This document shows, one piece after another, positions 1 to 64,000 of a stretch of 64,000 nt of DNA; positions within the stretch are counted from its first letter, which is position 1; every line of letters starts with the position of its first letter. Origin of the DNA: an uncultured Chitinophagaceae bacterium (lineage in GTDB: Bacteria > Bacteroidota > Bacteroidia > Chitinophagales > JADJOU01); NCBI GenBank assembly GCA_964465185.1, contig CAYXKX010000001.1, forward strand, positions 107,613 to 171,612, read 5' to 3'. The notes beneath the pieces are model-generated. The model had not been told where the DNA came from and searched no databases. It saw only the letters and a list, made by a program, of their open reading frames with translations. Made by a program: the position numbers and the translations under genes.

Positions 1-2105
1 ATTATTTGTGATTTTTTATCCTCTTTCGTTGGAGTTTTTGTTATGACTTCTTGTTTTTTTGTCACGGTCTTTGCTGTGGAATCAATGGGAGTGTAGGTAG
101 GAATGGGTCTATTTTTCTGCATTTGTATGAAAAAAGAATCTGTTACCGCTTTATCTTCAGTTTTCATTTGAGCCAATAGCCTTGCCTCCTCTTCAGGTGT
201 TATAAGTTTAACTCTTGCTAGAAGATTTTTGGTGTTTTCTGATTTAGGAGTAAAAATTCTATCAGCTAAAACTTGCTCGCGAGTTCTGTTATCTGCTAGT
301 TTACTTGGAGGATCAGTAGAGACAGTAGCAAACATTTCTCCGGAGTTCGGATTTTTTATCAATGCATTTCTTTCGGCTTCCATAGCAGATTTTTGGGCAG
401 CTAGAACCGCCTCTCTTCGTCTTTCTTTTTCTCGCACTAGTTGTGTACTATCTTCTGCATACTTCTTGGCAGCTAGGATTCTATTAAAGCTATCTTTTGA
501 TGCCTTTACTCTAGCCATTGAAGCTTCAATTTCAGCTGCTTTGGCTCTGCGTATCGCTAACAAGGAATCTTGTTTTTTTTGTTTTTCGTTGGCTAATAAT
601 GAATCGCGCACGGCTTTCTTCATTTTCATTTCTGTAGCAGATTTTTCTCGCTCAGCCTTTACTTTTGCTATATCCTCCGCACGTTTTGAGGCAGTATTAT
701 TTTCTTCAGTAGGTTCAACATCCCTTGTTTGTTTTGTTCTTTGGTATCCTTCTTCTTCTTCTTCAATTTCTCTTGCAATTCTCCTAACAGCCTCACTGAC
801 TGTTTCATTTTCAGCTCTCTTATATGATTTTCTCGCAATAGTTTGAGGCCTTTTTTTCTCTACTGCGGGTTCAGCGTTTTTTGGTTTGGAAGCATTTAAC
901 TTTTCTGAAGAACTAATGTCTGATGGCGTTGGATTCATTTTTGCTTTTTCCTCTTCCCTTTTTCTTTTTGCTTCTTCTATTTTTTTATTGACCTCTGTCT
1001 TTTTTATTGAATCAGAAATAAATTTCTCTCGAACCTTAAGAGCTATTGTTTCTTTTTTTACTTTTAGAATTGAATCGCGCTTGAACTGGAGTTTATCCTT
1101 CTCTTCCTGCTCCATTTTTTTTGATGTTAATGCCAATTCCTCTCTCGCTTTTTTAGCGCTATCAATGGCTTTTTTGCGCAATTCTTCTCTTAATCTTCTC
1201 TCAGCCAATTTAGCAGAATCAATCACTGGCATTGGGGCCGTAGTTTTTACAGTATTATTGATTTTGGATTCCGAACCTAAAACATTCACCGCATTGTTCA
1301 ATTTACCATCGCTAGGAGGGGGTGGAGGCGGAACGTCTCCATCTAGTCTATAATTATTAGTGCTGACTGCATCTTTCGTGGTTTTATTTCCCGAGTAGTT
1401 TGTTACTTGATTATTTAAACTCTGGTCATTAGCAATATTGGAGGCTCCGATGCTTGTAACAGCTATATCAGAACTCTTTATGGCTTGGCCTCCGAAAGCA
1501 TTGTTTAAGTCGGTATAGAATTGGTCTAAAAGTCTTTTGATACTTGACCACATGGCTACGTTAGAGCCTTCCTTGAGGTTTGTATTGTAGGATTCATTAT
1601 ATCCATTTATATTCTTATTAAAGAAAGTATATTCCTGATAAGATTTCGTAAAAAGTACTTGAGAGCCTTTACTCACTTGTATATTTATCTTAGAAAGCAT
1701 CCAATAACCCTTTTCTGGAAAAGAAACAAAATTTGGATAAAGAACATCTAGGGTTGGCTCAACCTTATAAATATTATCACCTTGTGCAGAGTAATCTACG
1801 TTAATATTTGCTTTTGTTAGGTCTTGGCTTAGTTTGTTTTTGAAGAGAACATTCATAGGGTAGTTCCAAAAGTCACCAACCGCTTCAATCTTCACAGAGT
1901 CGTTCACCTGTTTATTCCAATTGAGAGATCTTCTATCTTTAAGTTCTGCTATATATACTGTAATTCCATTTTGATTGGTAAAGCTAAACTGTGAAGGGCT
2001 ATAATGCATGGATGTTCCATTACCCTTTAACTCTTTCTTTAGAGGGTTTTGTCCAATTGCTAGGAATGGAATAATTCCGAGCAAAATCAATAATCTATAT
2101 CTCAT
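1..2105 (-). CDS. Partial hypothetical secreted protein (3' end outside the window): signal peptide, N-terminal globular region, hexa-proline hinge, then a long Lys/Glu/Arg/Ala-rich helical region
   Basis: ATG at 2105..2103 gives MRYRLLILLGIIPFLAIGQN, a signal peptide. Codons 1331..1314 read PPPPPP in this frame. No bounded minus-strand ORF is listed in 1..2105, which fits a frame that stays open off the left edge. The plus-strand ORFs 229..846 and 886..1353 are S/F/L/A-rich antisense shadows of AAA/GAA-rich coding. Confidence 0.6.
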   Translation of the reverse strand, partial: MRYRLLILLGIIPFLAIGQNPLKKELKGNGTSMHYSPSQFSFTNQNGITVYIAELKDRRSLNWNKQVNDSVKIEAVGDFWNYPMNVLFKNKLSQDLTKANINVDYSAQGDNIYKVEPTLDVLYPNFVSFPEKGYWMLSKINIQVSKGSQVLFTKSYQEYTFFNKNINGYNESYNTNLKEGSNVAMWSSIKRLLDQFYTDLNNAFGGQAIKSSDIAVTSIGASNIANDQSLNNQVTNYSGNKTTKDAVSTNNYRLDGDVPPPPPPSDGKLNNAVNVLGSESKINNTVKTTAPMPVIDSAKLAERRLREELRKKAIDSAKKAREELALTSKKMEQEEKDKLQFKRDSILKVKKETIALKVREKFISDSIKKTEVNKKIEEAKRKREEEKAKMNPTPSDISSSEKLNASKPKNAEPAVEKKRPQTIARKSYKRAENETVSEAVRRIAREIEEEEEGYQRTKQTRDVEPTEENNTASKRAEDIAKVKAEREKSATEMKMKKAVRDSLLANEKQKKQDSLLAIRRAKAAEIEASMARVKASKDSFNRILAAKKYAEDSTQLVREKERRREAVLAAQKSAMEAERNALIKNPNSGEMFATVSTDPPSKLADNRTREQVLADRIFTPKSENTKNLLARVKLITPEEEARLLAQMKTEDKAVTDSFFIQMQKNRPIPTYTPIDSTAKTVTKKQEVITKTPTKEDKKSQI

Positions 2106-2205
2106 ATGTTGATATAACTTGGAAGGGTTATTTTTAAAAACCCAAAGGTAATGTTTTTTTATATTTTAACTGAAATAAAATAGATATCAGTACTTCGGAT
2201 GCCAT

Positions 2206-3105
2206 TTAAAACTCAAAAGTGAGACCCTCTATGGCTAGGTCGGTATTAGAAAAAATCGCTGAGGCCTCGGATAGCAGAGGCTGAAGGTCTAGATAGCGAG
2301 CAGAAAAGTGACCAATGAGTAGTTTTTTTACATTTGCTTTCAAGGCTACATGAGCGGCCTCAGCGGCGGTGGAATGCTTCGTCTCAATAGCTCGGGTTAA
2401 GTCTTTTTGCAAGAAAGTGGATTCATGATAAAGTAAATCAACTTCATATAAGTAATTAATGTAGGATTCATCAAATCTGGTATCGGTGCAGTAGGCGAAT
2501 GATTTTTTTGATGTATTTTCCTCTGAAATAGTATCTAGGGTAATGGTCTGATTGTCCTTCACTAGTATATTGTTCTGTACCAAATCCGCAATTTCTATTG
2601 GAGAGAGCCCGTGCTCCACAATCTTATCTTTCCGTATTTTTCTTTTTGGAAATATTTTATGAAAAATGAAACCGCAAGTATCTATTTTATGAATTAGGGG
2701 AATAGTTTCAACATGAATATTTACATCTAAAAAAATAGTTTGATGCACCATACTCGTTTCTATGAATCGAACGGGAAATCGGATTATAGTTTTGGAAATT
2801 TTGCATTGCAAATCAATTATGTCCTTTAACCCTGGAGGACAAATGATTGTAAGTTCATCCGTCTTTTCGTGCATACTCATTGTGGTTAGAAGTCCAATGA
2901 GGCCATAATAATGATCACCATGCAAGTGCGATATAAATATAGCTTTAATTTTATTTTTTTTGACTCCAAAACTATTAAGTCGAAAGAGGGTACCTTCTCC
3001 GCAGTCTATGAGATAGGTGTGGTCATTGACAGTGAGCAACTGGCTAGAAGGATGTCTATCTAAATAGGGGGTAGCACTGCTGCTGCCTAGAATCGTTAAT
3101 TTCAC
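2206..3105 (-). CDS. rnz: Ribonuclease Z (short-form ElaC, metallo-beta-lactamase fold)
   Basis: 299 aa with the motif ISHLHGDH (HxHxDH), an N-terminal LGSSSATP and a C-terminal HFS. GTG start at 3105 directly abuts the stop of the upstream STAS gene. Confidence 0.85.
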   Translation of the reverse strand: MKLTILGSSSATPYLDRHPSSQLLTVNDHTYLIDCGEGTLFRLNSFGVKKNKIKAIFISHLHGDHYYGLIGLLTTMSMHEKTDELTIICPPGLKDIIDLQCKISKTIIRFPVRFIETSMVHQTIFLDVNIHVETIPLIHKIDTCGFIFHKIFPKRKIRKDKIVEHGLSPIEIADLVQNNILVKDNQTITLDTISEENTSKKSFAYCTDTRFDESYINYLYEVDLLYHESTFLQKDLTRAIETKHSTAAEAAHVALKANVKKLLIGHFSARYLDLQPLLSEASAIFSNTDLAIEGLTFEF

Positions 3106-3483
3106 TTAGTTGTCTTCAGCAGATAAATCTCTTTCTAGCTCCTCAAGGATAAGTAAATCAATGGCTTCTTTTTGCGTATGCGCTATGATTAGAACCTTAT
3201 CTAATTTAGCTATTCGTATCAAATTGCTGTTATTCTCGTTTAGACCATAGATGACGAGAAAGCCATTATTTTCTTTGGTGGTTCGGTCAGCATTTAATAA
3301 CGCTCCAAGGCCACTGGAATCCATGAATTCGAGCTCAGACAAATTGAGCAGAATGGAATTGTAACCTTCTGCAACTAAAATGGCGATTTCCGATTTTAAA
3401 TCGGAGCTATTGTGGCTGGTTAGATTTTTTTCTTTTATACTGAAAATAGTATAGCGTTCATTTTTTTCTATGGTGCTTTTCAT
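3106..3483 (-). CDS. STAS-domain protein (SpoIIAA-like anti-sigma-factor antagonist)
   Basis: The motif LEFMDSSGLGALL is typical of STAS/SpoIIAA proteins. I place the start at the ATG at 3483 (MKSTIEK), because the longer ORF-track start at 3537 would overlap the upstream gene. Confidence 0.7.
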   Translation of the reverse strand: MKSTIEKNERYTIFSIKEKNLTSHNSSDLKSEIAILVAEGYNSILLNLSELEFMDSSGLGALLNADRTTKENNGFLVIYGLNENNSNLIRIAKLDKVLIIAHTQKEAIDLLILEELERDLSAEDN

Positions 3484-3523
3484 TTTATGGGGATTAATGC
3501 TGGATAGATGGTTATAGTTAATT

Positions 3524-4186
3524 CTACCAAAGTCCAAAATGGATAGAGGTAAAGGCCGTTGGAATAATCTGATTGTAGGTTAATTCATTTTTCATCAGAT
3601 TGACTTTAATTCCTGTAATCAAATAGGCGGTCTGGGAAAATCGAGAAACTATACCTCCGCCAGCAAAGGCGTTGAAGTTAACTTTGTTGTAAGATGGAAA
3701 ACCAGAAACACTGGTAGTATTGTAAAAACCAACACCCTCTACTTGAAGAAAAACTTCAGGGATAGGATAGGCTCTTAAAATGGGGCCAGCACTTATTGAG
3801 TGGGAATTAATCACTCCAAAGGATCCAGTATAAGAATATGAAGTAGACAAACCCCCTTCGAAGTATTCTGACATAACATAGGTCAGTTGGGGACTTAACA
3901 TGATAAAAAATAGCTGTCCGTCGTAAAATCCCGATTGGTAGTAATACGAGCCTAGGTTAAAGGCCCCACCGATGCGCAGATTTCGCTTAAAGTCAGACAT
4001 ACCACTATAGGCTTTACTATTATCGTCGCCTTGCGGTTCTTCTTTTTTTTTGTCAGATACATCTATGGAGTCAGACTTTTTGTAAATTGGTTCTTTCTGA
4101 TCAAGCTTTCCATTTTTATCATATTCGTCTTGAGCCATAAGCGATATGGATGATAAAATGAGAAAACTGGTGAAGATTAATTTCAT
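3524..4186 (-). CDS. Hypothetical outer-membrane beta-barrel protein
   Basis: Signal peptide MKLIFTSFLILSSISLMAQ. The body is Gly/Tyr/Ser-rich with alternating hydrophobic residues, and the C-terminus is aromatic (HFGLW), as in OMP beta-barrels. Confidence 0.5.
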   Translation of the reverse strand: MKLIFTSFLILSSISLMAQDEYDKNGKLDQKEPIYKKSDSIDVSDKKKEEPQGDDNSKAYSGMSDFKRNLRIGGAFNLGSYYYQSGFYDGQLFFIMLSPQLTYVMSEYFEGGLSTSYSYTGSFGVINSHSISAGPILRAYPIPEVFLQVEGVGFYNTTSVSGFPSYNKVNFNAFAGGGIVSRFSQTAYLITGIKVNLMKNELTYNQIIPTAFTSIHFGLW

Positions 4187-4432
4187 AATATTGTTTATTG
4201 TTGTATTAAAATGAGCATATTTCGTTGTAAAAGTTTTTCGGTATGGGATTCAAAGTAAATTGAGGAGAATTTTTATTTCATTTTTTTTAGGGTAATGTAT
4301 AGCAAATTTAAGAGAAAGTTTTTATCTGTCTAGCATAAAATAAGTAAAGGTGTAGATAATTTATTATATCTACAGTTGAACTCACTATCTCATGAGAGAA
4401 TGAACTAATTACACTATTTTTGTTACCGAATA

Positions 4433-5176
4433 ATGTTGGAAATGGATTTCTTAAGTAGAAGTGAGCTTTTGATAGGTAAACAGGGTTTAGAAAAGTTGAA
4501 GCAAGCCCATGTATTGGTTGTAGGTCTAGGAGGAGTGGGTAGTTATGCTGCAGAAGCCTTGGCTAGGGCTGGAGTGGGTGAAATGACAATTGTGGATGGC
4601 GATAGGGTAGTAGCATCCAATATTAACAGGCAATTACAAGCACTTTGCAGTACTATCGGTCATTCCAAATCTGAACTGATGACCAAGCGATTAAAGGATG
4701 TAAATCCGGCACTGATATTGCATGAAATGAATCAGTTTTTAAATCCAGAAGATATTAGCAAACTTCTAAATAACAACTTTTCATTCGTTCTGGATTGTAT
4801 TGATTCTGTTACACCTAAATTAAATATGATAAAAATTTGCAAACAACGCAAGCTCAAATTTATTTCTTCTATGGGTGCAGGAGGAAAAACAGATCCTGCT
4901 CGGATAAAAATAGTAGATATCAATGAAACCAGAGATTGTTTCTTCTCAAGAGAGATTAGAAAGAGGCTTCGAAGGGAACATTATAATTATGGAATAAAAG
5001 TAGTATACTCCGATGAGGTGGTCTATAAAGATAAAATGGAGTTAACAGATGGTACGCATTTTAAAAAATCATATTATGGTACCATATCCTACATGCCAGC
5101 TATGTTTGGCTTAACTATGGCCAGTTATGTGATCCGAAAAATTTTAGCGTCTCAAACAGTCAAAGGCCTGTCCTAG
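4433..5176 (+). CDS. tcdA: tRNA threonylcarbamoyladenosine dehydratase (ThiF/MoeB-family E1-like, TcdA/CsdL)
   Basis: Contains VVGLGGVGSYAAEALARAGVG..IVDGD.V..SNINRQ, a Rossmann/ThiF motif, and its length matches TcdA. An exact TAnnTTTG box at 4415..4422 lies just upstream. Confidence 0.8.
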   Translation: MLEMDFLSRSELLIGKQGLEKLKQAHVLVVGLGGVGSYAAEALARAGVGEMTIVDGDRVVASNINRQLQALCSTIGHSKSELMTKRLKDVNPALILHEMNQFLNPEDISKLLNNNFSFVLDCIDSVTPKLNMIKICKQRKLKFISSMGAGGKTDPARIKIVDINETRDCFFSREIRKRLRREHYNYGIKVVYSDEVVYKDKMELTDGTHFKKSYYGTISYMPAMFGLTMASYVIRKILASQTVKGLS

Positions 5177-6661
5177 GCTTTCAGTAATATCTGATGCAAT
5201 CATTGCCTCTTGGCTAAATTTCTCGGACGCCAAATCGCCTGCTAAACCATGAATATAAACTCCTAATAGGCAAGAATCGAGAGCTGAATATCCTTGAGCT
5301 AAGAGCCCCGTGATGATTCCTGTAAGCACATCTCCACTGCCCCCAGTGGCCATGCCTGGATTCCCGGTAGAGTTAAAAAAGATATCTCCATTCGGGCAAG
5401 CAATGCTCGTATGAGCACCTTTTAGTATAAGGTAAATTTTATATTGTATGGCAAACGCCCTCTGCAGTTCCAATCTTTCAGTGTCATCCACCGCTTTTTT
5501 AGAAAGTCTCTCGAATTCTTTGGGATGAGGAGTCAGTATCGAGTTGGCTGGAAGTTTAGATAGCCAATTTTTATTTTCTGCTAGAATATTTAGCGCATCC
5601 GCATCAAAAATTATAGGAACATGGGCATTATCTATCAATCTTTTTAAGAACTTTTGTGTCTGTTTGTCTTTGCCTATGCCCGGCCCAATCCCTATTGCTG
5701 TATATTTCTCTTGCGCAATGAAGTTTGCGATATGATACTTAGAATTATCTACAACGACCATAGCTTCTGGTATTGCGGTTTGCATTATTTCATAACCACA
5801 TTGTGGAATATGCGAAGTCAAAAGTCCCACTCCTGATCTCAAACATGCCTTAGCGCTCAATATGGCGGCACCCATTTTCCCATAACTACCAGCAATCAGT
5901 AGGGCATGACCATGGCTACCCTTGTGTGAGAATTTAGTTCTTTTTTTTAATATCGATTTAATATCCTTAAATTCGACATAATAATTTGGGCATTTGACTT
6001 CAGATAAGTAATCGTTATGTAAGCCGATATGGAGCAAATAAAATTTTCCTACGTACTCTCCAGAACTAGGTAGCAGAAAAGATAATTTAGGTGTTTGAAG
6101 CGATAAAGTAATAGTTGCTTTAATGGCAGTAGCGAGATTATCAGATGCATTATTTTCGCAAAATAGCCCAGAAGGAACGTCTATAGAAGCAATTTCATTT
6201 TCAGAACTGTTTAGCAGCAGAAAAGCTTTGGCTAACCAACCATCTATTGGCCTGCTCAAGCCCGAACCGAATACTGCATCAATGACAATTCCATCCGTTG
6301 GAATTGATTTTAAGATCCTTCGGTAGTTATTCTCGTTTATATAAATAAGCTTTGTTTTGTTTTTAATTAATCGAGCCTCATTTTTTCTAAAATTTGCAGA
6401 GAATTTATCGGAATATCCAAAAATGTAAACTCGAATAGAGTAATTTTTTTCAATCAAAAGTCGGGCGATAACCAATCCATCTCCCCCGTTATTGCCTAGG
6501 CCACAAAGACAGTGGAGGGTTTGGGTTTTATCATAGGTATTGATTAGCCAGTTGAAACAAGCGTTTGCGGCTCTTTCCATGAGGTCTATAGATGCAATTG
6601 GTTCATGCTTTATAGTAAAAGCATCGGCTTCTCTGATTTGAAGGGCACTAAGAATCTTCAC
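5144..6661 (-). CDS. nnr: Bifunctional NAD(P)H-hydrate repair enzyme Nnr (epimerase plus ADP-dependent dehydratase, YjeF)
   Basis: 505 aa. The N-terminal YjeF_N motif is GLGNNGGDG and the C-terminal kinase-like motif is ATGGSGDVLTG. GTG start. Its 3' end overlaps the convergent tcdA gene by 33 nt. Confidence 0.85.
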   Translation of the reverse strand: MKILSALQIREADAFTIKHEPIASIDLMERAANACFNWLINTYDKTQTLHCLCGLGNNGGDGLVIARLLIEKNYSIRVYIFGYSDKFSANFRKNEARLIKNKTKLIYINENNYRRILKSIPTDGIVIDAVFGSGLSRPIDGWLAKAFLLLNSSENEIASIDVPSGLFCENNASDNLATAIKATITLSLQTPKLSFLLPSSGEYVGKFYLLHIGLHNDYLSEVKCPNYYVEFKDIKSILKKRTKFSHKGSHGHALLIAGSYGKMGAAILSAKACLRSGVGLLTSHIPQCGYEIMQTAIPEAMVVVDNSKYHIANFIAQEKYTAIGIGPGIGKDKQTQKFLKRLIDNAHVPIIFDADALNILAENKNWLSKLPANSILTPHPKEFERLSKKAVDDTERLELQRAFAIQYKIYLILKGAHTSIACPNGDIFFNSTGNPGMATGGSGDVLTGIITGLLAQGYSALDSCLLGVYIHGLAGDLASEKFSQEAMIASDITESLGQAFDCLRR

Positions 6662-6831
6662 TGCCAGAATTGGTTTTGTGAAAACTTATTTTGGAGCTGG
6701 TACATTTAACTTATTTAGTTTTTATAAGAAATTTCATATGGAGATAACAAGTTTAAACTAGGATGTGAAAGAATAATACAATGGATGAATTCTTTGATAG
6801 CAAAATGGGAAATTTTTAGTTGGCGTGCGAA

Positions 6832-6930
6832 TTATTCCTCATCATCAGTAAATTCCTTTATTTCTAAAGCAAAACCAAAAATTAACAACAAGGTAACAAG
6901 ACCAGCAAAATAGGGAAGTAAACTAACCAT
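6832..6930 (-). CDS. Possible 32-aa single-pass membrane peptide with an acidic tail (not in the ORF track)
   Basis: Hand translation gives MVSLLPYFAGLVTLLLIFGFALEIKEFTDDEE. Its ATG sits inside the last codons of the upstream small gene (AAAAATGGTTAG), an 8-nt overlap that suggests coupling. Confidence 0.25.
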   Translation of the reverse strand: MVSLLPYFAGLVTLLLIFGFALEIKEFTDDEE

Positions 6931-7108
6931 TTTTTGTTCTTTTAATTAGTTTTAAATAAATCCCAAATCCCAGTATGGAAGGCACCCAGATACCAACGAA
7001 TAGCGCATCAATTTTTTCACCTTGAAAATACATAATTTCAGAAAATACTAATGATAAAAGTGCTACAGCAAGTATGATAATATCTGCGAGCGAAAATTTT
7101 CTAAACAT
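6923..7108 (-). CDS. Small hypothetical membrane protein (two predicted TM helices)
   Basis: 61 aa with two hydrophobic stretches (IIILAVALLSLVF and FVGIWVPSILGFGIYL) and an ATG start. Confidence 0.4.
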   Translation of the reverse strand: MFRKFSLADIIILAVALLSLVFSEIMYFQGEKIDALFVGIWVPSILGFGIYLKLIKRTKNG

Positions 7109-7339
7109 TGTTTCTAAATTTTAGTGTAGGCAATATTACCTGTTTTTCTACCAAAATAAATATTTATTTAGCGGACTTTTTAGAGTGGTAGAAGGGAGCA
7201 TAAATAAGAGTATCCTTTCGTTTGCCCTATTCTTTTTTAGGGTCGGGGTTGTTTTAATAATAATTGACTTTGATAGTTATAAAAAATTAATGCAATAGCT
7301 TAATTTCATCCTCTAATTCAAAACTGAAGAATCTAAAAT

Positions 7340-8797
7340 CTATTTTTGGTTATAGCAGCCTGATCTTTTATCTTTTTTATTTCCTACATAATCAATACCA
7401 TCTTCTTTTTCTCTATTGCCAAAAGGCATGATTTTTAAACTTAAATAAACATCAGCTCCTCGAAGTTTGGGTTGAGAAAAGAGCAAAGCATTAATATGAT
7501 CAGAGCCAATTGTCAATAAACCTAATCGGATATATGTTCCAATTCCTAGCCATGTATCTTCTGTGAGTGATACATTGGCCCCAGCCTCAAACCAGCGCAT
7601 TTCATAGCGGGCGCCGATAGCCATCACATTTGGAGCGGCTATTTGTCTTTCCAAGGTTTTTAGTCGACGACCTATAAAGGCATTAATATAGAAATCGGAT
7701 CGAATATTATAGTCCCAGGTTAGGTTTATTGAAGTAGGCGTATGTATGGTCATTTCATTGGAGATTTTAGATTTGAAAGAGTCTCCCTGATAAACTGCTG
7801 CCGATAGTCGTTTTATTAAGTCATAATTGTGATTTAAATTATTGTTTATGGTAGTTAAAACTCCAAAATCGACTTCTCTAATAGAATAATTATGTTGCTC
7901 GGTATTCTTATCAAACTTAATAGAACCAAAGTCTTTAACAGCTATTCCAAATTTCATGTAATGGGGGCTATTAGACTCCCCTTCTTCATTCGGAATAATA
8001 TATTCAGCCCCGAGGTCTAGCCCAAAGCCGGTACCTTGTACGCCGAAATTATAGTTGTTAGAAGAACGGGAAGCACCACTAGCAAAACCAAAAGCAGCAT
8101 TAGCGGTAGAGGCAAAAAAAGTATCGCGTTCGCGATAAAAGTTATAATCGGATTTATTTTGAATGTAGGCGGCTTCAAATCCCAATAAATACTTAGGGTT
8201 GGCTCCGACGGCAAGGGTATGTCCATTTTCCAGCTCAAGAGCATACCCAATATTGAGTCCAATCTCTCCCCACGCCATGGCATTGACCGAGAAAGGTGTG
8301 ATTTTGTATGACTGAAAATCGATCAGCTGCTGCAAGTTTCCATAGTTAAAGAAATTTGGGGCATCTAAACCATCAGCCGCTATTTTGATATTGGAGAAGA
8401 CGCCGAAAGAAAATCGTTTGACTTTAAAACAAAACGATGGAAGATGAATCGTTTGTTGGATCATGAGTCCGGTAAGGGTTTGGTCGTATGTATTAGCGAA
8501 AAATAGTGAATTTTTATCCTTACTATAATCAAAAGGAAGTGTATCCATGCCGTTCATAATTGATTTACCTGGCGCAGACAGCAGGCTTTCATCTTGAAGA
8601 TATCCGTATTCTGTGAAAAAAAATAATCCTGTACCAAGGATATTTACATCCCAATTAGGTTTTTTGGTTACGAAACTTGCAGGATTTTCTTGTATACCAT
8701 AAACTCCTGAATAGCCACCTATATGATTTCCAAGGTATCGCTGTGCAAAAGAGAAATTGAACACATTGCTTAAAAAAAGAATAAGAAGCAGTCTCAT
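7340..8797 (-). CDS. Hypothetical outer-membrane beta-barrel protein (resembles Bacteroidota DUF5723/FadL-TraF-like porins)
   Basis: Signal peptide MRLLLILFLSNVFNFSFAQ. 485 aa with Gly/Asn/Tyr/Phe-rich alternating strands throughout. The family assignment is from memory only. Confidence 0.55.
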   Translation of the reverse strand: MRLLLILFLSNVFNFSFAQRYLGNHIGGYSGVYGIQENPASFVTKKPNWDVNILGTGLFFFTEYGYLQDESLLSAPGKSIMNGMDTLPFDYSKDKNSLFFANTYDQTLTGLMIQQTIHLPSFCFKVKRFSFGVFSNIKIAADGLDAPNFFNYGNLQQLIDFQSYKITPFSVNAMAWGEIGLNIGYALELENGHTLAVGANPKYLLGFEAAYIQNKSDYNFYRERDTFFASTANAAFGFASGASRSSNNYNFGVQGTGFGLDLGAEYIIPNEEGESNSPHYMKFGIAVKDFGSIKFDKNTEQHNYSIREVDFGVLTTINNNLNHNYDLIKRLSAAVYQGDSFKSKISNEMTIHTPTSINLTWDYNIRSDFYINAFIGRRLKTLERQIAAPNVMAIGARYEMRWFEAGANVSLTEDTWLGIGTYIRLGLLTIGSDHINALLFSQPKLRGADVYLSLKIMPFGNREKEDGIDYVGNKKDKRSGCYNQK

Positions 8798-8823
8798 TTC
8801 TTAAGAACTAAAAAATGTAAAGA

Positions 8824-9831
8824 TTATTGCATATATTTATCTTCTTCGTATATCGTATTGAGTAGAGTTTTGCCAACAGCTTTTAAAGTGGACTTGTCAA
8901 CTGAACTCATATTGTCATCATGTGTATGCCAGTAGTCCGCAAAACCACCGTTGTTTAATTTATAATGAATAATGTCAATAGTAGGTATGCCAGCAAGTGT
9001 ATTGACAAATAAGTGGTCATCTGTAATGGCGCCCATAGGCTCGCTGAGAAAATGTTTTTCAAATCCCAATTTTTGACCATGATTCCAAACTCGATTTAAA
9101 AGATTAGAAGCGTAGTTCATACTCGTTTCTTCTTTGAGAAAAGTCGCATCCTTACCCCCTACCATATCGAGTAAAATTCCCCAACGTGGGAGAAAATCAT
9201 GTTTAGTGTTCTTAGCCCAATATTGTGAGCCGAGACACCAGCTATTTTCCATAGGTGTCAAGCCACTATTTTCAGGTTGTCCATAGTCTTCGAGATCGAA
9301 AAAAACAATGTCTATGCCTAGGGTGATTGGTTTTTCTTTGAAATTTTTGAGTAGAGCCAAAATGACCCCAACACCACTGCCAGCATCGTTCGCTCCTAGG
9401 ATAGGGCCTACCGGATTTTTTGGATCATGATCGGCTATAGGTCTTGTATCCCAGTGAGCGCAAAGTAAAATTCTATTAGGATTTTTTGGATTTAATTGAG
9501 CTATAATATTTTTACCCTTATGCTTTTTTGAATCATAAGTAATCGATTCGAATTCCTGAATATAAGCAGTATCTGTCATTATTTTTAAGGTAGCTAAAAT
9601 CCAATCTGCACAAGCTTTGTGCCCCATCGTACTGGGCACTCGCGGTCCGAAAGAGACCTGCTTATCTATATAATTGTAGGCGAGATTTTCATCAAATTGG
9701 AGATAACTCGCTTCAATTGGTTGAACAGAAGTGTCTGTATTTGAACTTGACTCTTCTTTGGAAGAAAGGAATTGACAAGAATGAAGCTGAAAAAGACATA
9801 ATACTAAGAATAGAACTTTAGAGATACCCAT
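8824..9831 (-). CDS. M28-fold glutaminyl-peptide cyclotransferase-like lipoprotein (type II glutaminyl cyclase / M28 peptidase family)
   Basis: Metal-site-like motifs CAHWDTRP, GANDAGSGV, FFDLEDYG and HTHDD. Lipobox LFQLHSC. The ATG at 9831 is preferred over the ORF-track TTG at 9855. Confidence 0.7.
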   Translation of the reverse strand: MGISKVLFLVLCLFQLHSCQFLSSKEESSSNTDTSVQPIEASYLQFDENLAYNYIDKQVSFGPRVPSTMGHKACADWILATLKIMTDTAYIQEFESITYDSKKHKGKNIIAQLNPKNPNRILLCAHWDTRPIADHDPKNPVGPILGANDAGSGVGVILALLKNFKEKPITLGIDIVFFDLEDYGQPENSGLTPMENSWCLGSQYWAKNTKHDFLPRWGILLDMVGGKDATFLKEETSMNYASNLLNRVWNHGQKLGFEKHFLSEPMGAITDDHLFVNTLAGIPTIDIIHYKLNNGGFADYWHTHDDNMSSVDKSTLKAVGKTLLNTIYEEDKYMQ

Positions 9832-9912
9832 AAGGATGCTTGATTTTAAGTACAAATGTAGCTGAAAAAATCTATTTTCTATTTGGGCAATTTATTTATA
9901 ATAACGAAGTAA

Positions 9913-10488
9913 TTAACCTTTGCCTTTCATTACCTCATCTATTACGGCCATGATATTACTTAATGATTCGGCAATGGAATATTCACATGATTTGAGTATT
10001 CCATAATATTTTAATTTATAAACGAGGTCATCATTTTTTCGATAAACTTTATAAATTTCGTCTATGGATATGCCTTTTTTATTTTTATTGACCCACTGAT
10101 AGTCTTTTAAGTGAATATCATAGGTAGATGCATTAAATTTAATCAAAATAGTAGAAGTGATAATTCCTTCATTGATGATTTGATGATCTTGAATATCCTT
10201 TAGATTGAAGCCTTTACAGGGGTAAACAACAAATAGTTCAATATAGTTTTTTCCAGAATCTAACAAATGGTAAAATTCAGTATTCATTGTATTCGCAATG
10301 TGATTGGAAAACAGTTTGACTATTTTATCTTTTTGAATAACAGTTTCATCGAGGGTAGTACTCAAACCAATTTTTGACTCATCGTTATTGGGCAAATTAA
10401 CTTCCTCATCTATTGGTATGAGCGTCTTAATTTGAGCATGGAGGCAAAAAATTGACAGGCTAAGGAGAAAACTAGTAACGAGCTTCAA
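9913..10488 (-). CDS. Hypothetical secreted protein
   Basis: Signal peptide MKLVTSFLLSLSIFCLHAQ. TTG start, with no nearby in-frame ATG. No recognisable motif. Confidence 0.5.
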   Translation of the reverse strand: MKLVTSFLLSLSIFCLHAQIKTLIPIDEEVNLPNNDESKIGLSTTLDETVIQKDKIVKLFSNHIANTMNTEFYHLLDSGKNYIELFVVYPCKGFNLKDIQDHQIINEGIITSTILIKFNASTYDIHLKDYQWVNKNKKGISIDEIYKVYRKNDDLVYKLKYYGILKSCEYSIAESLSNIMAVIDEVMKGKG

Positions 10489-10490
10489 GG

Positions 10491-11189
10491 TTATTTATTT
10501 AGTATTTTGAGTATTTCTTCTTCACTAGCAAAGCCAAGTTTTTTCCATTCTATCGTATCATTTTTATAGATTAAAATATAGGGCAAACCACTTACTCCGA
10601 GTGTTTGACAAAGCTCTGGATGTTCATCGGCATTTATTCTAATCACTGTTACCTCCGAGGCCATTTTGACTTCGATTTTTTTCAAAAAGGGTTTCATTTT
10701 TTGACATGGTATGCACCAGTCGGCATAGAAGTCAATCAAAACCTTTTTAGATTTACCTTTATATAAGGCTTCATACTCAACTAAAGTCATTCCTGCTTTT
10801 TTCTCTCCTTGTGGCGAGGTGAGCGGCAGCTTATGCGCTCTCCAAGACATGATTCCACCGTTTAAACCATATATGTTTCTGAACCCCATGTCCTTGGCCT
10901 TTCTTATAGCATTACCGCTTCTACCGCCACTCAGGCAGTAGACAAATAAAGGAGTATTTCTATCGAGTTTATCTAACTGGGTTTCGAAATCCGCTGCGTT
11001 CCAATCTATATTTTTAGCTCCTAGTATATATCCTTCTGAATACTCTTCAGGTGTTCTGACATCTATGAGGTGTTTTGTTTTTTCGGACTTTAGCTTTTCA
11101 GAAAATTCATTTGCACTTAACTCCCTATTCTGACTAGAGCATGAAGTAATGGTAATTAAGTAAGTGCATAAAAGGAAAAATTTGTACAT
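10491..11189 (-). CDS. Rhodanese-thioredoxin fusion lipoprotein
   Basis: Lipobox ITSCSS. Rhodanese module (LIDVRTPEEY...VYCLSGGRSG, active-site Cys loop) followed by a thioredoxin module (DFYADWCIPCQKMKP, a CxxC motif). Confidence 0.75.
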   Translation of the reverse strand: MYKFFLLCTYLITITSCSSQNRELSANEFSEKLKSEKTKHLIDVRTPEEYSEGYILGAKNIDWNAADFETQLDKLDRNTPLFVYCLSGGRSGNAIRKAKDMGFRNIYGLNGGIMSWRAHKLPLTSPQGEKKAGMTLVEYEALYKGKSKKVLIDFYADWCIPCQKMKPFLKKIEVKMASEVTVIRINADEHPELCQTLGVSGLPYILIYKNDTIEWKKLGFASEEEILKILNK

Positions 11190-11209
11190 ACAATTATTTT
11201 AACTAAATA

Positions 11210-12955
11210 CTAAGTTAGTTCTTTTTTATTTTCAATTGATTGGAAATATTTTTGATAGTAAGTGTTTGTTTGAAGTAAACTTGTGTGTGTTCCTTCGCCC
11301 ACAATCACTCCATGATCAAGCACGAGTATTTTGTCTGCCTGCATTATAGTAGATAGCCTATGCGCTATAACTATGGACGTGGTGTTCTTGATACTCTGCG
11401 AAATCAATTTTTGAATATAAAATTCTGTATTAGAGTCGATAGACGATGTAGCTTCATCAAGTATAAGTATGCTTGGCTTTTTAGCTATTGCTCTAAAGAG
11501 GGAAATAATTTGTTTTTGTCCATGCGACAAGGAGCCTCCTCGTTCTTTGATTTCAAAATCATAATTATTGGGCAATTTCATGAAAAAATCATGAATATCC
11601 AATTGTGTTGCCATTTGAATAATTTCCTCACGCGATGTGTTTGTGCTTTCCACTACTATGTTGTCGAGAATACTGCCACTAAACAAATAGACATCTTGAA
11701 GCACCATGGCTATCTGAGAGCGAAGAAAGTTAAGGCTAAAATCTTCTATTGGATGTTGATCAATATATATCTTACCGGATTGATAGGGATAAAATCGGTT
11801 AAGAATATTAATAATGCTCGTCTTGCCCGACCCTGTGGCACCTACTATAGCTAGAGACTTGCCTGCCTCTATTTGGAAAGAAACGTCTCTGAGCACAGGT
11901 ACTTCAGGACTATAGGAAAACGATACTTTGTCAAATCGAATATCACCGCGAATGGGAATATTTTTTATCATTCCTTGGTCGGCTTCTTGTGTTGGGGTAT
12001 CCAATAAATCAAATACCCGATTAGAGGCCACAAACCCCATTTGTATAGAATTGAATTTATCTGCTATGAAGCGCATAGGTCTAAAAAGTAGATTGAGGTA
12101 AAGCAAAAATGAGGTAATGACACCTGCGGATAAATCTTTTTGTTCGAAACTATGAATAGCGACATAGGACACAACAAGGCCGATACTGATAGATATCAAC
12201 GTCTCTAAGACAGGGAAGAACCAAGAATAGTACCAAATACTTTTGAAATTTAATTCGGTAAATTCAGCATTAATTTTATTGAATTTAGTCTGTTCCTTGT
12301 CTTCTACCGCAAATGCCTTTACGATTTTAAACCCCATGAGATGTTCCTGAACGAAGGCGTTGAGTTCACCAATTTTGTCTCGTAGTTTTTCATTGACCAC
12401 CTTCACTTTTTCTTTAAAGATATAAGTAGCTACATAGAGAAATGGCAAGGTGACAAGCGATATGAGCGTCAACTGCACATTGGTATAAAGCATAAAGGCT
12501 AACACGAAAATGATGGTCAAAATATCTGAGACGATGGTAAAAAAATTATCGGAATAAACTTCGTTGATCGTTTCTACATCATTAACCGTGCGAGTAGTGA
12601 GTCTACCTACGGGTGTTTCATCATAGTATTGAACATGCAAATTCATTAGGTGGGAGAACACTTTTTTTCTTAAATTATTCACTATATTTTGGCTGAAAAA
12701 CGATGTAGCATAGACGAATATATATTTAAGCAAAGATTCAAAAATTAGTAAGCCAAATAGCAAACAGGCATTGAATACTAAACGCTCTTTCTGTCCTGTT
12801 TTTATATCCACATCGATGATCTGCTGGAGAATATATGGTCGTATAGGAGTCAAGGCAGAAATGATAACTGCAAGTATAAAGCAACCTATAAACCAATTCT
12901 TATAAGGTAAAGCTTGTTTAATAATATGTCTGTAAACGCTAGTCTTGTTCTGCAT
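11210..12955 (-). CDS. ABC exporter, fused permease/ATPase (MsbA-like half transporter)
   Basis: 581 aa. Six-TM N-terminal half, Walker A GATGSGKTS, signature LSHGQKQ and Walker B ILILDEATS. Confidence 0.85.
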   Translation of the reverse strand: MQNKTSVYRHIIKQALPYKNWFIGCFILAVIISALTPIRPYILQQIIDVDIKTGQKERLVFNACLLFGLLIFESLLKYIFVYATSFFSQNIVNNLRKKVFSHLMNLHVQYYDETPVGRLTTRTVNDVETINEVYSDNFFTIVSDILTIIFVLAFMLYTNVQLTLISLVTLPFLYVATYIFKEKVKVVNEKLRDKIGELNAFVQEHLMGFKIVKAFAVEDKEQTKFNKINAEFTELNFKSIWYYSWFFPVLETLISISIGLVVSYVAIHSFEQKDLSAGVITSFLLYLNLLFRPMRFIADKFNSIQMGFVASNRVFDLLDTPTQEADQGMIKNIPIRGDIRFDKVSFSYSPEVPVLRDVSFQIEAGKSLAIVGATGSGKTSIINILNRFYPYQSGKIYIDQHPIEDFSLNFLRSQIAMVLQDVYLFSGSILDNIVVESTNTSREEIIQMATQLDIHDFFMKLPNNYDFEIKERGGSLSHGQKQIISLFRAIAKKPSILILDEATSSIDSNTEFYIQKLISQSIKNTTSIVIAHRLSTIMQADKILVLDHGVIVGEGTHTSLLQTNTYYQKYFQSIENKKELT

Positions 12956-13706
12956 TGTCTATAAATGGGTAATCTAATTTTATAAGATGAAGACCATTAG
13001 CGGGGGCCAAATTTATCAACCGCATAGGAGATTGATGTTTCATGCTATATTGAAATTCTTCAAGAGTCAATTTTTCTCTGCCAATGAGCATAAGAGTGCC
13101 GACAATTCTCCTTACCATATTATGCAGAAAACGATTGGCAGAAATTTCGTATCTATAATAATGTGGCTCTAACTGTTGAATATGACTTGAATAAAGGGTA
13201 CAATGGGTCTTTTGTTTCTCCTTATCGAGTTTTATTAGAGGCAAAAATTCATTGTAATTCAGCAACTCATTTGCAGCTAATTTCATCAAATCAAGATTGA
13301 GGTGGTGATGAGTATACTCATAACTGTAAAGTCTGCGAAAGGGATTTTTTTGGGTATGGATAAAATAATGATACGTTCTTTTGGTAGCGTTATACCGACT
13401 ATTGCATTCGACCGGCACTTCAAAAATTTCTTTAATGGCAATACTTCGAGGAAGAATAGAGTTTAGTTTCATGCAGGCAGTTTCCTCCAATATGCCATCG
13501 AAATCCCAGTGTGCATAGAAATCATCTGCATGCACGCCAGTATCTGTTCTCCCGCAGCCCACTATTTTTTGAGGAGACCTATACAAGGTTGATAGTGCAG
13601 ATTCAATAGTTCCCTGGACAGATTCTTGTTCATTTTGGTTTTGCCAGCCACAATAATTAGTCCCATCATAGGCTAGACGTATAAAAAATCTTTTCTTCTC
13701 AGCCAT
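12939..13706 (-). CDS. truA: tRNA pseudouridine(38-40) synthase TruA
   Basis: Contains YDGTNYCGWQ and the catalytic motif GCGRTDTGVHA. The ATG at 13706 is preferred over the GTG at 13712. The 3' end overlaps the ABC gene start by 17 nt. Confidence 0.85.
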   Translation of the reverse strand: MAEKKRFFIRLAYDGTNYCGWQNQNEQESVQGTIESALSTLYRSPQKIVGCGRTDTGVHADDFYAHWDFDGILEETACMKLNSILPRSIAIKEIFEVPVECNSRYNATKRTYHYFIHTQKNPFRRLYSYEYTHHHLNLDLMKLAANELLNYNEFLPLIKLDKEKQKTHCTLYSSHIQQLEPHYYRYEISANRFLHNMVRRIVGTLMLIGREKLTLEEFQYSMKHQSPMRLINLAPANGLHLIKLDYPFIDNAEQD

Positions 13707-14070
13707 TCGCACAAAGTTAGAAAGTTAAGGTCAATTTAATCCTAGAACTTCGTTAAATAGATATAATACCAATGTGATTTGGTAGATAGATTAAATCATA
13801 TTCCGCACGTGCGGTAGTTTATACCGATGTGATAGCTGTTTTAGGATAATAAAATGGGTTTATTACAGATATCAATATGGCATAATTGGTTGAGGATTTG
13901 AATTAGCATGGCTTCTCGTATTGCGATTTTGTTAATTTGACCTCTTTTGCTTAAAAAGGCAAGCAATTTGAGATAAATTGTTAAATTTGTCCATCCTTTT
14001 ATAAGAGGCTTGAAATTGCGGAAACTTGTTTTGCACAGGATAGTCGAAACCTAAAACAAATATTATATAC

Positions 14071-16227
14071 ATGAATAAGTTTTTTAAATCCTTATTAATG
14101 CTATGCTTGATGTCATCCACGCTTATAGCTCAAAACTATGACATTATCCAAAAAGCGCTTAAGGCAGAGAGGAGTCACAACTACTACAAGGCTATAAAGT
14201 ATTATAATTGTGCGCTGCAAAACGACCCTAGTAGTGAATACATTCATTATAAGTTAGGAAAGAATTATTTTAATCAAAATGATTACGAGACTTCGATCTA
14301 TCATATGGAGCAAGCCAAAAAAATGATGAAGGATAGCATGAATTATCATTTTGACATGTATCATCTGTATTCTGTGACTGGCTATACCGCCTTGGCCAAG
14401 GAATCTTTTATTCGATATATAAATCTTTGCCCTACCTGTGTGAAGTCTGATTTACTACCTGGGGGCCAGAGTAATAAGTTTATCTATAGTCGGCCTGTAA
14501 AGGAGCCAGAGCTTATGGGATATGATTCTAAAAGAACGGAATATTACCCATATATCATAGATGACAACACTATTCATACCCTGAATGCAAAAATGTCTTG
14601 CAAGAATAATTCGAATGCACTGAATTTTAGTGGAAATTTTACAAATAAGTATTCACGGAATGATTTTATGTTTTTCGATGTAGATCATAAAAGACAAATT
14701 AACAAATGGGGCGGCTTCGAATATGGACCATATTCCATGTCCAAGAAGTTAGATATGATTTATATTACTCGATTGGATGAGGATAATAATAGAATGTTCA
14801 TTTACTTCTCAAAGAGAAAGGTAGAAGAAGGCAGCACGGCTTGGGAACGCTTTATGCCTATAGAAATAGAAATTGATAAGGGAAATTATAACTATATACA
14901 CCCCATGCTGACTAGTGATGAAAAGTATCTTATCTTTTCCAGTAATCAGCCAGGAGGGCTTGGAGGATATGATTTATGGATAGGAGAAATAGAAAATCAA
15001 ACTAAACTTAAAAACATTAAAAGTCTTGGCACTTATGTCAACACACCAGGAGATGAGTGTTTTCCTACGGTGTATGATGATAAAGTAATATTTTTTGCTT
15101 CGAGTGGACATTATGGTTTAGGAAAGTTAGATATCTATGCAGGAGTGAGAGGTAAAGGTGCGCGATTTAACCGAACGTATAATCTGGGAGCTAATTTTAA
15201 TTCTGAGAGTGATGACTACGCCTTGTTTTACCATCAGAAGAAAAATGTTGGATTCTTTTCTTCGAATAGATTTGTGAACAAGTATGAGAATAATTCTGAT
15301 AGAATATACAAACAGTCATTCGATAAAATAAAGACAACCATAACGGTGAAGGATGAACTAAAAAGGCCCATCACAGGAATGAAGGTATCCATTCCTTCAG
15401 AAAAAATTGAAATGAAGACCAATCAATTAGGACAGATAACTGCTAGCTTATCGCCTATAGGGTATAAGAAGGTTGTGGTATCAGGAGACTTTCACCAGCT
15501 AGTAGACACGAGCTTATATCCATTCGAGACTAGACTAGATGTGGAAGCGAGACGAAATTTGCCAAAGGATTTTGTTACCTTTTCCTTATTGTCCCATCCT
15601 TTTGAGAATGCCTATCCAAATGTATTTTATAAGATTACAAATACTGCGGATTGCTCGAATTATTCAGGGTATACTGATGAGGCTGGTATTGGTCAGGTGG
15701 TTTTATACCTTAATGAGGATTACAAAGTAGAGGTTCCTGAGCTTGGCTTTGTCAGTCCTGTTATGAAATTCACTGCGGATAATAATAAAATATTTGTAAC
15801 CAGTGATATACCTGCCAAAAGAGAAGAGCTAGCTGCAGCAGCTAAAGAAGTGAAGGAGGAAATGTTAAACGACAATTTCACTATTTACTATGAGACTACG
15901 CAATGGAATATAACAAATGAAATAGATAAAAAGATGAAGTATGTCATAATGGAACTAAATAAGAATCCAAACTATCGATTAGAATTGAGCGCACATACAG
16001 ATTGTCAAGGAGATGCAAAAACAAATATGGTTTTATCAAGACAACGCTTAGCTGAGGCTATTAAGTTATTCTTTTCTCGTGGAGCCAATGAAACACAAAT
16101 CGTAGGACGCTATTTTGGCGAGGAAAAACCTGCCAATAATTGTCATTGCGATGGAAATAATAACTACGACTGCTCCAATGAAGAAATGAAGAAAAATAGA
16201 AGAACAGAGGTGCGTTTGATAAAATAA
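14071..16227 (+). CDS. OmpA-family protein with TPR, PD40/TolB-like beta-propeller, CarboxypepD_reg-like and OmpA_C domains (PG1058-like architecture)
   Basis: Signal peptide ending LIAQ, then TPR-like helices. PD40-type motifs include LIFSSNQPGGLGGYDLW and FFASSGHYGLGKLDIY. The C-terminal OmpA_C region reads ELSAHTDCQGD..NMVLSRQRLAEA...NRRTEVRL. Confidence 0.75.
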   Translation: MNKFFKSLLMLCLMSSTLIAQNYDIIQKALKAERSHNYYKAIKYYNCALQNDPSSEYIHYKLGKNYFNQNDYETSIYHMEQAKKMMKDSMNYHFDMYHLYSVTGYTALAKESFIRYINLCPTCVKSDLLPGGQSNKFIYSRPVKEPELMGYDSKRTEYYPYIIDDNTIHTLNAKMSCKNNSNALNFSGNFTNKYSRNDFMFFDVDHKRQINKWGGFEYGPYSMSKKLDMIYITRLDEDNNRMFIYFSKRKVEEGSTAWERFMPIEIEIDKGNYNYIHPMLTSDEKYLIFSSNQPGGLGGYDLWIGEIENQTKLKNIKSLGTYVNTPGDECFPTVYDDKVIFFASSGHYGLGKLDIYAGVRGKGARFNRTYNLGANFNSESDDYALFYHQKKNVGFFSSNRFVNKYENNSDRIYKQSFDKIKTTITVKDELKRPITGMKVSIPSEKIEMKTNQLGQITASLSPIGYKKVVVSGDFHQLVDTSLYPFETRLDVEARRNLPKDFVTFSLLSHPFENAYPNVFYKITNTADCSNYSGYTDEAGIGQVVLYLNEDYKVEVPELGFVSPVMKFTADNNKIFVTSDIPAKREELAAAAKEVKEEMLNDNFTIYYETTQWNITNEIDKKMKYVIMELNKNPNYRLELSAHTDCQGDAKTNMVLSRQRLAEAIKLFFSRGANETQIVGRYFGEEKPANNCHCDGNNNYDCSNEEMKKNRRTEVRLIK

Positions 16228-16235
16228 ACTAATTA

Positions 16236-17633
16236 ATGAAATTATCCTTTCATGGTGCAGCAAGAACTGTAACAGGTAGTAAACACGTTTTGACCCTTTC
16301 TGATAATAGAAAAGTCCTTTTGGATTGTGGGTTGTTCCAAGGAGGAAAGGAGTTACAACAACTCAATTATCATTTTGGATTTAATCCAATGGAGATTGAT
16401 GCACTAGTCTTATCTCATGCACATATTGATCATTCTGGGCTTATTCCAAGACTAGTCAAAGAGGGCTTCTCTGGTCCAATCTATTGTTCTCCAGCCACAG
16501 CAGATCTTGTGGAAATTTTATTGAAAGACAGTGCTAAAATTCAAGAAGAGGACACCAAATTTTATAATAAACGGAGAGAGGCTGCGGGCAAGGAAGCAGT
16601 CAAGCCGCTATATACCATAAAGGATGTAGAACAAGCTTTACCCCTTATAGTGACTAGAAAATTGCATCAACAATTTGAAGTCATCCCAGGAGTTCAATGC
16701 CTGTATGCGGATGCTGGGCATATTTTGGGAAGCTGTGCTGTGAATCTAACTATTGAAGATAAAGGTAAAACGAAAAGAATCTGCTTTACTGGAGATATCG
16801 GGCGATATAATAGCCCTCTGTTGAAAAATCCAGAAAAATTTCCTCAAGCAGATATCATTATCTGTGAAAGCACCTATGGAGATTCATTGCACGATGATGC
16901 AAATTTAAATGAACAAGTGTTTTATGATATTGTGCAGGAAACTTGTGTAAAAAACAAAGGTAAACTCATTATCCCAGCCTTCAGTGTGGGTAGAACGCAA
17001 GAAATAGTTTATGCCTTGAATAAATTGGATATAGCAGGGAAACTTCCTCCGATACGAGTGTTCGTGGATAGCCCTCTTTCTATAGCCGCTACAGAAATAA
17101 CAAAAAAACATAAGGAGTGTTATAACAAGCATATTTTAGAAGTAATGGAAGGTGATGAAGACCCATTTGGGTTTAAAAACCTAGTCTATATCAGCGAAAG
17201 AAAAGATTCGCAAGCGCTAAATGATTTTAAAGATCCTTGTATAATTATCTCTGCATCAGGTATGGCCGAATTCGGTAGAATTAAGCATCATATTTACCAT
17301 AATATCGAGCAAGAGAAGAATACGATACTCATTGTTGGATATTGCGAGCCACATAGTTTAGGAGCTAGGTTGCTAAATGAGGATCCCAAGGTCAAGATAT
17401 TTGGGGAATACATGAATAAAGTAGCTCAGATAAAAAAGATAAAGTCATTTTCTGCTCATGGGGATTATTCAGATATGCTGCATTACCTATCCTGCCAAGA
17501 CCCAAAACAGGTAGATAATTTTTTTCTAGTTCACGGCGAATACCTAGTTCAAAATAATTTTAAAAATAAGTTGATAAAAGTGGGCTTTGATTTTGTAGAA
17601 ATCCCTGAAATTCATCAAGAGTTTTCTATCTAG
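16236..17633 (+). CDS. MBL-fold beta-CASP hydrolase (RNA-metabolising metallo-beta-lactamase)
   Basis: Contains SHAHIDHSG (HxHxDH) and beta-CASP-type downstream motifs (ESTYG, FSAHGD). 465 aa. Starts 8 nt after the upstream gene. Confidence 0.8.
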   Translation: MKLSFHGAARTVTGSKHVLTLSDNRKVLLDCGLFQGGKELQQLNYHFGFNPMEIDALVLSHAHIDHSGLIPRLVKEGFSGPIYCSPATADLVEILLKDSAKIQEEDTKFYNKRREAAGKEAVKPLYTIKDVEQALPLIVTRKLHQQFEVIPGVQCLYADAGHILGSCAVNLTIEDKGKTKRICFTGDIGRYNSPLLKNPEKFPQADIIICESTYGDSLHDDANLNEQVFYDIVQETCVKNKGKLIIPAFSVGRTQEIVYALNKLDIAGKLPPIRVFVDSPLSIAATEITKKHKECYNKHILEVMEGDEDPFGFKNLVYISERKDSQALNDFKDPCIIISASGMAEFGRIKHHIYHNIEQEKNTILIVGYCEPHSLGARLLNEDPKVKIFGEYMNKVAQIKKIKSFSAHGDYSDMLHYLSCQDPKQVDNFFLVHGEYLVQNNFKNKLIKVGFDFVEIPEIHQEFSI

Positions 17634-17775
17634 GGAGATATTCATACTGAATTTATAAACAACTCTCTTTCTTTATTACATCTATGATTTTTATGGAGAA
17701 CGCTATAGTCGGTGTAGGACAGCCATAACTATTGCCGAGTTTTTCATGCTTTTGAATGAATTTTACACTACGGAA

Positions 17776-18540
17776 TTAATTCATGGATAGAAGCTCAAGA
17801 ACCATTTCTTTTTTTCTCTGAGATACTGGTATTTCATAGCCTCCTAGAAGAATTAGTGTGCCTCCGCTTCCTTTATTGTATCTGACTATCTTATCTACAT
17901 TGACTATATAGGAATGATGTACTCTTATAAAACTAAGGGGGTCGAGAATGTCTTCATAATCTTTTAAATTATGTGATACGAGAATCTTCTGATCGGGATA
18001 AATGGTGAATTCGGTGTAAGGACCTTCCGATTTGCAAAAGATAATCTCCTTTGTTTTGATAAAATGAATGGAATTATTGTCTTTCAGTACTATCTTTTTC
18101 TCTACAAGAGAGGGTCTTTTGGTATCCGAAATCATATCTTTGAATAATTCTAATTGAGCAGTTAATTCGGTAGGCGAAATTTGACGATCAATTTTTTCTA
18201 ACGCTCGTTTCATGTCTTCCTCTAAAATAGGTTTGAGTAAATAATCAATGGCATTGATCTTAAAAGCCGTGATTGCATATTGATCATAAGCAGTAGTAAA
18301 TATGAGGGCAAAGTCTTTTATTGTCAATTGTTCTAAAACATCGAACCCAGAGCCATCGCCTAGATTTATATCAAGGAATACAATATCTGGTTTTTTGGTA
18401 GAGATAGCTAAAATACCAGTTTCAACTCCATCCGCTTCACCAATAATTTCAATTTGCGGAAAATCCGTATTAATAAGCTCTCTTAGGGCGTTTCTAGCCT
18501 GAGTCTCATCGTCAATAATTATAGCGGAGTGTTTTCTCAT
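17776..18540 (-). CDS. LytTR-family two-component response regulator
   Basis: Receiver domain (IIDDE, PDIVFLDINLGDGSGF) followed by a C-terminal LytTR DNA-binding domain (FIRVHHSYIVN). Confidence 0.85.
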   Translation of the reverse strand: MRKHSAIIIDDETQARNALRELINTDFPQIEIIGEADGVETGILAISTKKPDIVFLDINLGDGSGFDVLEQLTIKDFALIFTTAYDQYAITAFKINAIDYLLKPILEEDMKRALEKIDRQISPTELTAQLELFKDMISDTKRPSLVEKKIVLKDNNSIHFIKTKEIIFCKSEGPYTEFTIYPDQKILVSHNLKDYEDILDPLSFIRVHHSYIVNVDKIVRYNKGSGGTLILLGGYEIPVSQRKKEMVLELLSMN

Positions 18541-18560
18541 GTTAAAGAGTTATGTGTAAT

Positions 18561-21554
18561 TTATAAGGAATTTTTGAGAAGAGAAAATTTTACTAAGGTA
18601 CCAATAGTTAATCCTTCATTATTAATCACATCAGAAATAATCAATCCTTCATGCGGATGCATTTCTAATGTTTTGTTGTTTAGTTCAATTCTCTTTTCCG
18701 TTACTTTGATTCCAGTAGACTCATAATTTTTACTTTTATTCAGTATTTTACTGTATTCCCGGCCTACTCCATTGTCTTCAATTTCACAGCGAATATAATT
18801 AGAATCATCTATCATTCTAACAATTACTTTCCCCATTTTTTTTAATGGTGCTAACCCATGAATAATAGAATTTTCAACAAAGGGTTGAATGAGCATGGGG
18901 GGTATTTCCTCTCTATTTTTAAGTAAATTTTTATCTACATGAATCTCATATTCAAATTTATTATCAAATCGTAATTTATTGAGATCAAGATAGTATTCTA
19001 GGGTTTTTACTTCATCATTAATGTCTATTAAATCTTTTTTACTTTGGTCTAAAATCAAACGCAGCAAAGTAGAAAATTTTCCAATGTACTTCTTCGCCAT
19101 TGAAACATCTCCCGAGGCATAAAATCCCTGAATGGAGTTGATTGAATTGAATATGAAATGGGGATTCATGTGAAGTCGAAGCGCTTGATTTTGAATATCT
19201 ATTATTTCTTTTTCATAGACAGCTTGTCTTTTCTCAACTTCAATATTTTTATTTTTAAGATGAAGCAATTGTTCTTTTGTTTCATGATCTTTCTTAAGTG
19301 CTTTAATTCTATATTTTATTGCAATAAATATCATGAAAAATCCCAAAATCAGCAATAAAAGAATGAACCACCATGTTTTCCAAAATGGTGGTATTACTTT
19401 TATATGAAAGGATTTAACCTCTGATTCGGTATTGTTGGAGTTGAGAGCTATCAGCTCAAAATCGAATTCTCCATAGGGCATGGAAGCGTACTCTAACATC
19501 GTATTCTGAGTATATTTCCATTCATTATCTATCCCTTTTGTCCTGTACTTATATATTAAATTACCAAATGAACTATAGGATAAACCAATGAAGTTAACCC
19601 TTATGGAATTATCTGGATACTTAGCGATGTAATTTAAATGCTTATTCTGAACTTTTTCATTGATAAAGACAGATTCAATATCTACTGTAGGTTTGGTAGT
19701 TTTTGTTTTTAAATCTTTTTCAGTGAAAATACAGACCCCAAGATCAGTAGCCGCATAGAGCGTTTCGCCATCCATGGTGATATCATTGATACTCTTAGCA
19801 TTTAAACCATTGCTCTGGGTATAGTTCTTAATGGAAAATTTTAAGTCTGCACCGAGTATCTTATAGCTTATTTTGCTAAGCCCTTCGCTCGTTGCTGCCC
19901 AGAGTTGATTTTTATTATCTACGTATATGGAGTTAGCAAAATTGGTTGTAAGACCATTGGACTTATTAAGGGTAAAAATCTTATTTTTATAAACAACAAT
20001 CACGCCATAGATGTTTGAGGAAAAGCATTGAAGACCGTCACTTGTTTCTACAACTCTAGAAATATTTTTAGCTAAATATTCATGATTATTTAGCACGGAT
20101 TCTAAGTTTTCTCCATTTAGAATTTTGACACCAACGAGACCATAGATATATATTTTATTCGAGAACGCCCCTACATATATGCCGTTAGCCTTTACATTTT
20201 GTATCAAGTGCCCAGTCTTGGGATTATTTATATAGATTTTTTTAGTGTATAACTCTTCAAAATTACTTGACTTCAAAACTAATACGCCACTTCCAACAAT
20301 CATGATAGAAAGCTCAGGGGAAATGACCTTAATATCTTTTGCTGATATTTGAAGGACTTTGGCCGACCAATTGGATTTATCAACTTTAATAGTAACCGCC
20401 CCAGTAGTGAGATAATAGTTTCCATCGGCTCCAACTCTTATCTTCTCTATTTTTCCTTCGCCCGCATCACGCGGTAATTTCAAGTTGTGTATTTTGCCAT
20501 TTTCTATGAAAGAGGCTAAGTACTTTTTAGAACCTATCGCAATATTTCCATCAGATAGTTTGTCGATAAAACCTGCGTAATTGAAGATTAAACCAGAATT
20601 TTCATTTAGCAGTTTTACCCGAGAATTCACGGTTAGAAAGACCCCATTTGTCAATGACGTCATCCAAAAATTATCTTCTAAATCCTGTGTAAAAGATGAT
20701 ATTGAATATCCATTAAATGCCTTATTTATTATTGTGTTGGATTTTAAACTATAGGTAGTGAGCCCATTCTGCGTGCCTACCAAAATAGTTGAATCTTTTG
20801 TAATTTGAACACATTGCGCTATAAGTGGGTATTCTGTAATAGGGATAGATTTTAAATTTAAGTTAACATGCTTGGTATTAAAATGCGAAATGCAGGCGTT
20901 GCTGTTATAATATACCCTGCCTTCAAAGTAAAATGCCTTAGAATTTAATACAGGTTTGTTAATCATTTCTTTAGAAAATATACCCATTTGTTTGTTGTAA
21001 GTATTATAGTAGCCTTCGCTATAAATTGCTAGTACTTCGCCCAAATCATTCAATGTAAGACTCGAAAACATACTAGCCTCTTTGATATTTATTTCTGAAA
21101 ATACATTCTGATTCGTTAATTTAAACAGCTTGAATTGAGTTAAAATGTATACGTTATGATATTTATCTTCTAATACTTTTAAGCCTAGACTGCTAGCATT
21201 TAATCGTAAAAGAACGGAGTCGGAATTCTTATTCCAAAATTTATTATCGTAATAGTAGCATGCATTTCCGTTATTACATGAAAACCAAATTCTTTTTTTC
21301 GAATCTTCAAAAATATCGTATACTATATTGTCGGCCATGCCATCGGAAGTAGTGAATACGGAAAACTTAACTCCATCAAACCTTGCTACTCCTTTGTCTG
21401 TGCCAAACCATAAGTAGCCTTTGGAGTCCTGCAGACTGCAAAAAACGGTATTGCTCGGCAATCCATCGGCTATAGTATAGTTTACATAAGAAGGCTGATC
21501 TGCAAATAGCAAATACGGAAAACAAAGCCATAGATAAGCAAGAAGCTTACGCAT
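18561..21554 (-). CDS. Sensor histidine kinase: periplasmic two-component-regulator propeller/Y_Y_Y region, one TM helix, LytS-type kinase
   Basis: 997 aa. Repeated propeller motifs (G.LWFGT, D.....IWF), TM helix WWFILLLLILGFFMIFIAI, a coiled coil, the His_kinase motif NPHFIFNSINSI, and an HATPase_c domain (IEDNGVG). It lies 20 nt upstream of the regulator gene. Confidence 0.8.
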   Translation of the reverse strand: MRKLLAYLWLCFPYLLFADQPSYVNYTIADGLPSNTVFCSLQDSKGYLWFGTDKGVARFDGVKFSVFTTSDGMADNIVYDIFEDSKKRIWFSCNNGNACYYYDNKFWNKNSDSVLLRLNASSLGLKVLEDKYHNVYILTQFKLFKLTNQNVFSEINIKEASMFSSLTLNDLGEVLAIYSEGYYNTYNKQMGIFSKEMINKPVLNSKAFYFEGRVYYNSNACISHFNTKHVNLNLKSIPITEYPLIAQCVQITKDSTILVGTQNGLTTYSLKSNTIINKAFNGYSISSFTQDLEDNFWMTSLTNGVFLTVNSRVKLLNENSGLIFNYAGFIDKLSDGNIAIGSKKYLASFIENGKIHNLKLPRDAGEGKIEKIRVGADGNYYLTTGAVTIKVDKSNWSAKVLQISAKDIKVISPELSIMIVGSGVLVLKSSNFEELYTKKIYINNPKTGHLIQNVKANGIYVGAFSNKIYIYGLVGVKILNGENLESVLNNHEYLAKNISRVVETSDGLQCFSSNIYGVIVVYKNKIFTLNKSNGLTTNFANSIYVDNKNQLWAATSEGLSKISYKILGADLKFSIKNYTQSNGLNAKSINDITMDGETLYAATDLGVCIFTEKDLKTKTTKPTVDIESVFINEKVQNKHLNYIAKYPDNSIRVNFIGLSYSSFGNLIYKYRTKGIDNEWKYTQNTMLEYASMPYGEFDFELIALNSNNTESEVKSFHIKVIPPFWKTWWFILLLLILGFFMIFIAIKYRIKALKKDHETKEQLLHLKNKNIEVEKRQAVYEKEIIDIQNQALRLHMNPHFIFNSINSIQGFYASGDVSMAKKYIGKFSTLLRLILDQSKKDLIDINDEVKTLEYYLDLNKLRFDNKFEYEIHVDKNLLKNREEIPPMLIQPFVENSIIHGLAPLKKMGKVIVRMIDDSNYIRCEIEDNGVGREYSKILNKSKNYESTGIKVTEKRIELNNKTLEMHPHEGLIISDVINNEGLTIGTLVKFSLLKNSL

Positions 21555-21610
21555 AATAGTATTTCATTTATAGGTGTTCCATGAGTATAAATATATACAT
21601 TTTTTAATAA

Positions 21611-21646
21611 TAAAAAAACGCTTTGTCATTTGATTGACAAAGCGTT
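21611..21646 (-). terminator. Rho-independent terminator downstream of the FN3/GEVED gene
   Basis: Perfect 11-bp stem (ACGCTTTGTCA at 21618..21628 pairs with TGACAAAGCGT at 21635..21645) around a 6-nt loop. It is followed on the minus strand by a T-run (the A-run at 21612..21617). Confidence 0.6.
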
Positions 21647-21675
21647 CAATACAACGATAAATTAGTTTTCTAATT

Positions 21676-23277
21676 TTACTTTGTCAAAACAAGTCGATGT
21701 GTCGATTTGACATTCTCTTTAGAAATGATGTTTACTATGTAAAGTCCTTCTGGTTGAGAGGAAATATCCAAAGAATTAGTCAAACTATTTTCTAAAGATT
21801 GTTTTTCTACCACTCTACCATCGATACTTACTACTTCTATATAGGAAGGGTTGAAATTATCAGGAGTGACAATGTTCAATTTTCCTGTTGTAGGATTCGG
21901 ATAAACAGAAACTACTTGCTCGCTCGCATTGTCAATACCTGAGGTGGAATTTTGAGACACTATTTCTACATTATAGTCTTCGACTTCTCCTTGAAAGCCT
22001 GTTGCACAAGGAGCTATTGCTGAAGTAGATCTCCTCACAATAACTCTCATTTTTCTACTACCTGGGGTCTTATTGTTTGGAATGGCAATATTGAAATTGA
22101 GGGCTGCACCTGTAGCAAAATAGGTTGGACCCGCAACGCGTTCTCCAGCATCAGCAAAACTACCATTGCTATTAAAGTCAATATATATAGCATAGTTCTC
22201 GCCAAGAACAATACCTGGGTTATATCCGCCGCTTATCACACCTGCATTTGTATTAGAGCCTTTTATCAAGTGGGTGCTTAATCCTGTGTTAATGTATCCG
22301 CCAATTTCTCTACCGGATGTTCTATTAATCGTTCCTAATGTAAACTGGTCAATGAACTCACTGCCATTGGTACCCCAAGCTGGGCACGCAGAGGTATAAG
22401 TTGTAAACTGTCTAGCCACATAATCGCTCACATATCCATTTGTACAAGTAGCTTTAACTCGTACATCGTATAAAGTAGCAGCGGTTAATCCAGTAAGTAC
22501 TTTATTATTAGTAGTGACACTGCTAGTGACCGTCCATGAACTAGATGCAGTTGGCTTGTATTCTACCGTATAGTTTTGACCACCTGAAACGGCACTCCAT
22601 GACACTGTAGCTTGACTACTTGTAGCTCCAGAAACAGTAAGGTTTGTCGGAATATTACATGGAATATTGGCCGTAGTAAACTGCGCAATAAGAGGACTAC
22701 TATTGCCATTGACACAAGATTGATTGATACAATATTCATAAGTGGTATTGGAGGTCAAGCCCGAAATTGTCTTCGAGGTAGAAGAAGTGGATCCAGCAGA
22801 TGTCCATGCATTGGAAGTATTTGCTAGGCGATAAGCAACGAAAAAATTGGATACATTTGTATTGTACCCAGCCGCAGCAGTCCAATTAACCGTTGCAGAG
22901 GTGGCAGTAATATTTGTGGCATTGGGAGCACTAGGCACAGGACAAGGAACAGTATAGGTTTTAGAGGCTGAGATGGCACTACTTATAGTGTCACAGACAG
23001 TGTTTACTCTCCATTCCAGCGCAGCAGAGTGATATAAGCCCGTAATGGTTAAAGAATTCGAAGTTGAGGTGAAAAACTCCCCAGTACCCCAGTCATCATA
23101 GACAAATTTAAGTTCTAAATTGTACCCTGTAGCACCAGATACCGCATCCCAAGTAAATGTTGATACATTATTGCTGTAAGAGTTGGATAGATTCGTAGGA
23201 GCATTGCACTGCGAAAAAACGGGCATTGCTGCATGAATAAGCAGAAATAATAAAATGAATTTGGAAAAATTTATCAT
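21676..23277 (-). CDS. Secreted FN3-repeat / GEVED-domain protein with a type-A T9SS C-terminal sorting domain
   Basis: Signal peptide ending VFSQ. Several fibronectin-III-like modules (NAT..T.TSATV.W..). GEVED motif FQGEVEDYNVEI. The C-terminus VYPNPTTGKLNI...GLYIVNI....STHRLVL is typical of Por_Secre_tail. Confidence 0.7.
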   Translation of the reverse strand: MINFSKFILLFLLIHAAMPVFSQCNAPTNLSNSYSNNVSTFTWDAVSGATGYNLELKFVYDDWGTGEFFTSTSNSLTITGLYHSAALEWRVNTVCDTISSAISASKTYTVPCPVPSAPNATNITATSATVNWTAAAGYNTNVSNFFVAYRLANTSNAWTSAGSTSSTSKTISGLTSNTTYEYCINQSCVNGNSSPLIAQFTTANIPCNIPTNLTVSGATSSQATVSWSAVSGGQNYTVEYKPTASSSWTVTSSVTTNNKVLTGLTAATLYDVRVKATCTNGYVSDYVARQFTTYTSACPAWGTNGSEFIDQFTLGTINRTSGREIGGYINTGLSTHLIKGSNTNAGVISGGYNPGIVLGENYAIYIDFNSNGSFADAGERVAGPTYFATGAALNFNIAIPNNKTPGSRKMRVIVRRSTSAIAPCATGFQGEVEDYNVEIVSQNSTSGIDNASEQVVSVYPNPTTGKLNIVTPDNFNPSYIEVVSIDGRVVEKQSLENSLTNSLDISSQPEGLYIVNIISKENVKSTHRLVLTK

Positions 23278-23573
23278 AATTTGAGTTGTTTAAGTAATAC
23301 AGCTAAGTTGTCGAGAGACGAGCCACACTGTATCGTGGTTAGTTAATTTATTCTGATACAAATGTATCTCCCCACAAATGAAGAATTTTTATGATCTATA
23401 TAACTGCCACACTTTTACACATAAGTGCGATGGAAATATTAATAACCGCCTATTTGAGTTAAGGGATATTTATAAATAAAGGAGGGGACTTTGTAGGACC
23501 AAGATAAGAAAATATGCCTTGCGCCAGAGTCTTATACCGTTTAGGTAATAAAATTAAGTCTTTATTTTGGATT

Positions 23574-25379
23574 TTACCCCAAGCTCTGTAAATCCACCAT
23601 ATTTTTATACTTAGCATTTTCCGCATAAAGCGTCTCGTGTGTTCCTGTCGCTAGTATTTCGCCCTGATTCATTAAAATAATACAATCTGCATTTTTTACT
23701 GTACTCAGTCTATGCGCTATGATGATGCTCGTTTTATTTTTTAGTAAAATATCCAGGGCTTTTTGAACCTCAGCTTCATTCTGACTATCTAGGGCAGAGG
23801 TAGCTTCGTCTAGCAATACAATCTCAGGATTTCGATAGGCCACGCGAGCTATAGTCAGTCTTTGTTTTTCCCCACCACTGAGTCCACTGCCACGTTCACC
23901 TATTGTTTGATGGGCGACTCGTTTGGAAAAGTCTGTTGCATTGCCTATTTCTAAGGCTTGTTTTACCTTAGTTGTATCGAGTTGACCAAAGGAAAGATTA
24001 TTATCTACATTATCATTAAATAACAATGCTTCTTGAGTTACTAAACCAAACAAAGCACGATAGGATTCAAGCGAAAATTTTCGAATGTCTAGCCCATCAA
24101 TTTTTATATGGCCAGAAGTGGGTTGATAGAAGCCAAGAATCAAATCAATAAGCGTGCTCTTACCAGCACCACTCTGACCTACTAGGGCATATTTTTTCCC
24201 CTTTTCAAAATGGAAACTTAAGTTTTTTACAGACTCGGATTCCGAATTTTCATAACGAAACGAAATGTTTTCTAGTTGAAGTGAAGATTCAAAATTTATT
24301 TTTTTAAGCCCTGATTCGTTAAAATCAACGGTGTTTTCATTTAAAATAGTTTGAATTCTTTCATATGAAGCCATTCCTTTTTTGATTTCGTAAAATGCCG
24401 ATGAAAAGCTCTTGGCTGGAGGGATGAGTTGTGAAAATACAACCATAAAGGCAATAAATGTAGATGCAGTAAGTCCTTCATTGTTGAGAACGATTTGTCC
24501 ACCAAACCATAAGACTAAACAAACTACGCCGATAGCTAAAAACTCGGTTAACGGAGAGGATAAGTCACGCTTGCGATACATGCGATTGTAGGTGTCAAAA
24601 TAGGTTTTATTTTGCTCTTTAAACTTGGCATAAATCCAATTATGGGCAAAAAATGCCTGAATAATTTTTATACCGTAAATACTTTCATCCAGAATTGATG
24701 TCAATCGGCCAGTCACTTCTTTTCCTTCTTTGCTTTCTTTTTTGAGGCTTTTACCTATACGCCCGATGAATAGTGCCATGACGAGTATCATGCCAAAGAC
24801 AAATAGAGTGAGTTTAGCGCTCATCGTCAACATGGCGGCTAAGAATAGAAAGATATTCAAAGGAGATTGGATAGAAGTTTCCAACGTATTGATGATGCTG
24901 TATTCTATTTCGCCCAAATCGGATGTGAATTTAGTAATGATGTCGCCCTTGCTATTCTTTTGGAAAAATGAAACTGGCAGTCGAACCAAGCGTTGGTACA
25001 TAGCATCTCGCAGGTCATAGATCATATGATTCCTCAATGGTGCTAAGACATACAAGGCTAAATATCGAAACAAATTTTTCAGTAAAAAAACAACACAAAC
25101 CACACAACAGAAAAAAGCGAGTGCCGCAGTTTTGCCATTATTCTGAATCTGTGTAGAAAGAAAATAATAGAACGAATCTATAAAATAAGTTTTGGATAAA
25201 CTAAAGGCTGGCTTTGCAAGAACAAGCGGTGTTTTGTCAAACAGTAGTTCTAGAAAAGGGACAAGCATCACCAAACTAACCAAGGAAAAAATAACAGTCA
25301 AGACACTGAAAAGAATGAAAAAGCCGAGCAATTTTTTATGCGGTAAAACGTGGCGGAGAAGGGTCAGGTATGATTTCAA
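23574..25379 (-). CDS. ABC exporter, fused permease/ATPase (MsbA-like)
   Basis: 601 aa. Walker A GQSGAGKST, signature LSGGEKQR, Walker B IVLLDEATSALD. TTG start, with no nearby in-frame ATG. Confidence 0.85.
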   Translation of the reverse strand: MKSYLTLLRHVLPHKKLLGFFILFSVLTVIFSLVSLVMLVPFLELLFDKTPLVLAKPAFSLSKTYFIDSFYYFLSTQIQNNGKTAALAFFCCVVCVVFLLKNLFRYLALYVLAPLRNHMIYDLRDAMYQRLVRLPVSFFQKNSKGDIITKFTSDLGEIEYSIINTLETSIQSPLNIFLFLAAMLTMSAKLTLFVFGMILVMALFIGRIGKSLKKESKEGKEVTGRLTSILDESIYGIKIIQAFFAHNWIYAKFKEQNKTYFDTYNRMYRKRDLSSPLTEFLAIGVVCLVLWFGGQIVLNNEGLTASTFIAFMVVFSQLIPPAKSFSSAFYEIKKGMASYERIQTILNENTVDFNESGLKKINFESSLQLENISFRYENSESESVKNLSFHFEKGKKYALVGQSGAGKSTLIDLILGFYQPTSGHIKIDGLDIRKFSLESYRALFGLVTQEALLFNDNVDNNLSFGQLDTTKVKQALEIGNATDFSKRVAHQTIGERGSGLSGGEKQRLTIARVAYRNPEIVLLDEATSALDSQNEAEVQKALDILLKNKTSIIIAHRLSTVKNADCIILMNQGEILATGTHETLYAENAKYKNMVDLQSLG

Positions 25380-25397
25380 GAGATAGTATATAAGAAG

Positions 25398-26315
25398 TTA
25401 ATAGGAAGCAGAGTAATTGGGTGTAGTAAATGGTTTGGAATTTTCAATAAACTTTAAATGACTCATCAATAGAAGTCTTTTTTTAGTATCTACTTGGTCA
25501 CGTAAGAAATATAAATAGTCAAAAGCACGCGTTTTTATGCTTCTTTCTCTTTGCACATTTTGGATGAATTCTTCGATGGACATTGAAAACACTTCATTGG
25601 AGGCCTCTATAAATTGCGCATTGAGCAAATGGAATACATTATCTAGATATGCCTCGTATTTTTTTGAATTAGATTTAATCATATTATAGTGACTATTCAA
25701 TATTTTAGAGACCATTATTGTCAATAAAATAGATGTCCTCAAATCCTTTGACTCTTTGATTTTATCATAAATAGGTTTATTTATTTTATCAAAGATATTG
25801 AGTAGGTTTTTGATTTGCAATTGATCCAGTTTTTTCCGATTATTCGTCGTGGAGCTTATGGCTTCTAACATGCTGTGTTCTATTGCCTCTGCACTAAATG
25901 AATGCTCTTTAAATTGAAGTAAAAACTCAAATCGGACAGCTTTATTGTTATCCATTAAATCTTTGAGCCAATTCCTTAGTTTGACTTCGTCTAAGCTATC
26001 AAGGAGAGCATGATACTCAGGAGTTTTTTTTGAAGACTTTCGCTTTAATTTTTCAGGAGATAGTTGCTTTTTCTCCGTAATATATTTTACCAAAAAAACT
26101 TGATGTAAGCAAGGTTTTTTATTTTCACAGTCACATTCGAGTTTGATTAATTCGTGGTTATTATCTACAGAAACATGTACATCAAAGGACTCCTTTCCTT
26201 CGTCTACAAAGCTGACAAAATTCCCAATAGACTCTTCATCAAGTTCCCGAACTTTGAGTTTCTTATTCGTTATAAGATGCTGGGCGGCAGAAAAAAATGA
26301 GGCGAGGGGGGGCAT
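25398..26315 (-). CDS. Hypothetical SWIM zinc-finger protein
   Basis: The sequence LECDCENKKPCLHQVF fits the SWIM pattern CxCxnCxH. The rest is helical with no recognisable motif. Confidence 0.55.
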   Translation of the reverse strand: MPPLASFFSAAQHLITNKKLKVRELDEESIGNFVSFVDEGKESFDVHVSVDNNHELIKLECDCENKKPCLHQVFLVKYITEKKQLSPEKLKRKSSKKTPEYHALLDSLDEVKLRNWLKDLMDNNKAVRFEFLLQFKEHSFSAEAIEHSMLEAISSTTNNRKKLDQLQIKNLLNIFDKINKPIYDKIKESKDLRTSILLTIMVSKILNSHYNMIKSNSKKYEAYLDNVFHLLNAQFIEASNEVFSMSIEEFIQNVQRERSIKTRAFDYLYFLRDQVDTKKRLLLMSHLKFIENSKPFTTPNYSASY

Positions 26316-26330
26316 TAACTAGAGATTAAT

Positions 26331-27668
26331 TTATACCTCTCTATTCACGTCAAAAGCTTCCAAAATCTCAGCAACGCGTTTCACAAAGGTGCCACCTAGC
26401 ATACCGTCGACTATTCTATGATCATAGCTATGCGATAGGTACATCATGGAACGAATGCCTATGGTATCGCCTTCTGGGGACTCTACAACTACAGGTTTTT
26501 TCACTATGGCTCCTACCCCTAGTATAGCTACTTGGGGCTGGTTGATGATGGGAGTGCCGAAAAGATTTCCAAAAGAACCTAAATTGGTCATGGTATAGGT
26601 GCCCCCTTGAATTTCGTCCGGCTTCAACTGATTTTTCTTTGCGCGTTGTCCTAGGTCATTTACTTTTTTAGCTAAGCCCAATAAATTGAGCATATCTGCA
26701 TTTTTGATGACAGGGACGATTAAATTCCCATCGGGAAGTGCTGCTGCCATACCGATATTGATCTCTTTCTTCAATAAGACTTTGTCTCCATCCACGGAGG
26801 CGTTTATCATAGGAAACTCAATCAAGGCTTTGGCTATAGCTTCAATTAATATTGGAGTAAACGTTAGATTTTCCCCATATTTTTCCTTGAACTTTTCCTT
26901 TGATTTATTTCTCCAAAGAACAATATTGGTCATATCGGCCTCCAAAAAGCTACAAACATGAGCAGATGTCTGAATAGACTTCATCATATGCTCGCCAATA
27001 AGCTTTCGCATCCTATCCATTTTTTGCACCTCTACGTTGGGTCCAAAATCAATTTTGGTATCTGATTGTTCAGCAGTTTCATTCTTTATTTCAACCTGTT
27101 TGATAACTGGATTAGATTGAGCAGTATTAGTAATTTGTATGGCACTTGGATTACGTCTATTTTGTAAATAAACTAATATATCATCTTTCGTGACTCTTCC
27201 ACCTTGACCAGTGCCGATTATCTGATCCAATTCTGTCTGGTTTATTCCCTCTTCTCGGGCTATATTCATAACTAGAGGAGAATAGAATCTATCTCCATTG
27301 TTCGTTATTTGAACTTCGGGTGTCGATATACTTTTTTCAATTTTGACGACTTCTTGTTCTACTATTTTTTTAATCTCTGGCTCGATCGATTTTTCTTCCT
27401 TTTTCACGAGAATTGGAGCTGCATCGCCACCAGTTGAAATGATCGCAAAAGCTTTCCCAACAGGCACCACATCATTATCGCCAAATAGTTTTTGATGTAA
27501 AACTCCAGCTGCAGTCGATGGCACCTCGCTGTTTACCTTATCTGTAGCTACTTCTATTAGATTTTCATCTATAGAGACCGCGTCTCCTTCGTTCTTCATC
27601 CATGAAATGAGGGTCGCCTCTATTATTCCTTCTCCCATCGCTGGGAGTAATACTTCTACTAAAGCCAT
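26331..27668 (-). CDS. Dihydrolipoamide acyltransferase (E2 component of a 2-oxoacid dehydrogenase complex)
   Basis: N-terminal lipoyl domain (VATDKV), an E3-binding region (SPLVMNIAREEGI), and a catalytic domain with SHSYDHRIVDG. Confidence 0.85.
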   Translation of the reverse strand: MALVEVLLPAMGEGIIEATLISWMKNEGDAVSIDENLIEVATDKVNSEVPSTAAGVLHQKLFGDNDVVPVGKAFAIISTGGDAAPILVKKEEKSIEPEIKKIVEQEVVKIEKSISTPEVQITNNGDRFYSPLVMNIAREEGINQTELDQIIGTGQGGRVTKDDILVYLQNRRNPSAIQITNTAQSNPVIKQVEIKNETAEQSDTKIDFGPNVEVQKMDRMRKLIGEHMMKSIQTSAHVCSFLEADMTNIVLWRNKSKEKFKEKYGENLTFTPILIEAIAKALIEFPMINASVDGDKVLLKKEINIGMAAALPDGNLIVPVIKNADMLNLLGLAKKVNDLGQRAKKNQLKPDEIQGGTYTMTNLGSFGNLFGTPIINQPQVAILGVGAIVKKPVVVESPEGDTIGIRSMMYLSHSYDHRIVDGMLGGTFVKRVAEILEAFDVNREV

Positions 27669-27770
27669 TTAAAACAATGAATAATTAAAAATTAATAATT
27701 AATAATGAGATTGGACACAAGATTAACTTGCAGCAAAAATAGCTAATAACTAATAACTAACCAATAGAAA

Positions 27771-29786
27771 CTAGTAAGGGTCATACTCTTCCAGTAAAAT
27801 TCTAAACTCGCAGCGCCTGTTTCGCTGTCTCCCTTCGGCATTATCAGTACCATCTGGGTTTTCATTGGGGGCCAAAGGAACATACTCGCCATATCCTTTG
27901 CTCGTCAGCCTTTCAGGATATATTTTCTTATTGTCTATCAGGTAAAATCGAATGGCCTCTGCTCTTCTTTGGCTAAGGGTTTCGTTATATTCATCCGTGC
28001 CGCGGCTATCGGTGTGCGCACTGAGTTCTATTTTCAATGTGGGATTAGATCTTAAAACTGGAACGACCAAAGAGTCAATAATGTGCCTTGCCTCAGATGT
28101 CAAGGTAAAACTATCAAATTCAAATTCGACCAAGGGCAATAAAATGGGATTGAAATCTATTGGATCGAGCTCAAATTCTATGATATATAGCGAATCATTT
28201 TGTACCTCTATCAGTGCTTTTTTTCTATAAAATTTGGGTGAGTGAACTTCTATCTCATAGGTCGTTTTAATCATCAAATCTTTTATCACTGCAGTATCCT
28301 GTCCAACACCATTTTCAATAAAGGATAAATCATTGGAATCAATTTTAAATAGCTGGTAGGAAAAACCAGGAATCACTTCTTTGGTTTTTTTATTAATCGC
28401 TTGCACTTTTATTTTCCCAAATTTTTTATTTCTTAGGACGATTGTCATCTCAAAAAAGAAAATATCGTCACAACAATGTGGGTTGATGAGCGAATTTTCG
28501 CTATACCTATTCGAGACAAGGTAGCCTTCCGTTACTGATTTATTGGGGGTAAAAAAAACATCGTCTTGGGGAGAGTTTATCTCTTCTCCCAACGAAGATA
28601 CATTTTCAAAAAAACTACTTTTCAAAATGCTATAATATACATCGTGACCACCTTTGCCACCTCTCCCATTCGAACTAAAGTAGAGCGTATTTGTTGGCGT
28701 ATGATAATATGGGGTTATGTCATCTTTAGGAGTATTGATTTTGCCGCCTAGATTTCTAGGGGTACTAAAGGTCAAAGTACGAGTATTGTAGAAACTCATA
28801 AAAATATCAAATCCACCACGTCCACCCGGCCTATCACTGGCGAAAAAAAGGAAAGGAGAATTTCTTACTGCATCGAAACCAATGGAAACATGTGTATTGG
28901 AGGATTCAGGGGTTGTCAACTCAGGAATGAGTTCGGGTTTTGTCCAGACCTTATCTTTGAATTTGGATTGATAAATATCGCATTTATATTTCTTCAATTC
29001 TTCGCTGTACTTGCACCCACTCAAGTAGAGGACTCTTTTATCAAGGCTAAAGGCAAAGCTGCTGATTTCCATTTCGGGAGTTTCTAGGGGAAAATTTTGC
29101 AATTCCGTAAAGACTTCTTTTTGCCCTTTAGCCGAATAAATGGCTCTCGTAGCCATAATCTTTGATTTTTCCAACTTGGTGGATTTGTAATAATTCACAG
29201 CCTTCATATCTTGTGAACCAAAGAGAATACCTTCATTGGTTATGATAGGATTGAATTCAGCGCCTGAGGCATTTACTGGTCCTTCCAATGCATAGATTCG
29301 GGAAGAAATGGTATCGGCCGATTTGCCGCCAAAAGAATCGAGATACATTTTTAAGTTAGCCATGTGGGTATGCTCTGCTTTATATTCTGCCAACATCCCC
29401 TTTTTTTTAAGAAAGAACAAGGCGTAGTCTCTTGCTTTCTTTGGCTCCCGTTCGCTATTGTATAAAATGGCAGCATAGTAAAAGACCAATGGATGATCAT
29501 ATTTATTCTTTATTAACTCATTGATTAGTTGGAGAGCCAACTTATTCTCTCCAAGAATGTGAAGTAATTTAGCATATTCAAATTTTTGTAGGTCGCTTTC
29601 TATGCCTTTTTCAACGAGCGCATCGAAATATCGTTTTGCTAGGAAATAATCCTTAAGTTCAATAGCTTTAAGTGCTTGTTTAAAAATTTTGGATTTAGAA
29701 GAAGGGATTATTACATCCACCTTCTCCTGACTATGAGTAGAAAAAATGAAAAGTAAAAAAAAAGTAAAACATAGCCAACGCATCAT
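27771..29786 (-). CDS. OmpA-family protein with TPR, beta-propeller (PD40), CRD-like and OmpA_C domains (PG1058-like), coupled to the PorP/SprF-like gene
   Basis: PD40-like motifs FFASDRPGGRGGFDIF and YFSSNGRGGKGGHDVY. The OmpA_C region reads ELSAHTDSRGTDEYNETLSQRRAEA...NRRCEFRIL. The ATG at 29786 overlaps the upstream TGA stop (ATGA), so I prefer it to the ORF-track TTG at 29798. Confidence 0.75.
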   Translation of the reverse strand: MMRWLCFTFFLLFIFSTHSQEKVDVIIPSSKSKIFKQALKAIELKDYFLAKRYFDALVEKGIESDLQKFEYAKLLHILGENKLALQLINELIKNKYDHPLVFYYAAILYNSEREPKKARDYALFFLKKKGMLAEYKAEHTHMANLKMYLDSFGGKSADTISSRIYALEGPVNASGAEFNPIITNEGILFGSQDMKAVNYYKSTKLEKSKIMATRAIYSAKGQKEVFTELQNFPLETPEMEISSFAFSLDKRVLYLSGCKYSEELKKYKCDIYQSKFKDKVWTKPELIPELTTPESSNTHVSIGFDAVRNSPFLFFASDRPGGRGGFDIFMSFYNTRTLTFSTPRNLGGKINTPKDDITPYYHTPTNTLYFSSNGRGGKGGHDVYYSILKSSFFENVSSLGEEINSPQDDVFFTPNKSVTEGYLVSNRYSENSLINPHCCDDIFFFEMTIVLRNKKFGKIKVQAINKKTKEVIPGFSYQLFKIDSNDLSFIENGVGQDTAVIKDLMIKTTYEIEVHSPKFYRKKALIEVQNDSLYIIEFELDPIDFNPILLPLVEFEFDSFTLTSEARHIIDSLVVPVLRSNPTLKIELSAHTDSRGTDEYNETLSQRRAEAIRFYLIDNKKIYPERLTSKGYGEYVPLAPNENPDGTDNAEGRQRNRRCEFRILLEEYDPY

Positions 29787-30772
29787 AAACGGAGACAATC
29801 TATAGAATAATATTGATGTTTAGGAGCCTTGAAAATATAGGATAGGGATAATTCGTATACATTTTTCATCCCTTCTTGGCCTAGTCCAGAAGTGACTTGA
29901 TCATAGCTGACACCGATTCTCAAACTAGAGAGCCTTACGCCCACGACGGGTATTAAAGCATCGCTATTTCTGCTTATTCCCCATCGATATAAAACTCCTC
30001 CATAGATATCTGTTTTTTCATTCATAGTAAATTTTACTAAAGCCCCAGAATTGATATTATTCGTACTTGCAGTATTGATAATGCCAATCTTTGGCATTAA
30101 GGTTATGTTCTTCTTTAGCTGGTAATAAAGATGATAGTTGAATGTGAGTTTAAATGGTTGGTAAAATACGAAGTCAGACCCTTGATTTTGAGCTACGTAT
30201 AAAGCTGCTAGATCTAGGGTATGAAGGAGCTTTGTCTTTTGGATATTGATACTGGTTCCTATTCCTAAAAATGGGGTATAAATGTTTTCATTATTGAAAT
30301 TTTCTAAATGCGGAATACTATGTTGAAACTGACCTGTGCTCGGATCCCACTGTCTATCATAGGTCAGTTTGCTATAGTCAATCGATGTCATTCGCGTTCC
30401 GCCTTGGAATCCAATGCCTCCCAATATAGTTCGAGAGAATCTTTTTTGATAGGAGATGCTTCCTGACAAGCGAATTTGATGGTACATGAGATAACTCAAC
30501 TGATCACGAAGAAAGGAAAGCGAAAACGCCCAGTAATGGTCTTCTTTGTCAAGTTTGAACGTAGCATCTGCGTACATTGTAGTCAGAGGAGTGTTAAATT
30601 GAGACCACTGATTGCGATATTGCCCGCTCAATTTCAAATTGCCATCAAAATTGCCGATATGGGTAGGGTTGGCAAAAGCAGATGGTTCCCAAAACTGGGA
30701 GAAATGGATATCCTGACCCTGTAATCCAAGAGATAAAAAAATAAGAATACCAATCCCACTAGTTGTTTTCAA
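29783..30772 (-). CDS. Type IX secretion system membrane protein, PorP/SprF family
   Basis: 329 aa. After the signal peptide comes QDIHFSQFWEPSAFANPTHIG, the hallmark family N-terminus (D..FSQ(Y/F)......NPA..G), then beta-barrel-like sequence. TTG start. Confidence 0.8.
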   Translation of the reverse strand: MKTTSGIGILIFLSLGLQGQDIHFSQFWEPSAFANPTHIGNFDGNLKLSGQYRNQWSQFNTPLTTMYADATFKLDKEDHYWAFSLSFLRDQLSYLMYHQIRLSGSISYQKRFSRTILGGIGFQGGTRMTSIDYSKLTYDRQWDPSTGQFQHSIPHLENFNNENIYTPFLGIGTSINIQKTKLLHTLDLAALYVAQNQGSDFVFYQPFKLTFNYHLYYQLKKNITLMPKIGIINTASTNNINSGALVKFTMNEKTDIYGGVLYRWGISRNSDALIPVVGVRLSSLRIGVSYDQVTSGLGQEGMKNVYELSLSYIFKAPKHQYYSIDCLRL

Positions 30773-30904
30773 GTTTCAATAATTGTCTTTAGGTACATAC
30801 GAAGGTACAAAAAATTAGCTGAAAAGCAAAATTTATTCTCTTAAAGGTTTGGAGAAATGAAAAAAAAACCATATAACCTTTATCATTTATTGGAAAAATT
30901 ACTT

Positions 30905-30912
30905 TATATTTG
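30905..30912 (+). promoter_or_regulatory. Candidate Bacteroidota -7 promoter box (TATATTTG) for the 215-aa / 1498-aa gene pair
   Basis: Exact match to the TAnnTTTG consensus, 82 nt upstream of the ATG at 30995, in the 222-bp divergent intergenic region. A near-match, TATCTTGG, lies at 30945..30952. Confidence 0.3.
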
Positions 30913-30994
30913 TGATAGGAGTAGCTTTAATTAAGACCCTCACCTATCTTGGTTGAACTCTCTATAAAATACATAGTATGTAAAAACAATAAAT

Positions 30995-31642
30995 ATGAAA
31001 CGCTACATGATCCTAGTTTTATTTACCTTGGTCTATGTGGGACTAAATCTGAGTTCGGTCTATGGACAGTCGTCTGCGGTGCAGAGTATGTATAGCGCAC
31101 TGCCTATGCAGATTCGAATGGCAGAGCATCATGTCTTGATATCCAGTGACCATGGCAAGGATAGTTTAGTGAAAACAGACTATCTAGAGGTTTACAAATT
31201 TTCATTACCTGGCAACTATAGTCTTCGACTCATTCCTGATCCTCGTTTACGATACTGTAGCCATAATCACCTCGATTCTGTATATAAAATAAATATAGCA
31301 CCATATGCATTGACCTATCGTGCCGAGACCATCCGATTCTCAAAACCCCTTAGGGCAAAGCAGTCGCTAGATAATATAGTCATGGAAATCAGCGTATATC
31401 TAGAAGCTCATAATAGGGATAGCCTAGCCATAACGCATAGAGTCTTTACCACCTCGGGTATCGGCACGAGTATACGGGGAATCCTCGATAGTCGTATCAC
31501 CCATCTCCACCCCGGAGAGAATAGACTGCGATATCATTTGCAAGGTCTATGCTCCAATGAGACCTATATCCAGTTTGACTTTATAGACCCTCTCGGTGTC
31601 TTCCATCCTATAGGTTACCCATATTTATTAAAGCATGATTAG
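30995..31642 (+). CDS. Hypothetical secreted protein, coupled to the downstream giant gene
   Basis: Signal peptide MKRYMILVLFTLVYVGLNLSSVYGQ. 215 aa with no recognisable motif. Its stop overlaps or abuts the start of the next gene (ATGATTAGTATG). It is GC-rich relative to the window. Confidence 0.55.
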   Translation: MKRYMILVLFTLVYVGLNLSSVYGQSSAVQSMYSALPMQIRMAEHHVLISSDHGKDSLVKTDYLEVYKFSLPGNYSLRLIPDPRLRYCSHNHLDSVYKINIAPYALTYRAETIRFSKPLRAKQSLDNIVMEISVYLEAHNRDSLAITHRVFTTSGIGTSIRGILDSRITHLHPGENRLRYHLQGLCSNETYIQFDFIDPLGVFHPIGYPYLLKHD

Positions 31643-34600
31643 TATGCGATACCTAGGTTTATTTCTCATTTTTTGTATAGCTACGAACTGGCTAAGCGCC
31701 CAGTGTATTATCTCCTGCAATCAAAACGCCGGGGTATTTACCAATAATGACCCCAATACTATCGCTTATGACAATATGTCGTCGAGTCATCATAGTACAG
31801 TAGTGTCGGAGGATCAAGGATTTATGGTGTGGGGAGAAGGGGTAGATCAGAGCGGTTCTAATGCATTGAGTCCGAGGAGGATCGATGCATCGAACTATCC
31901 AGCACTGACTGGCACGGTCTATGCAGCCGGTGTAGGCTCAAGAGGAGGTCCTGCGCAACTTATTGTGCTAACCTCTACGGGGCTTTTCGTCTGTGGCGAT
32001 TCAGGGGCGGTATTGCACAATAGTCTGGTATCGACACCGAGTTTTCAAAAGCTGACAATCAATGGTAAGGGAGATGGGTTGCCTGTCGGCATCTCTCCCG
32101 ATAGTGTCAAAATGATGTTCGTCACTAGGGAAACAATCATTATCACCACTTGTAGTGGACGGGTCTTTGTCTTATCTCGCCATGCCAATGTGAGAGGCGA
32201 TAGTGGGCTAGGGACTACATCTAACTGGTCTCAGGTCATGACCAATACGGGCGTACCGCTGACAGGTATCATAGCTGCCCGCGGAGGGGCTCGCATGGGC
32301 TTTGCCCTTCGCAGCGACAATACGTTGTGGACATGGGGCGATGCAACACATCTAGGCGATGGCAGTTCACAGACCCATAGGAGTCTTGCTACTCAGATGG
32401 TCTTCCCCTCAGGCTGCACCAAAATAAGAATGATACAAGGCATGTATGGCGGTGTAGCAGGTCATAATTATTATGTATTGGATACCAATAATCAAGTATT
32501 TTGTCTAGGCCTTAACAGTTTTGGGCAGGTGATGGACACAGGACTATTCACCCGTACCACGTGGATACAAGCCAGATATGCTAATGGCACCCTGGTCAAT
32601 AATGCCAAGTGGATCTCTGCTAGTGAGCATGCACCTGATCTTGGAGTGGCTATCATTAATGCGAGCGCCCAGGTGTATACGGCTGGTTATAATTCAGGTA
32701 TGATGCTAGGTCGTCCCGTAAATGCTGGTGTCAATTATCTGGGCATACCTGCTGGTATATCTGCTACCGATTCTATTTTTTTCTGTGAAGTGGGGGGACA
32801 TACATCCGCCTATATCCGCAAGAATACAGCCCGCTATGGCTATGTAGGTCATAGAATCAATGGTTCTATGGGAGATAGTTCGGCGGTTAATACAACCGTA
32901 CTCCCTGTCAATTTTACCCTACCGCCCGTCGTGCGTATCTGTGGTACGAACTGCGATACGCCACGGGTGGTCAAGCTCCCCTATAACTGCATAGATAGTG
33001 TGGCTCGCTTTGTTTTTACGGGGCGGTTTAATACCAAGATTTATTTTCAGATCAATGGGGTAGCAGACAGTATCTATATCGGTGCAGGCAATAAGGCTAC
33101 CTATACCATACAGAAACCGACCACAGATATGGCTATCGTTATACCTCAGGTCAAGGGTTTGTACTGTGATTTTAATTTAAATCTGCGCGATACCCTGAGA
33201 CGCTTTGGCGTCAAGGACAGTGTCTTATCCATATGTCGCGGACAGTCGGTAAGTTTTAATGGAATAACCCGCAGCACGACAGGTCTCTACCGAGATACCC
33301 TGACAACCACCCTCGGCTGTGATAGTTTTATCAATTTAAATCTGCTGGTAAACGATTCTACCTCACAGACTTTAAATTTCAGTATATGCAAAAACAAACC
33401 AGTTTTATTCAATGGAGTCTTACGAAATACTGCTGGTTTTTACCGAGATACCTTGGTGAATAGTCGTGGATGTGACAGTTTTTTATATCTGAATCTATCT
33501 ATTCTCGACACCAGTTCTCGACATATCTATGACACAATATGCTCGAATCAGTCTTATTTTTTCAATGGACAGAACCAAACTCTTGCGGGTATGTACAGAG
33601 ATACCTTAGTCAATAGTCAAAGCTGTGATAGTTTTCTCTATTTACATCTCTTTGTCAAACCTACTTCGACCTATCATTATTCTCATACCATCTGCTCGAA
33701 TCAGTCCTATTTTTTCAATGGAGAGGGCAAAAGATTTCCAGGGGTGTATGGGGATACCCTCTTGAATAGTGTCGGCTGTGATTCGTTTGTATATCTTACC
33801 CTAAATGTAAACGATACTAGTAGAGGCATACTGTATGATACTATCTGTGCGAATCATCCAAAGTTGTTTAATGGCAAGTATCCGTCTATAACTGGTATAT
33901 ACCGAGATACGCTAATAAATCGACTGGGATGCGATAGTTTTGTGAATTTATATTTAACTGTAAAAGATACTTCTTCCAATCACTATTTTCAAACGACTTG
34001 CAAGAATCTACCCATATGGTTCAATGGTAACTTATTGAAGACATCTGGTGTTTACAAGGATACTTTGGTGAATCATCAGGGATGTGATTCGTTTGTATAT
34101 CTCAGCCTAAATGTAAACGATACGAGTGCGAGTAATAGATATGATACTATTTGCCGCAATTCTACCCTGTTTTTCAATAATCAGCTTCTATCACTAGCAG
34201 GACATTATCGCGATACATTGACCAATTCCTTGGGCTGCGATAGTATTATCCATTTATATTTAACTGTCAAATCAACGTCCTCATATAGCTATAGCGCTAA
34301 GATTTGTGCAGATAGTTTCTATAGTTTTAATGGCAAACAACATACACAATCTGGCACTTACTATGATACCTTGCAGAACAGTCAAGGTTGTGATAGTATT
34401 GTCACTTTATCTTTGCAGGTCATTAGTCTACCCGTGGCCATAGCAGGAGCTAACCAGACTCGAGTCCATTGTCCTGGAGACAGTATACGTCTGGGTAAGA
34501 GTGCACAGTCCAATTGCTCCTATGTTTGGAATCCTAATCTTGGATTAAATGCCCATACGGTCGCTCAACCTTGGACGAAAACGTCTGTTTCCACTTCATA

Positions 34601-36131
34601 CTATCTTTACGTATTGGATTTGGTCACAAAGTGCGCAAATCGAGATACTGTAGAGATAAATGTCGTCAATAGTAGCTTGAATGCAATAAAAGTGACTAAA
34701 CACTTGCGATGTTTTAATGACTCGTCAGGGGAGATTAGACTCACTGCGATGAATGGTTTTCCACCTTATCAGTATAAGAGAAGTGAAGGTTTATGGCAGG
34801 CTGATCCTGTGATTAAGGGGCTAAAGGCAGTCTCTGTAGATTCTTTTTATATAATGGATAGCCGAGGATGTCTGGTCTCCGATACTTATAGTATTCTGCA
34901 ACCAATGGCGATGACCATAAAAACGATTAGAGAGCAGCACTTACTATGTTACCAAGATAAAAAAGGTCTCATTGAAGTATCCGCAGAAGGTGGAATTTCG
35001 CCCTATCGCTATGCTTGGGATAGGTCGAGTAGCACCACTCCCTTAATAGATAATTTAGAGGCCGGGCAGTATGAGGTCACTGTTAAAGACGATAGTCTAT
35101 GCAAGGTCACCGAAAAGTATATTTTGACACAGCCAGATGCACTGTCGATAAAGTTAGATTTGATGATTAATAATAAATGTAAAGGCGACGCTATAGGTGA
35201 AATCAAAATAAATGCACTCGGGGGAATAGCACCTTACTCTTATTTCTGGAGTCACGGAACTCAATCTAACCATATATCCAATCTTCAGGATGGAGAATAT
35301 AAGCTTACCGTCGAGGATAAGAACAATTGTAAAAAATCTAGCGAATATAAGATAGGCAATCCTCCTTATTTAGAAATAGACACCATTATTGCATCTGATC
35401 TCGATTGTGATGACATAGGTAATATACAAATAAACGCGAGTCTGGGAGTTTCGCCTTTGAGCTATAGTATAGATAAAGCTAAGAGTTTTCGAAAAAACAA
35501 TAGCTTCTTAGTGACTGATTCTGGATTATACTTTATAGCTGTGAAGGGAGCTAATGGGTGTATAGTAAATGATAGCATTTATATGAAAGCCATAGATAGA
35601 ATTATTTTCAAGATTTTCCCCGAAGAGCAGAACATAGAGCTAGGAGAATCCGCACAACTTTCCTTTAAGATTTTAAAAGGGGACTCTTCGAGAATTAAAG
35701 ATTTGTTATGGACTCCAAGCACAGGTCTAAGCTGCACAGACTGCCCTGACCCAATCGCTACACCTTATACAACCCAGCTGTATAATTTAGAAATCAAAAA
35801 CTGGAATGGTTGTGTAACCCGCGACGATACCAGGATAAATGTGCACACAAACACTGAACTTTATATACCCAATAGTTTTTCTCCACTGGCAGATCATGCA
35901 GAAAACAAATTCTTTAAACTTTACTCTAAAAATATTTTACGAGCTAATATGAAAATATTTAACCGATGGGGTGAAAAAGTTTTTGATGGCGATCGCCCTG
36001 ATATAATGGGATGGGATGGATTTTTTAAAGGCGAAAGAGCTCCTCAAGGCGTATACACTTATACTGTTTCCATTACCTATCTCGATGGACGCAAGCTAGA
36101 AAAACAAGGTTCTCTGCATTTGTTCTGGTAG
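31635..36131 (+). CDS. Giant cell-surface protein: RCC1-like beta-propeller, 8 x 51-aa two-Cys repeats, 4 SprB-like repeats, type-B T9SS (gliding-motility-associated) C-terminal domain
   Basis: Signal peptide ending LSAQ (alternative start ATG at 31644). About seven WG..G.LG-type blades, for example LWTWGDATHLGDGS and FCLGLNSFGQV. The exact tandem repeats lie at 33228..34451. SprB-type modules (C.....G.I...A.GG..PY.Y.W) lie at about 34676..35592. The C-terminus reads YIPNSFSP......N..F......I....MKIFNRWGEKVF...GWDG......AP.GVYTY.V, at about 35854..36128. Confidence 0.8.
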   Translation: MISMRYLGLFLIFCIATNWLSAQCIISCNQNAGVFTNNDPNTIAYDNMSSSHHSTVVSEDQGFMVWGEGVDQSGSNALSPRRIDASNYPALTGTVYAAGVGSRGGPAQLIVLTSTGLFVCGDSGAVLHNSLVSTPSFQKLTINGKGDGLPVGISPDSVKMMFVTRETIIITTCSGRVFVLSRHANVRGDSGLGTTSNWSQVMTNTGVPLTGIIAARGGARMGFALRSDNTLWTWGDATHLGDGSSQTHRSLATQMVFPSGCTKIRMIQGMYGGVAGHNYYVLDTNNQVFCLGLNSFGQVMDTGLFTRTTWIQARYANGTLVNNAKWISASEHAPDLGVAIINASAQVYTAGYNSGMMLGRPVNAGVNYLGIPAGISATDSIFFCEVGGHTSAYIRKNTARYGYVGHRINGSMGDSSAVNTTVLPVNFTLPPVVRICGTNCDTPRVVKLPYNCIDSVARFVFTGRFNTKIYFQINGVADSIYIGAGNKATYTIQKPTTDMAIVIPQVKGLYCDFNLNLRDTLRRFGVKDSVLSICRGQSVSFNGITRSTTGLYRDTLTTTLGCDSFINLNLLVNDSTSQTLNFSICKNKPVLFNGVLRNTAGFYRDTLVNSRGCDSFLYLNLSILDTSSRHIYDTICSNQSYFFNGQNQTLAGMYRDTLVNSQSCDSFLYLHLFVKPTSTYHYSHTICSNQSYFFNGEGKRFPGVYGDTLLNSVGCDSFVYLTLNVNDTSRGILYDTICANHPKLFNGKYPSITGIYRDTLINRLGCDSFVNLYLTVKDTSSNHYFQTTCKNLPIWFNGNLLKTSGVYKDTLVNHQGCDSFVYLSLNVNDTSASNRYDTICRNSTLFFNNQLLSLAGHYRDTLTNSLGCDSIIHLYLTVKSTSSYSYSAKICADSFYSFNGKQHTQSGTYYDTLQNSQGCDSIVTLSLQVISLPVAIAGANQTRVHCPGDSIRLGKSAQSNCSYVWNPNLGLNAHTVAQPWTKTSVSTSYYLYVLDLVTKCANRDTVEINVVNSSLNAIKVTKHLRCFNDSSGEIRLTAMNGFPPYQYKRSEGLWQADPVIKGLKAVSVDSFYIMDSRGCLVSDTYSILQPMAMTIKTIREQHLLCYQDKKGLIEVSAEGGISPYRYAWDRSSSTTPLIDNLEAGQYEVTVKDDSLCKVTEKYILTQPDALSIKLDLMINNKCKGDAIGEIKINALGGIAPYSYFWSHGTQSNHISNLQDGEYKLTVEDKNNCKKSSEYKIGNPPYLEIDTIIASDLDCDDIGNIQINASLGVSPLSYSIDKAKSFRKNNSFLVTDSGLYFIAVKGANGCIVNDSIYMKAIDRIIFKIFPEEQNIELGESAQLSFKILKGDSSRIKDLLWTPSTGLSCTDCPDPIATPYTTQLYNLEIKNWNGCVTRDDTRINVHTNTELYIPNSFSPLADHAENKFFKLYSKNILRANMKIFNRWGEKVFDGDRPDIMGWDGFFKGERAPQGVYTYTVSITYLDGRKLEKQGSLHLFW
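33228..34451 (+). repeat. Eight perfect-period in-frame tandem repeats of 153 bp (51 aa) inside the 1498-aa gene
   Basis: I counted all eight units at exactly 51 aa. Consensus: (T/S)IC.......FNG......G.Y.DTL.N..GCDS...L.L.V.(D/S)TS. Some half-units are nearly identical at the DNA level, for example 33540.. versus 33693.. and 33777.. versus 34083... Confidence 0.85.
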
Positions 36132-36566
36132 CGTTCTTCAATACTCTATGCAGTTGTCGTTTGACTTCTCAAAAGTCAGCGAAATTATCAATTGAAAAAT
36201 TCAACAATTCGTATCAAAATTTTATAATTATATATCCAATATGATTTAGTTAATGAAGAGTTTTTTATGTGCATCCCTGCTTGTCAGCAGATAAGTATTT
36301 GGTTAATCTTAATCTGCGGCAAGATTTACACGAAATTATTGAGAAACAAGATTTTTTATTTTGCAATAATGTTATTAGAAATTAGACCATAACGGTTGTT
36401 GTTATTGACTCAACTAGTTTTTCAGCAGACCCGAACTATGGCTTAAATTACCTTAAATTTATCTTCAATATACTTCAACCTTATTTTACCGAACGCCTTG
36501 AGAAAAGAAAAGCCAAAAAATTTGATGGAAAGCTAGATTTTATTGGAATATTGTGGAAAAGTTTAC

Positions 36567-36574
36567 TATCTTTG
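36567..36574 (+). promoter_or_regulatory. Candidate Bacteroidota -7 promoter box (TATCTTTG) for the 2054-aa gene
   Basis: Exact TAnnTTTG match 30 nt upstream of the ATG at 36605. The same octamer plus a following T (TATCTTTGT) occurs upstream of the SprB-like gene at 56208. Confidence 0.45.
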
Positions 36575-36604
36575 TCAGTTCAAACCTTAAAATTTTCTTT
36601 TGTT

Positions 36605-39600
36605 ATGAGAAAATACTACTCAAACAGACTATTAGCTTTTAAATATCAGCTCCTACTATGGCTGATGATTTCCAATTTCTTTTCCTTGTATTCCCAAGTA
36701 TCATTAACGGCTACAGCAGGGGTAGCTACAGCCAGCTACACCACAGTGAGTCAGGCTTTTGATTCGATCAATAAAGGAGTTCATGGCGGTGATGTGGAAT
36801 TGACCATTACGGCAAACACTACAGAGCCAAATCTACCTATCGCATTATTGAAGCCCAATGTATCGGGTGGTTATACCAGTGTGAGGATAAGACCGCAAGG
36901 AGTCAGAACCATTGGATTAACTTCGCTAAATAATAACAGAGGTATTATAGAGCTATTTGGCGCTAGAGATGTTACCATTGATGGTGATGATCCTGCAGTA
37001 GCTGGTTTAGATAGAAGTTTGACTATAGGATTCAATACTGGTACGGCTTCCTTTAGTAATACGGCTGTGATACGTATCGGGTCTGTAGTGACTCCTTCAG
37101 ACTCAGCAGTGAATATTACTATCAAAAACTGCAATATAATTGGCTCAAGACCGAACACTATACATTTAGCTCCAAATTATGGAATCCTTATTAGTTCAAA
37201 CTCTATAGCGAATCTAACGACCCTAGTAGGTGGGTTAAGTGAACCAAATACTGCGACATTCGGCAGGAGAAATAGCAATATATTAATTGAAAACAATTCT
37301 ATTATTCGCTGTTATTATGGTATAGGTTCTTACTCTGCATCTGCTACACCTGCTAATGCTTTTTCGAATATTCGATTCGCTAAAAATCAAATTGGTATCA
37401 CTGGTGTGGCTGATAATTTTGTAGGAAGTAAAGGAATCGATTGTGAAGGCTCATCTACTGCAGCATCGCCATTAATAATTGAAGACAATGAAATTAGAGT
37501 GGGTACGAATACTAACTCGGGCTTCGTTGATAATACATACGGTATTTTATTGAGAAATGGAAATCCTTCTACAATTATTCGATATAATAGGCTGACTGAT
37601 ATTATGAATAATAACTCAGCAACAGGTGCAGGAGGTCTTATTGCAGGAATATTTGCTTTTGGTGGGGGTAATACGAATATAGATATTAATAATAATTTTA
37701 TCAAAGACGTCATAGGTGCTAGAAAGCAAACGAGTCTATTTTTAGAAGCTAACTATGGTATTTATGCGAATAGTATTGGGTCGGTGCGACTTAATCATAA
37801 TACGATAGCCTTCAATACGCCCAATACTCAAGGAACAGGATCGAATACCGTGAGTAGCTGTCTTGCGCTTATGGGTACTACGAATGTATTAGAATTAAAT
37901 AATAATATTCTTGTCAATAGAAATGCATCAACCAATGCCTATTGTATCGGGACTATGGCCAATCTGTCACCATTTGCGACCACAACTTTAAATAAGAATT
38001 GTTATTTCTATCCAAATGGTTCAATGGCCAATATAACTCCTGCTACATTTGCGAACTGGCAATTTGTAACGGGCAGGGATCAAAATAGTTTTCTCGAAAA
38101 TCCGCCATTTATATCTGCAAGTGACCTCCACATCCAAACAGGAGTGGTGACTCTTTTAGAGAGCAATGCCGTGCCAACAGGCTATGCTTTTGATGTAGAC
38201 TTACAAGCTCGCCCTAACCCTACGGACATTGGGGCAGATGAATTTGCAGGAACGGCTTATCAGCCCCCCGTTATCTTGAGCGTAAGTCATACTCCGACAG
38301 CGCAGAGCTGTGCTACTGCTACAGCACGAACAGTGCAGGCTATTTTTACTACTTTAGGTAATGCACTAGATAGTATTGTAGTTGAATACTCTATAAATGG
38401 AGGCGCCTTAAATTATTTAAGAATGAATTCGGTTTCCGCTTTAGGGTTTACCAGATTGATACCTGCTGTGACCCCATTGAATGCGATAGTTCGCTACCGT
38501 GTGATGGCGTTAACTTCTGTGAGGGATACAGTGTTTTCCAATTATTTATACTATAATGATAATACTGCCAGTAGAGCTTTGATGCCCACTTTAGTATCTG
38601 ATCCACCGCAGGCTTGTGTTACAAGTACCGTGCAGTTAAACTATCGGTTTTCACCTGATCCCACGGGTTTTATTTTTCCACCGAATGTCACAGATACAGT
38701 GATGCAGACCAATATAAGCAATGTTAAGTTGACCACTATTGACAATACAACCCCAGCTACCAACTCCTTAGTCGGAACCATCGGAACTGCTACTGGTGTG
38801 CGGGGAGCCTATTCTAATTTTAGAAATTTTGTAGCAGATACGGTAGGTTTGGGTAGAAGTTATCCTGCATCAGTTACGGGCTCTACTACAGCCAATGTTA
38901 AGCTATATTTCGCTGCTTTTGTAGATTTTGATGGGGATGGAAGTTTTACTAGCGCCAACGAAATGGTGTTTAATACGACTCAAGCTAGAACCAATGGAAC
39001 TCGAACGGAAAATTTCAGCCTCTACATCCCACCCAATGCGAGACCAGGAAAAACCTGCATACGGTTTATATGCAGTCACGCACCAATAACCAATTCATTT
39101 TTTAATGTTTTCCGCGGTGAGGTAGAAGACTACTCAATTTATATTAGACCATTATCGACTGTGTGGAAAACAGGTGCTACCACCATTGGGGGCAATAATC
39201 CACAAAGTTTTACCTTAACGGTCTTACCATCTGCTGTTTATATAGAAATGACGGACTCTTCTGCATGCAGTGCGGCTTCAAATCCATTAAGTATAACAGC
39301 ATCTGCTGCTGGTATGAATGTAATCCTTTCTGCTCCTGCATCGTCGTGCTACAATACTCCCGTTCTTATTAGAGCTAATGTCACAGGTGGCTGTCCTCCA
39401 TATAGCTATAGCTGGAGCAACAATGCATCGCTGAACGCTCCGTCACAAATAGTAACACTTCTGAATGATACTCTATTTCTCACGGTGACTGCGACAGATA
39501 AAAATGGCTCACAATATTCTAGAATAGGTTTCATTAGACCAAATAATCCTAGGCTAACGTTTGTACCAGACACAACAATAATCTGCAATAGGGGTACAGC

Positions 39601-42600
39601 GAACATTACCGTTTCTACTGCAGCCACAGACTCTGCATATTGGTATCAGTCAGCCACTGCGAATCCATTCCAATTTGACTTTATTGGAAAAACGTATACC
39701 ACGCCTACATTGAATTCTACCAAGGACTTCTATGTAGCAGCCTTAAGATCCACTGCTGACTCAGTAGGAAAAATGAACACTACTGGAACTCCGGTTAGCA
39801 CAGGAGTCATGCCTACCGCAGGCCTACAATTTGATGCTGTCGAGCCAGTTATTATAAGGGATTGCCAAATGTATTTAACAGGTATCGCAGGAGCTACTGT
39901 TAGTATAGGCCTATTGGATAAATATGGAACCTTAATAGCTCAGCTAAATAATTACGCTTTAAGTCCTGTCCCTGCCGTTATAACGACACCGACTAGAATA
40001 CCGCTTAATTTTGCACTGCCGACACCAGATACTGGCTATAAGCTCATTTTACTAGGATTTACCAATCTAACGGGGCTTACATATAATACCGGGAGCGCGG
40101 GTTACACCTATCCATTTACCACCCCTGCGAATCGTCCATTGATAATTCAAAAGGCCTATCAGATTGGAAATCCAGCGGCTACGGCCTATTTCTATTTTTA
40201 TAATATTAGAGTGTTGAAAGGAGTCTGTATAGGTCAGAGAGATACCACTACTGCCAAAGTAACCCCACCGATAGTGCCAAAACTTTTCGAGGATTTAAAA
40301 TACACTTTATTATGTAAGGATGATACTTTAAATATTAAGGTAAAATCGGATTCATTCGGTAATCGATTTGTGTGGTTGAAAGATGGGAATGTGATTCAAA
40401 ACTTTTCGGTAAGTCCTCCATCAGATACGTTTAACGATTCGTTTTATAGAGTACCAATCTCTAAGCCAACCGATACGGGATTGTATCAGGTAAAAATATT
40501 TAGCTCAAAATTCTGTACACGAGATACTTTCTCAAGAGAGGTGCGAGTTTCCTTCCATAAGGAGCCTGAATTTGTTAAGGATTTATCACCAGTTGATATT
40601 TGTTTGAATAGAAATACAAAGCTGAGTGTAACCACAAAGAATGCAAAATTCTTTAAATGGTATAAGGATACTACTATTTATAAATCTGGGACAGATACCA
40701 TAAACCCTGAGTATAACATTACAAATGCTAGTTTCTCGGAATCGGGGATTTATCATGTCGTAGCTACAGATAGCAATTATTGTAGAGATGTAAAATCTCT
40801 CATGGTAAAGGTGACTGTGCATGACACGCCAATTTTCGTGACCCAACCAATAGATACGGTTGTATGTGCGGGACAAAGGTATGTAATAAAATCAAAACCA
40901 ATAAACGCCTTAACCTATCAATGGTATAAGGATAATGGAATTATGAATGGTTTTATCAAGGATTCTTTAACCCTCTTCTCTTCAAAAATAGGAGATTCTG
41001 GTAGTTATCGACTCATTGCTTCAAGCTACCCTGGGTGCCCTGAAGCTATTTCTAATATAGCCAAGTTGGCTGTGAATCCAAGTCCGATAATCCAAGGATT
41101 TTATCCTCAAGAAATGAAATTCTGCGAAGGACAGAAGTTGAAAATCGAGGCAAGTGCCTTAAACAAACAAGAAATACAGTGGTATAGGGGAAGTACATTA
41201 TTGGTTGCACAAGACTCTGTGGTTATCCCTAATGCTGGATTAGCGAGTGCGGGTAAATATTCTTTTATCGTGAAAGCGTTCAACAAATGTCAAGATATCA
41301 AATCGGATACGATAGATGTAAAGGTTATTAATAGACCGACAGTAAGTGGAACAAGACCTGCGCTTATAGCATGCCAGGATGGAGAGTTTAAGTTTGGATT
41401 TAGTTCTACCAATGGAAAGATTTATCAATGGTACAAAAATGGGGTGCCAATTCAAGGGAAAATAGATTCTCAACTATGGATTCAATTCTTATCTGATAAG
41501 GATAATGGGAGCTATAACGTCTCTGTAAATAGTGATGCAGTATGTCCTGAGGTCAAATCAAACAGCTTCAATATCGATATTAAGACGAAACCTCAAATAA
41601 CGCTTCACCCGGAAGGTAGGATCGCTTGCATGGGTGAAACGGTTCAGTTAGTCGCCAATACTAATTTTGCTACCGGTTTTCAATGGTTCAAGGATGGTAG
41701 TCAAATACCTGGTGCTACGACCAATACATTTGTGATTAATAATTTGACAGGCAGCAATTCAGGAAAGTATTGGTTACGCGTTTCTGGCACCTCGCCTTGT
41801 CTTCCAATTTTAACAGATACTGCCGTCGTCGTTCATCGATCTGGACAAACAAATGCGGTAGTTTCGCTTGTATCGGCCTATAACCTTGAAGAACAATGCA
41901 CGGACGCAGACGATTGGACTTACTATGCTACTAAGCAAGAACCAAACAAGTATTTATTTGCTGTAAACAAAAATGGAAATAGTATAACTGGGACAGCCGA
42001 TGTCGTCGTTCGACCTAATACTTTTGTTAGTGTTCACAATACAGGCAAACAATATACTGCCTCCATTATGTTGAAACGATTTTGGAATTTCAAACTTACA
42101 TCAGGAGTTATCAATAATCCTATCGAAGTAAAGTTCTACGTCAATCAATCAGAGTTGGATGATTTGGAAAATAAGATGCTTGAAACCCAAAATTTATATG
42201 GCGATCAGCTCGAACTTGAGAATAAGGATGTACGATGGTTCAAATCAAAGAGCTTACCTTTTACCAATGCTTTATTGGGAGGGGTTCGTGGAAACCGCTT
42301 TAATTTCGACTCTGTCGTATTTGGTCAGTTTGTAGATGGCACAGAAAATGGATTGAAGTATTTCATTTTTCCAGATATTCTGGATGCAGGAGGAGGAACG
42401 GGCGCTTATTTGTTTAAAGGAGGTAGTCGATACCTAGGGTCGATTCAAAGTGCTAGCACAGATATGTCTGCTGGCATAAGCCCCAATCCAAATAACGGGC
42501 AATTTAACTTAAGCATAGTATCCAAAACGCTAGGTAAGGTCAATCTAATATTGATTAATAATCTAGGACAGACGGTCTATAATGCTGAACTTAAATTGAC

Positions 42601-42715
42601 AGGTTTAGATTCTGAGTTTCCAATGAATATACCAAACTTGGCCAATGGCTTATACCAACTTGTTATTTCCAAGGATGATGTTCATACATCAATAAAACTA
42701 CAAATCGAAAAATAG
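36605..42715 (+). CDS. Giant cell-surface protein: right-handed beta-helix region, GEVED domain, about six Ig (I-set-like) modules, type-A T9SS C-terminal sorting domain
   Basis: Signal peptide MRKYYSNRLLAFKYQLLLWLMISNFFSLYSQ, from the ATG at 36605. The ORF-track TTG at 36551 lies upstream of the predicted -7 box. Asn/Gly/Ile-rich beta-helix rungs include NILIENNSI, IEDNEI and DINNNFI. GEVED motif FRGEVEDYSIYI. Ig modules carry W(Y/F)K(D/N)G......(D/N)SG.Y. The C-terminus reads ISPNPNNGQFNL....GLYQLVI. Confidence 0.8.
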   Translation: MRKYYSNRLLAFKYQLLLWLMISNFFSLYSQVSLTATAGVATASYTTVSQAFDSINKGVHGGDVELTITANTTEPNLPIALLKPNVSGGYTSVRIRPQGVRTIGLTSLNNNRGIIELFGARDVTIDGDDPAVAGLDRSLTIGFNTGTASFSNTAVIRIGSVVTPSDSAVNITIKNCNIIGSRPNTIHLAPNYGILISSNSIANLTTLVGGLSEPNTATFGRRNSNILIENNSIIRCYYGIGSYSASATPANAFSNIRFAKNQIGITGVADNFVGSKGIDCEGSSTAASPLIIEDNEIRVGTNTNSGFVDNTYGILLRNGNPSTIIRYNRLTDIMNNNSATGAGGLIAGIFAFGGGNTNIDINNNFIKDVIGARKQTSLFLEANYGIYANSIGSVRLNHNTIAFNTPNTQGTGSNTVSSCLALMGTTNVLELNNNILVNRNASTNAYCIGTMANLSPFATTTLNKNCYFYPNGSMANITPATFANWQFVTGRDQNSFLENPPFISASDLHIQTGVVTLLESNAVPTGYAFDVDLQARPNPTDIGADEFAGTAYQPPVILSVSHTPTAQSCATATARTVQAIFTTLGNALDSIVVEYSINGGALNYLRMNSVSALGFTRLIPAVTPLNAIVRYRVMALTSVRDTVFSNYLYYNDNTASRALMPTLVSDPPQACVTSTVQLNYRFSPDPTGFIFPPNVTDTVMQTNISNVKLTTIDNTTPATNSLVGTIGTATGVRGAYSNFRNFVADTVGLGRSYPASVTGSTTANVKLYFAAFVDFDGDGSFTSANEMVFNTTQARTNGTRTENFSLYIPPNARPGKTCIRFICSHAPITNSFFNVFRGEVEDYSIYIRPLSTVWKTGATTIGGNNPQSFTLTVLPSAVYIEMTDSSACSAASNPLSITASAAGMNVILSAPASSCYNTPVLIRANVTGGCPPYSYSWSNNASLNAPSQIVTLLNDTLFLTVTATDKNGSQYSRIGFIRPNNPRLTFVPDTTIICNRGTANITVSTAATDSAYWYQSATANPFQFDFIGKTYTTPTLNSTKDFYVAALRSTADSVGKMNTTGTPVSTGVMPTAGLQFDAVEPVIIRDCQMYLTGIAGATVSIGLLDKYGTLIAQLNNYALSPVPAVITTPTRIPLNFALPTPDTGYKLILLGFTNLTGLTYNTGSAGYTYPFTTPANRPLIIQKAYQIGNPAATAYFYFYNIRVLKGVCIGQRDTTTAKVTPPIVPKLFEDLKYTLLCKDDTLNIKVKSDSFGNRFVWLKDGNVIQNFSVSPPSDTFNDSFYRVPISKPTDTGLYQVKIFSSKFCTRDTFSREVRVSFHKEPEFVKDLSPVDICLNRNTKLSVTTKNAKFFKWYKDTTIYKSGTDTINPEYNITNASFSESGIYHVVATDSNYCRDVKSLMVKVTVHDTPIFVTQPIDTVVCAGQRYVIKSKPINALTYQWYKDNGIMNGFIKDSLTLFSSKIGDSGSYRLIASSYPGCPEAISNIAKLAVNPSPIIQGFYPQEMKFCEGQKLKIEASALNKQEIQWYRGSTLLVAQDSVVIPNAGLASAGKYSFIVKAFNKCQDIKSDTIDVKVINRPTVSGTRPALIACQDGEFKFGFSSTNGKIYQWYKNGVPIQGKIDSQLWIQFLSDKDNGSYNVSVNSDAVCPEVKSNSFNIDIKTKPQITLHPEGRIACMGETVQLVANTNFATGFQWFKDGSQIPGATTNTFVINNLTGSNSGKYWLRVSGTSPCLPILTDTAVVVHRSGQTNAVVSLVSAYNLEEQCTDADDWTYYATKQEPNKYLFAVNKNGNSITGTADVVVRPNTFVSVHNTGKQYTASIMLKRFWNFKLTSGVINNPIEVKFYVNQSELDDLENKMLETQNLYGDQLELENKDVRWFKSKSLPFTNALLGGVRGNRFNFDSVVFGQFVDGTENGLKYFIFPDILDAGGGTGAYLFKGGSRYLGSIQSASTDMSAGISPNPNNGQFNLSIVSKTLGKVNLILINNLGQTVYNAELKLTGLDSEFPMNIPNLANGLYQLVISKDDVHTSIKLQIEK
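40263..41845 (+). repeat. About six tandem Ig-like modules (about 88 aa each) within the 2054-aa gene
   Basis: Recurring pairs are FVWLKDGN...DTGLYQV, FKWYKDTT...ESGIYHV, YQWYKDNG...DSGSYRL, IQWYRGST...SAGKYSF, YQWYKNGV...DNGSYNV and FQWFKDGS...NSGKYWL. Confidence 0.6.
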
Positions 42716-42725
42716 TTAGGACTGC

Positions 42726-43358
42726 TTGGAAGAAGAGGGAGATTTTTATAGAACGAATACCAGAACACCGAAGGAGAGAGAAATTTATTTTAACGATAGA
42801 TTTTTCCCCCATTTAAGTACGCTATACAATTATGCATTCTACCTCACCAAAGAGGAGGAGGATTCAAATGATTTGGTTCAAGACACTTTTGTCAAGGCTT
42901 TCCGATTTATGGATAACTTTCAAGAGGGCACCAATGAAAAAGCCTGGTTGTTTAAAATCATGAAGAATGGTTTTATAAACGATTATAGGAAAAAGTCGGT
43001 AAAACCAACGCACTATTCATTTGATAATATCATAGAAACTAAGGATGGAGATTCTAATGATGAAAATTCGAGTCAAGACCTGGATGGAGTCGTAGTCAAA
43101 GATAATACGGATCATTTTAAATCAATGATGGGCGATGAAGTGACTACCTCACTGGAGAGATTGCCTGCGGATTATAGACAAATTATCATTTTGGCAGATC
43201 TAGAAGATTTTACCTATGAAGAACTGAGTGATATTCTAGAGATACCAATCGGCACAGTCCGTTCGAGGTTATTTAGAGCTAGAAATATGTTGAAATCAAA
43301 GCTGCAACTTTATGGAGCTAAAATGGGTTATAAAGATAAACGAAATAAAAATGATTAA
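42726..43358 (+). CDS. ECF-type RNA polymerase sigma-70 family factor
   Basis: Region 2 reads DLVQDTFVKAFR....F.....AWLFKIMKN..I and region 4 reads YEELSDILEIPIGTVRSRLFRAR. TTG start 10 nt after the giant gene's stop. There is no in-frame ATG in the first roughly 60 codons. Confidence 0.8.
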   Translation: MEEEGDFYRTNTRTPKEREIYFNDRFFPHLSTLYNYAFYLTKEEEDSNDLVQDTFVKAFRFMDNFQEGTNEKAWLFKIMKNGFINDYRKKSVKPTHYSFDNIIETKDGDSNDENSSQDLDGVVVKDNTDHFKSMMGDEVTTSLERLPADYRQIIILADLEDFTYEELSDILEIPIGTVRSRLFRARNMLKSKLQLYGAKMGYKDKRNKND

Positions 43359-43360
43359 TC

Positions 43361-43615
43361 ATGGCAGATAATGCTTGTCAAGACATAAGGAATCAAGTCA
43401 TGTACTACATAGACAATGAATTGTCTGAAGACAAACTAATAGGACTTGTAAGTCACATAAACGACTGTGCGGAATGTCAAGAATACATATGTCATGAGCA
43501 AGATTTGAAGACAAAAATCTGCCAGAAACTGAAGGATAATTATATTTGTCGCTGCGATGTACAACGACTCAAAGATTCTATCAAAGATAAAATCAGTGGT
43601 TTTTTTCAATCCTAA
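43361..43615 (+). CDS. Small soluble zinc-finger (ZAS, zf-HC2-like) anti-sigma factor
   Basis: 84 aa. The motif H32-x3-C36-x2-C39 ([12 protein letters not shown]) is present along with five more cysteines. No hydrophobic segment long enough for a TM helix. It starts 2 nt after the sigma gene's stop. Confidence 0.65.
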
Positions 43616-43644
43616 TTTTTTTATTTAACCTCAAGGTTGTTCCA

Positions 43645-44349
43645 ATGAAGTACAAGAGAGTATTGCTCAAACTAAGTGGCGAGGCCCTTATGGGAAGCCG
43701 AAATTATGGACATGATCCTGAAAGATTAAAGCAATATGCTGAAGACATAAAATCTGCTGTGGATTTGGGTGTTGAATTGGCTTTAGTCATAGGTGGGGGA
43801 AATATTTTTCGCGGTAAGGATGCTGCTGAAATCGGTATTGACAAAGTACAAGGTGACCACATGGGCATGCTGGCTACAGTGATCAACGGTCTGGCTCTGC
43901 AAAGCTCAATTGAGAATTTGGGGATATATACGAGATTATTGAGCGCGGTGCGTATGGATCAGATAGCAGAACCATATATAAAAAGACGGGCTATACGGCA
44001 CATGGAAAAAGGGCGGGTTGTCATATTCGGCGCGGGAACTGGAAATCCTTACTTCACCACCGATACTGCTGCAGCGCTTCGCTCAATTGAAATCAATGCG
44101 GATATCGTCATGAAAGGCACCAATGTGGATGGCATCTATTCCGCAGATCCACGCAAGGACCCGAATGCCAAGAAATTTGACAAACTCAGCTTCAAAGAAG
44201 TCTATGAAAATAAGTACGAGGTCATGGATTTGACAGCTTTTACCCTTTGTGAAGAAAATAAAAAACCCATTATGGTCTTTGATATGAATCAGCCGGGAAA
44301 TCTAGCGAGAATATTGAAAGGAGAAGCTTTGGGGACATTGGTGTCTTAA
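43645..44349 (+). CDS. pyrH: UMP kinase
   Basis: Contains [23 protein letters not shown] and [17 protein letters not shown]-like motifs. 234 aa. Confidence 0.9.
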
Positions 44350-44356
44350 TAATTTA

Positions 44357-46171
44357 TTGGTGAAAAATTTTTGGTTTGTTTTTTGTTTTCTTCTTATTGT
44401 GGGGAAAGGATTTTCCCAGACCGCAGAAGACGAGCGCATTGCTATACAGTTTTTTCAGTTGAGGGAATATGATAAGGCGGAGGTATTGCTTAAAAAGCAA
44501 TACGAGATCAACCCAGTTAAATTTTATGACTACTTATACAAGACCTACATTCAATTACGAAAGTATAATGAAGCAGTTGAAATTACAAAACAAGCATTAA
44601 AGTCAAACTCAAAGAATTTGCAAAACAGATTCAATCTGGCCGTGGCTTATGACAAGCTGCAGGATAGTTCACAAGCCAAGAAAGAATGGTCACAAGTTAA
44701 TGATCTAATAGGAGAAAATGAATATGAAGCCAATTCATTTATCCAGAAATATATGGAGAGTCGAAACTGGTCTATGGCGGAGGATTTGATTCTCAAGTTT
44801 CAGAAAAAGACTAAATCAAAAGATGCTTTTCAGTCAAATTTATTAGCCGTCTATATCAAACAAGACCGCATGGAAGAGGCAGTTAGTATAGCCTTTGGCC
44901 AGTTGGACCTAGACAATCATAACTATATGTATCTCTACTCCACCTATGATTTTTTAACTTCGAGCAAGACCGCTCAGCGAATCATGGAGAAGCGCCTATT
45001 CGCCAAACTGGGAGCAGAACCTGGAAGTGATAAGTGGAATGAACTCGCTATGCAGATGGCTATGACTGTCAAAGACTATGAGCAAGCACTGCAACTCGCC
45101 AAATCATATGAAAAAAGAAAAGGAGGTCAAGGTATGCAAGTATATCAAATAGCTGAAATAGCAGCGGGTGAAAATGAATTTGAGATAGCTATAGATGGTT
45201 ATGATTATGTGATAAAAAATAATTCTTCCGGCTATGCCAAGCTAGCGAATGAGAAAAAGATTTTCTCTCTCTATGCGAGGCTCAAAAAAGAGCGTTTGCG
45301 AGATTCTGTGCACTTATCCGAATTACACGCAGATATTATCAGCTATCTTCAACAATATGGTAGCAATCAAACAACCGCAGAGATACAGTTGCTGTATGCG
45401 GAGTATACTGTTAAGTATTTAAAAAGATTGCCACAAGCCTTAGGCATTCTCGAAAAAATGATAGAAACACCCATGATGGCTAGTCAGTATATCTCTAGAG
45501 CCAAGCTCGACCTAGCTGACATTAAACTAGCGATGAATGATATATGGGAAGCGTCTCTACTTTATGGTCAAGTGGATAAAGAGGAAAAAGATGGACCTTT
45601 AGGAGAGGAGGCTAGGTATAAGAATTCTAAGATTTTTTACTATAATGGAGACTATGAATTGGCTGAGGATTTGTTATCTATATTGAAATCATCTACCAGC
45701 GAATTGATAGCAAATGATGCATTGCAATTGGTTGTATTTATCCAAGAAAACCAAGGGGACGATGCCAAAGAATTAGCGATGAAAGATGTGTCCACTGCCG
45801 AATTGCTTTTCTATCAGAATAGACCCGAAGAAGCAGTCAAGACGCTGGCTTCCTTGAAAAAGGTATTTCCAAATTCTAGTCTTATCGACGATGTGTTGCT
45901 CATAGAAGCAAATTATGAAAAAGGAGTAGAAAATGACAGCGCAGCGTCTAGGCTCTACAAAGAACTCTATGATAAATTTCCAACATCCATTTTAGCCGAC
46001 AGGGCGCTCTATGAATGGGCAAAACTCGAGGAAGAGGTTTTTAAAAATATAGAAAGCGCCAAAGCTGCCTATCTAAACCTATTGACTAAATTTAAAGATT
46101 CTGTATTCACAGCAGATGCCAGAAAACGACTGCGAAAGCTGCGTGGAGAGAAATTAGAAGATGAAATATGA
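44357..46171 (+). CDS. TPR-repeat protein (secreted or periplasmic)
   Basis: Signal peptide ending GFSQ. 604 aa of helical TPR-like repeats (A..Y......Y.EA pattern). TTG/GTG start region. Confidence 0.65.
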   Translation: MVKNFWFVFCFLLIVGKGFSQTAEDERIAIQFFQLREYDKAEVLLKKQYEINPVKFYDYLYKTYIQLRKYNEAVEITKQALKSNSKNLQNRFNLAVAYDKLQDSSQAKKEWSQVNDLIGENEYEANSFIQKYMESRNWSMAEDLILKFQKKTKSKDAFQSNLLAVYIKQDRMEEAVSIAFGQLDLDNHNYMYLYSTYDFLTSSKTAQRIMEKRLFAKLGAEPGSDKWNELAMQMAMTVKDYEQALQLAKSYEKRKGGQGMQVYQIAEIAAGENEFEIAIDGYDYVIKNNSSGYAKLANEKKIFSLYARLKKERLRDSVHLSELHADIISYLQQYGSNQTTAEIQLLYAEYTVKYLKRLPQALGILEKMIETPMMASQYISRAKLDLADIKLAMNDIWEASLLYGQVDKEEKDGPLGEEARYKNSKIFYYNGDYELAEDLLSILKSSTSELIANDALQLVVFIQENQGDDAKELAMKDVSTAELLFYQNRPEEAVKTLASLKKVFPNSSLIDDVLLIEANYEKGVENDSAASRLYKELYDKFPTSILADRALYEWAKLEEEVFKNIESAKAAYLNLLTKFKDSVFTADARKRLRKLRGEKLEDEI

Positions 46172-46590
46172 CAGTCCAATTCGGTCAGTATAAAATTCAG
46201 TTTAAGACACAGGATCAATCCAAAGTTATTTATGATATTGTGCGAAAAAAATGGGTTGTAGCGAGTCCTGAAGAAGAGGTTCGACAGTTGTGGTTGCATT
46301 ATTTGACCGAAACTAAGCAGATTTCAATTAGTAAAATAGCCGTAGAGAAGGGTTTTTATATTAATGAGCGATTAAAGCGATTTGATATTTGCGTGTATGA
46401 TGAGGCAGCAAAACCGTCTATACTCATAGAATGTAAGGCTCCACAGAAGAAACTGGACAGCAGTGTGATGGAACAATTGGCACGCTATAACTTGAATCTC
46501 GGGGCGAACACTTTTATCATAACCAATGGGATATCTCACTTAGGGGTCACTAAGGAGAATAACAAACTAACTGAGCTCGAATTGTTTTGA
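46168..46590 (+). CDS. Stand-alone HsdR_N-type (PD-(D/E)xK nuclease fold) domain protein
   Basis: Contains IYDIVRKKWVVASPEEEVRQ and RFDICVY....PSILIECKAP, which fits the type I restriction enzyme R N-terminal domain family. ATGA overlap with the upstream TPR gene. Confidence 0.7.
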   Translation: MTVQFGQYKIQFKTQDQSKVIYDIVRKKWVVASPEEEVRQLWLHYLTETKQISISKIAVEKGFYINERLKRFDICVYDEAAKPSILIECKAPQKKLDSSVMEQLARYNLNLGANTFIITNGISHLGVTKENNKLTELELF

Positions 46591-46591
46591 T

Positions 46592-47653
46592 ATGAAGTCA
46601 ATTTCCCATTATCAAGTGTTTAGAGAATCGACTACAAACATAGCGCAGGTAGATAGCTGGACGGAGCTATCCGCTATAGTGAGTGAAGGCTATTCTAAAG
46701 TCATCTGGGTGATAGATAGTAAAATCAGGCATCTTATTCCATTTAATCCTTCAGACCTTGTCATAGAGATAAATGGCGGAGATGAGGGTAAGAGTTTAGA
46801 GGTTTTTTATTGGCTCGTCGGTCAATTTGCAGATCAAGAGCTTGATAGGAAGGGGCATGTAGTGATTATAGGTGGGGGATCAGTATCTGATTTAGCAGGC
46901 TTTGCCGCGTCGGTTTATTTAAGAGGAGTTTCGTTTTCCATTGTGCCCAGCACACTTCTGAGTCTGATAGACGCGAGTATAGGGGGCAAGAATGGGGTTA
47001 ATTTCAGACAGTTCAAAAATCAATTAGGTACGATTCATCAGCCAAAGTCCATTTACTATTTTCCAGAAATTTTAAATCAGCTCCCACCAGAAGAAATGGC
47101 AGATGGATTTGCAGAGATCATTAAGTATGGATTGATCCTAGATGCTGGTCTTTTTCAAGAACTATCAAACCAGAATTTGCATGAGATCATGATTGATAAA
47201 GCTAGTTTGCAAAAGATAATCTATCGTTGTATAATACATAAATCTTCTATAGTAAAGGAGGATCCATTTGAAGAGAACAAAAGACGCATTTTGAATTTTG
47301 GACATACTGTGGGACATGCCATAGAATCTATCTACGGCTTGTCTCATGGAAAATCGGTAGGTCTAGGGATGCTATTTGCTGCCAAAATGTCTGAAAGCTA
47401 TTACCATATAAATCTAGGTTTTACAGGTCAAATTCAAAAAGTGCTCGGTCAATATAAATTACCGATAGGTATAGAAAGCTTTTCCGCTATGGCTATTTAT
47501 GAGAAAATAAAGGCAGATAAAAAACGCGAAGGAGATACTATTTTCTTCATTTTAGTAAAAGAGCTAGGGAAAGCTAGTATAGAAAAAATGAGTTTAGAAA
47601 AACTGAAGGAGTATCTCATTAAAGCTGAGAAAGAGAAATGGATGTTATCTTAA
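46592..47653 (+). CDS. aroB: 3-dehydroquinate synthase
   Basis: Contains GGGSVSDLAGFAAS, IGGKNGVN and NFGHTVGHAIE motifs. 353 aa. Confidence 0.85.
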   Translation: MKSISHYQVFRESTTNIAQVDSWTELSAIVSEGYSKVIWVIDSKIRHLIPFNPSDLVIEINGGDEGKSLEVFYWLVGQFADQELDRKGHVVIIGGGSVSDLAGFAASVYLRGVSFSIVPSTLLSLIDASIGGKNGVNFRQFKNQLGTIHQPKSIYYFPEILNQLPPEEMADGFAEIIKYGLILDAGLFQELSNQNLHEIMIDKASLQKIIYRCIIHKSSIVKEDPFEENKRRILNFGHTVGHAIESIYGLSHGKSVGLGMLFAAKMSESYYHINLGFTGQIQKVLGQYKLPIGIESFSAMAIYEKIKADKKREGDTIFFILVKELGKASIEKMSLEKLKEYLIKAEKEKWMLS

Positions 47654-48921
47654 AGTCATGTCAGAAACTCTCGGGGGTTTTATCAGTGCCACCGTCTAAA
47701 AGCTATGGTCAACGAGCGCTTGCGGCTTCTTTTTTAATACCAAATTTAGAAATTTTAAATTTGGGTAAATCCGCAGATGAGCTCGCAGTTCTGGACATAA
47801 TTATATCTTCGGGAGCAGAACTAGTCTGGAGTGGAGAGACGCACTTAGTCATTCAGTCATCGTTTGATTTTACCAAAGATATAACCATCCATTGCCACGA
47901 ATCGGGACTCTGTGCTAGATTATTTTTGGGCCTTATGCTCCTAAATCAGGGAAAAACTATAGTTAAGGGAGCCGGCAGTCTGCTTCATCGGCCAATGAAT
48001 TCCCTTTATCCAGTATTTGATCAATTGGGCCTAGACTACCAAGGACAGCAAAATCATTTGCCTATTGCTTATCAGGGGAATAGACGTGCCATAGATTTGG
48101 AAATAGATGGTTCTATAAGTTCCCAGTTTATTTCAGGATTGCTTTATTCCCTAGTTGGGCTCCATCATGAGCAGGTATTAAGGCTAGGGATTAAAAATTT
48201 GAAGAGTAAACCCTATCTTGATATGACTATTGACATACTTCGGGGTCTAGGGGCAAGTATCGACTGGATTGAAGGAGGCTTGCAAGTGAGTCCATCCAAT
48301 TTAAAGACTAAAGCCTCCATTCTGGTGGAGGGAGATTGGAGTTCGGCTGCTTTTTGGATAGTAGCAGCAGCTATTAGCGGCGATATCACTCTACAAGGTT
48401 TAAACCCGAATAGTCTGCAGGCGGATCTAAAAATTTTGGATATAGTCAAAGAATTCGGCGCCAAACTCAATTGGGAAAAGGGTTCATTAAGGATTCAATC
48501 AGATCTTCATAGGCCGTTCACTGCAGACCTAAGGGATGCTCCAGATTTGGCTCCAATCCTCACGGTGCTTGCCATTTTCGCAGAGGGGGAAAGTAAACTG
48601 ATGGGGGTGGATAGGCTGGTTCACAAAGAAAGTAATCGCTTAATTGGTATACTAAATTGGTTAGAATTGTTGCAGATTCACTACACTTTAGAAGAAGACA
48701 GTTTAATGATTTTTGGAAAATCAAAATTAAATTTAGCTGTTGAAAGAATGAATGACATTGAGTTTGAGTCGAATGGTGATCATCGTATGGCCATGGCTGC
48801 CAGTGTATTGGCATTATTTTTGATAGGAGGTAAGGTGAAAGGTTGCCAGACCGTTCAAAAATCTTATCCGGACTTTTATCCAGACTTAGAAAAATTGGGC
48901 GGTCTTTTTAAATTTAAATAA
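47638..48921 (+). CDS. aroA: 3-phosphoshikimate 1-carboxyvinyltransferase (EPSP synthase)
   Basis: Contains PPSKSYGQRAL, SSQFISGLL, DAPDLAPI, KESNRL, DHRMAMA and KSYPDF, which correspond to conserved AroA catalytic residues. It overlaps aroB by 16 nt. Confidence 0.85.
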   Translation: MDVILKSCQKLSGVLSVPPSKSYGQRALAASFLIPNLEILNLGKSADELAVLDIIISSGAELVWSGETHLVIQSSFDFTKDITIHCHESGLCARLFLGLMLLNQGKTIVKGAGSLLHRPMNSLYPVFDQLGLDYQGQQNHLPIAYQGNRRAIDLEIDGSISSQFISGLLYSLVGLHHEQVLRLGIKNLKSKPYLDMTIDILRGLGASIDWIEGGLQVSPSNLKTKASILVEGDWSSAAFWIVAAAISGDITLQGLNPNSLQADLKILDIVKEFGAKLNWEKGSLRIQSDLHRPFTADLRDAPDLAPILTVLAIFAEGESKLMGVDRLVHKESNRLIGILNWLELLQIHYTLEEDSLMIFGKSKLNLAVERMNDIEFESNGDHRMAMAASVLALFLIGGKVKGCQTVQKSYPDFYPDLEKLGGLFKFK

Positions 48922-48927
48922 AAACAT

Positions 48928-49566
48928 GTGAGACCCTGTGTAATTGTTACAGAAAGCAATATAAAGCGTGCTATTTCTATAGCTGAGAAATTTAGCATAG
49001 CAGAGATACGAATGGACATATGTCAATTTAGATCTCAATATTTATCTGAGATTTTTTCTTTGCCAATAGAAACCATAGCGACATACCGAGAAGCAGACTC
49101 TACGAATGCCAGCGTTCAAAAAATGGAGCAATTAAAAAAAGCCATAAGCGCAGGAGCAACTTATATAGACGTAGAGCTGACGCTAAATAATCAGCAAAGG
49201 GACGATTTGATTTCATTTGCCAAAGGATATGGCGCCAAGGTGATTATTTCCTATCATAATTTTGATAAAACCCCCTCTCGAAACGAACTAAAAGAAATCA
49301 TAGATCAGTCTAGGCAAATAGGGGCGGATATTGTGAAGATAGCAACCAAAGTCAATTTTAGAGATGATTGTCTTAATCTCTTGAATTTATATCAAGGAGA
49401 AGAAAATTTAGTTGCGTTTGGGATGGGAGAAGACGCTAAATTTACTAGGATAACTTCATTGTTTCTCGGTGCTCCTTTTACCTATGTGCACTACATTAGT
49501 GGCAATAAGACCGCAGAAGGGCAAATCGGTTATAAAGAATTTGAGGCGATTATAGAGAATCTTTAA
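48928..49566 (+). CDS. aroD: Type I 3-dehydroquinate dehydratase
   Basis: Contains YIDVEL, ISYHNFDKTP (catalytic His region) and DIVKIATK (Schiff-base Lys region). GTG start, with the first in-frame ATG 28 codons in. Confidence 0.75.
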   Translation: MRPCVIVTESNIKRAISIAEKFSIAEIRMDICQFRSQYLSEIFSLPIETIATYREADSTNASVQKMEQLKKAISAGATYIDVELTLNNQQRDDLISFAKGYGAKVIISYHNFDKTPSRNELKEIIDQSRQIGADIVKIATKVNFRDDCLNLLNLYQGEENLVAFGMGEDAKFTRITSLFLGAPFTYVHYISGNKTAEGQIGYKEFEAIIENL

Positions 49567-50506
49567 GGCCAGAATATTGTTTTCTAACCTCCGTCATCAT
49601 AACCTCCACTAAAGCCGAAAGATTATATTTTGGCTGCCAGCCCCAGTCTTTTTTTGCTTCAGAATCATCAATACTTGCAGGCCAGGATGCTGCTATGGCT
49701 TGGCGAAAATCAGGGTTGTATTCAATTTTAAAGTTTGGGTTTCGTTTTTGAATTTCTGTGGCAATCTCAATAGGAGAAAAACTCATACCAGCCAGATTAT
49801 AACTCGTTCTTATTTTTATAGCTTCCTTCGGAGCCCGCATGATATCAATCGTGGCATTGATGCAGTCATCCATATAAATCATCGGAAGTTTGGTATGTTC
49901 TGATAGGAAACAATTGAAAACCTCATTTTTCGCTTCGGCATGGAATATATCCACCGCATAGTCTGTGGTACCTCCACCAGCCAATGATTGATAACCTATA
50001 ACACCCGGATAGCGAACGGAGCGCACGTCTAATCCATATTTAGTAAAATAATATTCCGCCCACAACTCACCAGCTACTTTACTGATACCATAGACTGTGG
50101 CGGGCACCAGAGGCACATGATTAGGGCTGCTTTCCAAAGGGATATGCTGACCAAATACAGCAATCGTGCTCGGGTAGAAGACCTTTTCTACCTTAAATTT
50201 AACTCCAGATTCAAAGACATTAAACAGTCCTCCCATATTGATATCCCAAGCCCATTTAGGATTTTGTTCTCCACGAGCAGATAAGATAGCCGCCAAATGA
50301 TATATTTCTGAGATTTTGTTCTTTTCAATAAATGCTTCTAACCCTGCTTTGTCCATCACATCTAGTCCTGAAATTCCCTTCTCCGTATTCTCTTTTAAAT
50401 CAGTAGGAAATACCGAAGAGGCTCCATAAATTTCTTTTAGCTTTTCAACCAAAACGGTTCCTATCTGACCTCCTGCACCTATAACGAGAATATTTTGCTG
50501 ACTCAT
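49550..50506 (-). CDS. NAD-dependent epimerase/dehydratase-family protein, probably an SDR-type L-threonine 3-dehydrogenase
   Basis: Contains ILVIGAGGQIGTVLVEKL and YGISK (YxxxK). Its length and N-terminus resemble the epimerase-like TDHs of Flavobacteriia. The ATG at 50506 is preferred. Confidence 0.65.
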   Translation of the reverse strand: MSQQNILVIGAGGQIGTVLVEKLKEIYGASSVFPTDLKENTEKGISGLDVMDKAGLEAFIEKNKISEIYHLAAILSARGEQNPKWAWDINMGGLFNVFESGVKFKVEKVFYPSTIAVFGQHIPLESSPNHVPLVPATVYGISKVAGELWAEYYFTKYGLDVRSVRYPGVIGYQSLAGGGTTDYAVDIFHAEAKNEVFNCFLSEHTKLPMIYMDDCINATIDIMRAPKEAIKIRTSYNLAGMSFSPIEIATEIQKRNPNFKIEYNPDFRQAIAASWPASIDDSEAKKDWGWQPKYNLSALVEVMMTEVRKQYSGLKDSL

Positions 50507-50566
50507 GTGAATTGTTTGATGCAAAGTTATAAAAATAAACTAATCATTAAAAAATGAGTCAAACAA

Positions 50567-51043
50567 TTATGCTTCTTTCCACTTCCCAAACTCTTTTTCT
50601 ACTGCCGTAAATCTGAAATCAAAAATAGTTTTCAATTGTCCTTTGATCAATATATTATTCGCAATGGCTCCAAGAATTCCGAATGGAGGCTTGTAAGAGA
50701 TAATATCTTCCATGAGGACGCCACCTTCTATGGGAGTTAATCTATGTTGATGGTGCCAGATAGCATAAGGGCCGACGCGCTGTTCATCGACAAAATATTC
50801 CTTGTCTTGGACCTGCGTGATTTCTGTGACCCAATCCATCGGTATACCCAAAATCGGAGATACTTTATATGCGATAATCATGCCAGCATACATTTTTTCT
50901 GCTATAGGTTCATTCGTTATTTGAAAACCCATATGCTCGGGGGTTATTTTCTTCAAATTTCTAGGGGATGAAATAAAATCCCAAACTCTATCTAAACTCG
51001 CCGGAATGTGTTGATTTGTTTTCAATTGATAAATGGCTGCCAT
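50567..51043 (-). CDS. SRPBCC-superfamily (START/Bet v1-like) protein
   Basis: 158 aa. The pattern VWDFISSPRNL..ITP......V....GPY..W.H.H.F is typical of this family, but the assignment is from memory. Confidence 0.55.
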   Translation of the reverse strand: MAAIYQLKTNQHIPASLDRVWDFISSPRNLKKITPEHMGFQITNEPIAEKMYAGMIIAYKVSPILGIPMDWVTEITQVQDKEYFVDEQRVGPYAIWHHQHRLTPIEGGVLMEDIISYKPPFGILGAIANNILIKGQLKTIFDFRFTAVEKEFGKWKEA

Positions 51044-51047
51044 ATTC

Positions 51048-51734
51048 TTATTTTTTTAAAGTTGAAATTCCACCATCCATATGAATGATCTGTCCTGTCA
51101 TCCATGATGATTTATCGCTGAGGAGAAACGCAGCGAGCTCTGCTACGTCTTGCGGCTGACCTATTCTGCCCAGTGGATGTCTTTGGCTATTAGCCGCTAT
51201 TTTTTCTTCGGTATTGAGCAATGCCGCGGCTAAAGGAGTCTGGGTTATCGATGGCGCTATACAATTGACACGAATCTTTGGCGATAATTCAGCGGCTAAG
51301 GCCTTTGTAAGCCCCTCAATAGCGCCCTTACTTGCCGATACTAAGCTATGGAAAGTAAACCCTGTTTGTACAGCTACGGTAGAAAATAAAACGATAGAAG
51401 CACAGGAGGATTGTTTCAATCTAGGTAAAACATCTTGAATGACTTTGACCGATCCTAATACTTGTAGTTGATAGTCTAAAATGAAATCTTCTTCGGTAAA
51501 GCGATGAAAAGGCTTTAGCTGAATACTACCCACGCAGTATGCAAGTCCATCAATAACTTCAGGCAATTTATCGAGATTGAGTTTATCACTAGCTTCATGA
51601 TAGAAATAATTTATTGCAGGGTGAGCTAGCTCTGTCTTACAAAATGTAGCAAAGACGTTTGAGTTTTCTGAAAGAATTTCAGCGAGCGATTTCCCTATGC
51701 CAGAGGATCCGCCTATGATTAGATAGTTTGTCAT
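51048..51734 (-). CDS. Short-chain dehydrogenase/reductase (SDR)
   Basis: Contains IIGGSSGIG (TGxxxGxG-like), the SASKGA region (YxxxK replaced by S..K context) and NCIAPS. 228 aa. Confidence 0.75.
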   Translation of the reverse strand: MTNYLIIGGSSGIGKSLAEILSENSNVFATFCKTELAHPAINYFYHEASDKLNLDKLPEVIDGLAYCVGSIQLKPFHRFTEEDFILDYQLQVLGSVKVIQDVLPRLKQSSCASIVLFSTVAVQTGFTFHSLVSASKGAIEGLTKALAAELSPKIRVNCIAPSITQTPLAAALLNTEEKIAANSQRHPLGRIGQPQDVAELAAFLLSDKSSWMTGQIIHMDGGISTLKK

Positions 51735-51969
51735 TACACTAGGGTTCTTTTTTAATGATTACAAAGCAGAAAAGTAAAGTAAAATTGTGAGCTAAGTTTT
51801 CTCCTAGGATTATTGTAATTACCCTTTTCTTTCATTTTTTTCTTTAGAGAACTCGGCTATTAGCTTATGAACAGTAGAAGAAAGAAACATAGGAAAAGGA
51901 TAACTCAATAAAACAATATAAATGAAAAAAAACTATAATACGAAAGAAAAAGAATTAGGAGTTTAAACC

Positions 51970-52425
51970 TCATCTGTTTTTATAAGCCTCTTTAAAATAA
52001 TGAAAAGGCACCCATAACATGCCAAAACATTCTCCTTCCTCTGGCCCCAAATGGGAATGGTGTTTTCTATGAGCCTTTTGCAGCGCTTTGAAGTAGAAGA
52101 ACTTTTGTGTCCAATTGGAAAATAGCCTTTTGTGAATGATGATTTCATGCACAATCACATAGGATATTCCATAAGTTAAAATGCCGAGACTAATATAAAT
52201 ACAAAACCCCATGCCTTCGATAGTAGTTCCAATGTAAAAAAGGCTCATTGAGATGATGGCAAAAAAGACAAAAAACCAATCATTTTTTTCCATGAACTTA
52301 GATTTATTTTTATTGTGATGGTCATAGTGCAAATTCCATAGGAGACCATGCATGATAAATTTATGCGTGCACCAAGTCACCCCTTCCATAGCTATATAGG
52401 TGGTTAAAAAAACGAGTATATTCAT
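51970..52425 (-). CDS. crtZ: Beta-carotene 3-hydroxylase
   Basis: 151 aa. His boxes HKFIMHG, HYDHH, HEIIIHKR and HRKHH, plus TM helices of the fatty-acid-hydroxylase fold. ATGA overlap with the upstream ORF. Confidence 0.8.
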   Translation of the reverse strand: MNILVFLTTYIAMEGVTWCTHKFIMHGLLWNLHYDHHNKNKSKFMEKNDWFFVFFAIISMSLFYIGTTIEGMGFCIYISLGILTYGISYVIVHEIIIHKRLFSNWTQKFFYFKALQKAHRKHHSHLGPEEGECFGMLWVPFHYFKEAYKNR

Positions 52426-52880
52426 AATTTCTTTAGATTTAGTAATTGGATTTTGGAGTATAATGATTCATCCTTTTTTTTGTTTTGTTCATTTTCGAGG
52501 TAGATAATCATCATCTTTTTATCTTCTTCTAGGTTATTATATTTAAGTCCCTTTGGTATTTTAACTTGAATTTCATACCGAAAAAATCTCAGCTCCACAC
52601 GATCTGGTTCGCTCACAATGGCTTTTTCTAATGTTTTCTTTCCCTTAAAGAAGTATTTGAGTTTGGTCCAAGGCATAGACGCGTGGTTTGATTTCATCAT
52701 GTAGGCTACAGCGAGGTAGCCTTGATTTTTCTCATTTGTATTCTTTTCTAATTTGGCAATTAACTGATCGGCAAATTCTTCATTTTTCCAGGCTAGGTCA
52801 AGTTCTTGCCTGATTGCCTCATTCCCCTTGATTGGAAAGCTAAATGCAAAAAATAATAATGCAATTATCAATTGTTTCAT
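52422..52880 (-). CDS. Hypothetical secreted protein embedded in the carotenoid operon
   Basis: Signal peptide MKQLIIALLFFAFSFPIKG. 152 aa, helical and Lys/Glu-rich, with no known Crt motif. ATGA start/stop overlaps with both crtB and crtZ. Confidence 0.55.
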   Translation of the reverse strand: MKQLIIALLFFAFSFPIKGNEAIRQELDLAWKNEEFADQLIAKLEKNTNEKNQGYLAVAYMMKSNHASMPWTKLKYFFKGKKTLEKAIVSEPDRVELRFFRYEIQVKIPKGLKYNNLEEDKKMMIIYLENEQNKKKDESLYSKIQLLNLKKL

Positions 52881-53818
52881 CTTATGGCTATATTTAACTT
52901 TCGCATAAAAATAACTTTGAATGCTAAGAATAGTTTAGTAAAATTACTTACGCTGGCTCTTTGTTTTAACAAAACACTGGTTGGCATTTGTTTTATTTTG
53001 GCAGCCAAAGTTCTGTAGTATTTGTAGGCTAAATATACCCCAAATCTCGCTTTAAAAGGAAGATTTTTTATTCCTTCGAACGCTATTTCAAATTCTTGTT
53101 CTATTTCTGCTATTAATTCGTTTTTCGTGTTATCATCAAATTTAGTTAGGTTGAGACTAGGAAAATAAATCCGCCCCAATTGTATAGAATCTTCTTTAAT
53201 ATCTCTTAGGAAATTAATTTTCTGAAAAGCAGACCCAAGCTTCATTGCTTGTGGTCGCAGACGAATATATTCTTCCATATTGCCATTGACAAACACATAA
53301 AGGCACATAAGACCAACTACCTCAGCAGACCCATAGATATATGTATCATACGAAGATTTATCATGTTCTTTTGCCTCCAAATCCATGCGCATACTGTAAA
53401 GAAAAGCTTCTATAAGTTTTTTGTCAATATTATAGGCATGCACCGCTGCCTGGAAACTATTTAGTACGGGATTGGTGGATATTTTGCGCTCTATACTTTT
53501 ATAGGTGTCCTCTTCAAATTCGTCTATAAGTTTTTTTTTATCATAACCATGAAAACTATCAACTATCTCATCAGCCACACGTACGAAGCCATAGATTTGG
53601 TATATAGCATTTCGTATGGATTTATCCAAACACAATATCCCGATAGAAAAACTGGTACTATATTTTTTAGTGATATTTTTTGCCGTTAGATCTGAAATCT
53701 CATCAAAGTGAGATTTTGAACTTGTCAGTTCTATATTATGGCTAGATGTAGGCATTATTAACGGTTTTTCCTCAATAACTGTTTCTATCGTTAGGGATTC
53801 GTTTAAAGATAGTGTCAT
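52877..53818 (-). CDS. crtB: Phytoene synthase
   Basis: Squalene/phytoene synthase motifs: YSTSFSIGI, IYGFVRVADEIVD (Asp-rich 1) and NFLRDIKED (Asp-rich 2 region). Confidence 0.85.
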   Translation of the reverse strand: MTLSLNESLTIETVIEEKPLIMPTSSHNIELTSSKSHFDEISDLTAKNITKKYSTSFSIGILCLDKSIRNAIYQIYGFVRVADEIVDSFHGYDKKKLIDEFEEDTYKSIERKISTNPVLNSFQAAVHAYNIDKKLIEAFLYSMRMDLEAKEHDKSSYDTYIYGSAEVVGLMCLYVFVNGNMEEYIRLRPQAMKLGSAFQKINFLRDIKEDSIQLGRIYFPSLNLTKFDDNTKNELIAEIEQEFEIAFEGIKNLPFKARFGVYLAYKYYRTLAAKIKQMPTSVLLKQRASVSNFTKLFLAFKVIFMRKLNIAIR

Positions 53819-53822
53819 AAGT

Positions 53823-55307
53823 TTAGTTTTTGAGGGTTAAATAATTGTGAAGTTCTTTTGCTACAATTTTCCCTGAGATAATAGATGGAGGCACACCTGG
53901 TCCTGGTACGGTTAACTGTCCAGTGTAGAACAAATTTTTTACTTTTTTGTTTTTTACTTTTGGTTTTAAAAAAGCAGTTTGCATCAAGGTATTGGCGAGT
54001 CCGTAAGCATTTCCTTTGTATGAATTATATTCTTCTACAAAGTTATTAGCAGTAAACTGTTTTTTGAAAATGATGTGTGGCAGAACAGATTCTCCAGTAT
54101 ACTTTTCAATGCGTTTGATAATTGTAGTAAAATAATGATCTAACATCGTATTGTCTTCTTGGAGCTGTATAGCATGTGGTATAAGTATAAAGAGGTTTTC
54201 ACAATTTTCTGGAGCAACTGATTTGTCAGTTTTCGATGGACAGCATACATAGAACAGCGGATCTTTGGTCCATTGGGGCTTTTCGTATATGTCCGTTGCA
54301 TGTGCATGATAGTCAGTATCAAAGAAAAGATTATGGTGGATTAGTTTGTCAATTTTTTTATTGAGTCCCAGATAGAATAACACGGAAGATGGAGCGAAGA
54401 CTCTCTTTTCCCAGTAGTCTTCATCATAGTTTCTATATTTTGGTTCCAATAGGTTCATTTCTGTATGGTGATAATCCGCAGCAGAAAGGACGGCATCAAA
54501 TGCAATAAGCGTCGAATTTATTTTTACTCCACGGGTCATATTCCCGTCGATTTCTATTTTCTCAATCGGTGAACTAGTAATTATTTCTACGCCCAAGCTT
54601 TTAGCTAAGTCAGACATGGCTTCTACAATTTTTACCATACCTCCATCAGGATAATAGGTTCCCTGCACCATGGCAGCATAATTCATAATGCTGTAAAGTG
54701 CAGGGATTTTATCTGCCATAGCTCCTAGAAAAATGACGGGGAACTCTACAATTTGTCTTAATTTTTCACTTTTAAACAATGCACGGACTTCGTAGCTGAG
54801 CGGACTAAATAAATTTGTCTTGATTACTTCTTTAATAATATCCCACCGTATGAATTCTGATACACTATGACATGGCTTGAATACAAGATCCGTCATACTT
54901 ATATTGTATTTGTATTCAGCATTTTTTAAAAACTTTTTCAGTTTGTTTCCGCTCCCAATTTCAATATTCTCAAAGGACTTTAGTTGTTCTACAGGATCAT
55001 TCACCATCATAAAAGTAGAGGCGTCGTTAAAAATGATTTGAAATCCAGGAGAAAGTTTTAGCAAATTATAATAATCACTGGTCTTTTTTCCGAAATCTGC
55101 GAAGAATCGATCAAAAACATCTGGCATCCAATACCAGCTTGGCCCCATATCGTATTTAAACCCATCCTGTTCAAACATCCTAGCTCGTCCACCAACGGCT
55201 TCATTTTTCTCAAATATGGTAACGAGATGCCCCTTTTGTGCTAGGTAGCAAGCCGCGCTCAAACCAGAGAAACCAGAACCTATGATAGCAATTTTCTTTT
55301 TTGACAT
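53823..55307 (-). CDS. crtI: Phytoene desaturase
   Basis: FAD-binding site IAIIGSGFSGLSAA. Length 494 aa. C-terminal TGQLTVPGPGVP motif typical of CrtI. Confidence 0.85.
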   Translation of the reverse strand: MSKKKIAIIGSGFSGLSAACYLAQKGHLVTIFEKNEAVGGRARMFEQDGFKYDMGPSWYWMPDVFDRFFADFGKKTSDYYNLLKLSPGFQIIFNDASTFMMVNDPVEQLKSFENIEIGSGNKLKKFLKNAEYKYNISMTDLVFKPCHSVSEFIRWDIIKEVIKTNLFSPLSYEVRALFKSEKLRQIVEFPVIFLGAMADKIPALYSIMNYAAMVQGTYYPDGGMVKIVEAMSDLAKSLGVEIITSSPIEKIEIDGNMTRGVKINSTLIAFDAVLSAADYHHTEMNLLEPKYRNYDEDYWEKRVFAPSSVLFYLGLNKKIDKLIHHNLFFDTDYHAHATDIYEKPQWTKDPLFYVCCPSKTDKSVAPENCENLFILIPHAIQLQEDNTMLDHYFTTIIKRIEKYTGESVLPHIIFKKQFTANNFVEEYNSYKGNAYGLANTLMQTAFLKPKVKNKKVKNLFYTGQLTVPGPGVPPSIISGKIVAKELHNYLTLKN

Positions 55308-55333
55308 GGTCTAAAGTTAGTTCTTTAGTGATA

Positions 55334-55341
55334 CAAATATA
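55334..55341 (-). promoter_or_regulatory. Candidate -7 promoter box (TATATTTG on the minus strand) for the crtI operon
   Basis: The plus strand reads CAAATATA, an exact TAnnTTTG on the minus strand, 26 nt upstream of the crtI ATG at 55307. Confidence 0.35.
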
Positions 55342-55406
55342 CGGAAATTAAATAATAGGACGAATTTATTATAAAAGATATAATTTAGCACAAAATTGTA
55401 CTAATT

Positions 55407-56060
55407 ATGAAAGTAAATTACTCAATGGATTTTTTGGAGGCTTATTGTAGATTTGTTAAAGAACAAAGTAAAATAAAGAACACTAAATTAACTGATTTTG
55501 CCTATTGGATTTTGAATAGTGAATACAACGCCCAAAAGAGTTGCAGAAGTGCTACCAACAATTCTTTAGCGATGAATGAGGTCGAGGAGGAAATTTCAAG
55601 ATTGTTAATCTTAATGTATAGACATGCCAAGATTCATATTAAAACCTATCTTTCTGATTTTCCAGAGATAGTACAGGAAGACTTCACTTATTTGTATGCT
55701 TTAAAACGAGCGGGTAGTCTCACTAAGACACAACTAATTGAAGTAAATGTACATGAAAAGACATCTGGATTGGAGATTATACGCCGCCTAATAAATAATG
55801 GACTTATTGAAGAATCTATTGATGACCATGATAGACGAAGTAAAAGATTGGTCCTAACAAAAAAGGGAGAGACAAAGTTTTATTCCATTAAAGCTGTGAC
55901 TAGAAAAGTGGCGAAATTAATCACGGGAAAATTGAGTTTGAAGGAGAAAGGGCTTCTACATAATATGCTAGTAAAATTAGACTTGTTTCACCAGCCACTT
56001 TATCTTTCACGTACAAAAATGAATCTTGATTTTGCTTTAGAATCGTATTCAATTAATTGA
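55407..56060 (+). CDS. MarR-family winged-helix transcriptional regulator, divergent from the crt operon
   Basis: Contains LTKTQLIEVNVHEKTSGLEIIRRLINNGLIEE..D..DRRSKRLVLTKKG, which is a MarR wHTH plus wing. Confidence 0.7.
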   Translation: MKVNYSMDFLEAYCRFVKEQSKIKNTKLTDFAYWILNSEYNAQKSCRSATNNSLAMNEVEEEISRLLILMYRHAKIHIKTYLSDFPEIVQEDFTYLYALKRAGSLTKTQLIEVNVHEKTSGLEIIRRLINNGLIEESIDDHDRRSKRLVLTKKGETKFYSIKAVTRKVAKLITGKLSLKEKGLLHNMLVKLDLFHQPLYLSRTKMNLDFALESYSIN

Positions 56061-56207
56061 GGATAATGCCTATTAAATCTTAAACTGATAAATTAGATAT
56101 AAGCCAATTTGCTGACTAATTCGGCCTAATTTTAGTGGATAAAAGAAGTTTTTCTTATTTGGATACATAATTTTCTAATTTTTTTTCATTGTACTTTAAA
56201 TTTTGAT

Positions 56208-56215
56208 TATCTTTG
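56208..56215 (+). promoter_or_regulatory. Candidate Bacteroidota -7 promoter box (TATCTTTG) for the SprB-like gene
   Basis: Exact TAnnTTTG match 25 nt upstream of the ATG at 56241. The octamer is identical to the one at 36567. Confidence 0.45.
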
Positions 56216-56240
56216 TGTTAACTGAAAGTCAGTGTTACTA

Positions 56241-59200
56241 ATGTTAATAAGATTAATCGTCTTCCTTATATTGATGAGTCGGCTAAGTGTCAGCCATTGT
56301 CAATCTATAACCTTAGTAGATAATCAAACAGCGGCTGTTCTGGCAAACACGCTAGCGGGAAAGGGAATACAGGTAGCTGGAGGTTTTACGCTAAACTGTA
56401 GTACTTTGGCTAATGGAACCTTTGTCAATGTAAATCCCACGCCAAATTTAAGTTTGGCGATTGATAGTGGAATTGTATTATGTACAGGACGAGTTTTGAG
56501 TACAGCTACCGATACAGGAATCAATGCAAATAGATTTAGATTGGCGAGCAATAACTTAGGGATTACTACTACGGACGCGCAAATAACCTCTTTAGCAGGA
56601 TCCTCTGCTGTGCAGCGAGATTTATGCTTTTTACAGTTTGATTTTGTGCCACGTGGTGATTCCGCATTTATCGATTATGTTTTTGCTTCCGAAGATTATC
56701 CTGAGTATGTTTGCTTGCAGTACTTTGACGCTTTTGGTATTTTTGTTCAGGCTCCAAGTGATACATTCAAAAATTACTCCAAAGTGCCTGGCACCAATAT
56801 TAATGTATCGGTCAATAGTATTAATGATACGAGTAAGCAAACAGGAGTGACCAACTTCAATACCTATTGTAGAGGATTAGGTGCGGGGTCGCCTTTCATT
56901 CAGTATTACACGACCAATCTTATAAATAACCATATCGTCTATGATGGGATGACAAAAGTACTGCGAGCGCGCATACCTGTTCTGCCAAATTTGACTCATA
57001 CCATGAAACTAGTCATAGCAGATATATTGGATGCTAATTTTGATAGCGGGCTATTCTTTAAAAAATCGAGCTTTAATTCTCCACCATTATTAGAGTTAAC
57101 GGAAAAGAAAGCTACTAATGGTTCCAACAAAGACTCACTTTTTTTGATTGAAGGCTGTAATCCAGGAATAGTTTCTTTTTCTCGGTCAACTATCAGTGCG
57201 CCAATTACTGTAAATGTTAGTTTTTCAGGAACGGCAGTTTCTGCTGATTATACTGCTACATCTAGTTTTACAATACCTACAGGCTCTAGTACCTTTAACT
57301 ACAATGTTTCAGCCTTAACAGATGGTTTAAAAGAAAATATGGAATCACTTAGAATCGTATTCTCGGTACCATCTATAAACTATTCGGATACGGTTAACTA
57401 TTACATTAAAGACTTTGCTAATGGCATTACAATAAACAACAGCAAAAGAGATACCTCATTATGTGTAGGCCAAAATATTAATATTAATTATACAAGATCA
57501 GATACTAGTTTCAATGCAGTATGGACACCAGCTACCAATCTTTCATGTACTAATTGTTTCACAACCACATATACGTATACAGCACCAAATATTGCATCAA
57601 CTCAAAATGTTTTTCTTCGAATCTCTTCTTTAGGATGCACTACTATAGATTCGTTGATTTCGATAAATGTCAATTCCAAACCAGTCATTAGTTTGAGTCC
57701 TAACTTTAATATTTGTATTAATGATTCTATTCAACTAAACCCAACCGTGACTCCAGTTATAACTTATACCTATTTATGGACGCCCAATGTTGGTCTATCT
57801 AACAGTTCTATTTTATTGCCATTCGCAAAACCGAGCACTAATCAAACATACAAATTCTTAGTAACTACACCGGCAGGCTGCCGCGATAGTGCATTCACTT
57901 CTGTCAATGTATTCCCGATTCGAAATGAAATTGATTCCATGCGAATAACTAATGCTACGTGTGGTACGAATAATGGTTCTATAAGACTTTATGCGAAATC
58001 GACCTCTCCAAATAATCCACCTTATACTTACTCCATAAATGGGGGTACGACTTTCATATCAGGTAATATATTTAATGGTCTTGCGGCGGGGGTTTATAAT
58101 ATAGCTATTAAAAATGGATTGAATTGTCGCTTTGATACCATCCTAACTATTACGGCGGGAACAAATCCTCCAGGGGCTACATACACGATTCAAAACACAA
58201 CATGTGGTCTCAGCAATGGAAGTGCAAGGGTATTGACTAAGACAGGAGTCGCGCCAATTACTTTTCAATGGAAGTTAGGAGCAGCAGTCATTTCGACAGA
58301 TACTTTCATCAATAGTCGTCCTGCTGGGTCTTATATTTTGACTGTCATTGATGGCGCGGGATGTTCTATAAATTACCCCATCAATATTTTGGGAAGTTCT
58401 CCAGCAAATTTTAGTTTTTCTAAAACAGACCAAACCTGCGGCAATCTGAATGGTGCAATCACAGCCAATGCGACTAGTGGTTTTTCTCCTTTTACCTATC
58501 AGTGGAGTCAAGGAGGAAATACGCCAACGATAGGTGGATTGGCAGGTGGTTGGTACAAGCTGACATTTTCTGACGTGAATAGTTGTACGAAAATAGATAG
58601 CATTCAAGTGAATTCATTTCCAGCTATTACTAAGAATAAATCAGGCACAAATGCGCTCTGTGGTGCGAGCAATGGCTCAGCAACAGCTCAGATAACTAGT
58701 GGCGGTACAGCACCATTTATTTATTTTTGGAGCAATGGAGTAACTACATCACCAATATCAGCTACAACGCATTCAATCAATGCACTATCAGGAGGCAAAT
58801 ATAAATTTACTATTCAAGATTCTAAGGGTTGTTTAGCGATAGATTCAGTCACGGTGAACTCAAGTCCTGCTTTAAATATTTCGATCAACAGGACCAATGC
58901 AACTTGCGGAGTGAACAATGGAGCCATCAATGTATCTATATTATCAGGAACTCCTAATTATAGCTATGTATGGAATGATGCAGTCACAAGTCAGAATAGA
59001 ACAGGCATAGCGCCAGGGACATACAATGTAACCGTTACGGATGCAAACGGCTGCACTGCATCCGGAGGATCACTAGTTACTATGAACTCATCACCAGTAT
59101 TAACAACTACGAAGGCAAATGCAACTTGTGGACAAAATAATGGTAGTATATCAACGAGCGTAACTGGGGCAAAACCTCCAATAGCTTATAATTGGAGTAG

Positions 59201-62200
59201 TGGACAATCTGCTAATTTTATAAGTGGGTTAGCCCCAGGTATATACACAGTAACTATAACAGATTCTATAGGTTGCCAAAAAACAACCTCAGACACCATT
59301 CTTCAGCCTGTTTTTACTAATTTTTCGGATAGTTTAGTTCAGACAATATGCAGTGCAAGTAATGGCAAGATCTTCTTACAAAATATAGTAGGACAAAATC
59401 CTATTAGCATTGCTTGGGCTGGAGGTAATACAAGTGCCACAAGAACTGGTTTAGCCCCAGGGAATTATACCGTATTGGTTCAAGATGGTAACGGTTGTCA
59501 AAAAACGAAGATATATACTATTCTAGCTTCTACCAATCCAACTGTGGGCTTTAATATCACAAATGCTTTGTGCAATAATACCATAGGTGGGATAACAACA
59601 AGCATCACTGGTGGCAAACCATCATATAGCTTTGCTTGGAGTTCTGGAGAAACCACTCCAAACATATCATCCAAACTACCAGGAACATATTCATTGACAG
59701 TAACAGACGCTGATGGTTGTATAGGGACGCGAGTGGATTCTATCGTACGACGACCTTTTCCTGTCTATCAAGATAGTTTTCGTAAAGCGAGATGTGGTTT
59801 TGATAACGGATTAATCCACATCTACAATATTATAGGGTCAAGCCCTTTCAGTTTTGTTTGGAGCCACGATGTCAATGCGAGTGGAAATTTTGTGGGAGGT
59901 CTGCCTAGCGATACTATTTCTGTAATCATTACAGATAGTAATGGTTGTGTTATGCGCGATACATGGGATATAAGTACAAAAGGAGCCATTACCTATCAGT
60001 CAATTTTTCAAAGATCTAAATGCAATGATTCTACAGGTAAAATTACTATCAATATTACCAATGGAACGCCATCCTATTCTATTAAATGGTCCAACGGAGA
60101 TACAGGTTTGATCGCTGATAGTTTGAAGCATGGGCGGTACGAATTATTTATTACCGATAGTCTAGGATGTATTGTTAGAGATTCTTTAAATATAAAAGAT
60201 AGTACCACGCTCCGCGATACTTTTCAAATAGTCAAAACCCGCTGTGATACAGTATCTGGAACTATTCTTGCTTTACCTCTAGGTGGTACTGCCCCTTTCA
60301 AGCATGTATGGCAGCGTTTAGCGCGAGACAGTTTTGCACTACTTGACAGTGTATCTGTTGGCACATATAATTTGCGAACTACCGATTCTAATGGATGTAA
60401 ATTCGATACGACAGCAACCATGCGGTATACCCATTATCCTACCATTCGCGATTCTATTCTATTAGAAAAATGCGCAGGGGGAAATGGGGAAATTCATATT
60501 AAAATAGATAGTGTCATTAATCCTATAAAAATTACCTGGAATGGTATTTTGGATTCAACTTACAAGAAGCTTTCCTTGACAGGACCTATCAGTTATTCGA
60601 TTATAGTGGAGGACTCTCAAAAATGTACCGCTGCTTTAACCTCTACTTTAGATGTCAATCCAAATCCTCTTCCAAGTTTAATTGCTAACGATCCGCCATG
60701 TGGAAATAATACGGGCAGTATTAATGTCAATATCTCGGCGCCGCTGGTAGCACAGAGTTATAACTGGAGTAATTCAGGTACAACTTCAAGTATCATAAAT
60801 TTAGCACCGGGTATATACACGCTTACTTTGACAGATACGGCGGGTTGTGTATATATATTACGTGATACCCTAGCCTATACTGTAGCACCAACTAAGTCTT
60901 TACAATGGACGCGTTCAAATTGTGGTCGATCAGATGGTCAAATTAAAACGATAGCCAATAGCATTTACGGAGATTATTTTTATAGCTGGAGAAAAGTGCC
61001 TGGAGCTTTTACTTCAAATCAGCAAGCAACAGATACAGGGTTTATTAATGCTATAGACTCAGGAACCTATATAGTTCAGATAAGCGACTCCAAGGGATGC
61101 ATACTGTTCGACACCATAGCTATTGTAGATAGTGCAGCTCCAAGTATTCAGTTTCAAATAAAAAATGCACACTGCGTCAATGGTGGTGGCAAAGCGAAAG
61201 CAATGGTGAGTGGAGGAAGTTTACCATATACTTATATGTGGTATAATTTTACTTCGAATGATTCTATTCAAAATCTATTTAGTGGAAATTATCTTCTTAC
61301 TGTGACTGATGCTCGAACGTGTGTTCGAATAGATACCGCTAAGGTACAATTTGTTCCTAGCCCAGATGTCAATTTGTTAGGGGTCAATTCTTTTTGTGGC
61401 TCAGACAAAGGCAAGGTTATAACCAACATTAGTTTTGGTCAAGCTCCATTTACTTTTAATTGGAGCAATGGAGCAACGACCAAGGATTTAAATGGATTAA
61501 TGGCGGGAACATATGTATTAACCATAACCGATAGCACAGGGTGTTCAGATATAGACTCTGTCACTATAATCGCTCAAACACCATTGCAAATTTCGGTGAC
61601 AAAAACTCCTGCCAATTGTGATTTGAATAATGGCCAAGTAACTGCAACCATTATTAATGGCAAACCCCCATATATTTTTAACTGGAATGCGGTTATTAAT
61701 TCTTTGACTGCATCTGGACTGGATACTGGGAAGCAATTTTTCTATATTTCTGACTCAAATAATTGTGAGATTCGAGATACAATTCACTTGACTCGAGTGA
61801 AGAAACATAGTGCTAGTCATATAGTAATCAACGATAATTGTACATATAAGGTAGGGAGTATTTCAACGAATGTGATAGATGGAAGATTGCCATATTCATA
61901 TAACTGGAGCGGAGGATTGGGTACCAATGCCAATGCAGTGAATGTCGGCGCAGGTTCGTATACACTATCTGTTACAGATAGTTTGGGATGTATTGCAACT
62001 TCTCTTGTCAATGTAGGAGATACGGCAGGACCAATTGTCTCCCTCATCCCCAATCAAGCGAGCTGCGGATTATCCAATGGTTCCATATTTGCTAATGTAG
62101 TCAGCACTCGTACTCCGCTGAGTCATTTCTGGAATGCTGTGGCAGGGACTAATTCAATTTCTAATCTCAATGGGGGCAAATATGTATATACCGTCATTGA

Positions 62201-64000
62201 TGTCAGAGGTTGTATTAAAAAAGATTCGACGGTCATGGATACAGTTTACACACTTACAGCTACCCAAACAGCCAAGAATCCAAGTTGTAATTTAAATAAT
62301 GGATTTATTAAATTACGAGCTACAGGTGGGACAGGGACGAAAAATTATTTCTGGAGTCCAGCTCTTCCAAATTCTGATTCTGTATTTAACCTTAGTCCTG
62401 GGAAATACAAGTTTACTGTAACGGATACGAAAGGTTGTATATGGACAGACTCAGTCACACTGATCCAGCTAGGATTGCCTGTAGTAAATTTCAATAAAAC
62501 ACCAGCTACATGCAGAAATGGAAATGGAAGTTTAGTGGCTATAGTTACTAATGCGAGCGGAACAATTAGTTATACATGGAGCAATGGTGGAAATACGAAT
62601 ACGATCACTGGTATAGTACCAAATACATACTCTTTGACGGTAACAGATGCTACAGGATGTTCTGCATCGACCTCTACATTATTAAATAGCATAGGAGTAG
62701 ATTCTGTAAACCTAATCGTACAGCACCCAAAATGTAACATTAACAATGGCAAACTTAAAGCCATAGCATTCAACACGGTGGGTACTGTAAATTATACTTG
62801 GACCACGTCAGCTACTATTGATAGTATTATTAATTTAGCAGGCACTAGTTATACCGTAACGATTACGGACAATCTATGCACCATTACTAAATCACAAACC
62901 TTAGTCATGGCTACTTCACCTGTTGTCACGATTTCTCAACAAAATGCTAGTTGTGGCATTAATAATGGACTTCTATCAGCTGCAGTGACCCAAGGGACAG
63001 CACCATTCAGTTATGAGTGGAATGGAGTTATTGGCCCCCCAGGCTTGATCAATAGAGATTCTGGTAATTATAAAGTGGTTGTGTCCGATGTCAATAATTG
63101 TAAGGATTCCCAAAGTGTTTATTTAGCCAGATTTCCTATGCTTACAGTGAATCTAACAGGTGAGAAATCTAAATGTGGTGAAGCCAACGGAAGTATTACG
63201 TCTATTGTAAATGGAGGTGCTCCCACCAAATTTTACGCTTGGAGCAATGGAGCTACTTCTGCCAATTTGACCAATATCTTAACAGGCAATTACACCCTCA
63301 CCTTGAGTGATAATGGCAACTGCACCATTACATCAAGTATATTTATTGATGATTGGAAGAAACCTGAATTATATACACAATCAGTAATTTTGCCTGTATG
63401 CGGTAAACCAAATGGAGCTATTACAACAACCACGTTGTATGGAACAAAACCTTTAAAATATTTATGGAATACAAGCGACACTACTACTTTTTTAAATAAG
63501 ATTCCTGATAATACATACACCCTTATTGTTACTGATAGTATTGGCTGTCAGGATACGCTAATTGAAAATTTAGTATCAGGAGCCCAACCGCCTATTGATT
63601 CCATTAAAATTAATCGGTCGACATGTGGTTTGCCAAATGGTAGCATTCAAGTATTTATGAATTTGCGTGCAGTGCCTCCTATTGTTTATAAGTGGAGTGA
63701 TAATTCTCTTGGAAATCCTATTATTAATATTGGAGAAGGAACGTATTCTGTTACTATTACCGATGAAAGGCAATGTGAATGGATAAGAAATATTCCTCTA
63801 CCAACAACCAAAATACCAAAAATCAAATTAGATTCTGTACAATCCTACTGCCTGCAACCCACTGGGAGAATCAACTCATTAGTAACTGAAGCTGCAAGGC
63901 CATACACATATTTGTGGAGTAATGGCAGTGCAGATACATTTATATCTGGTCTTCGGCCAGGCACTTACTCTGTAACGGTAAAAGACAGCCTCAATTGTAT
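56241..64000 (+). CDS. Partial giant SprB-like cell-surface adhesin (N-terminal choice-of-anchor-L-like domain followed by many SprB-type repeats); 3' end outside the window
   Basis: ATG at 56241 gives MLIRLIVFLILMSRLSVSHCQ. The N-terminal domain reads GIVLCTGRV...LCFLQFDFVPRGDSAFIDYVFASEDYPEY...DAFGIFV...VPGTNINVSVNSIN. From about 57960 it repeats NA.CG..NGSI.......G..PY.Y.WS.G......I..L..G.Y.VT.TD..GC. No plus-strand stop-bounded ORF is listed here and the minus-strand ORFs are short, so the frame stays open to the window edge. Confidence 0.8.
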   Translation, partial: MLIRLIVFLILMSRLSVSHCQSITLVDNQTAAVLANTLAGKGIQVAGGFTLNCSTLANGTFVNVNPTPNLSLAIDSGIVLCTGRVLSTATDTGINANRFRLASNNLGITTTDAQITSLAGSSAVQRDLCFLQFDFVPRGDSAFIDYVFASEDYPEYVCLQYFDAFGIFVQAPSDTFKNYSKVPGTNINVSVNSINDTSKQTGVTNFNTYCRGLGAGSPFIQYYTTNLINNHIVYDGMTKVLRARIPVLPNLTHTMKLVIADILDANFDSGLFFKKSSFNSPPLLELTEKKATNGSNKDSLFLIEGCNPGIVSFSRSTISAPITVNVSFSGTAVSADYTATSSFTIPTGSSTFNYNVSALTDGLKENMESLRIVFSVPSINYSDTVNYYIKDFANGITINNSKRDTSLCVGQNININYTRSDTSFNAVWTPATNLSCTNCFTTTYTYTAPNIASTQNVFLRISSLGCTTIDSLISINVNSKPVISLSPNFNICINDSIQLNPTVTPVITYTYLWTPNVGLSNSSILLPFAKPSTNQTYKFLVTTPAGCRDSAFTSVNVFPIRNEIDSMRITNATCGTNNGSIRLYAKSTSPNNPPYTYSINGGTTFISGNIFNGLAAGVYNIAIKNGLNCRFDTILTITAGTNPPGATYTIQNTTCGLSNGSARVLTKTGVAPITFQWKLGAAVISTDTFINSRPAGSYILTVIDGAGCSINYPINILGSSPANFSFSKTDQTCGNLNGAITANATSGFSPFTYQWSQGGNTPTIGGLAGGWYKLTFSDVNSCTKIDSIQVNSFPAITKNKSGTNALCGASNGSATAQITSGGTAPFIYFWSNGVTTSPISATTHSINALSGGKYKFTIQDSKGCLAIDSVTVNSSPALNISINRTNATCGVNNGAINVSILSGTPNYSYVWNDAVTSQNRTGIAPGTYNVTVTDANGCTASGGSLVTMNSSPVLTTTKANATCGQNNGSISTSVTGAKPPIAYNWSSGQSANFISGLAPGIYTVTITDSIGCQKTTSDTILQPVFTNFSDSLVQTICSASNGKIFLQNIVGQNPISIAWAGGNTSATRTGLAPGNYTVLVQDGNGCQKTKIYTILASTNPTVGFNITNALCNNTIGGITTSITGGKPSYSFAWSSGETTPNISSKLPGTYSLTVTDADGCIGTRVDSIVRRPFPVYQDSFRKARCGFDNGLIHIYNIIGSSPFSFVWSHDVNASGNFVGGLPSDTISVIITDSNGCVMRDTWDISTKGAITYQSIFQRSKCNDSTGKITINITNGTPSYSIKWSNGDTGLIADSLKHGRYELFITDSLGCIVRDSLNIKDSTTLRDTFQIVKTRCDTVSGTILALPLGGTAPFKHVWQRLARDSFALLDSVSVGTYNLRTTDSNGCKFDTTATMRYTHYPTIRDSILLEKCAGGNGEIHIKIDSVINPIKITWNGILDSTYKKLSLTGPISYSIIVEDSQKCTAALTSTLDVNPNPLPSLIANDPPCGNNTGSINVNISAPLVAQSYNWSNSGTTSSIINLAPGIYTLTLTDTAGCVYILRDTLAYTVAPTKSLQWTRSNCGRSDGQIKTIANSIYGDYFYSWRKVPGAFTSNQQATDTGFINAIDSGTYIVQISDSKGCILFDTIAIVDSAAPSIQFQIKNAHCVNGGGKAKAMVSGGSLPYTYMWYNFTSNDSIQNLFSGNYLLTVTDARTCVRIDTAKVQFVPSPDVNLLGVNSFCGSDKGKVITNISFGQAPFTFNWSNGATTKDLNGLMAGTYVLTITDSTGCSDIDSVTIIAQTPLQISVTKTPANCDLNNGQVTATIINGKPPYIFNWNAVINSLTASGLDTGKQFFYISDSNNCEIRDTIHLTRVKKHSASHIVINDNCTYKVGSISTNVIDGRLPYSYNWSGGLGTNANAVNVGAGSYTLSVTDSLGCIATSLVNVGDTAGPIVSLIPNQASCGLSNGSIFANVVSTRTPLSHFWNAVAGTNSISNLNGGKYVYTVIDVRGCIKKDSTVMDTVYTLTATQTAKNPSCNLNNGFIKLRATGGTGTKNYFWSPALPNSDSVFNLSPGKYKFTVTDTKGCIWTDSVTLIQLGLPVVNFNKTPATCRNGNGSLVAIVTNASGTISYTWSNGGNTNTITGIVPNTYSLTVTDATGCSASTSTLLNSIGVDSVNLIVQHPKCNINNGKLKAIAFNTVGTVNYTWTTSATIDSIINLAGTSYTVTITDNLCTITKSQTLVMATSPVVTISQQNASCGINNGLLSAAVTQGTAPFSYEWNGVIGPPGLINRDSGNYKVVVSDVNNCKDSQSVYLARFPMLTVNLTGEKSKCGEANGSITSIVNGGAPTKFYAWSNGATSANLTNILTGNYTLTLSDNGNCTITSSIFIDDWKKPELYTQSVILPVCGKPNGAITTTTLYGTKPLKYLWNTSDTTTFLNKIPDNTYTLIVTDSIGCQDTLIENLVSGAQPPIDSIKINRSTCGLPNGSIQVFMNLRAVPPIVYKWSDNSLGNPIINIGEGTYSVTITDERQCEWIRNIPLPTTKIPKIKLDSVQSYCLQPTGRINSLVTEAARPYTYLWSNGSADTFISGLRPGTYSVTVKDSLNC
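57960..64000 (+). repeat. Array of roughly 26 SprB-type protein repeats (74-82 aa each) within the partial giant gene
   Basis: Successive conserved Cys codons at 57960, 58203, 58437, 58659 and 58905 give spacings of 243, 234, 222 and 246 nt. The motif continues to the window end. The total count is extrapolated from the mean period. Confidence 0.7.

Follow-up and report, generated by a model that had tools for sequence, protein, structure and literature searches.

The locus examined here lies in a window of 64,000 nucleotides from an uncultured Chitinophagaceae bacterium and brings together genes for an outer-membrane carrier, a putative cell-wall anchor, two giant T9SS cargo proteins, a small secreted protein and a sigma/anti-sigma pair. 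The question it raises is whether these genes form one self-contained adhesin island, as the initial annotation had it, or came to lie side by side by different routes. We favor, with a probability of roughly 0.6 for the explanation as a whole, a mosaic of three units, each with its own history: a PorP/SprF and PorE-like OmpA pair, a cassette of two genes (the 215-aa gene and a type-B giant gene), and a conserved triad formed by a type-A giant, a SigR/RsrA-like ECF sigma factor and a ZAS anti-sigma factor. The initial annotation had positioned all ORFs of the block correctly, and every gene has orthologues at 60–100% identity; therefore, these are real genes and not chance ORFs (Table 1).

Table 1. 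Features of the locus and its context, in window coordinates.
Feature	Position	Strand	Length	Basis or remark
Second PorE-like paralogue	14071..16227	+	718 aa	Context, outside block
PorE-like OmpA_C protein	27771..29786 (ORF as listed to 29798)	-	671-675 aa	PF00691 63 bits
PorP/SprF-family outer-membrane protein	29783..30772	-	329 aa	TIGR03519 124.7 (cut-off 90.55); PF11751 95.8
Two-gene cassette (promoter box, small gene, type-B giant gene)	30895..36162	+	~5.3 kb	blastn limits
Candidate promoter box TATATTTG	30905..30912	+		Matches Bacteroidota -7 consensus TAnnTTTG
Small partner protein	30995..31642	+	215 aa	SPI signal peptide (..VYG|Q); all-beta
Type-B T9SS giant	31635..36131	+	1495-1498 aa	Signal peptide (..SAQ|C)
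RCC1-like propeller head of type-B giant	31701-32999			~aa 23-455
Eight 51-aa two-Cys repeats of type-B giant	33213-34439			~aa 527-935
CHU_C CTD of type-B giant	35865-36119			aa 1411-1495
Candidate promoter box TATCTTTG	36567..36574	+		Matches TAnnTTTG
Type-A T9SS giant	36605..42715 (ORF from 36551)	+	2036 aa from conserved ATG	GEVED, Ig_3, Ig_7, Por_Secre_tail
ECF sigma factor, SigH/SigR-like	42726..43358	+	210 aa	TIGR02937 84.9 (cut-off 42.9)
Soluble ZAS anti-sigma factor	43361..43615	+	84 aa	zf-HC2; H32-x3-C36-x2-C39; 7 Cys

We regard the PorP/SprF and PorE-like OmpA pair as a vertically inherited unit able to stand alone. The first internal methionine of the OmpA ORF is residue 5 of the frame as listed; its ATG at 29786 therefore overlaps the PorP stop codon as ATGA, and the translational coupling claimed for the two genes is borne out, together with their family assignments (TIGR03519, PF11751 and PF00691). 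The OmpA product aligns over its full length with CHU_0125_OmpA (NF053607, 220 bits) and with T9SS_PorE (NF052230, 199 bits), far under the respective equivalog cut-offs (620 and 600). The second PorE-like paralogue (T9SS_PorE 175 bits, CHU_0125 163 bits; 719 aa in its L006 orthologue) also stays under the PorE equivalog score. PorP is a divergent member of its family, with 96 bits here vs 267–311 in L016 and L023; its C-terminal tail, ...SIDC[LM]RL, is invariant within the clade, and its orthologues were listed from 100% to 40% identity. The pairing is kept in L006-10, L033-35 and L039, and at 47% PorP identity the two genes occur without any adjoining cargo.

The divergent spacer of 222 bp (30773..30994) and the coupling of the 215-aa ORF to the 1498-aa ORF, through an 8-nt overlap, are as first described. 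The history of these two ORFs is separate from that of the pair. By blastn, L001 (9903-15165) matches window positions 30895-36162 at 74–78% identity at a different locus, and in L001 and L002, which make up a seventh lineage, the 215-aa/type-B pair is located there with no PorP. In the L006 and L009 backbones, window position ~30717 is joined to ~36516 with nothing between (blastn), and in six related lineages (L006-8, L009, L010, L035, L038/39) PorP and the PorE-like gene face the type-A giant directly. Only the window and L003-5 have the cassette in the spacer that separates PorP from the type-A giant, and in L003-5 this spacer also holds another insertion, 9.9 kb of type-A cargo genes. Parsimony argues for insertion rather than repeated loss, and the cassette would have entered the porP/type-A-giant spacer in the common ancestor of the window and L003 lineages. 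TAnnTTTG is the -7 promoter consensus of Bacteroidota, and the matching box TATATTTG lies inside the cassette, 83 nt before the 215-aa gene.

The whole block is thus not one unit of inheritance, and the synteny among relatives on which the initial annotation had itself staked the island is broken in every way just listed: the six lineages without the cassette, the cassette elsewhere in L001/2, and the pair alone at 47% identity. What survives of the island is its T9SS part, since a four-gene module (PorP-like, PorE-like, 215-aa family and type-B) recurs elsewhere in Bacteroidota. The order is small-giant(CHU_C)-PorP-PorE-like in three genomes (L016, L017 and L023) and PorP-PorE-like-small-giant in L019.

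The type-A giant belongs to the third unit. Its orthologues measure 2017–2111 aa and are, in the relatives, PorP's backbone neighbor; their conserved ATG corresponds to 36605, which shortens the protein from the 2054 aa first given, while its type-A assignment stands on Por_Secre_tail (27.1 vs cut-off 27) and not on TIGR04183 (21.6, under cut-off 23). The box TATCTTTG lies 31 nt upstream of this ATG and is kept in 6 of 7 aligned sequences. As reported initially, the sigma gene begins 10 nt after the giant's stop codon, with a TTG at 42726 whose position and encoded N-terminus are conserved. The gap is 7–17 nt in L006, L009, L010, L035 and L040, that is, in every relative examined, to 65% sigma identity, and the triad persists in L040, where pyrH no longer adjoins.

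Assigning the sigma/anti-sigma pair to the type-B module does not hold, because the pair travels with the type-A giant. It is of the ZAS type. An ECF sigma gene followed by that of a short soluble anti-sigma with H-x3-C-x2-C is the arrangement of the SigR-RsrA and SigH-RshA switches, and no hydrophobic run of TM-segment length was seen in the 84-aa protein. The best NCBIfam matches, TIGR02947 (SigH_actino) for the sigma (142 vs cut-off 251) and TIGR03988 (RsrA) for the anti-sigma (29.9 vs 62.5), are however under the equivalog cut-offs, the host is a member of Bacteroidota, and the sigma gene directly follows a 6-kb adhesin gene. From its motifs, the pair is predicted to be a cytoplasmic SigR/RsrA-like thiol-redox switch and not a cell-surface signaling pair; an anti-sigma factor that appears soluble and of the ZAS type could not be a direct sensor of the cell surface. 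Only position links the pair to the adhesins.

The product of the larger cassette gene is best described as a fibrillar T9SS adhesin with an RCC1-like beta-propeller head at its distal N-terminus. The head matches HERC2 RLD (2.7e-13) and RCC1 (6e-8), has four invariant cysteines and is 38–44% identical across 24 loci, among which stalk and CTD type vary. The giant carries SprB repeats. Its type-B sorting domain, claimed at the outset, is supported by CHU_C (44 vs cut-off 27) and not by TIGR04131 (30.6, under cut-off 35), and the CHU_C domain is divergent (44 bits here vs 88–96 elsewhere).

The 215-aa protein is a member of an unannotated signal-peptide family found across Bacteroidota, with 208 clusters at 50% identity in a profile search (111 at E<=1e-10). 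It has no Pfam or NCBIfam match and no CTD, no lipobox was seen in its sequence, and no published description of the family was found. The AF2 model is all-beta (pLDDT 90.6), and we read its fold as tandem Ig-like; Foldseek gave no PDB relative (best E-value 2.6e-3, all TM-scores <=0.34). In size (~200–230 aa), signal peptide, two Ig-like beta-sandwich domains and a gene beside a surface-fiber gene, it recalls the periplasmic pilus chaperones of the PapD/FimC type, but only in architecture: no relationship was detectable in sequence or structure (the Foldseek match to 9fxs_C, a chain of a type 1 pilus assembly complex, had probability 0.16 and TM 0.15). The suggestion of a partnership with the giant was well founded, and the partnership is genuine and conserved: in all 28 loci the small gene lies next to one encoding a T9SS protein with the head, with 2–29 nt between the two in the 18 downstream pairs measured, and small-protein distances co-vary with head distances (r=0.76; Mantel, 0/2000 permutations). 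Sampling from the head side, 3 of 4 short head-bearing proteins had no small partner, which is therefore not obligatory for every head. A C88-x-H90 motif is nearly invariant. From this linkage we propose that the head is the target of the small protein, whose most likely role is that of a chaperone or co-factor in the periplasm.

We hypothesize that both cassette proteins reach the periplasm via Sec, where the small protein may bind or mature the propeller head, as chaperone or co-factor. The giant would then be exported by the T9SS through its CHU_C domain and retained on the surface by a PorP-like barrel. With this barrel tied to the cell wall by the PorE-like protein, the adhesin would be static, in line with the proposal made for F. 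johnsoniae Fjoh_3952/3951/3950. The pair would be outer-membrane carrier and peptidoglycan anchor for type-B cargo. This PorP is a candidate carrier of the giant. The lack of a PorP gene near the cassette in L001/2, the six lineages that keep the pair without the cassette, and the divergence of both PorP and CHU_C count against this explanation.

Type-B cargo requires a cognate PorP/SprF shuttle, and for operons also encoding a PorE homologue static anchoring has been proposed (PMC12618676, PMC9143113). F. johnsoniae has five operons with type-B cargo, PorP-like and PorE-like genes; Fjoh_3952 is a cargo, Fjoh_3951 a PorP/SprF-like shuttle and Fjoh_3950 a PorE homologue (PMC12618676, PMC9143113). 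Like Fjoh_3952-3950, the window sets a type-B CTD adhesin beside a PorP/SprF gene coupled to a PorE-like TPR/propeller/OmpA_C gene, with static cell-wall anchoring as the proposed outcome. It differs from the F. johnsoniae operons in that PorP and the PorE-like gene are divergent and upstream, not downstream in the same operon, in that the adjacency is recent and not conserved in relatives, and, apparently, in the extra small gene before the cargo. The sprCDBF operon of F. johnsoniae likewise places accessory genes before the gene of a giant type-B adhesin, with a PorP-family carrier gene adjoining; SprC and SprD are much larger than the 215-aa family proteins. SprF has a C-x-C tail disulfide-bonded to GldK and no PorE partner (PMC12635249), whereas the window PorP has a single tail cysteine and a PorE-like partner. 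In the P. gingivalis PG1035-PorP-PorE model (Gorasia 2022, PMC9143113), PorP is the binding partner of the type-B CTD and PorE that of peptidoglycan, the same roles as proposed here; in P. gingivalis, the three genes lie apart and PorP and PorE belong to the core T9SS, whereas in the window both genes share one operon and the PorE equivalog score is not reached.

Alternatively, the adjacency could be coincidental: the pair would serve the lineage as its general T9SS PorP-PorE (core or "orphan"), the giant's carrier would be this PorP or one encoded elsewhere, and the cassette would have landed there because the spacer tolerates insertions. Conservation of the pair without adjoining cargo to 47% identity is consistent with this, the 9.9-kb insertion in the same spacer of L003-5 indicates an insertion hot spot, and in its invariant tail cysteine PorP is like the track-linked carriers and unlike the operon-encoded PorPs, whose SPRFF tails have no Cys; in F. 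johnsoniae, three orphan type-B substrates share a single orphan shuttle, Fjoh_1677 (PMC12618676). However, the same cargo family is elsewhere encoded with PorP and PorE-like genes, so that relocation beside the pair is expected under selection for clustering, and the unusual divergence of both PorP and the CHU_C giant fits a matched pair. Coincidence is possible, if doubtful.

It is also conceivable that the small protein is a surface subunit, exported bound to the folded head (T9SS hitch-hiking) as part of the adhesin tip, or disulfide-linked via Cys88. Its linkage strictly follows the head, whatever the CTD type, C88-x-H90 and the four invariant head cysteines could support a covalent or metal-mediated complex, and the T9SS and gliding machinery is known to contain intermolecular disulfides (PMC12635249). 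However, it has no CTD, and L116 lost the small partner and kept the head protein, so a helper fits better than a structural subunit. We know of no precedent for T9SS hitch-hiking and consider such a subunit unlikely, preferring the periplasmic helper.

Finally, a single dedicated island, with PorP, PorE-like, 215-aa, both giants and sigma/anti-sigma inherited and regulated together, is very improbable and already largely refuted, even if all parts are contiguous and tightly coupled, four of them are found together elsewhere and the sigma start keeps its distance from the giant's stop, because synteny of the whole block fails, cassette and type-A giant each have a TAnnTTTG box (the giant's conserved in relatives), the soluble ZAS anti-sigma would lack direct cell-surface sensing, and the sigma gene is never beside the cassette in L001/2.

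Taken together, these results qualify the statement that the combination is not a described system: a type-B cargo gene beside PorP-like and PorE-like genes has already been described in F. johnsoniae (PMC12618676, PMC9143113). The claim remains fair for the partner of the giant, and what appears to be new is the 215-aa family.

Exact look-up of the 215-aa product encoded just upstream of the type-B giant returned no record, and a word-based search with it retrieved only nine close clusters. An exhaustive profile search gathered 208 clusters (50% identity, E ≤ 1e-3), 111 of them with E ≤ 1e-10, from Flavobacteriales-, Chitinophagales-, Saprospirales- and Sphingobacteriales-affiliated genomes. 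Lengths fall between 205 and 250 aa in nearly all of them, and members share an SPI signal peptide that ends in A directly before a Q, as well as the motifs F-x2-P-G-x-Y, C-x-H and Y-[IL]-[QM]-F-D-F. The window protein fits this small-partner family as we define it here, that is, by length (~205-250 aa), signal peptide, motifs and an RCC1-like-headed T9SS neighbour. Pfam gave no convincing family match for 76 members, and no NCBIfam model matched any of three members scanned, the window's included.

Because the broad alignment lacked a sufficiently conserved stretch, genomes were scanned with an alignment of the YIMFDF subset, and the resulting 22 loci (from Crocinitomicaceae, Flavobacterium, Saprospiraceae, Parapedobacter, Chitinophaga, Edaphocola and Chitinophagaceae) form a sample biased to that subfamily. 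Taking scan loci, metagenomic loci and the window together, the small gene adjoins a large head-bearing ORF in 28 out of 28 cases, upstream of it in all loci but one and with a gap of 2-29 nt where measured. The first ~450 residues of these ORFs are 38-44% identical to the N-terminus of the window giant. Apparent exceptions to the linkage are L018 and L019, both frameshifted long-read MAGs, L022, where the contig ends, and L024, where the gene order is reversed. Profile matches of the head to the HERC2 RLD (2.7e-13), RCC1 (6e-8) and UVR8 (1e-4) identify an RCC1-like beta-propeller; a Pfam/NCBIfam scan of the head found no family beyond a weak RCC1-like match.

Behind the head these proteins vary in length (~690 to >3300 aa), in stalk repeats and in the class of the C-terminal sorting domain (CTD), which is CHU_C in the window and in L016, L017, L023, L001, L003 and L117 and Por_Secre_tail in L020 and L030. 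Since the CTD class changes while the head stays, the partner follows the head rather than the secretion signal. Partner distances and head distances, taken pairwise, co-vary (r = 0.76; Mantel, 0 of 2000 permutations), a pattern that shows co-inheritance and is no proof of contact. Seen from the head side, a sample of four short head-bearing proteins had the partner in one case only (L117, where a 210-aa family member, E 1.8e-58, overlaps the start of a head-CHU_C protein), and therefore the partner is not obligatory for every head. The syntenic, Flavobacterium-like locus L116 has lost it and carries a 137-bp spacer instead; neither L116 nor L117 has an adjoining PorP. Three further arrangements of small and head-bearing genes are listed in the table.

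Modelled by AF2 on a deeper alignment, the small protein is all-beta (pLDDT 90.6, pTM 0.79); from 10 close sequences only, the model is poor (pLDDT 60). Foldseek of the former against the PDB found nothing at E ≤ 1e-3, TM-scores being at most 0.34 and the matches generic Ig-like sandwiches, and a PapD-like relationship was rejected on that result. We hypothesize, with a probability that we put at only about 0.3, that the family is a dedicated, previously unrecognised class of T9SS cargo accessory, namely a tandem-Ig protein of the periplasm which binds the RCC1-like heads of fibrillar adhesins, themselves a widespread family, and is needed for folding, for guarding from premature adhesion, or for tip function. 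Such a small-protein/head pair would be a parallel to the chaperone-fibre pairs known from other secretion pathways, but no relative of them. In our preferred model, the small protein, in which neither a CTD nor a lipobox is seen, would stay in the periplasm and act, as chaperone or co-factor, on the propeller head ahead of T9SS export. The giant would be displayed with its head distal and held by a PorP-like barrel, which the PorE-like protein would tie to peptidoglycan. An RCC1-repeat T9SS protein that a surfome study found on Flavobacterium psychrophilum cells, and that is lost in gld mutants (PMC5682007), would fit surface display of such proteins. The family and its strict tie to RCC1-like-headed T9SS proteins were not found in the databases and literature searched.

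Features of the window and of comparison loci (window positions unless a locus is named)
Feature	Position	Strand	Remark
Second PorE-like paralogue, 718 aa	14071-16227	+	T9SS_PorE 175 bits, CHU_0125 163 bits
465-aa ORF	16236-17633	+	Directly after second PorE-like gene; L006 counterpart is a beta-CASP/RMMBL metallo-beta-lactamase protein
Hybrid sensor kinase and type-A cargo	18561-23277	-	997 aa (Reg_prop, Y_Y_Y, His_kinase) adjoining 533 aa (fn3, GEVED, Por_Secre_tail)
305-aa ORF	25398-26315	-	Between E2 and ABC exporter genes
PorP/SprF-family gene	29783..30772	-	
Cassette	30895-36162		L001 9903-15165 by blastn, 74-78% identity
Small partner gene, 215 aa	30995..31642	+	
Type-B giant gene, 1498 aa	31635..36131	+	
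Signal peptide	N-terminus of type-B giant		
Head	~aa 23-455 of type-B giant		
Eight 51-aa two-Cys repeats	~aa 527-935 of type-B giant; 33213-34439	+	Stalk
SprB repeats	Between two-Cys repeats and CHU_C of type-B giant		
CHU_C domain	aa 1411-1495 of type-B giant		
Segment right of cassette	36163-36515		~350 bp, up to resumption of the backbone
Type-A cargo insert	L003 95-9959		2049-aa type-A protein, 106-aa ORF, 653-aa type-A protein
Tandem modules	L015 1-17009		Giant, PorP, small, giant
Two head-bearing type-A paralogues	L030 6416-13323		Around one small gene
Reversed order	L024 7230-10597		Head protein, then small gene
Giant, sigma and ZAS genes	L040 2-6960		Contiguous; GC 31%

All ORFs listed in the initial annotation were found at their coordinates. 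The small ORF and that of the type-B giant overlap by 8 nt; a second ATG, 1 nt past the stop of the former, is the giant start called in relatives. The type-B CTD of the giant was borne out by CHU_C (PF13585, 44.0 against a cut-off of 27), while TIGR04131 scored 30.6, below its cut-off of 35, so that the domain is a divergent member of its class. The two-Cys repeats of the stalk follow the consensus C..FNG..G.Y.DTL..GCDS[FI]..L.L.V with a DNA periodicity of 153 nt at 60-78% identity; they matched no Pfam model, and TRF reported no DNA tandem repeats. The 2054-aa ORF of the type-A giant most likely starts, judging by the ATG kept in relatives, at 36605, which gives 2036 aa. Its CTD is marginal (PF18962 27.1 against 27.0; TIGR04183 21.6, below the cut-off of 23), and orthologues in L009, L010 and L035 have confident precomputed Por_Secre_tail matches. 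T9SS cargo genes are also plentiful in the window beyond the flagged block, and one of them adjoins a hybrid sensor kinase gene. Housekeeping genes, including those for a 2-oxoacid dehydrogenase E2, an ABC exporter and aroB/aroA, lie in the flanks. The 305-aa ORF among them has no Pfam or NCBIfam match, and an ORF of equal length stands at the equivalent position in L035. Rfam had no match within 27000-44500.

The PorP/SprF identity was likewise confirmed (TIGR03519 124.7 against 90.55; PF11751 95.8 against 22.3), the window protein being a low-scoring member of a family in which the PorPs of L016 and L023 reach 267-311 bits. Upstream of it lies the 222-bp divergent spacer, and its stop codon is overlapped by the ATG at 29786, the first internal Met of the following ORF, as the proposed coupling of the two genes had it. 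That following protein had been described as PG1058-like OmpA. It has OmpA_C (63 bits in Pfam) and aligns end to end with the profiles CHU_0125_OmpA (NF053607, 220 bits against 620, covering residues 33-668) and T9SS_PorE (NF052230, 199 against 600), but the equivalog scores are not reached. As both OmpA paralogues of the window fall below these cut-offs, we call them PorE-like only, not PorE equivalogs. PD40 stays under its cut-off in the first (17.5 against 20.9), with no Pfam match for TPR or CarboxypepD_reg, and all four domains (TPR/PD40/CarboxypepD_reg/OmpA) are present in the PorE-like homologues of L016, L019 and L023. The second paralogue and the 465-aa ORF behind it are kept as a pair in L006.

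In three loci (L016, L017, L023) the order small gene, giant (CHU_C, 88-96 bits), PorP, PorE-like forms one operon, the PorP of L017 being recognised with a custom profile and its PorE-like gene cut by the locus end; in L019, PorP, PorE-like, small and giant genes share a single strand. Since this module recurs, the four window parts make up a recognisable one, which relocation has rebuilt here. The three operons are of the Flavobacterium johnsoniae type, co-oriented and with PorP directly downstream of the cargo, unlike the window, where PorP and the PorE-like gene are divergent and upstream. F. johnsoniae has six porP-like genes beside porE-like genes (Gorasia 2022, PMC9143113), and a 2025 study reports five operons that also hold a type-B substrate (PMC12618676). 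Both studies propose that PorP-PorE-like complexes fix type-B adhesins that are non-motile to the cell wall; orphan type-B substrates share an orphan shuttle (PMC9143113, PMC12618676). The suggestion that the window combination was not a described system has therefore to be divided: its core of type-B cargo, PorP-like and PorE-like proteins is already known, but the small partner is new with respect to the databases and literature searched.

From its position, the window PorP may be the carrier or anchor of the type-B giant. PorP (96 bits) and CHU_C (44 bits) both diverge to an unusual degree, which would suit a matched pair; however, the PorP/PorE-like pair occurs without the cassette in many lineages, six related ones among them, and the cassette occurs without a nearby PorP in L001/L002. 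The type-A giant, as a conserved neighbour, was also considered as the true PorP client and rejected, its CTD being type-A-like and the linkage being gone at 47% PorP identity. The C-terminus of the PorP clade is invariant, ...SIDC[LM]RL (window 29783-29800); more distant homologues end ...CPRF, and the operon-encoded PorPs of L016, L017 and L023 end SPRFF or SPRYF, without Cys. In SprF, a disulfide joins the C-x-C of the C-tail to GldK (PMC12635249), so the tail Cys here may point to another way of attachment, which we offer by analogy and as a lead only.

Reading the stretch 27771-43615 as one self-contained adhesin island is contradicted by synteny in relatives, where the cassette (putative promoter box, small partner gene and type-B giant gene), the PorP/PorE-like pair and the triad of type-A giant, ECF sigma and ZAS anti-sigma are separable. 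The loci of PorP orthologues with 90%, 84%, 77% and 60% identity and of 86% sigma matches (L006-8, L035, L009, L010, L038/39) share a common backbone. Written in the direction of the PorP loci, which is reverse-complementary to the window, it runs HSDR_N, TPR protein, pyrH, ZAS, ECF sigma, ~2020-aa type-A giant, divergent PorP, PorE-like and E2. No gene lies between PorP and the type-A giant in any of them, and in blastn the backbone homology of L006 and L009 skips from ~30717 to ~36516. The 90% orthologue is annotated to a Chitinophagales MAG. At 47% PorP identity the PorP/PorE-like pair is kept, with a 4-nt gap, among gcvT, tatA and comEC; no giant gene adjoins it and only an unrelated sigma-domain gene is seen ~5 kb upstream.

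The 215-aa gene and its type-B giant gene, for their part, are always paired. In L001/L002, where the small protein is 70% identical, the pair sits between PMT_2 glycosyltransferase genes and rpoD/secA, and genes for PorP, a PorE-like protein, a type-A giant and an ECF sigma are all missing from its vicinity. At the site that it occupies in the window, the cassette is found only in the closest relatives, L003-5 (90% DNA identity), which hold another 9.9 kb, made up of type-A cargo genes, between window positions 30916 and 30954; the insert of L003 begins just downstream of the TAnnTTTG box of the cassette. By parsimony, the common ancestor of the window and L003 lineages would have received the cassette in the spacer that separates porP from the type-A giant, and the porP side of that spacer looks like a hot spot that gains T9SS cargo genes. 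The cassette flanks show neither direct nor inverted repeats, and no integrase or tRNA gene was seen that would account for its move. The L001 flanks and the extra L003 genes have no counterpart within the window. The segment to the right of the cassette is shared by L003 only, without a match in L001 or L006/L009, and contains neither an ORF reaching 80 aa nor an Rfam match.

The sigma/anti-sigma pair had been attached to the same island; it does adjoin the type-A giant, but its linkage is to that gene and not to the type-B cassette. The sigma gene starts with TTG at 42726, 10 nt past the stop codon of the type-A giant, the distance that had been noted, and in L006, L009, L010, L035, L038/39 and L040 the distance is 7-17 nt; the gene after the anti-sigma is pyrH. 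In L040 (65% sigma identity, 17-nt gap) the triad is intact and pyrH and the other backbone genes are gone, so the triad outlasts its surroundings; at ~50% sigma identity the giant is no longer present. This conserved triad was not found in the databases and literature searched. The ECF sigma is well supported (TIGR02937 84.9 against 42.9), with sigma regions 2 and 4 both there, and the anti-sigma, a soluble protein of 84 aa, has zf-HC2 (PF13490, 26.2 against 22.2), the motif H32-x3-C36-x2-C39 and seven Cys. The best matches, SigH/SigR-type (TIGR02947, 142.1 against 251.55) and RsrA (TIGR03988, 29.9 against 62.5), are below the equivalog cut-offs. Since the anti-sigma is short, carries a ZAS motif and shows no hydrophobic run of the length that a TM segment needs, the pair looks like a cytoplasmic thiol-redox switch, and for the adhesins it would be a positional neighbour only.

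The -7 promoter consensus of Bacteroidota is TAnnTTTG. It is matched by a TAtcTTTG box 31 nt upstream of the type-A giant ATG, kept in six of seven aligned sequences, and by the cassette's own TAtaTTTG box at 30905-30912. A sigma-70 promoter/terminator scan, unsuited to Bacteroidota, performed at chance (49 sites against 43±7.5 expected, and 6 against 9.3±3.3). It is possible that the sigma gene is co-transcribed with the type-A giant, in which case the triad could bring a surface adhesin together with a thiol-stress switch in a single transcript.

Taken as a whole, the locus is an example of a cargo cassette moving beside a stand-alone PorP/PorE-like pair and of a spacer gathering T9SS cargo genes, two processes that bear on how T9SS "operons" are assembled. 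For annotation, it teaches that contiguous T9SS genes do not make one system unless synteny is checked. Cultivable carriers of the small gene, such as Flavobacterium solisilvae, Parapedobacter indicus and Chitinophaga, allow direct testing. Work on type-B T9SS cargo has to date centred on the CTD, the PorP/SprF shuttle and the PorE-like anchors; a small secreted protein strictly tied to the N-terminal head of one cargo family, if the accessory role is true, would bring in a fourth component, and one that works at the other end of the fibre.
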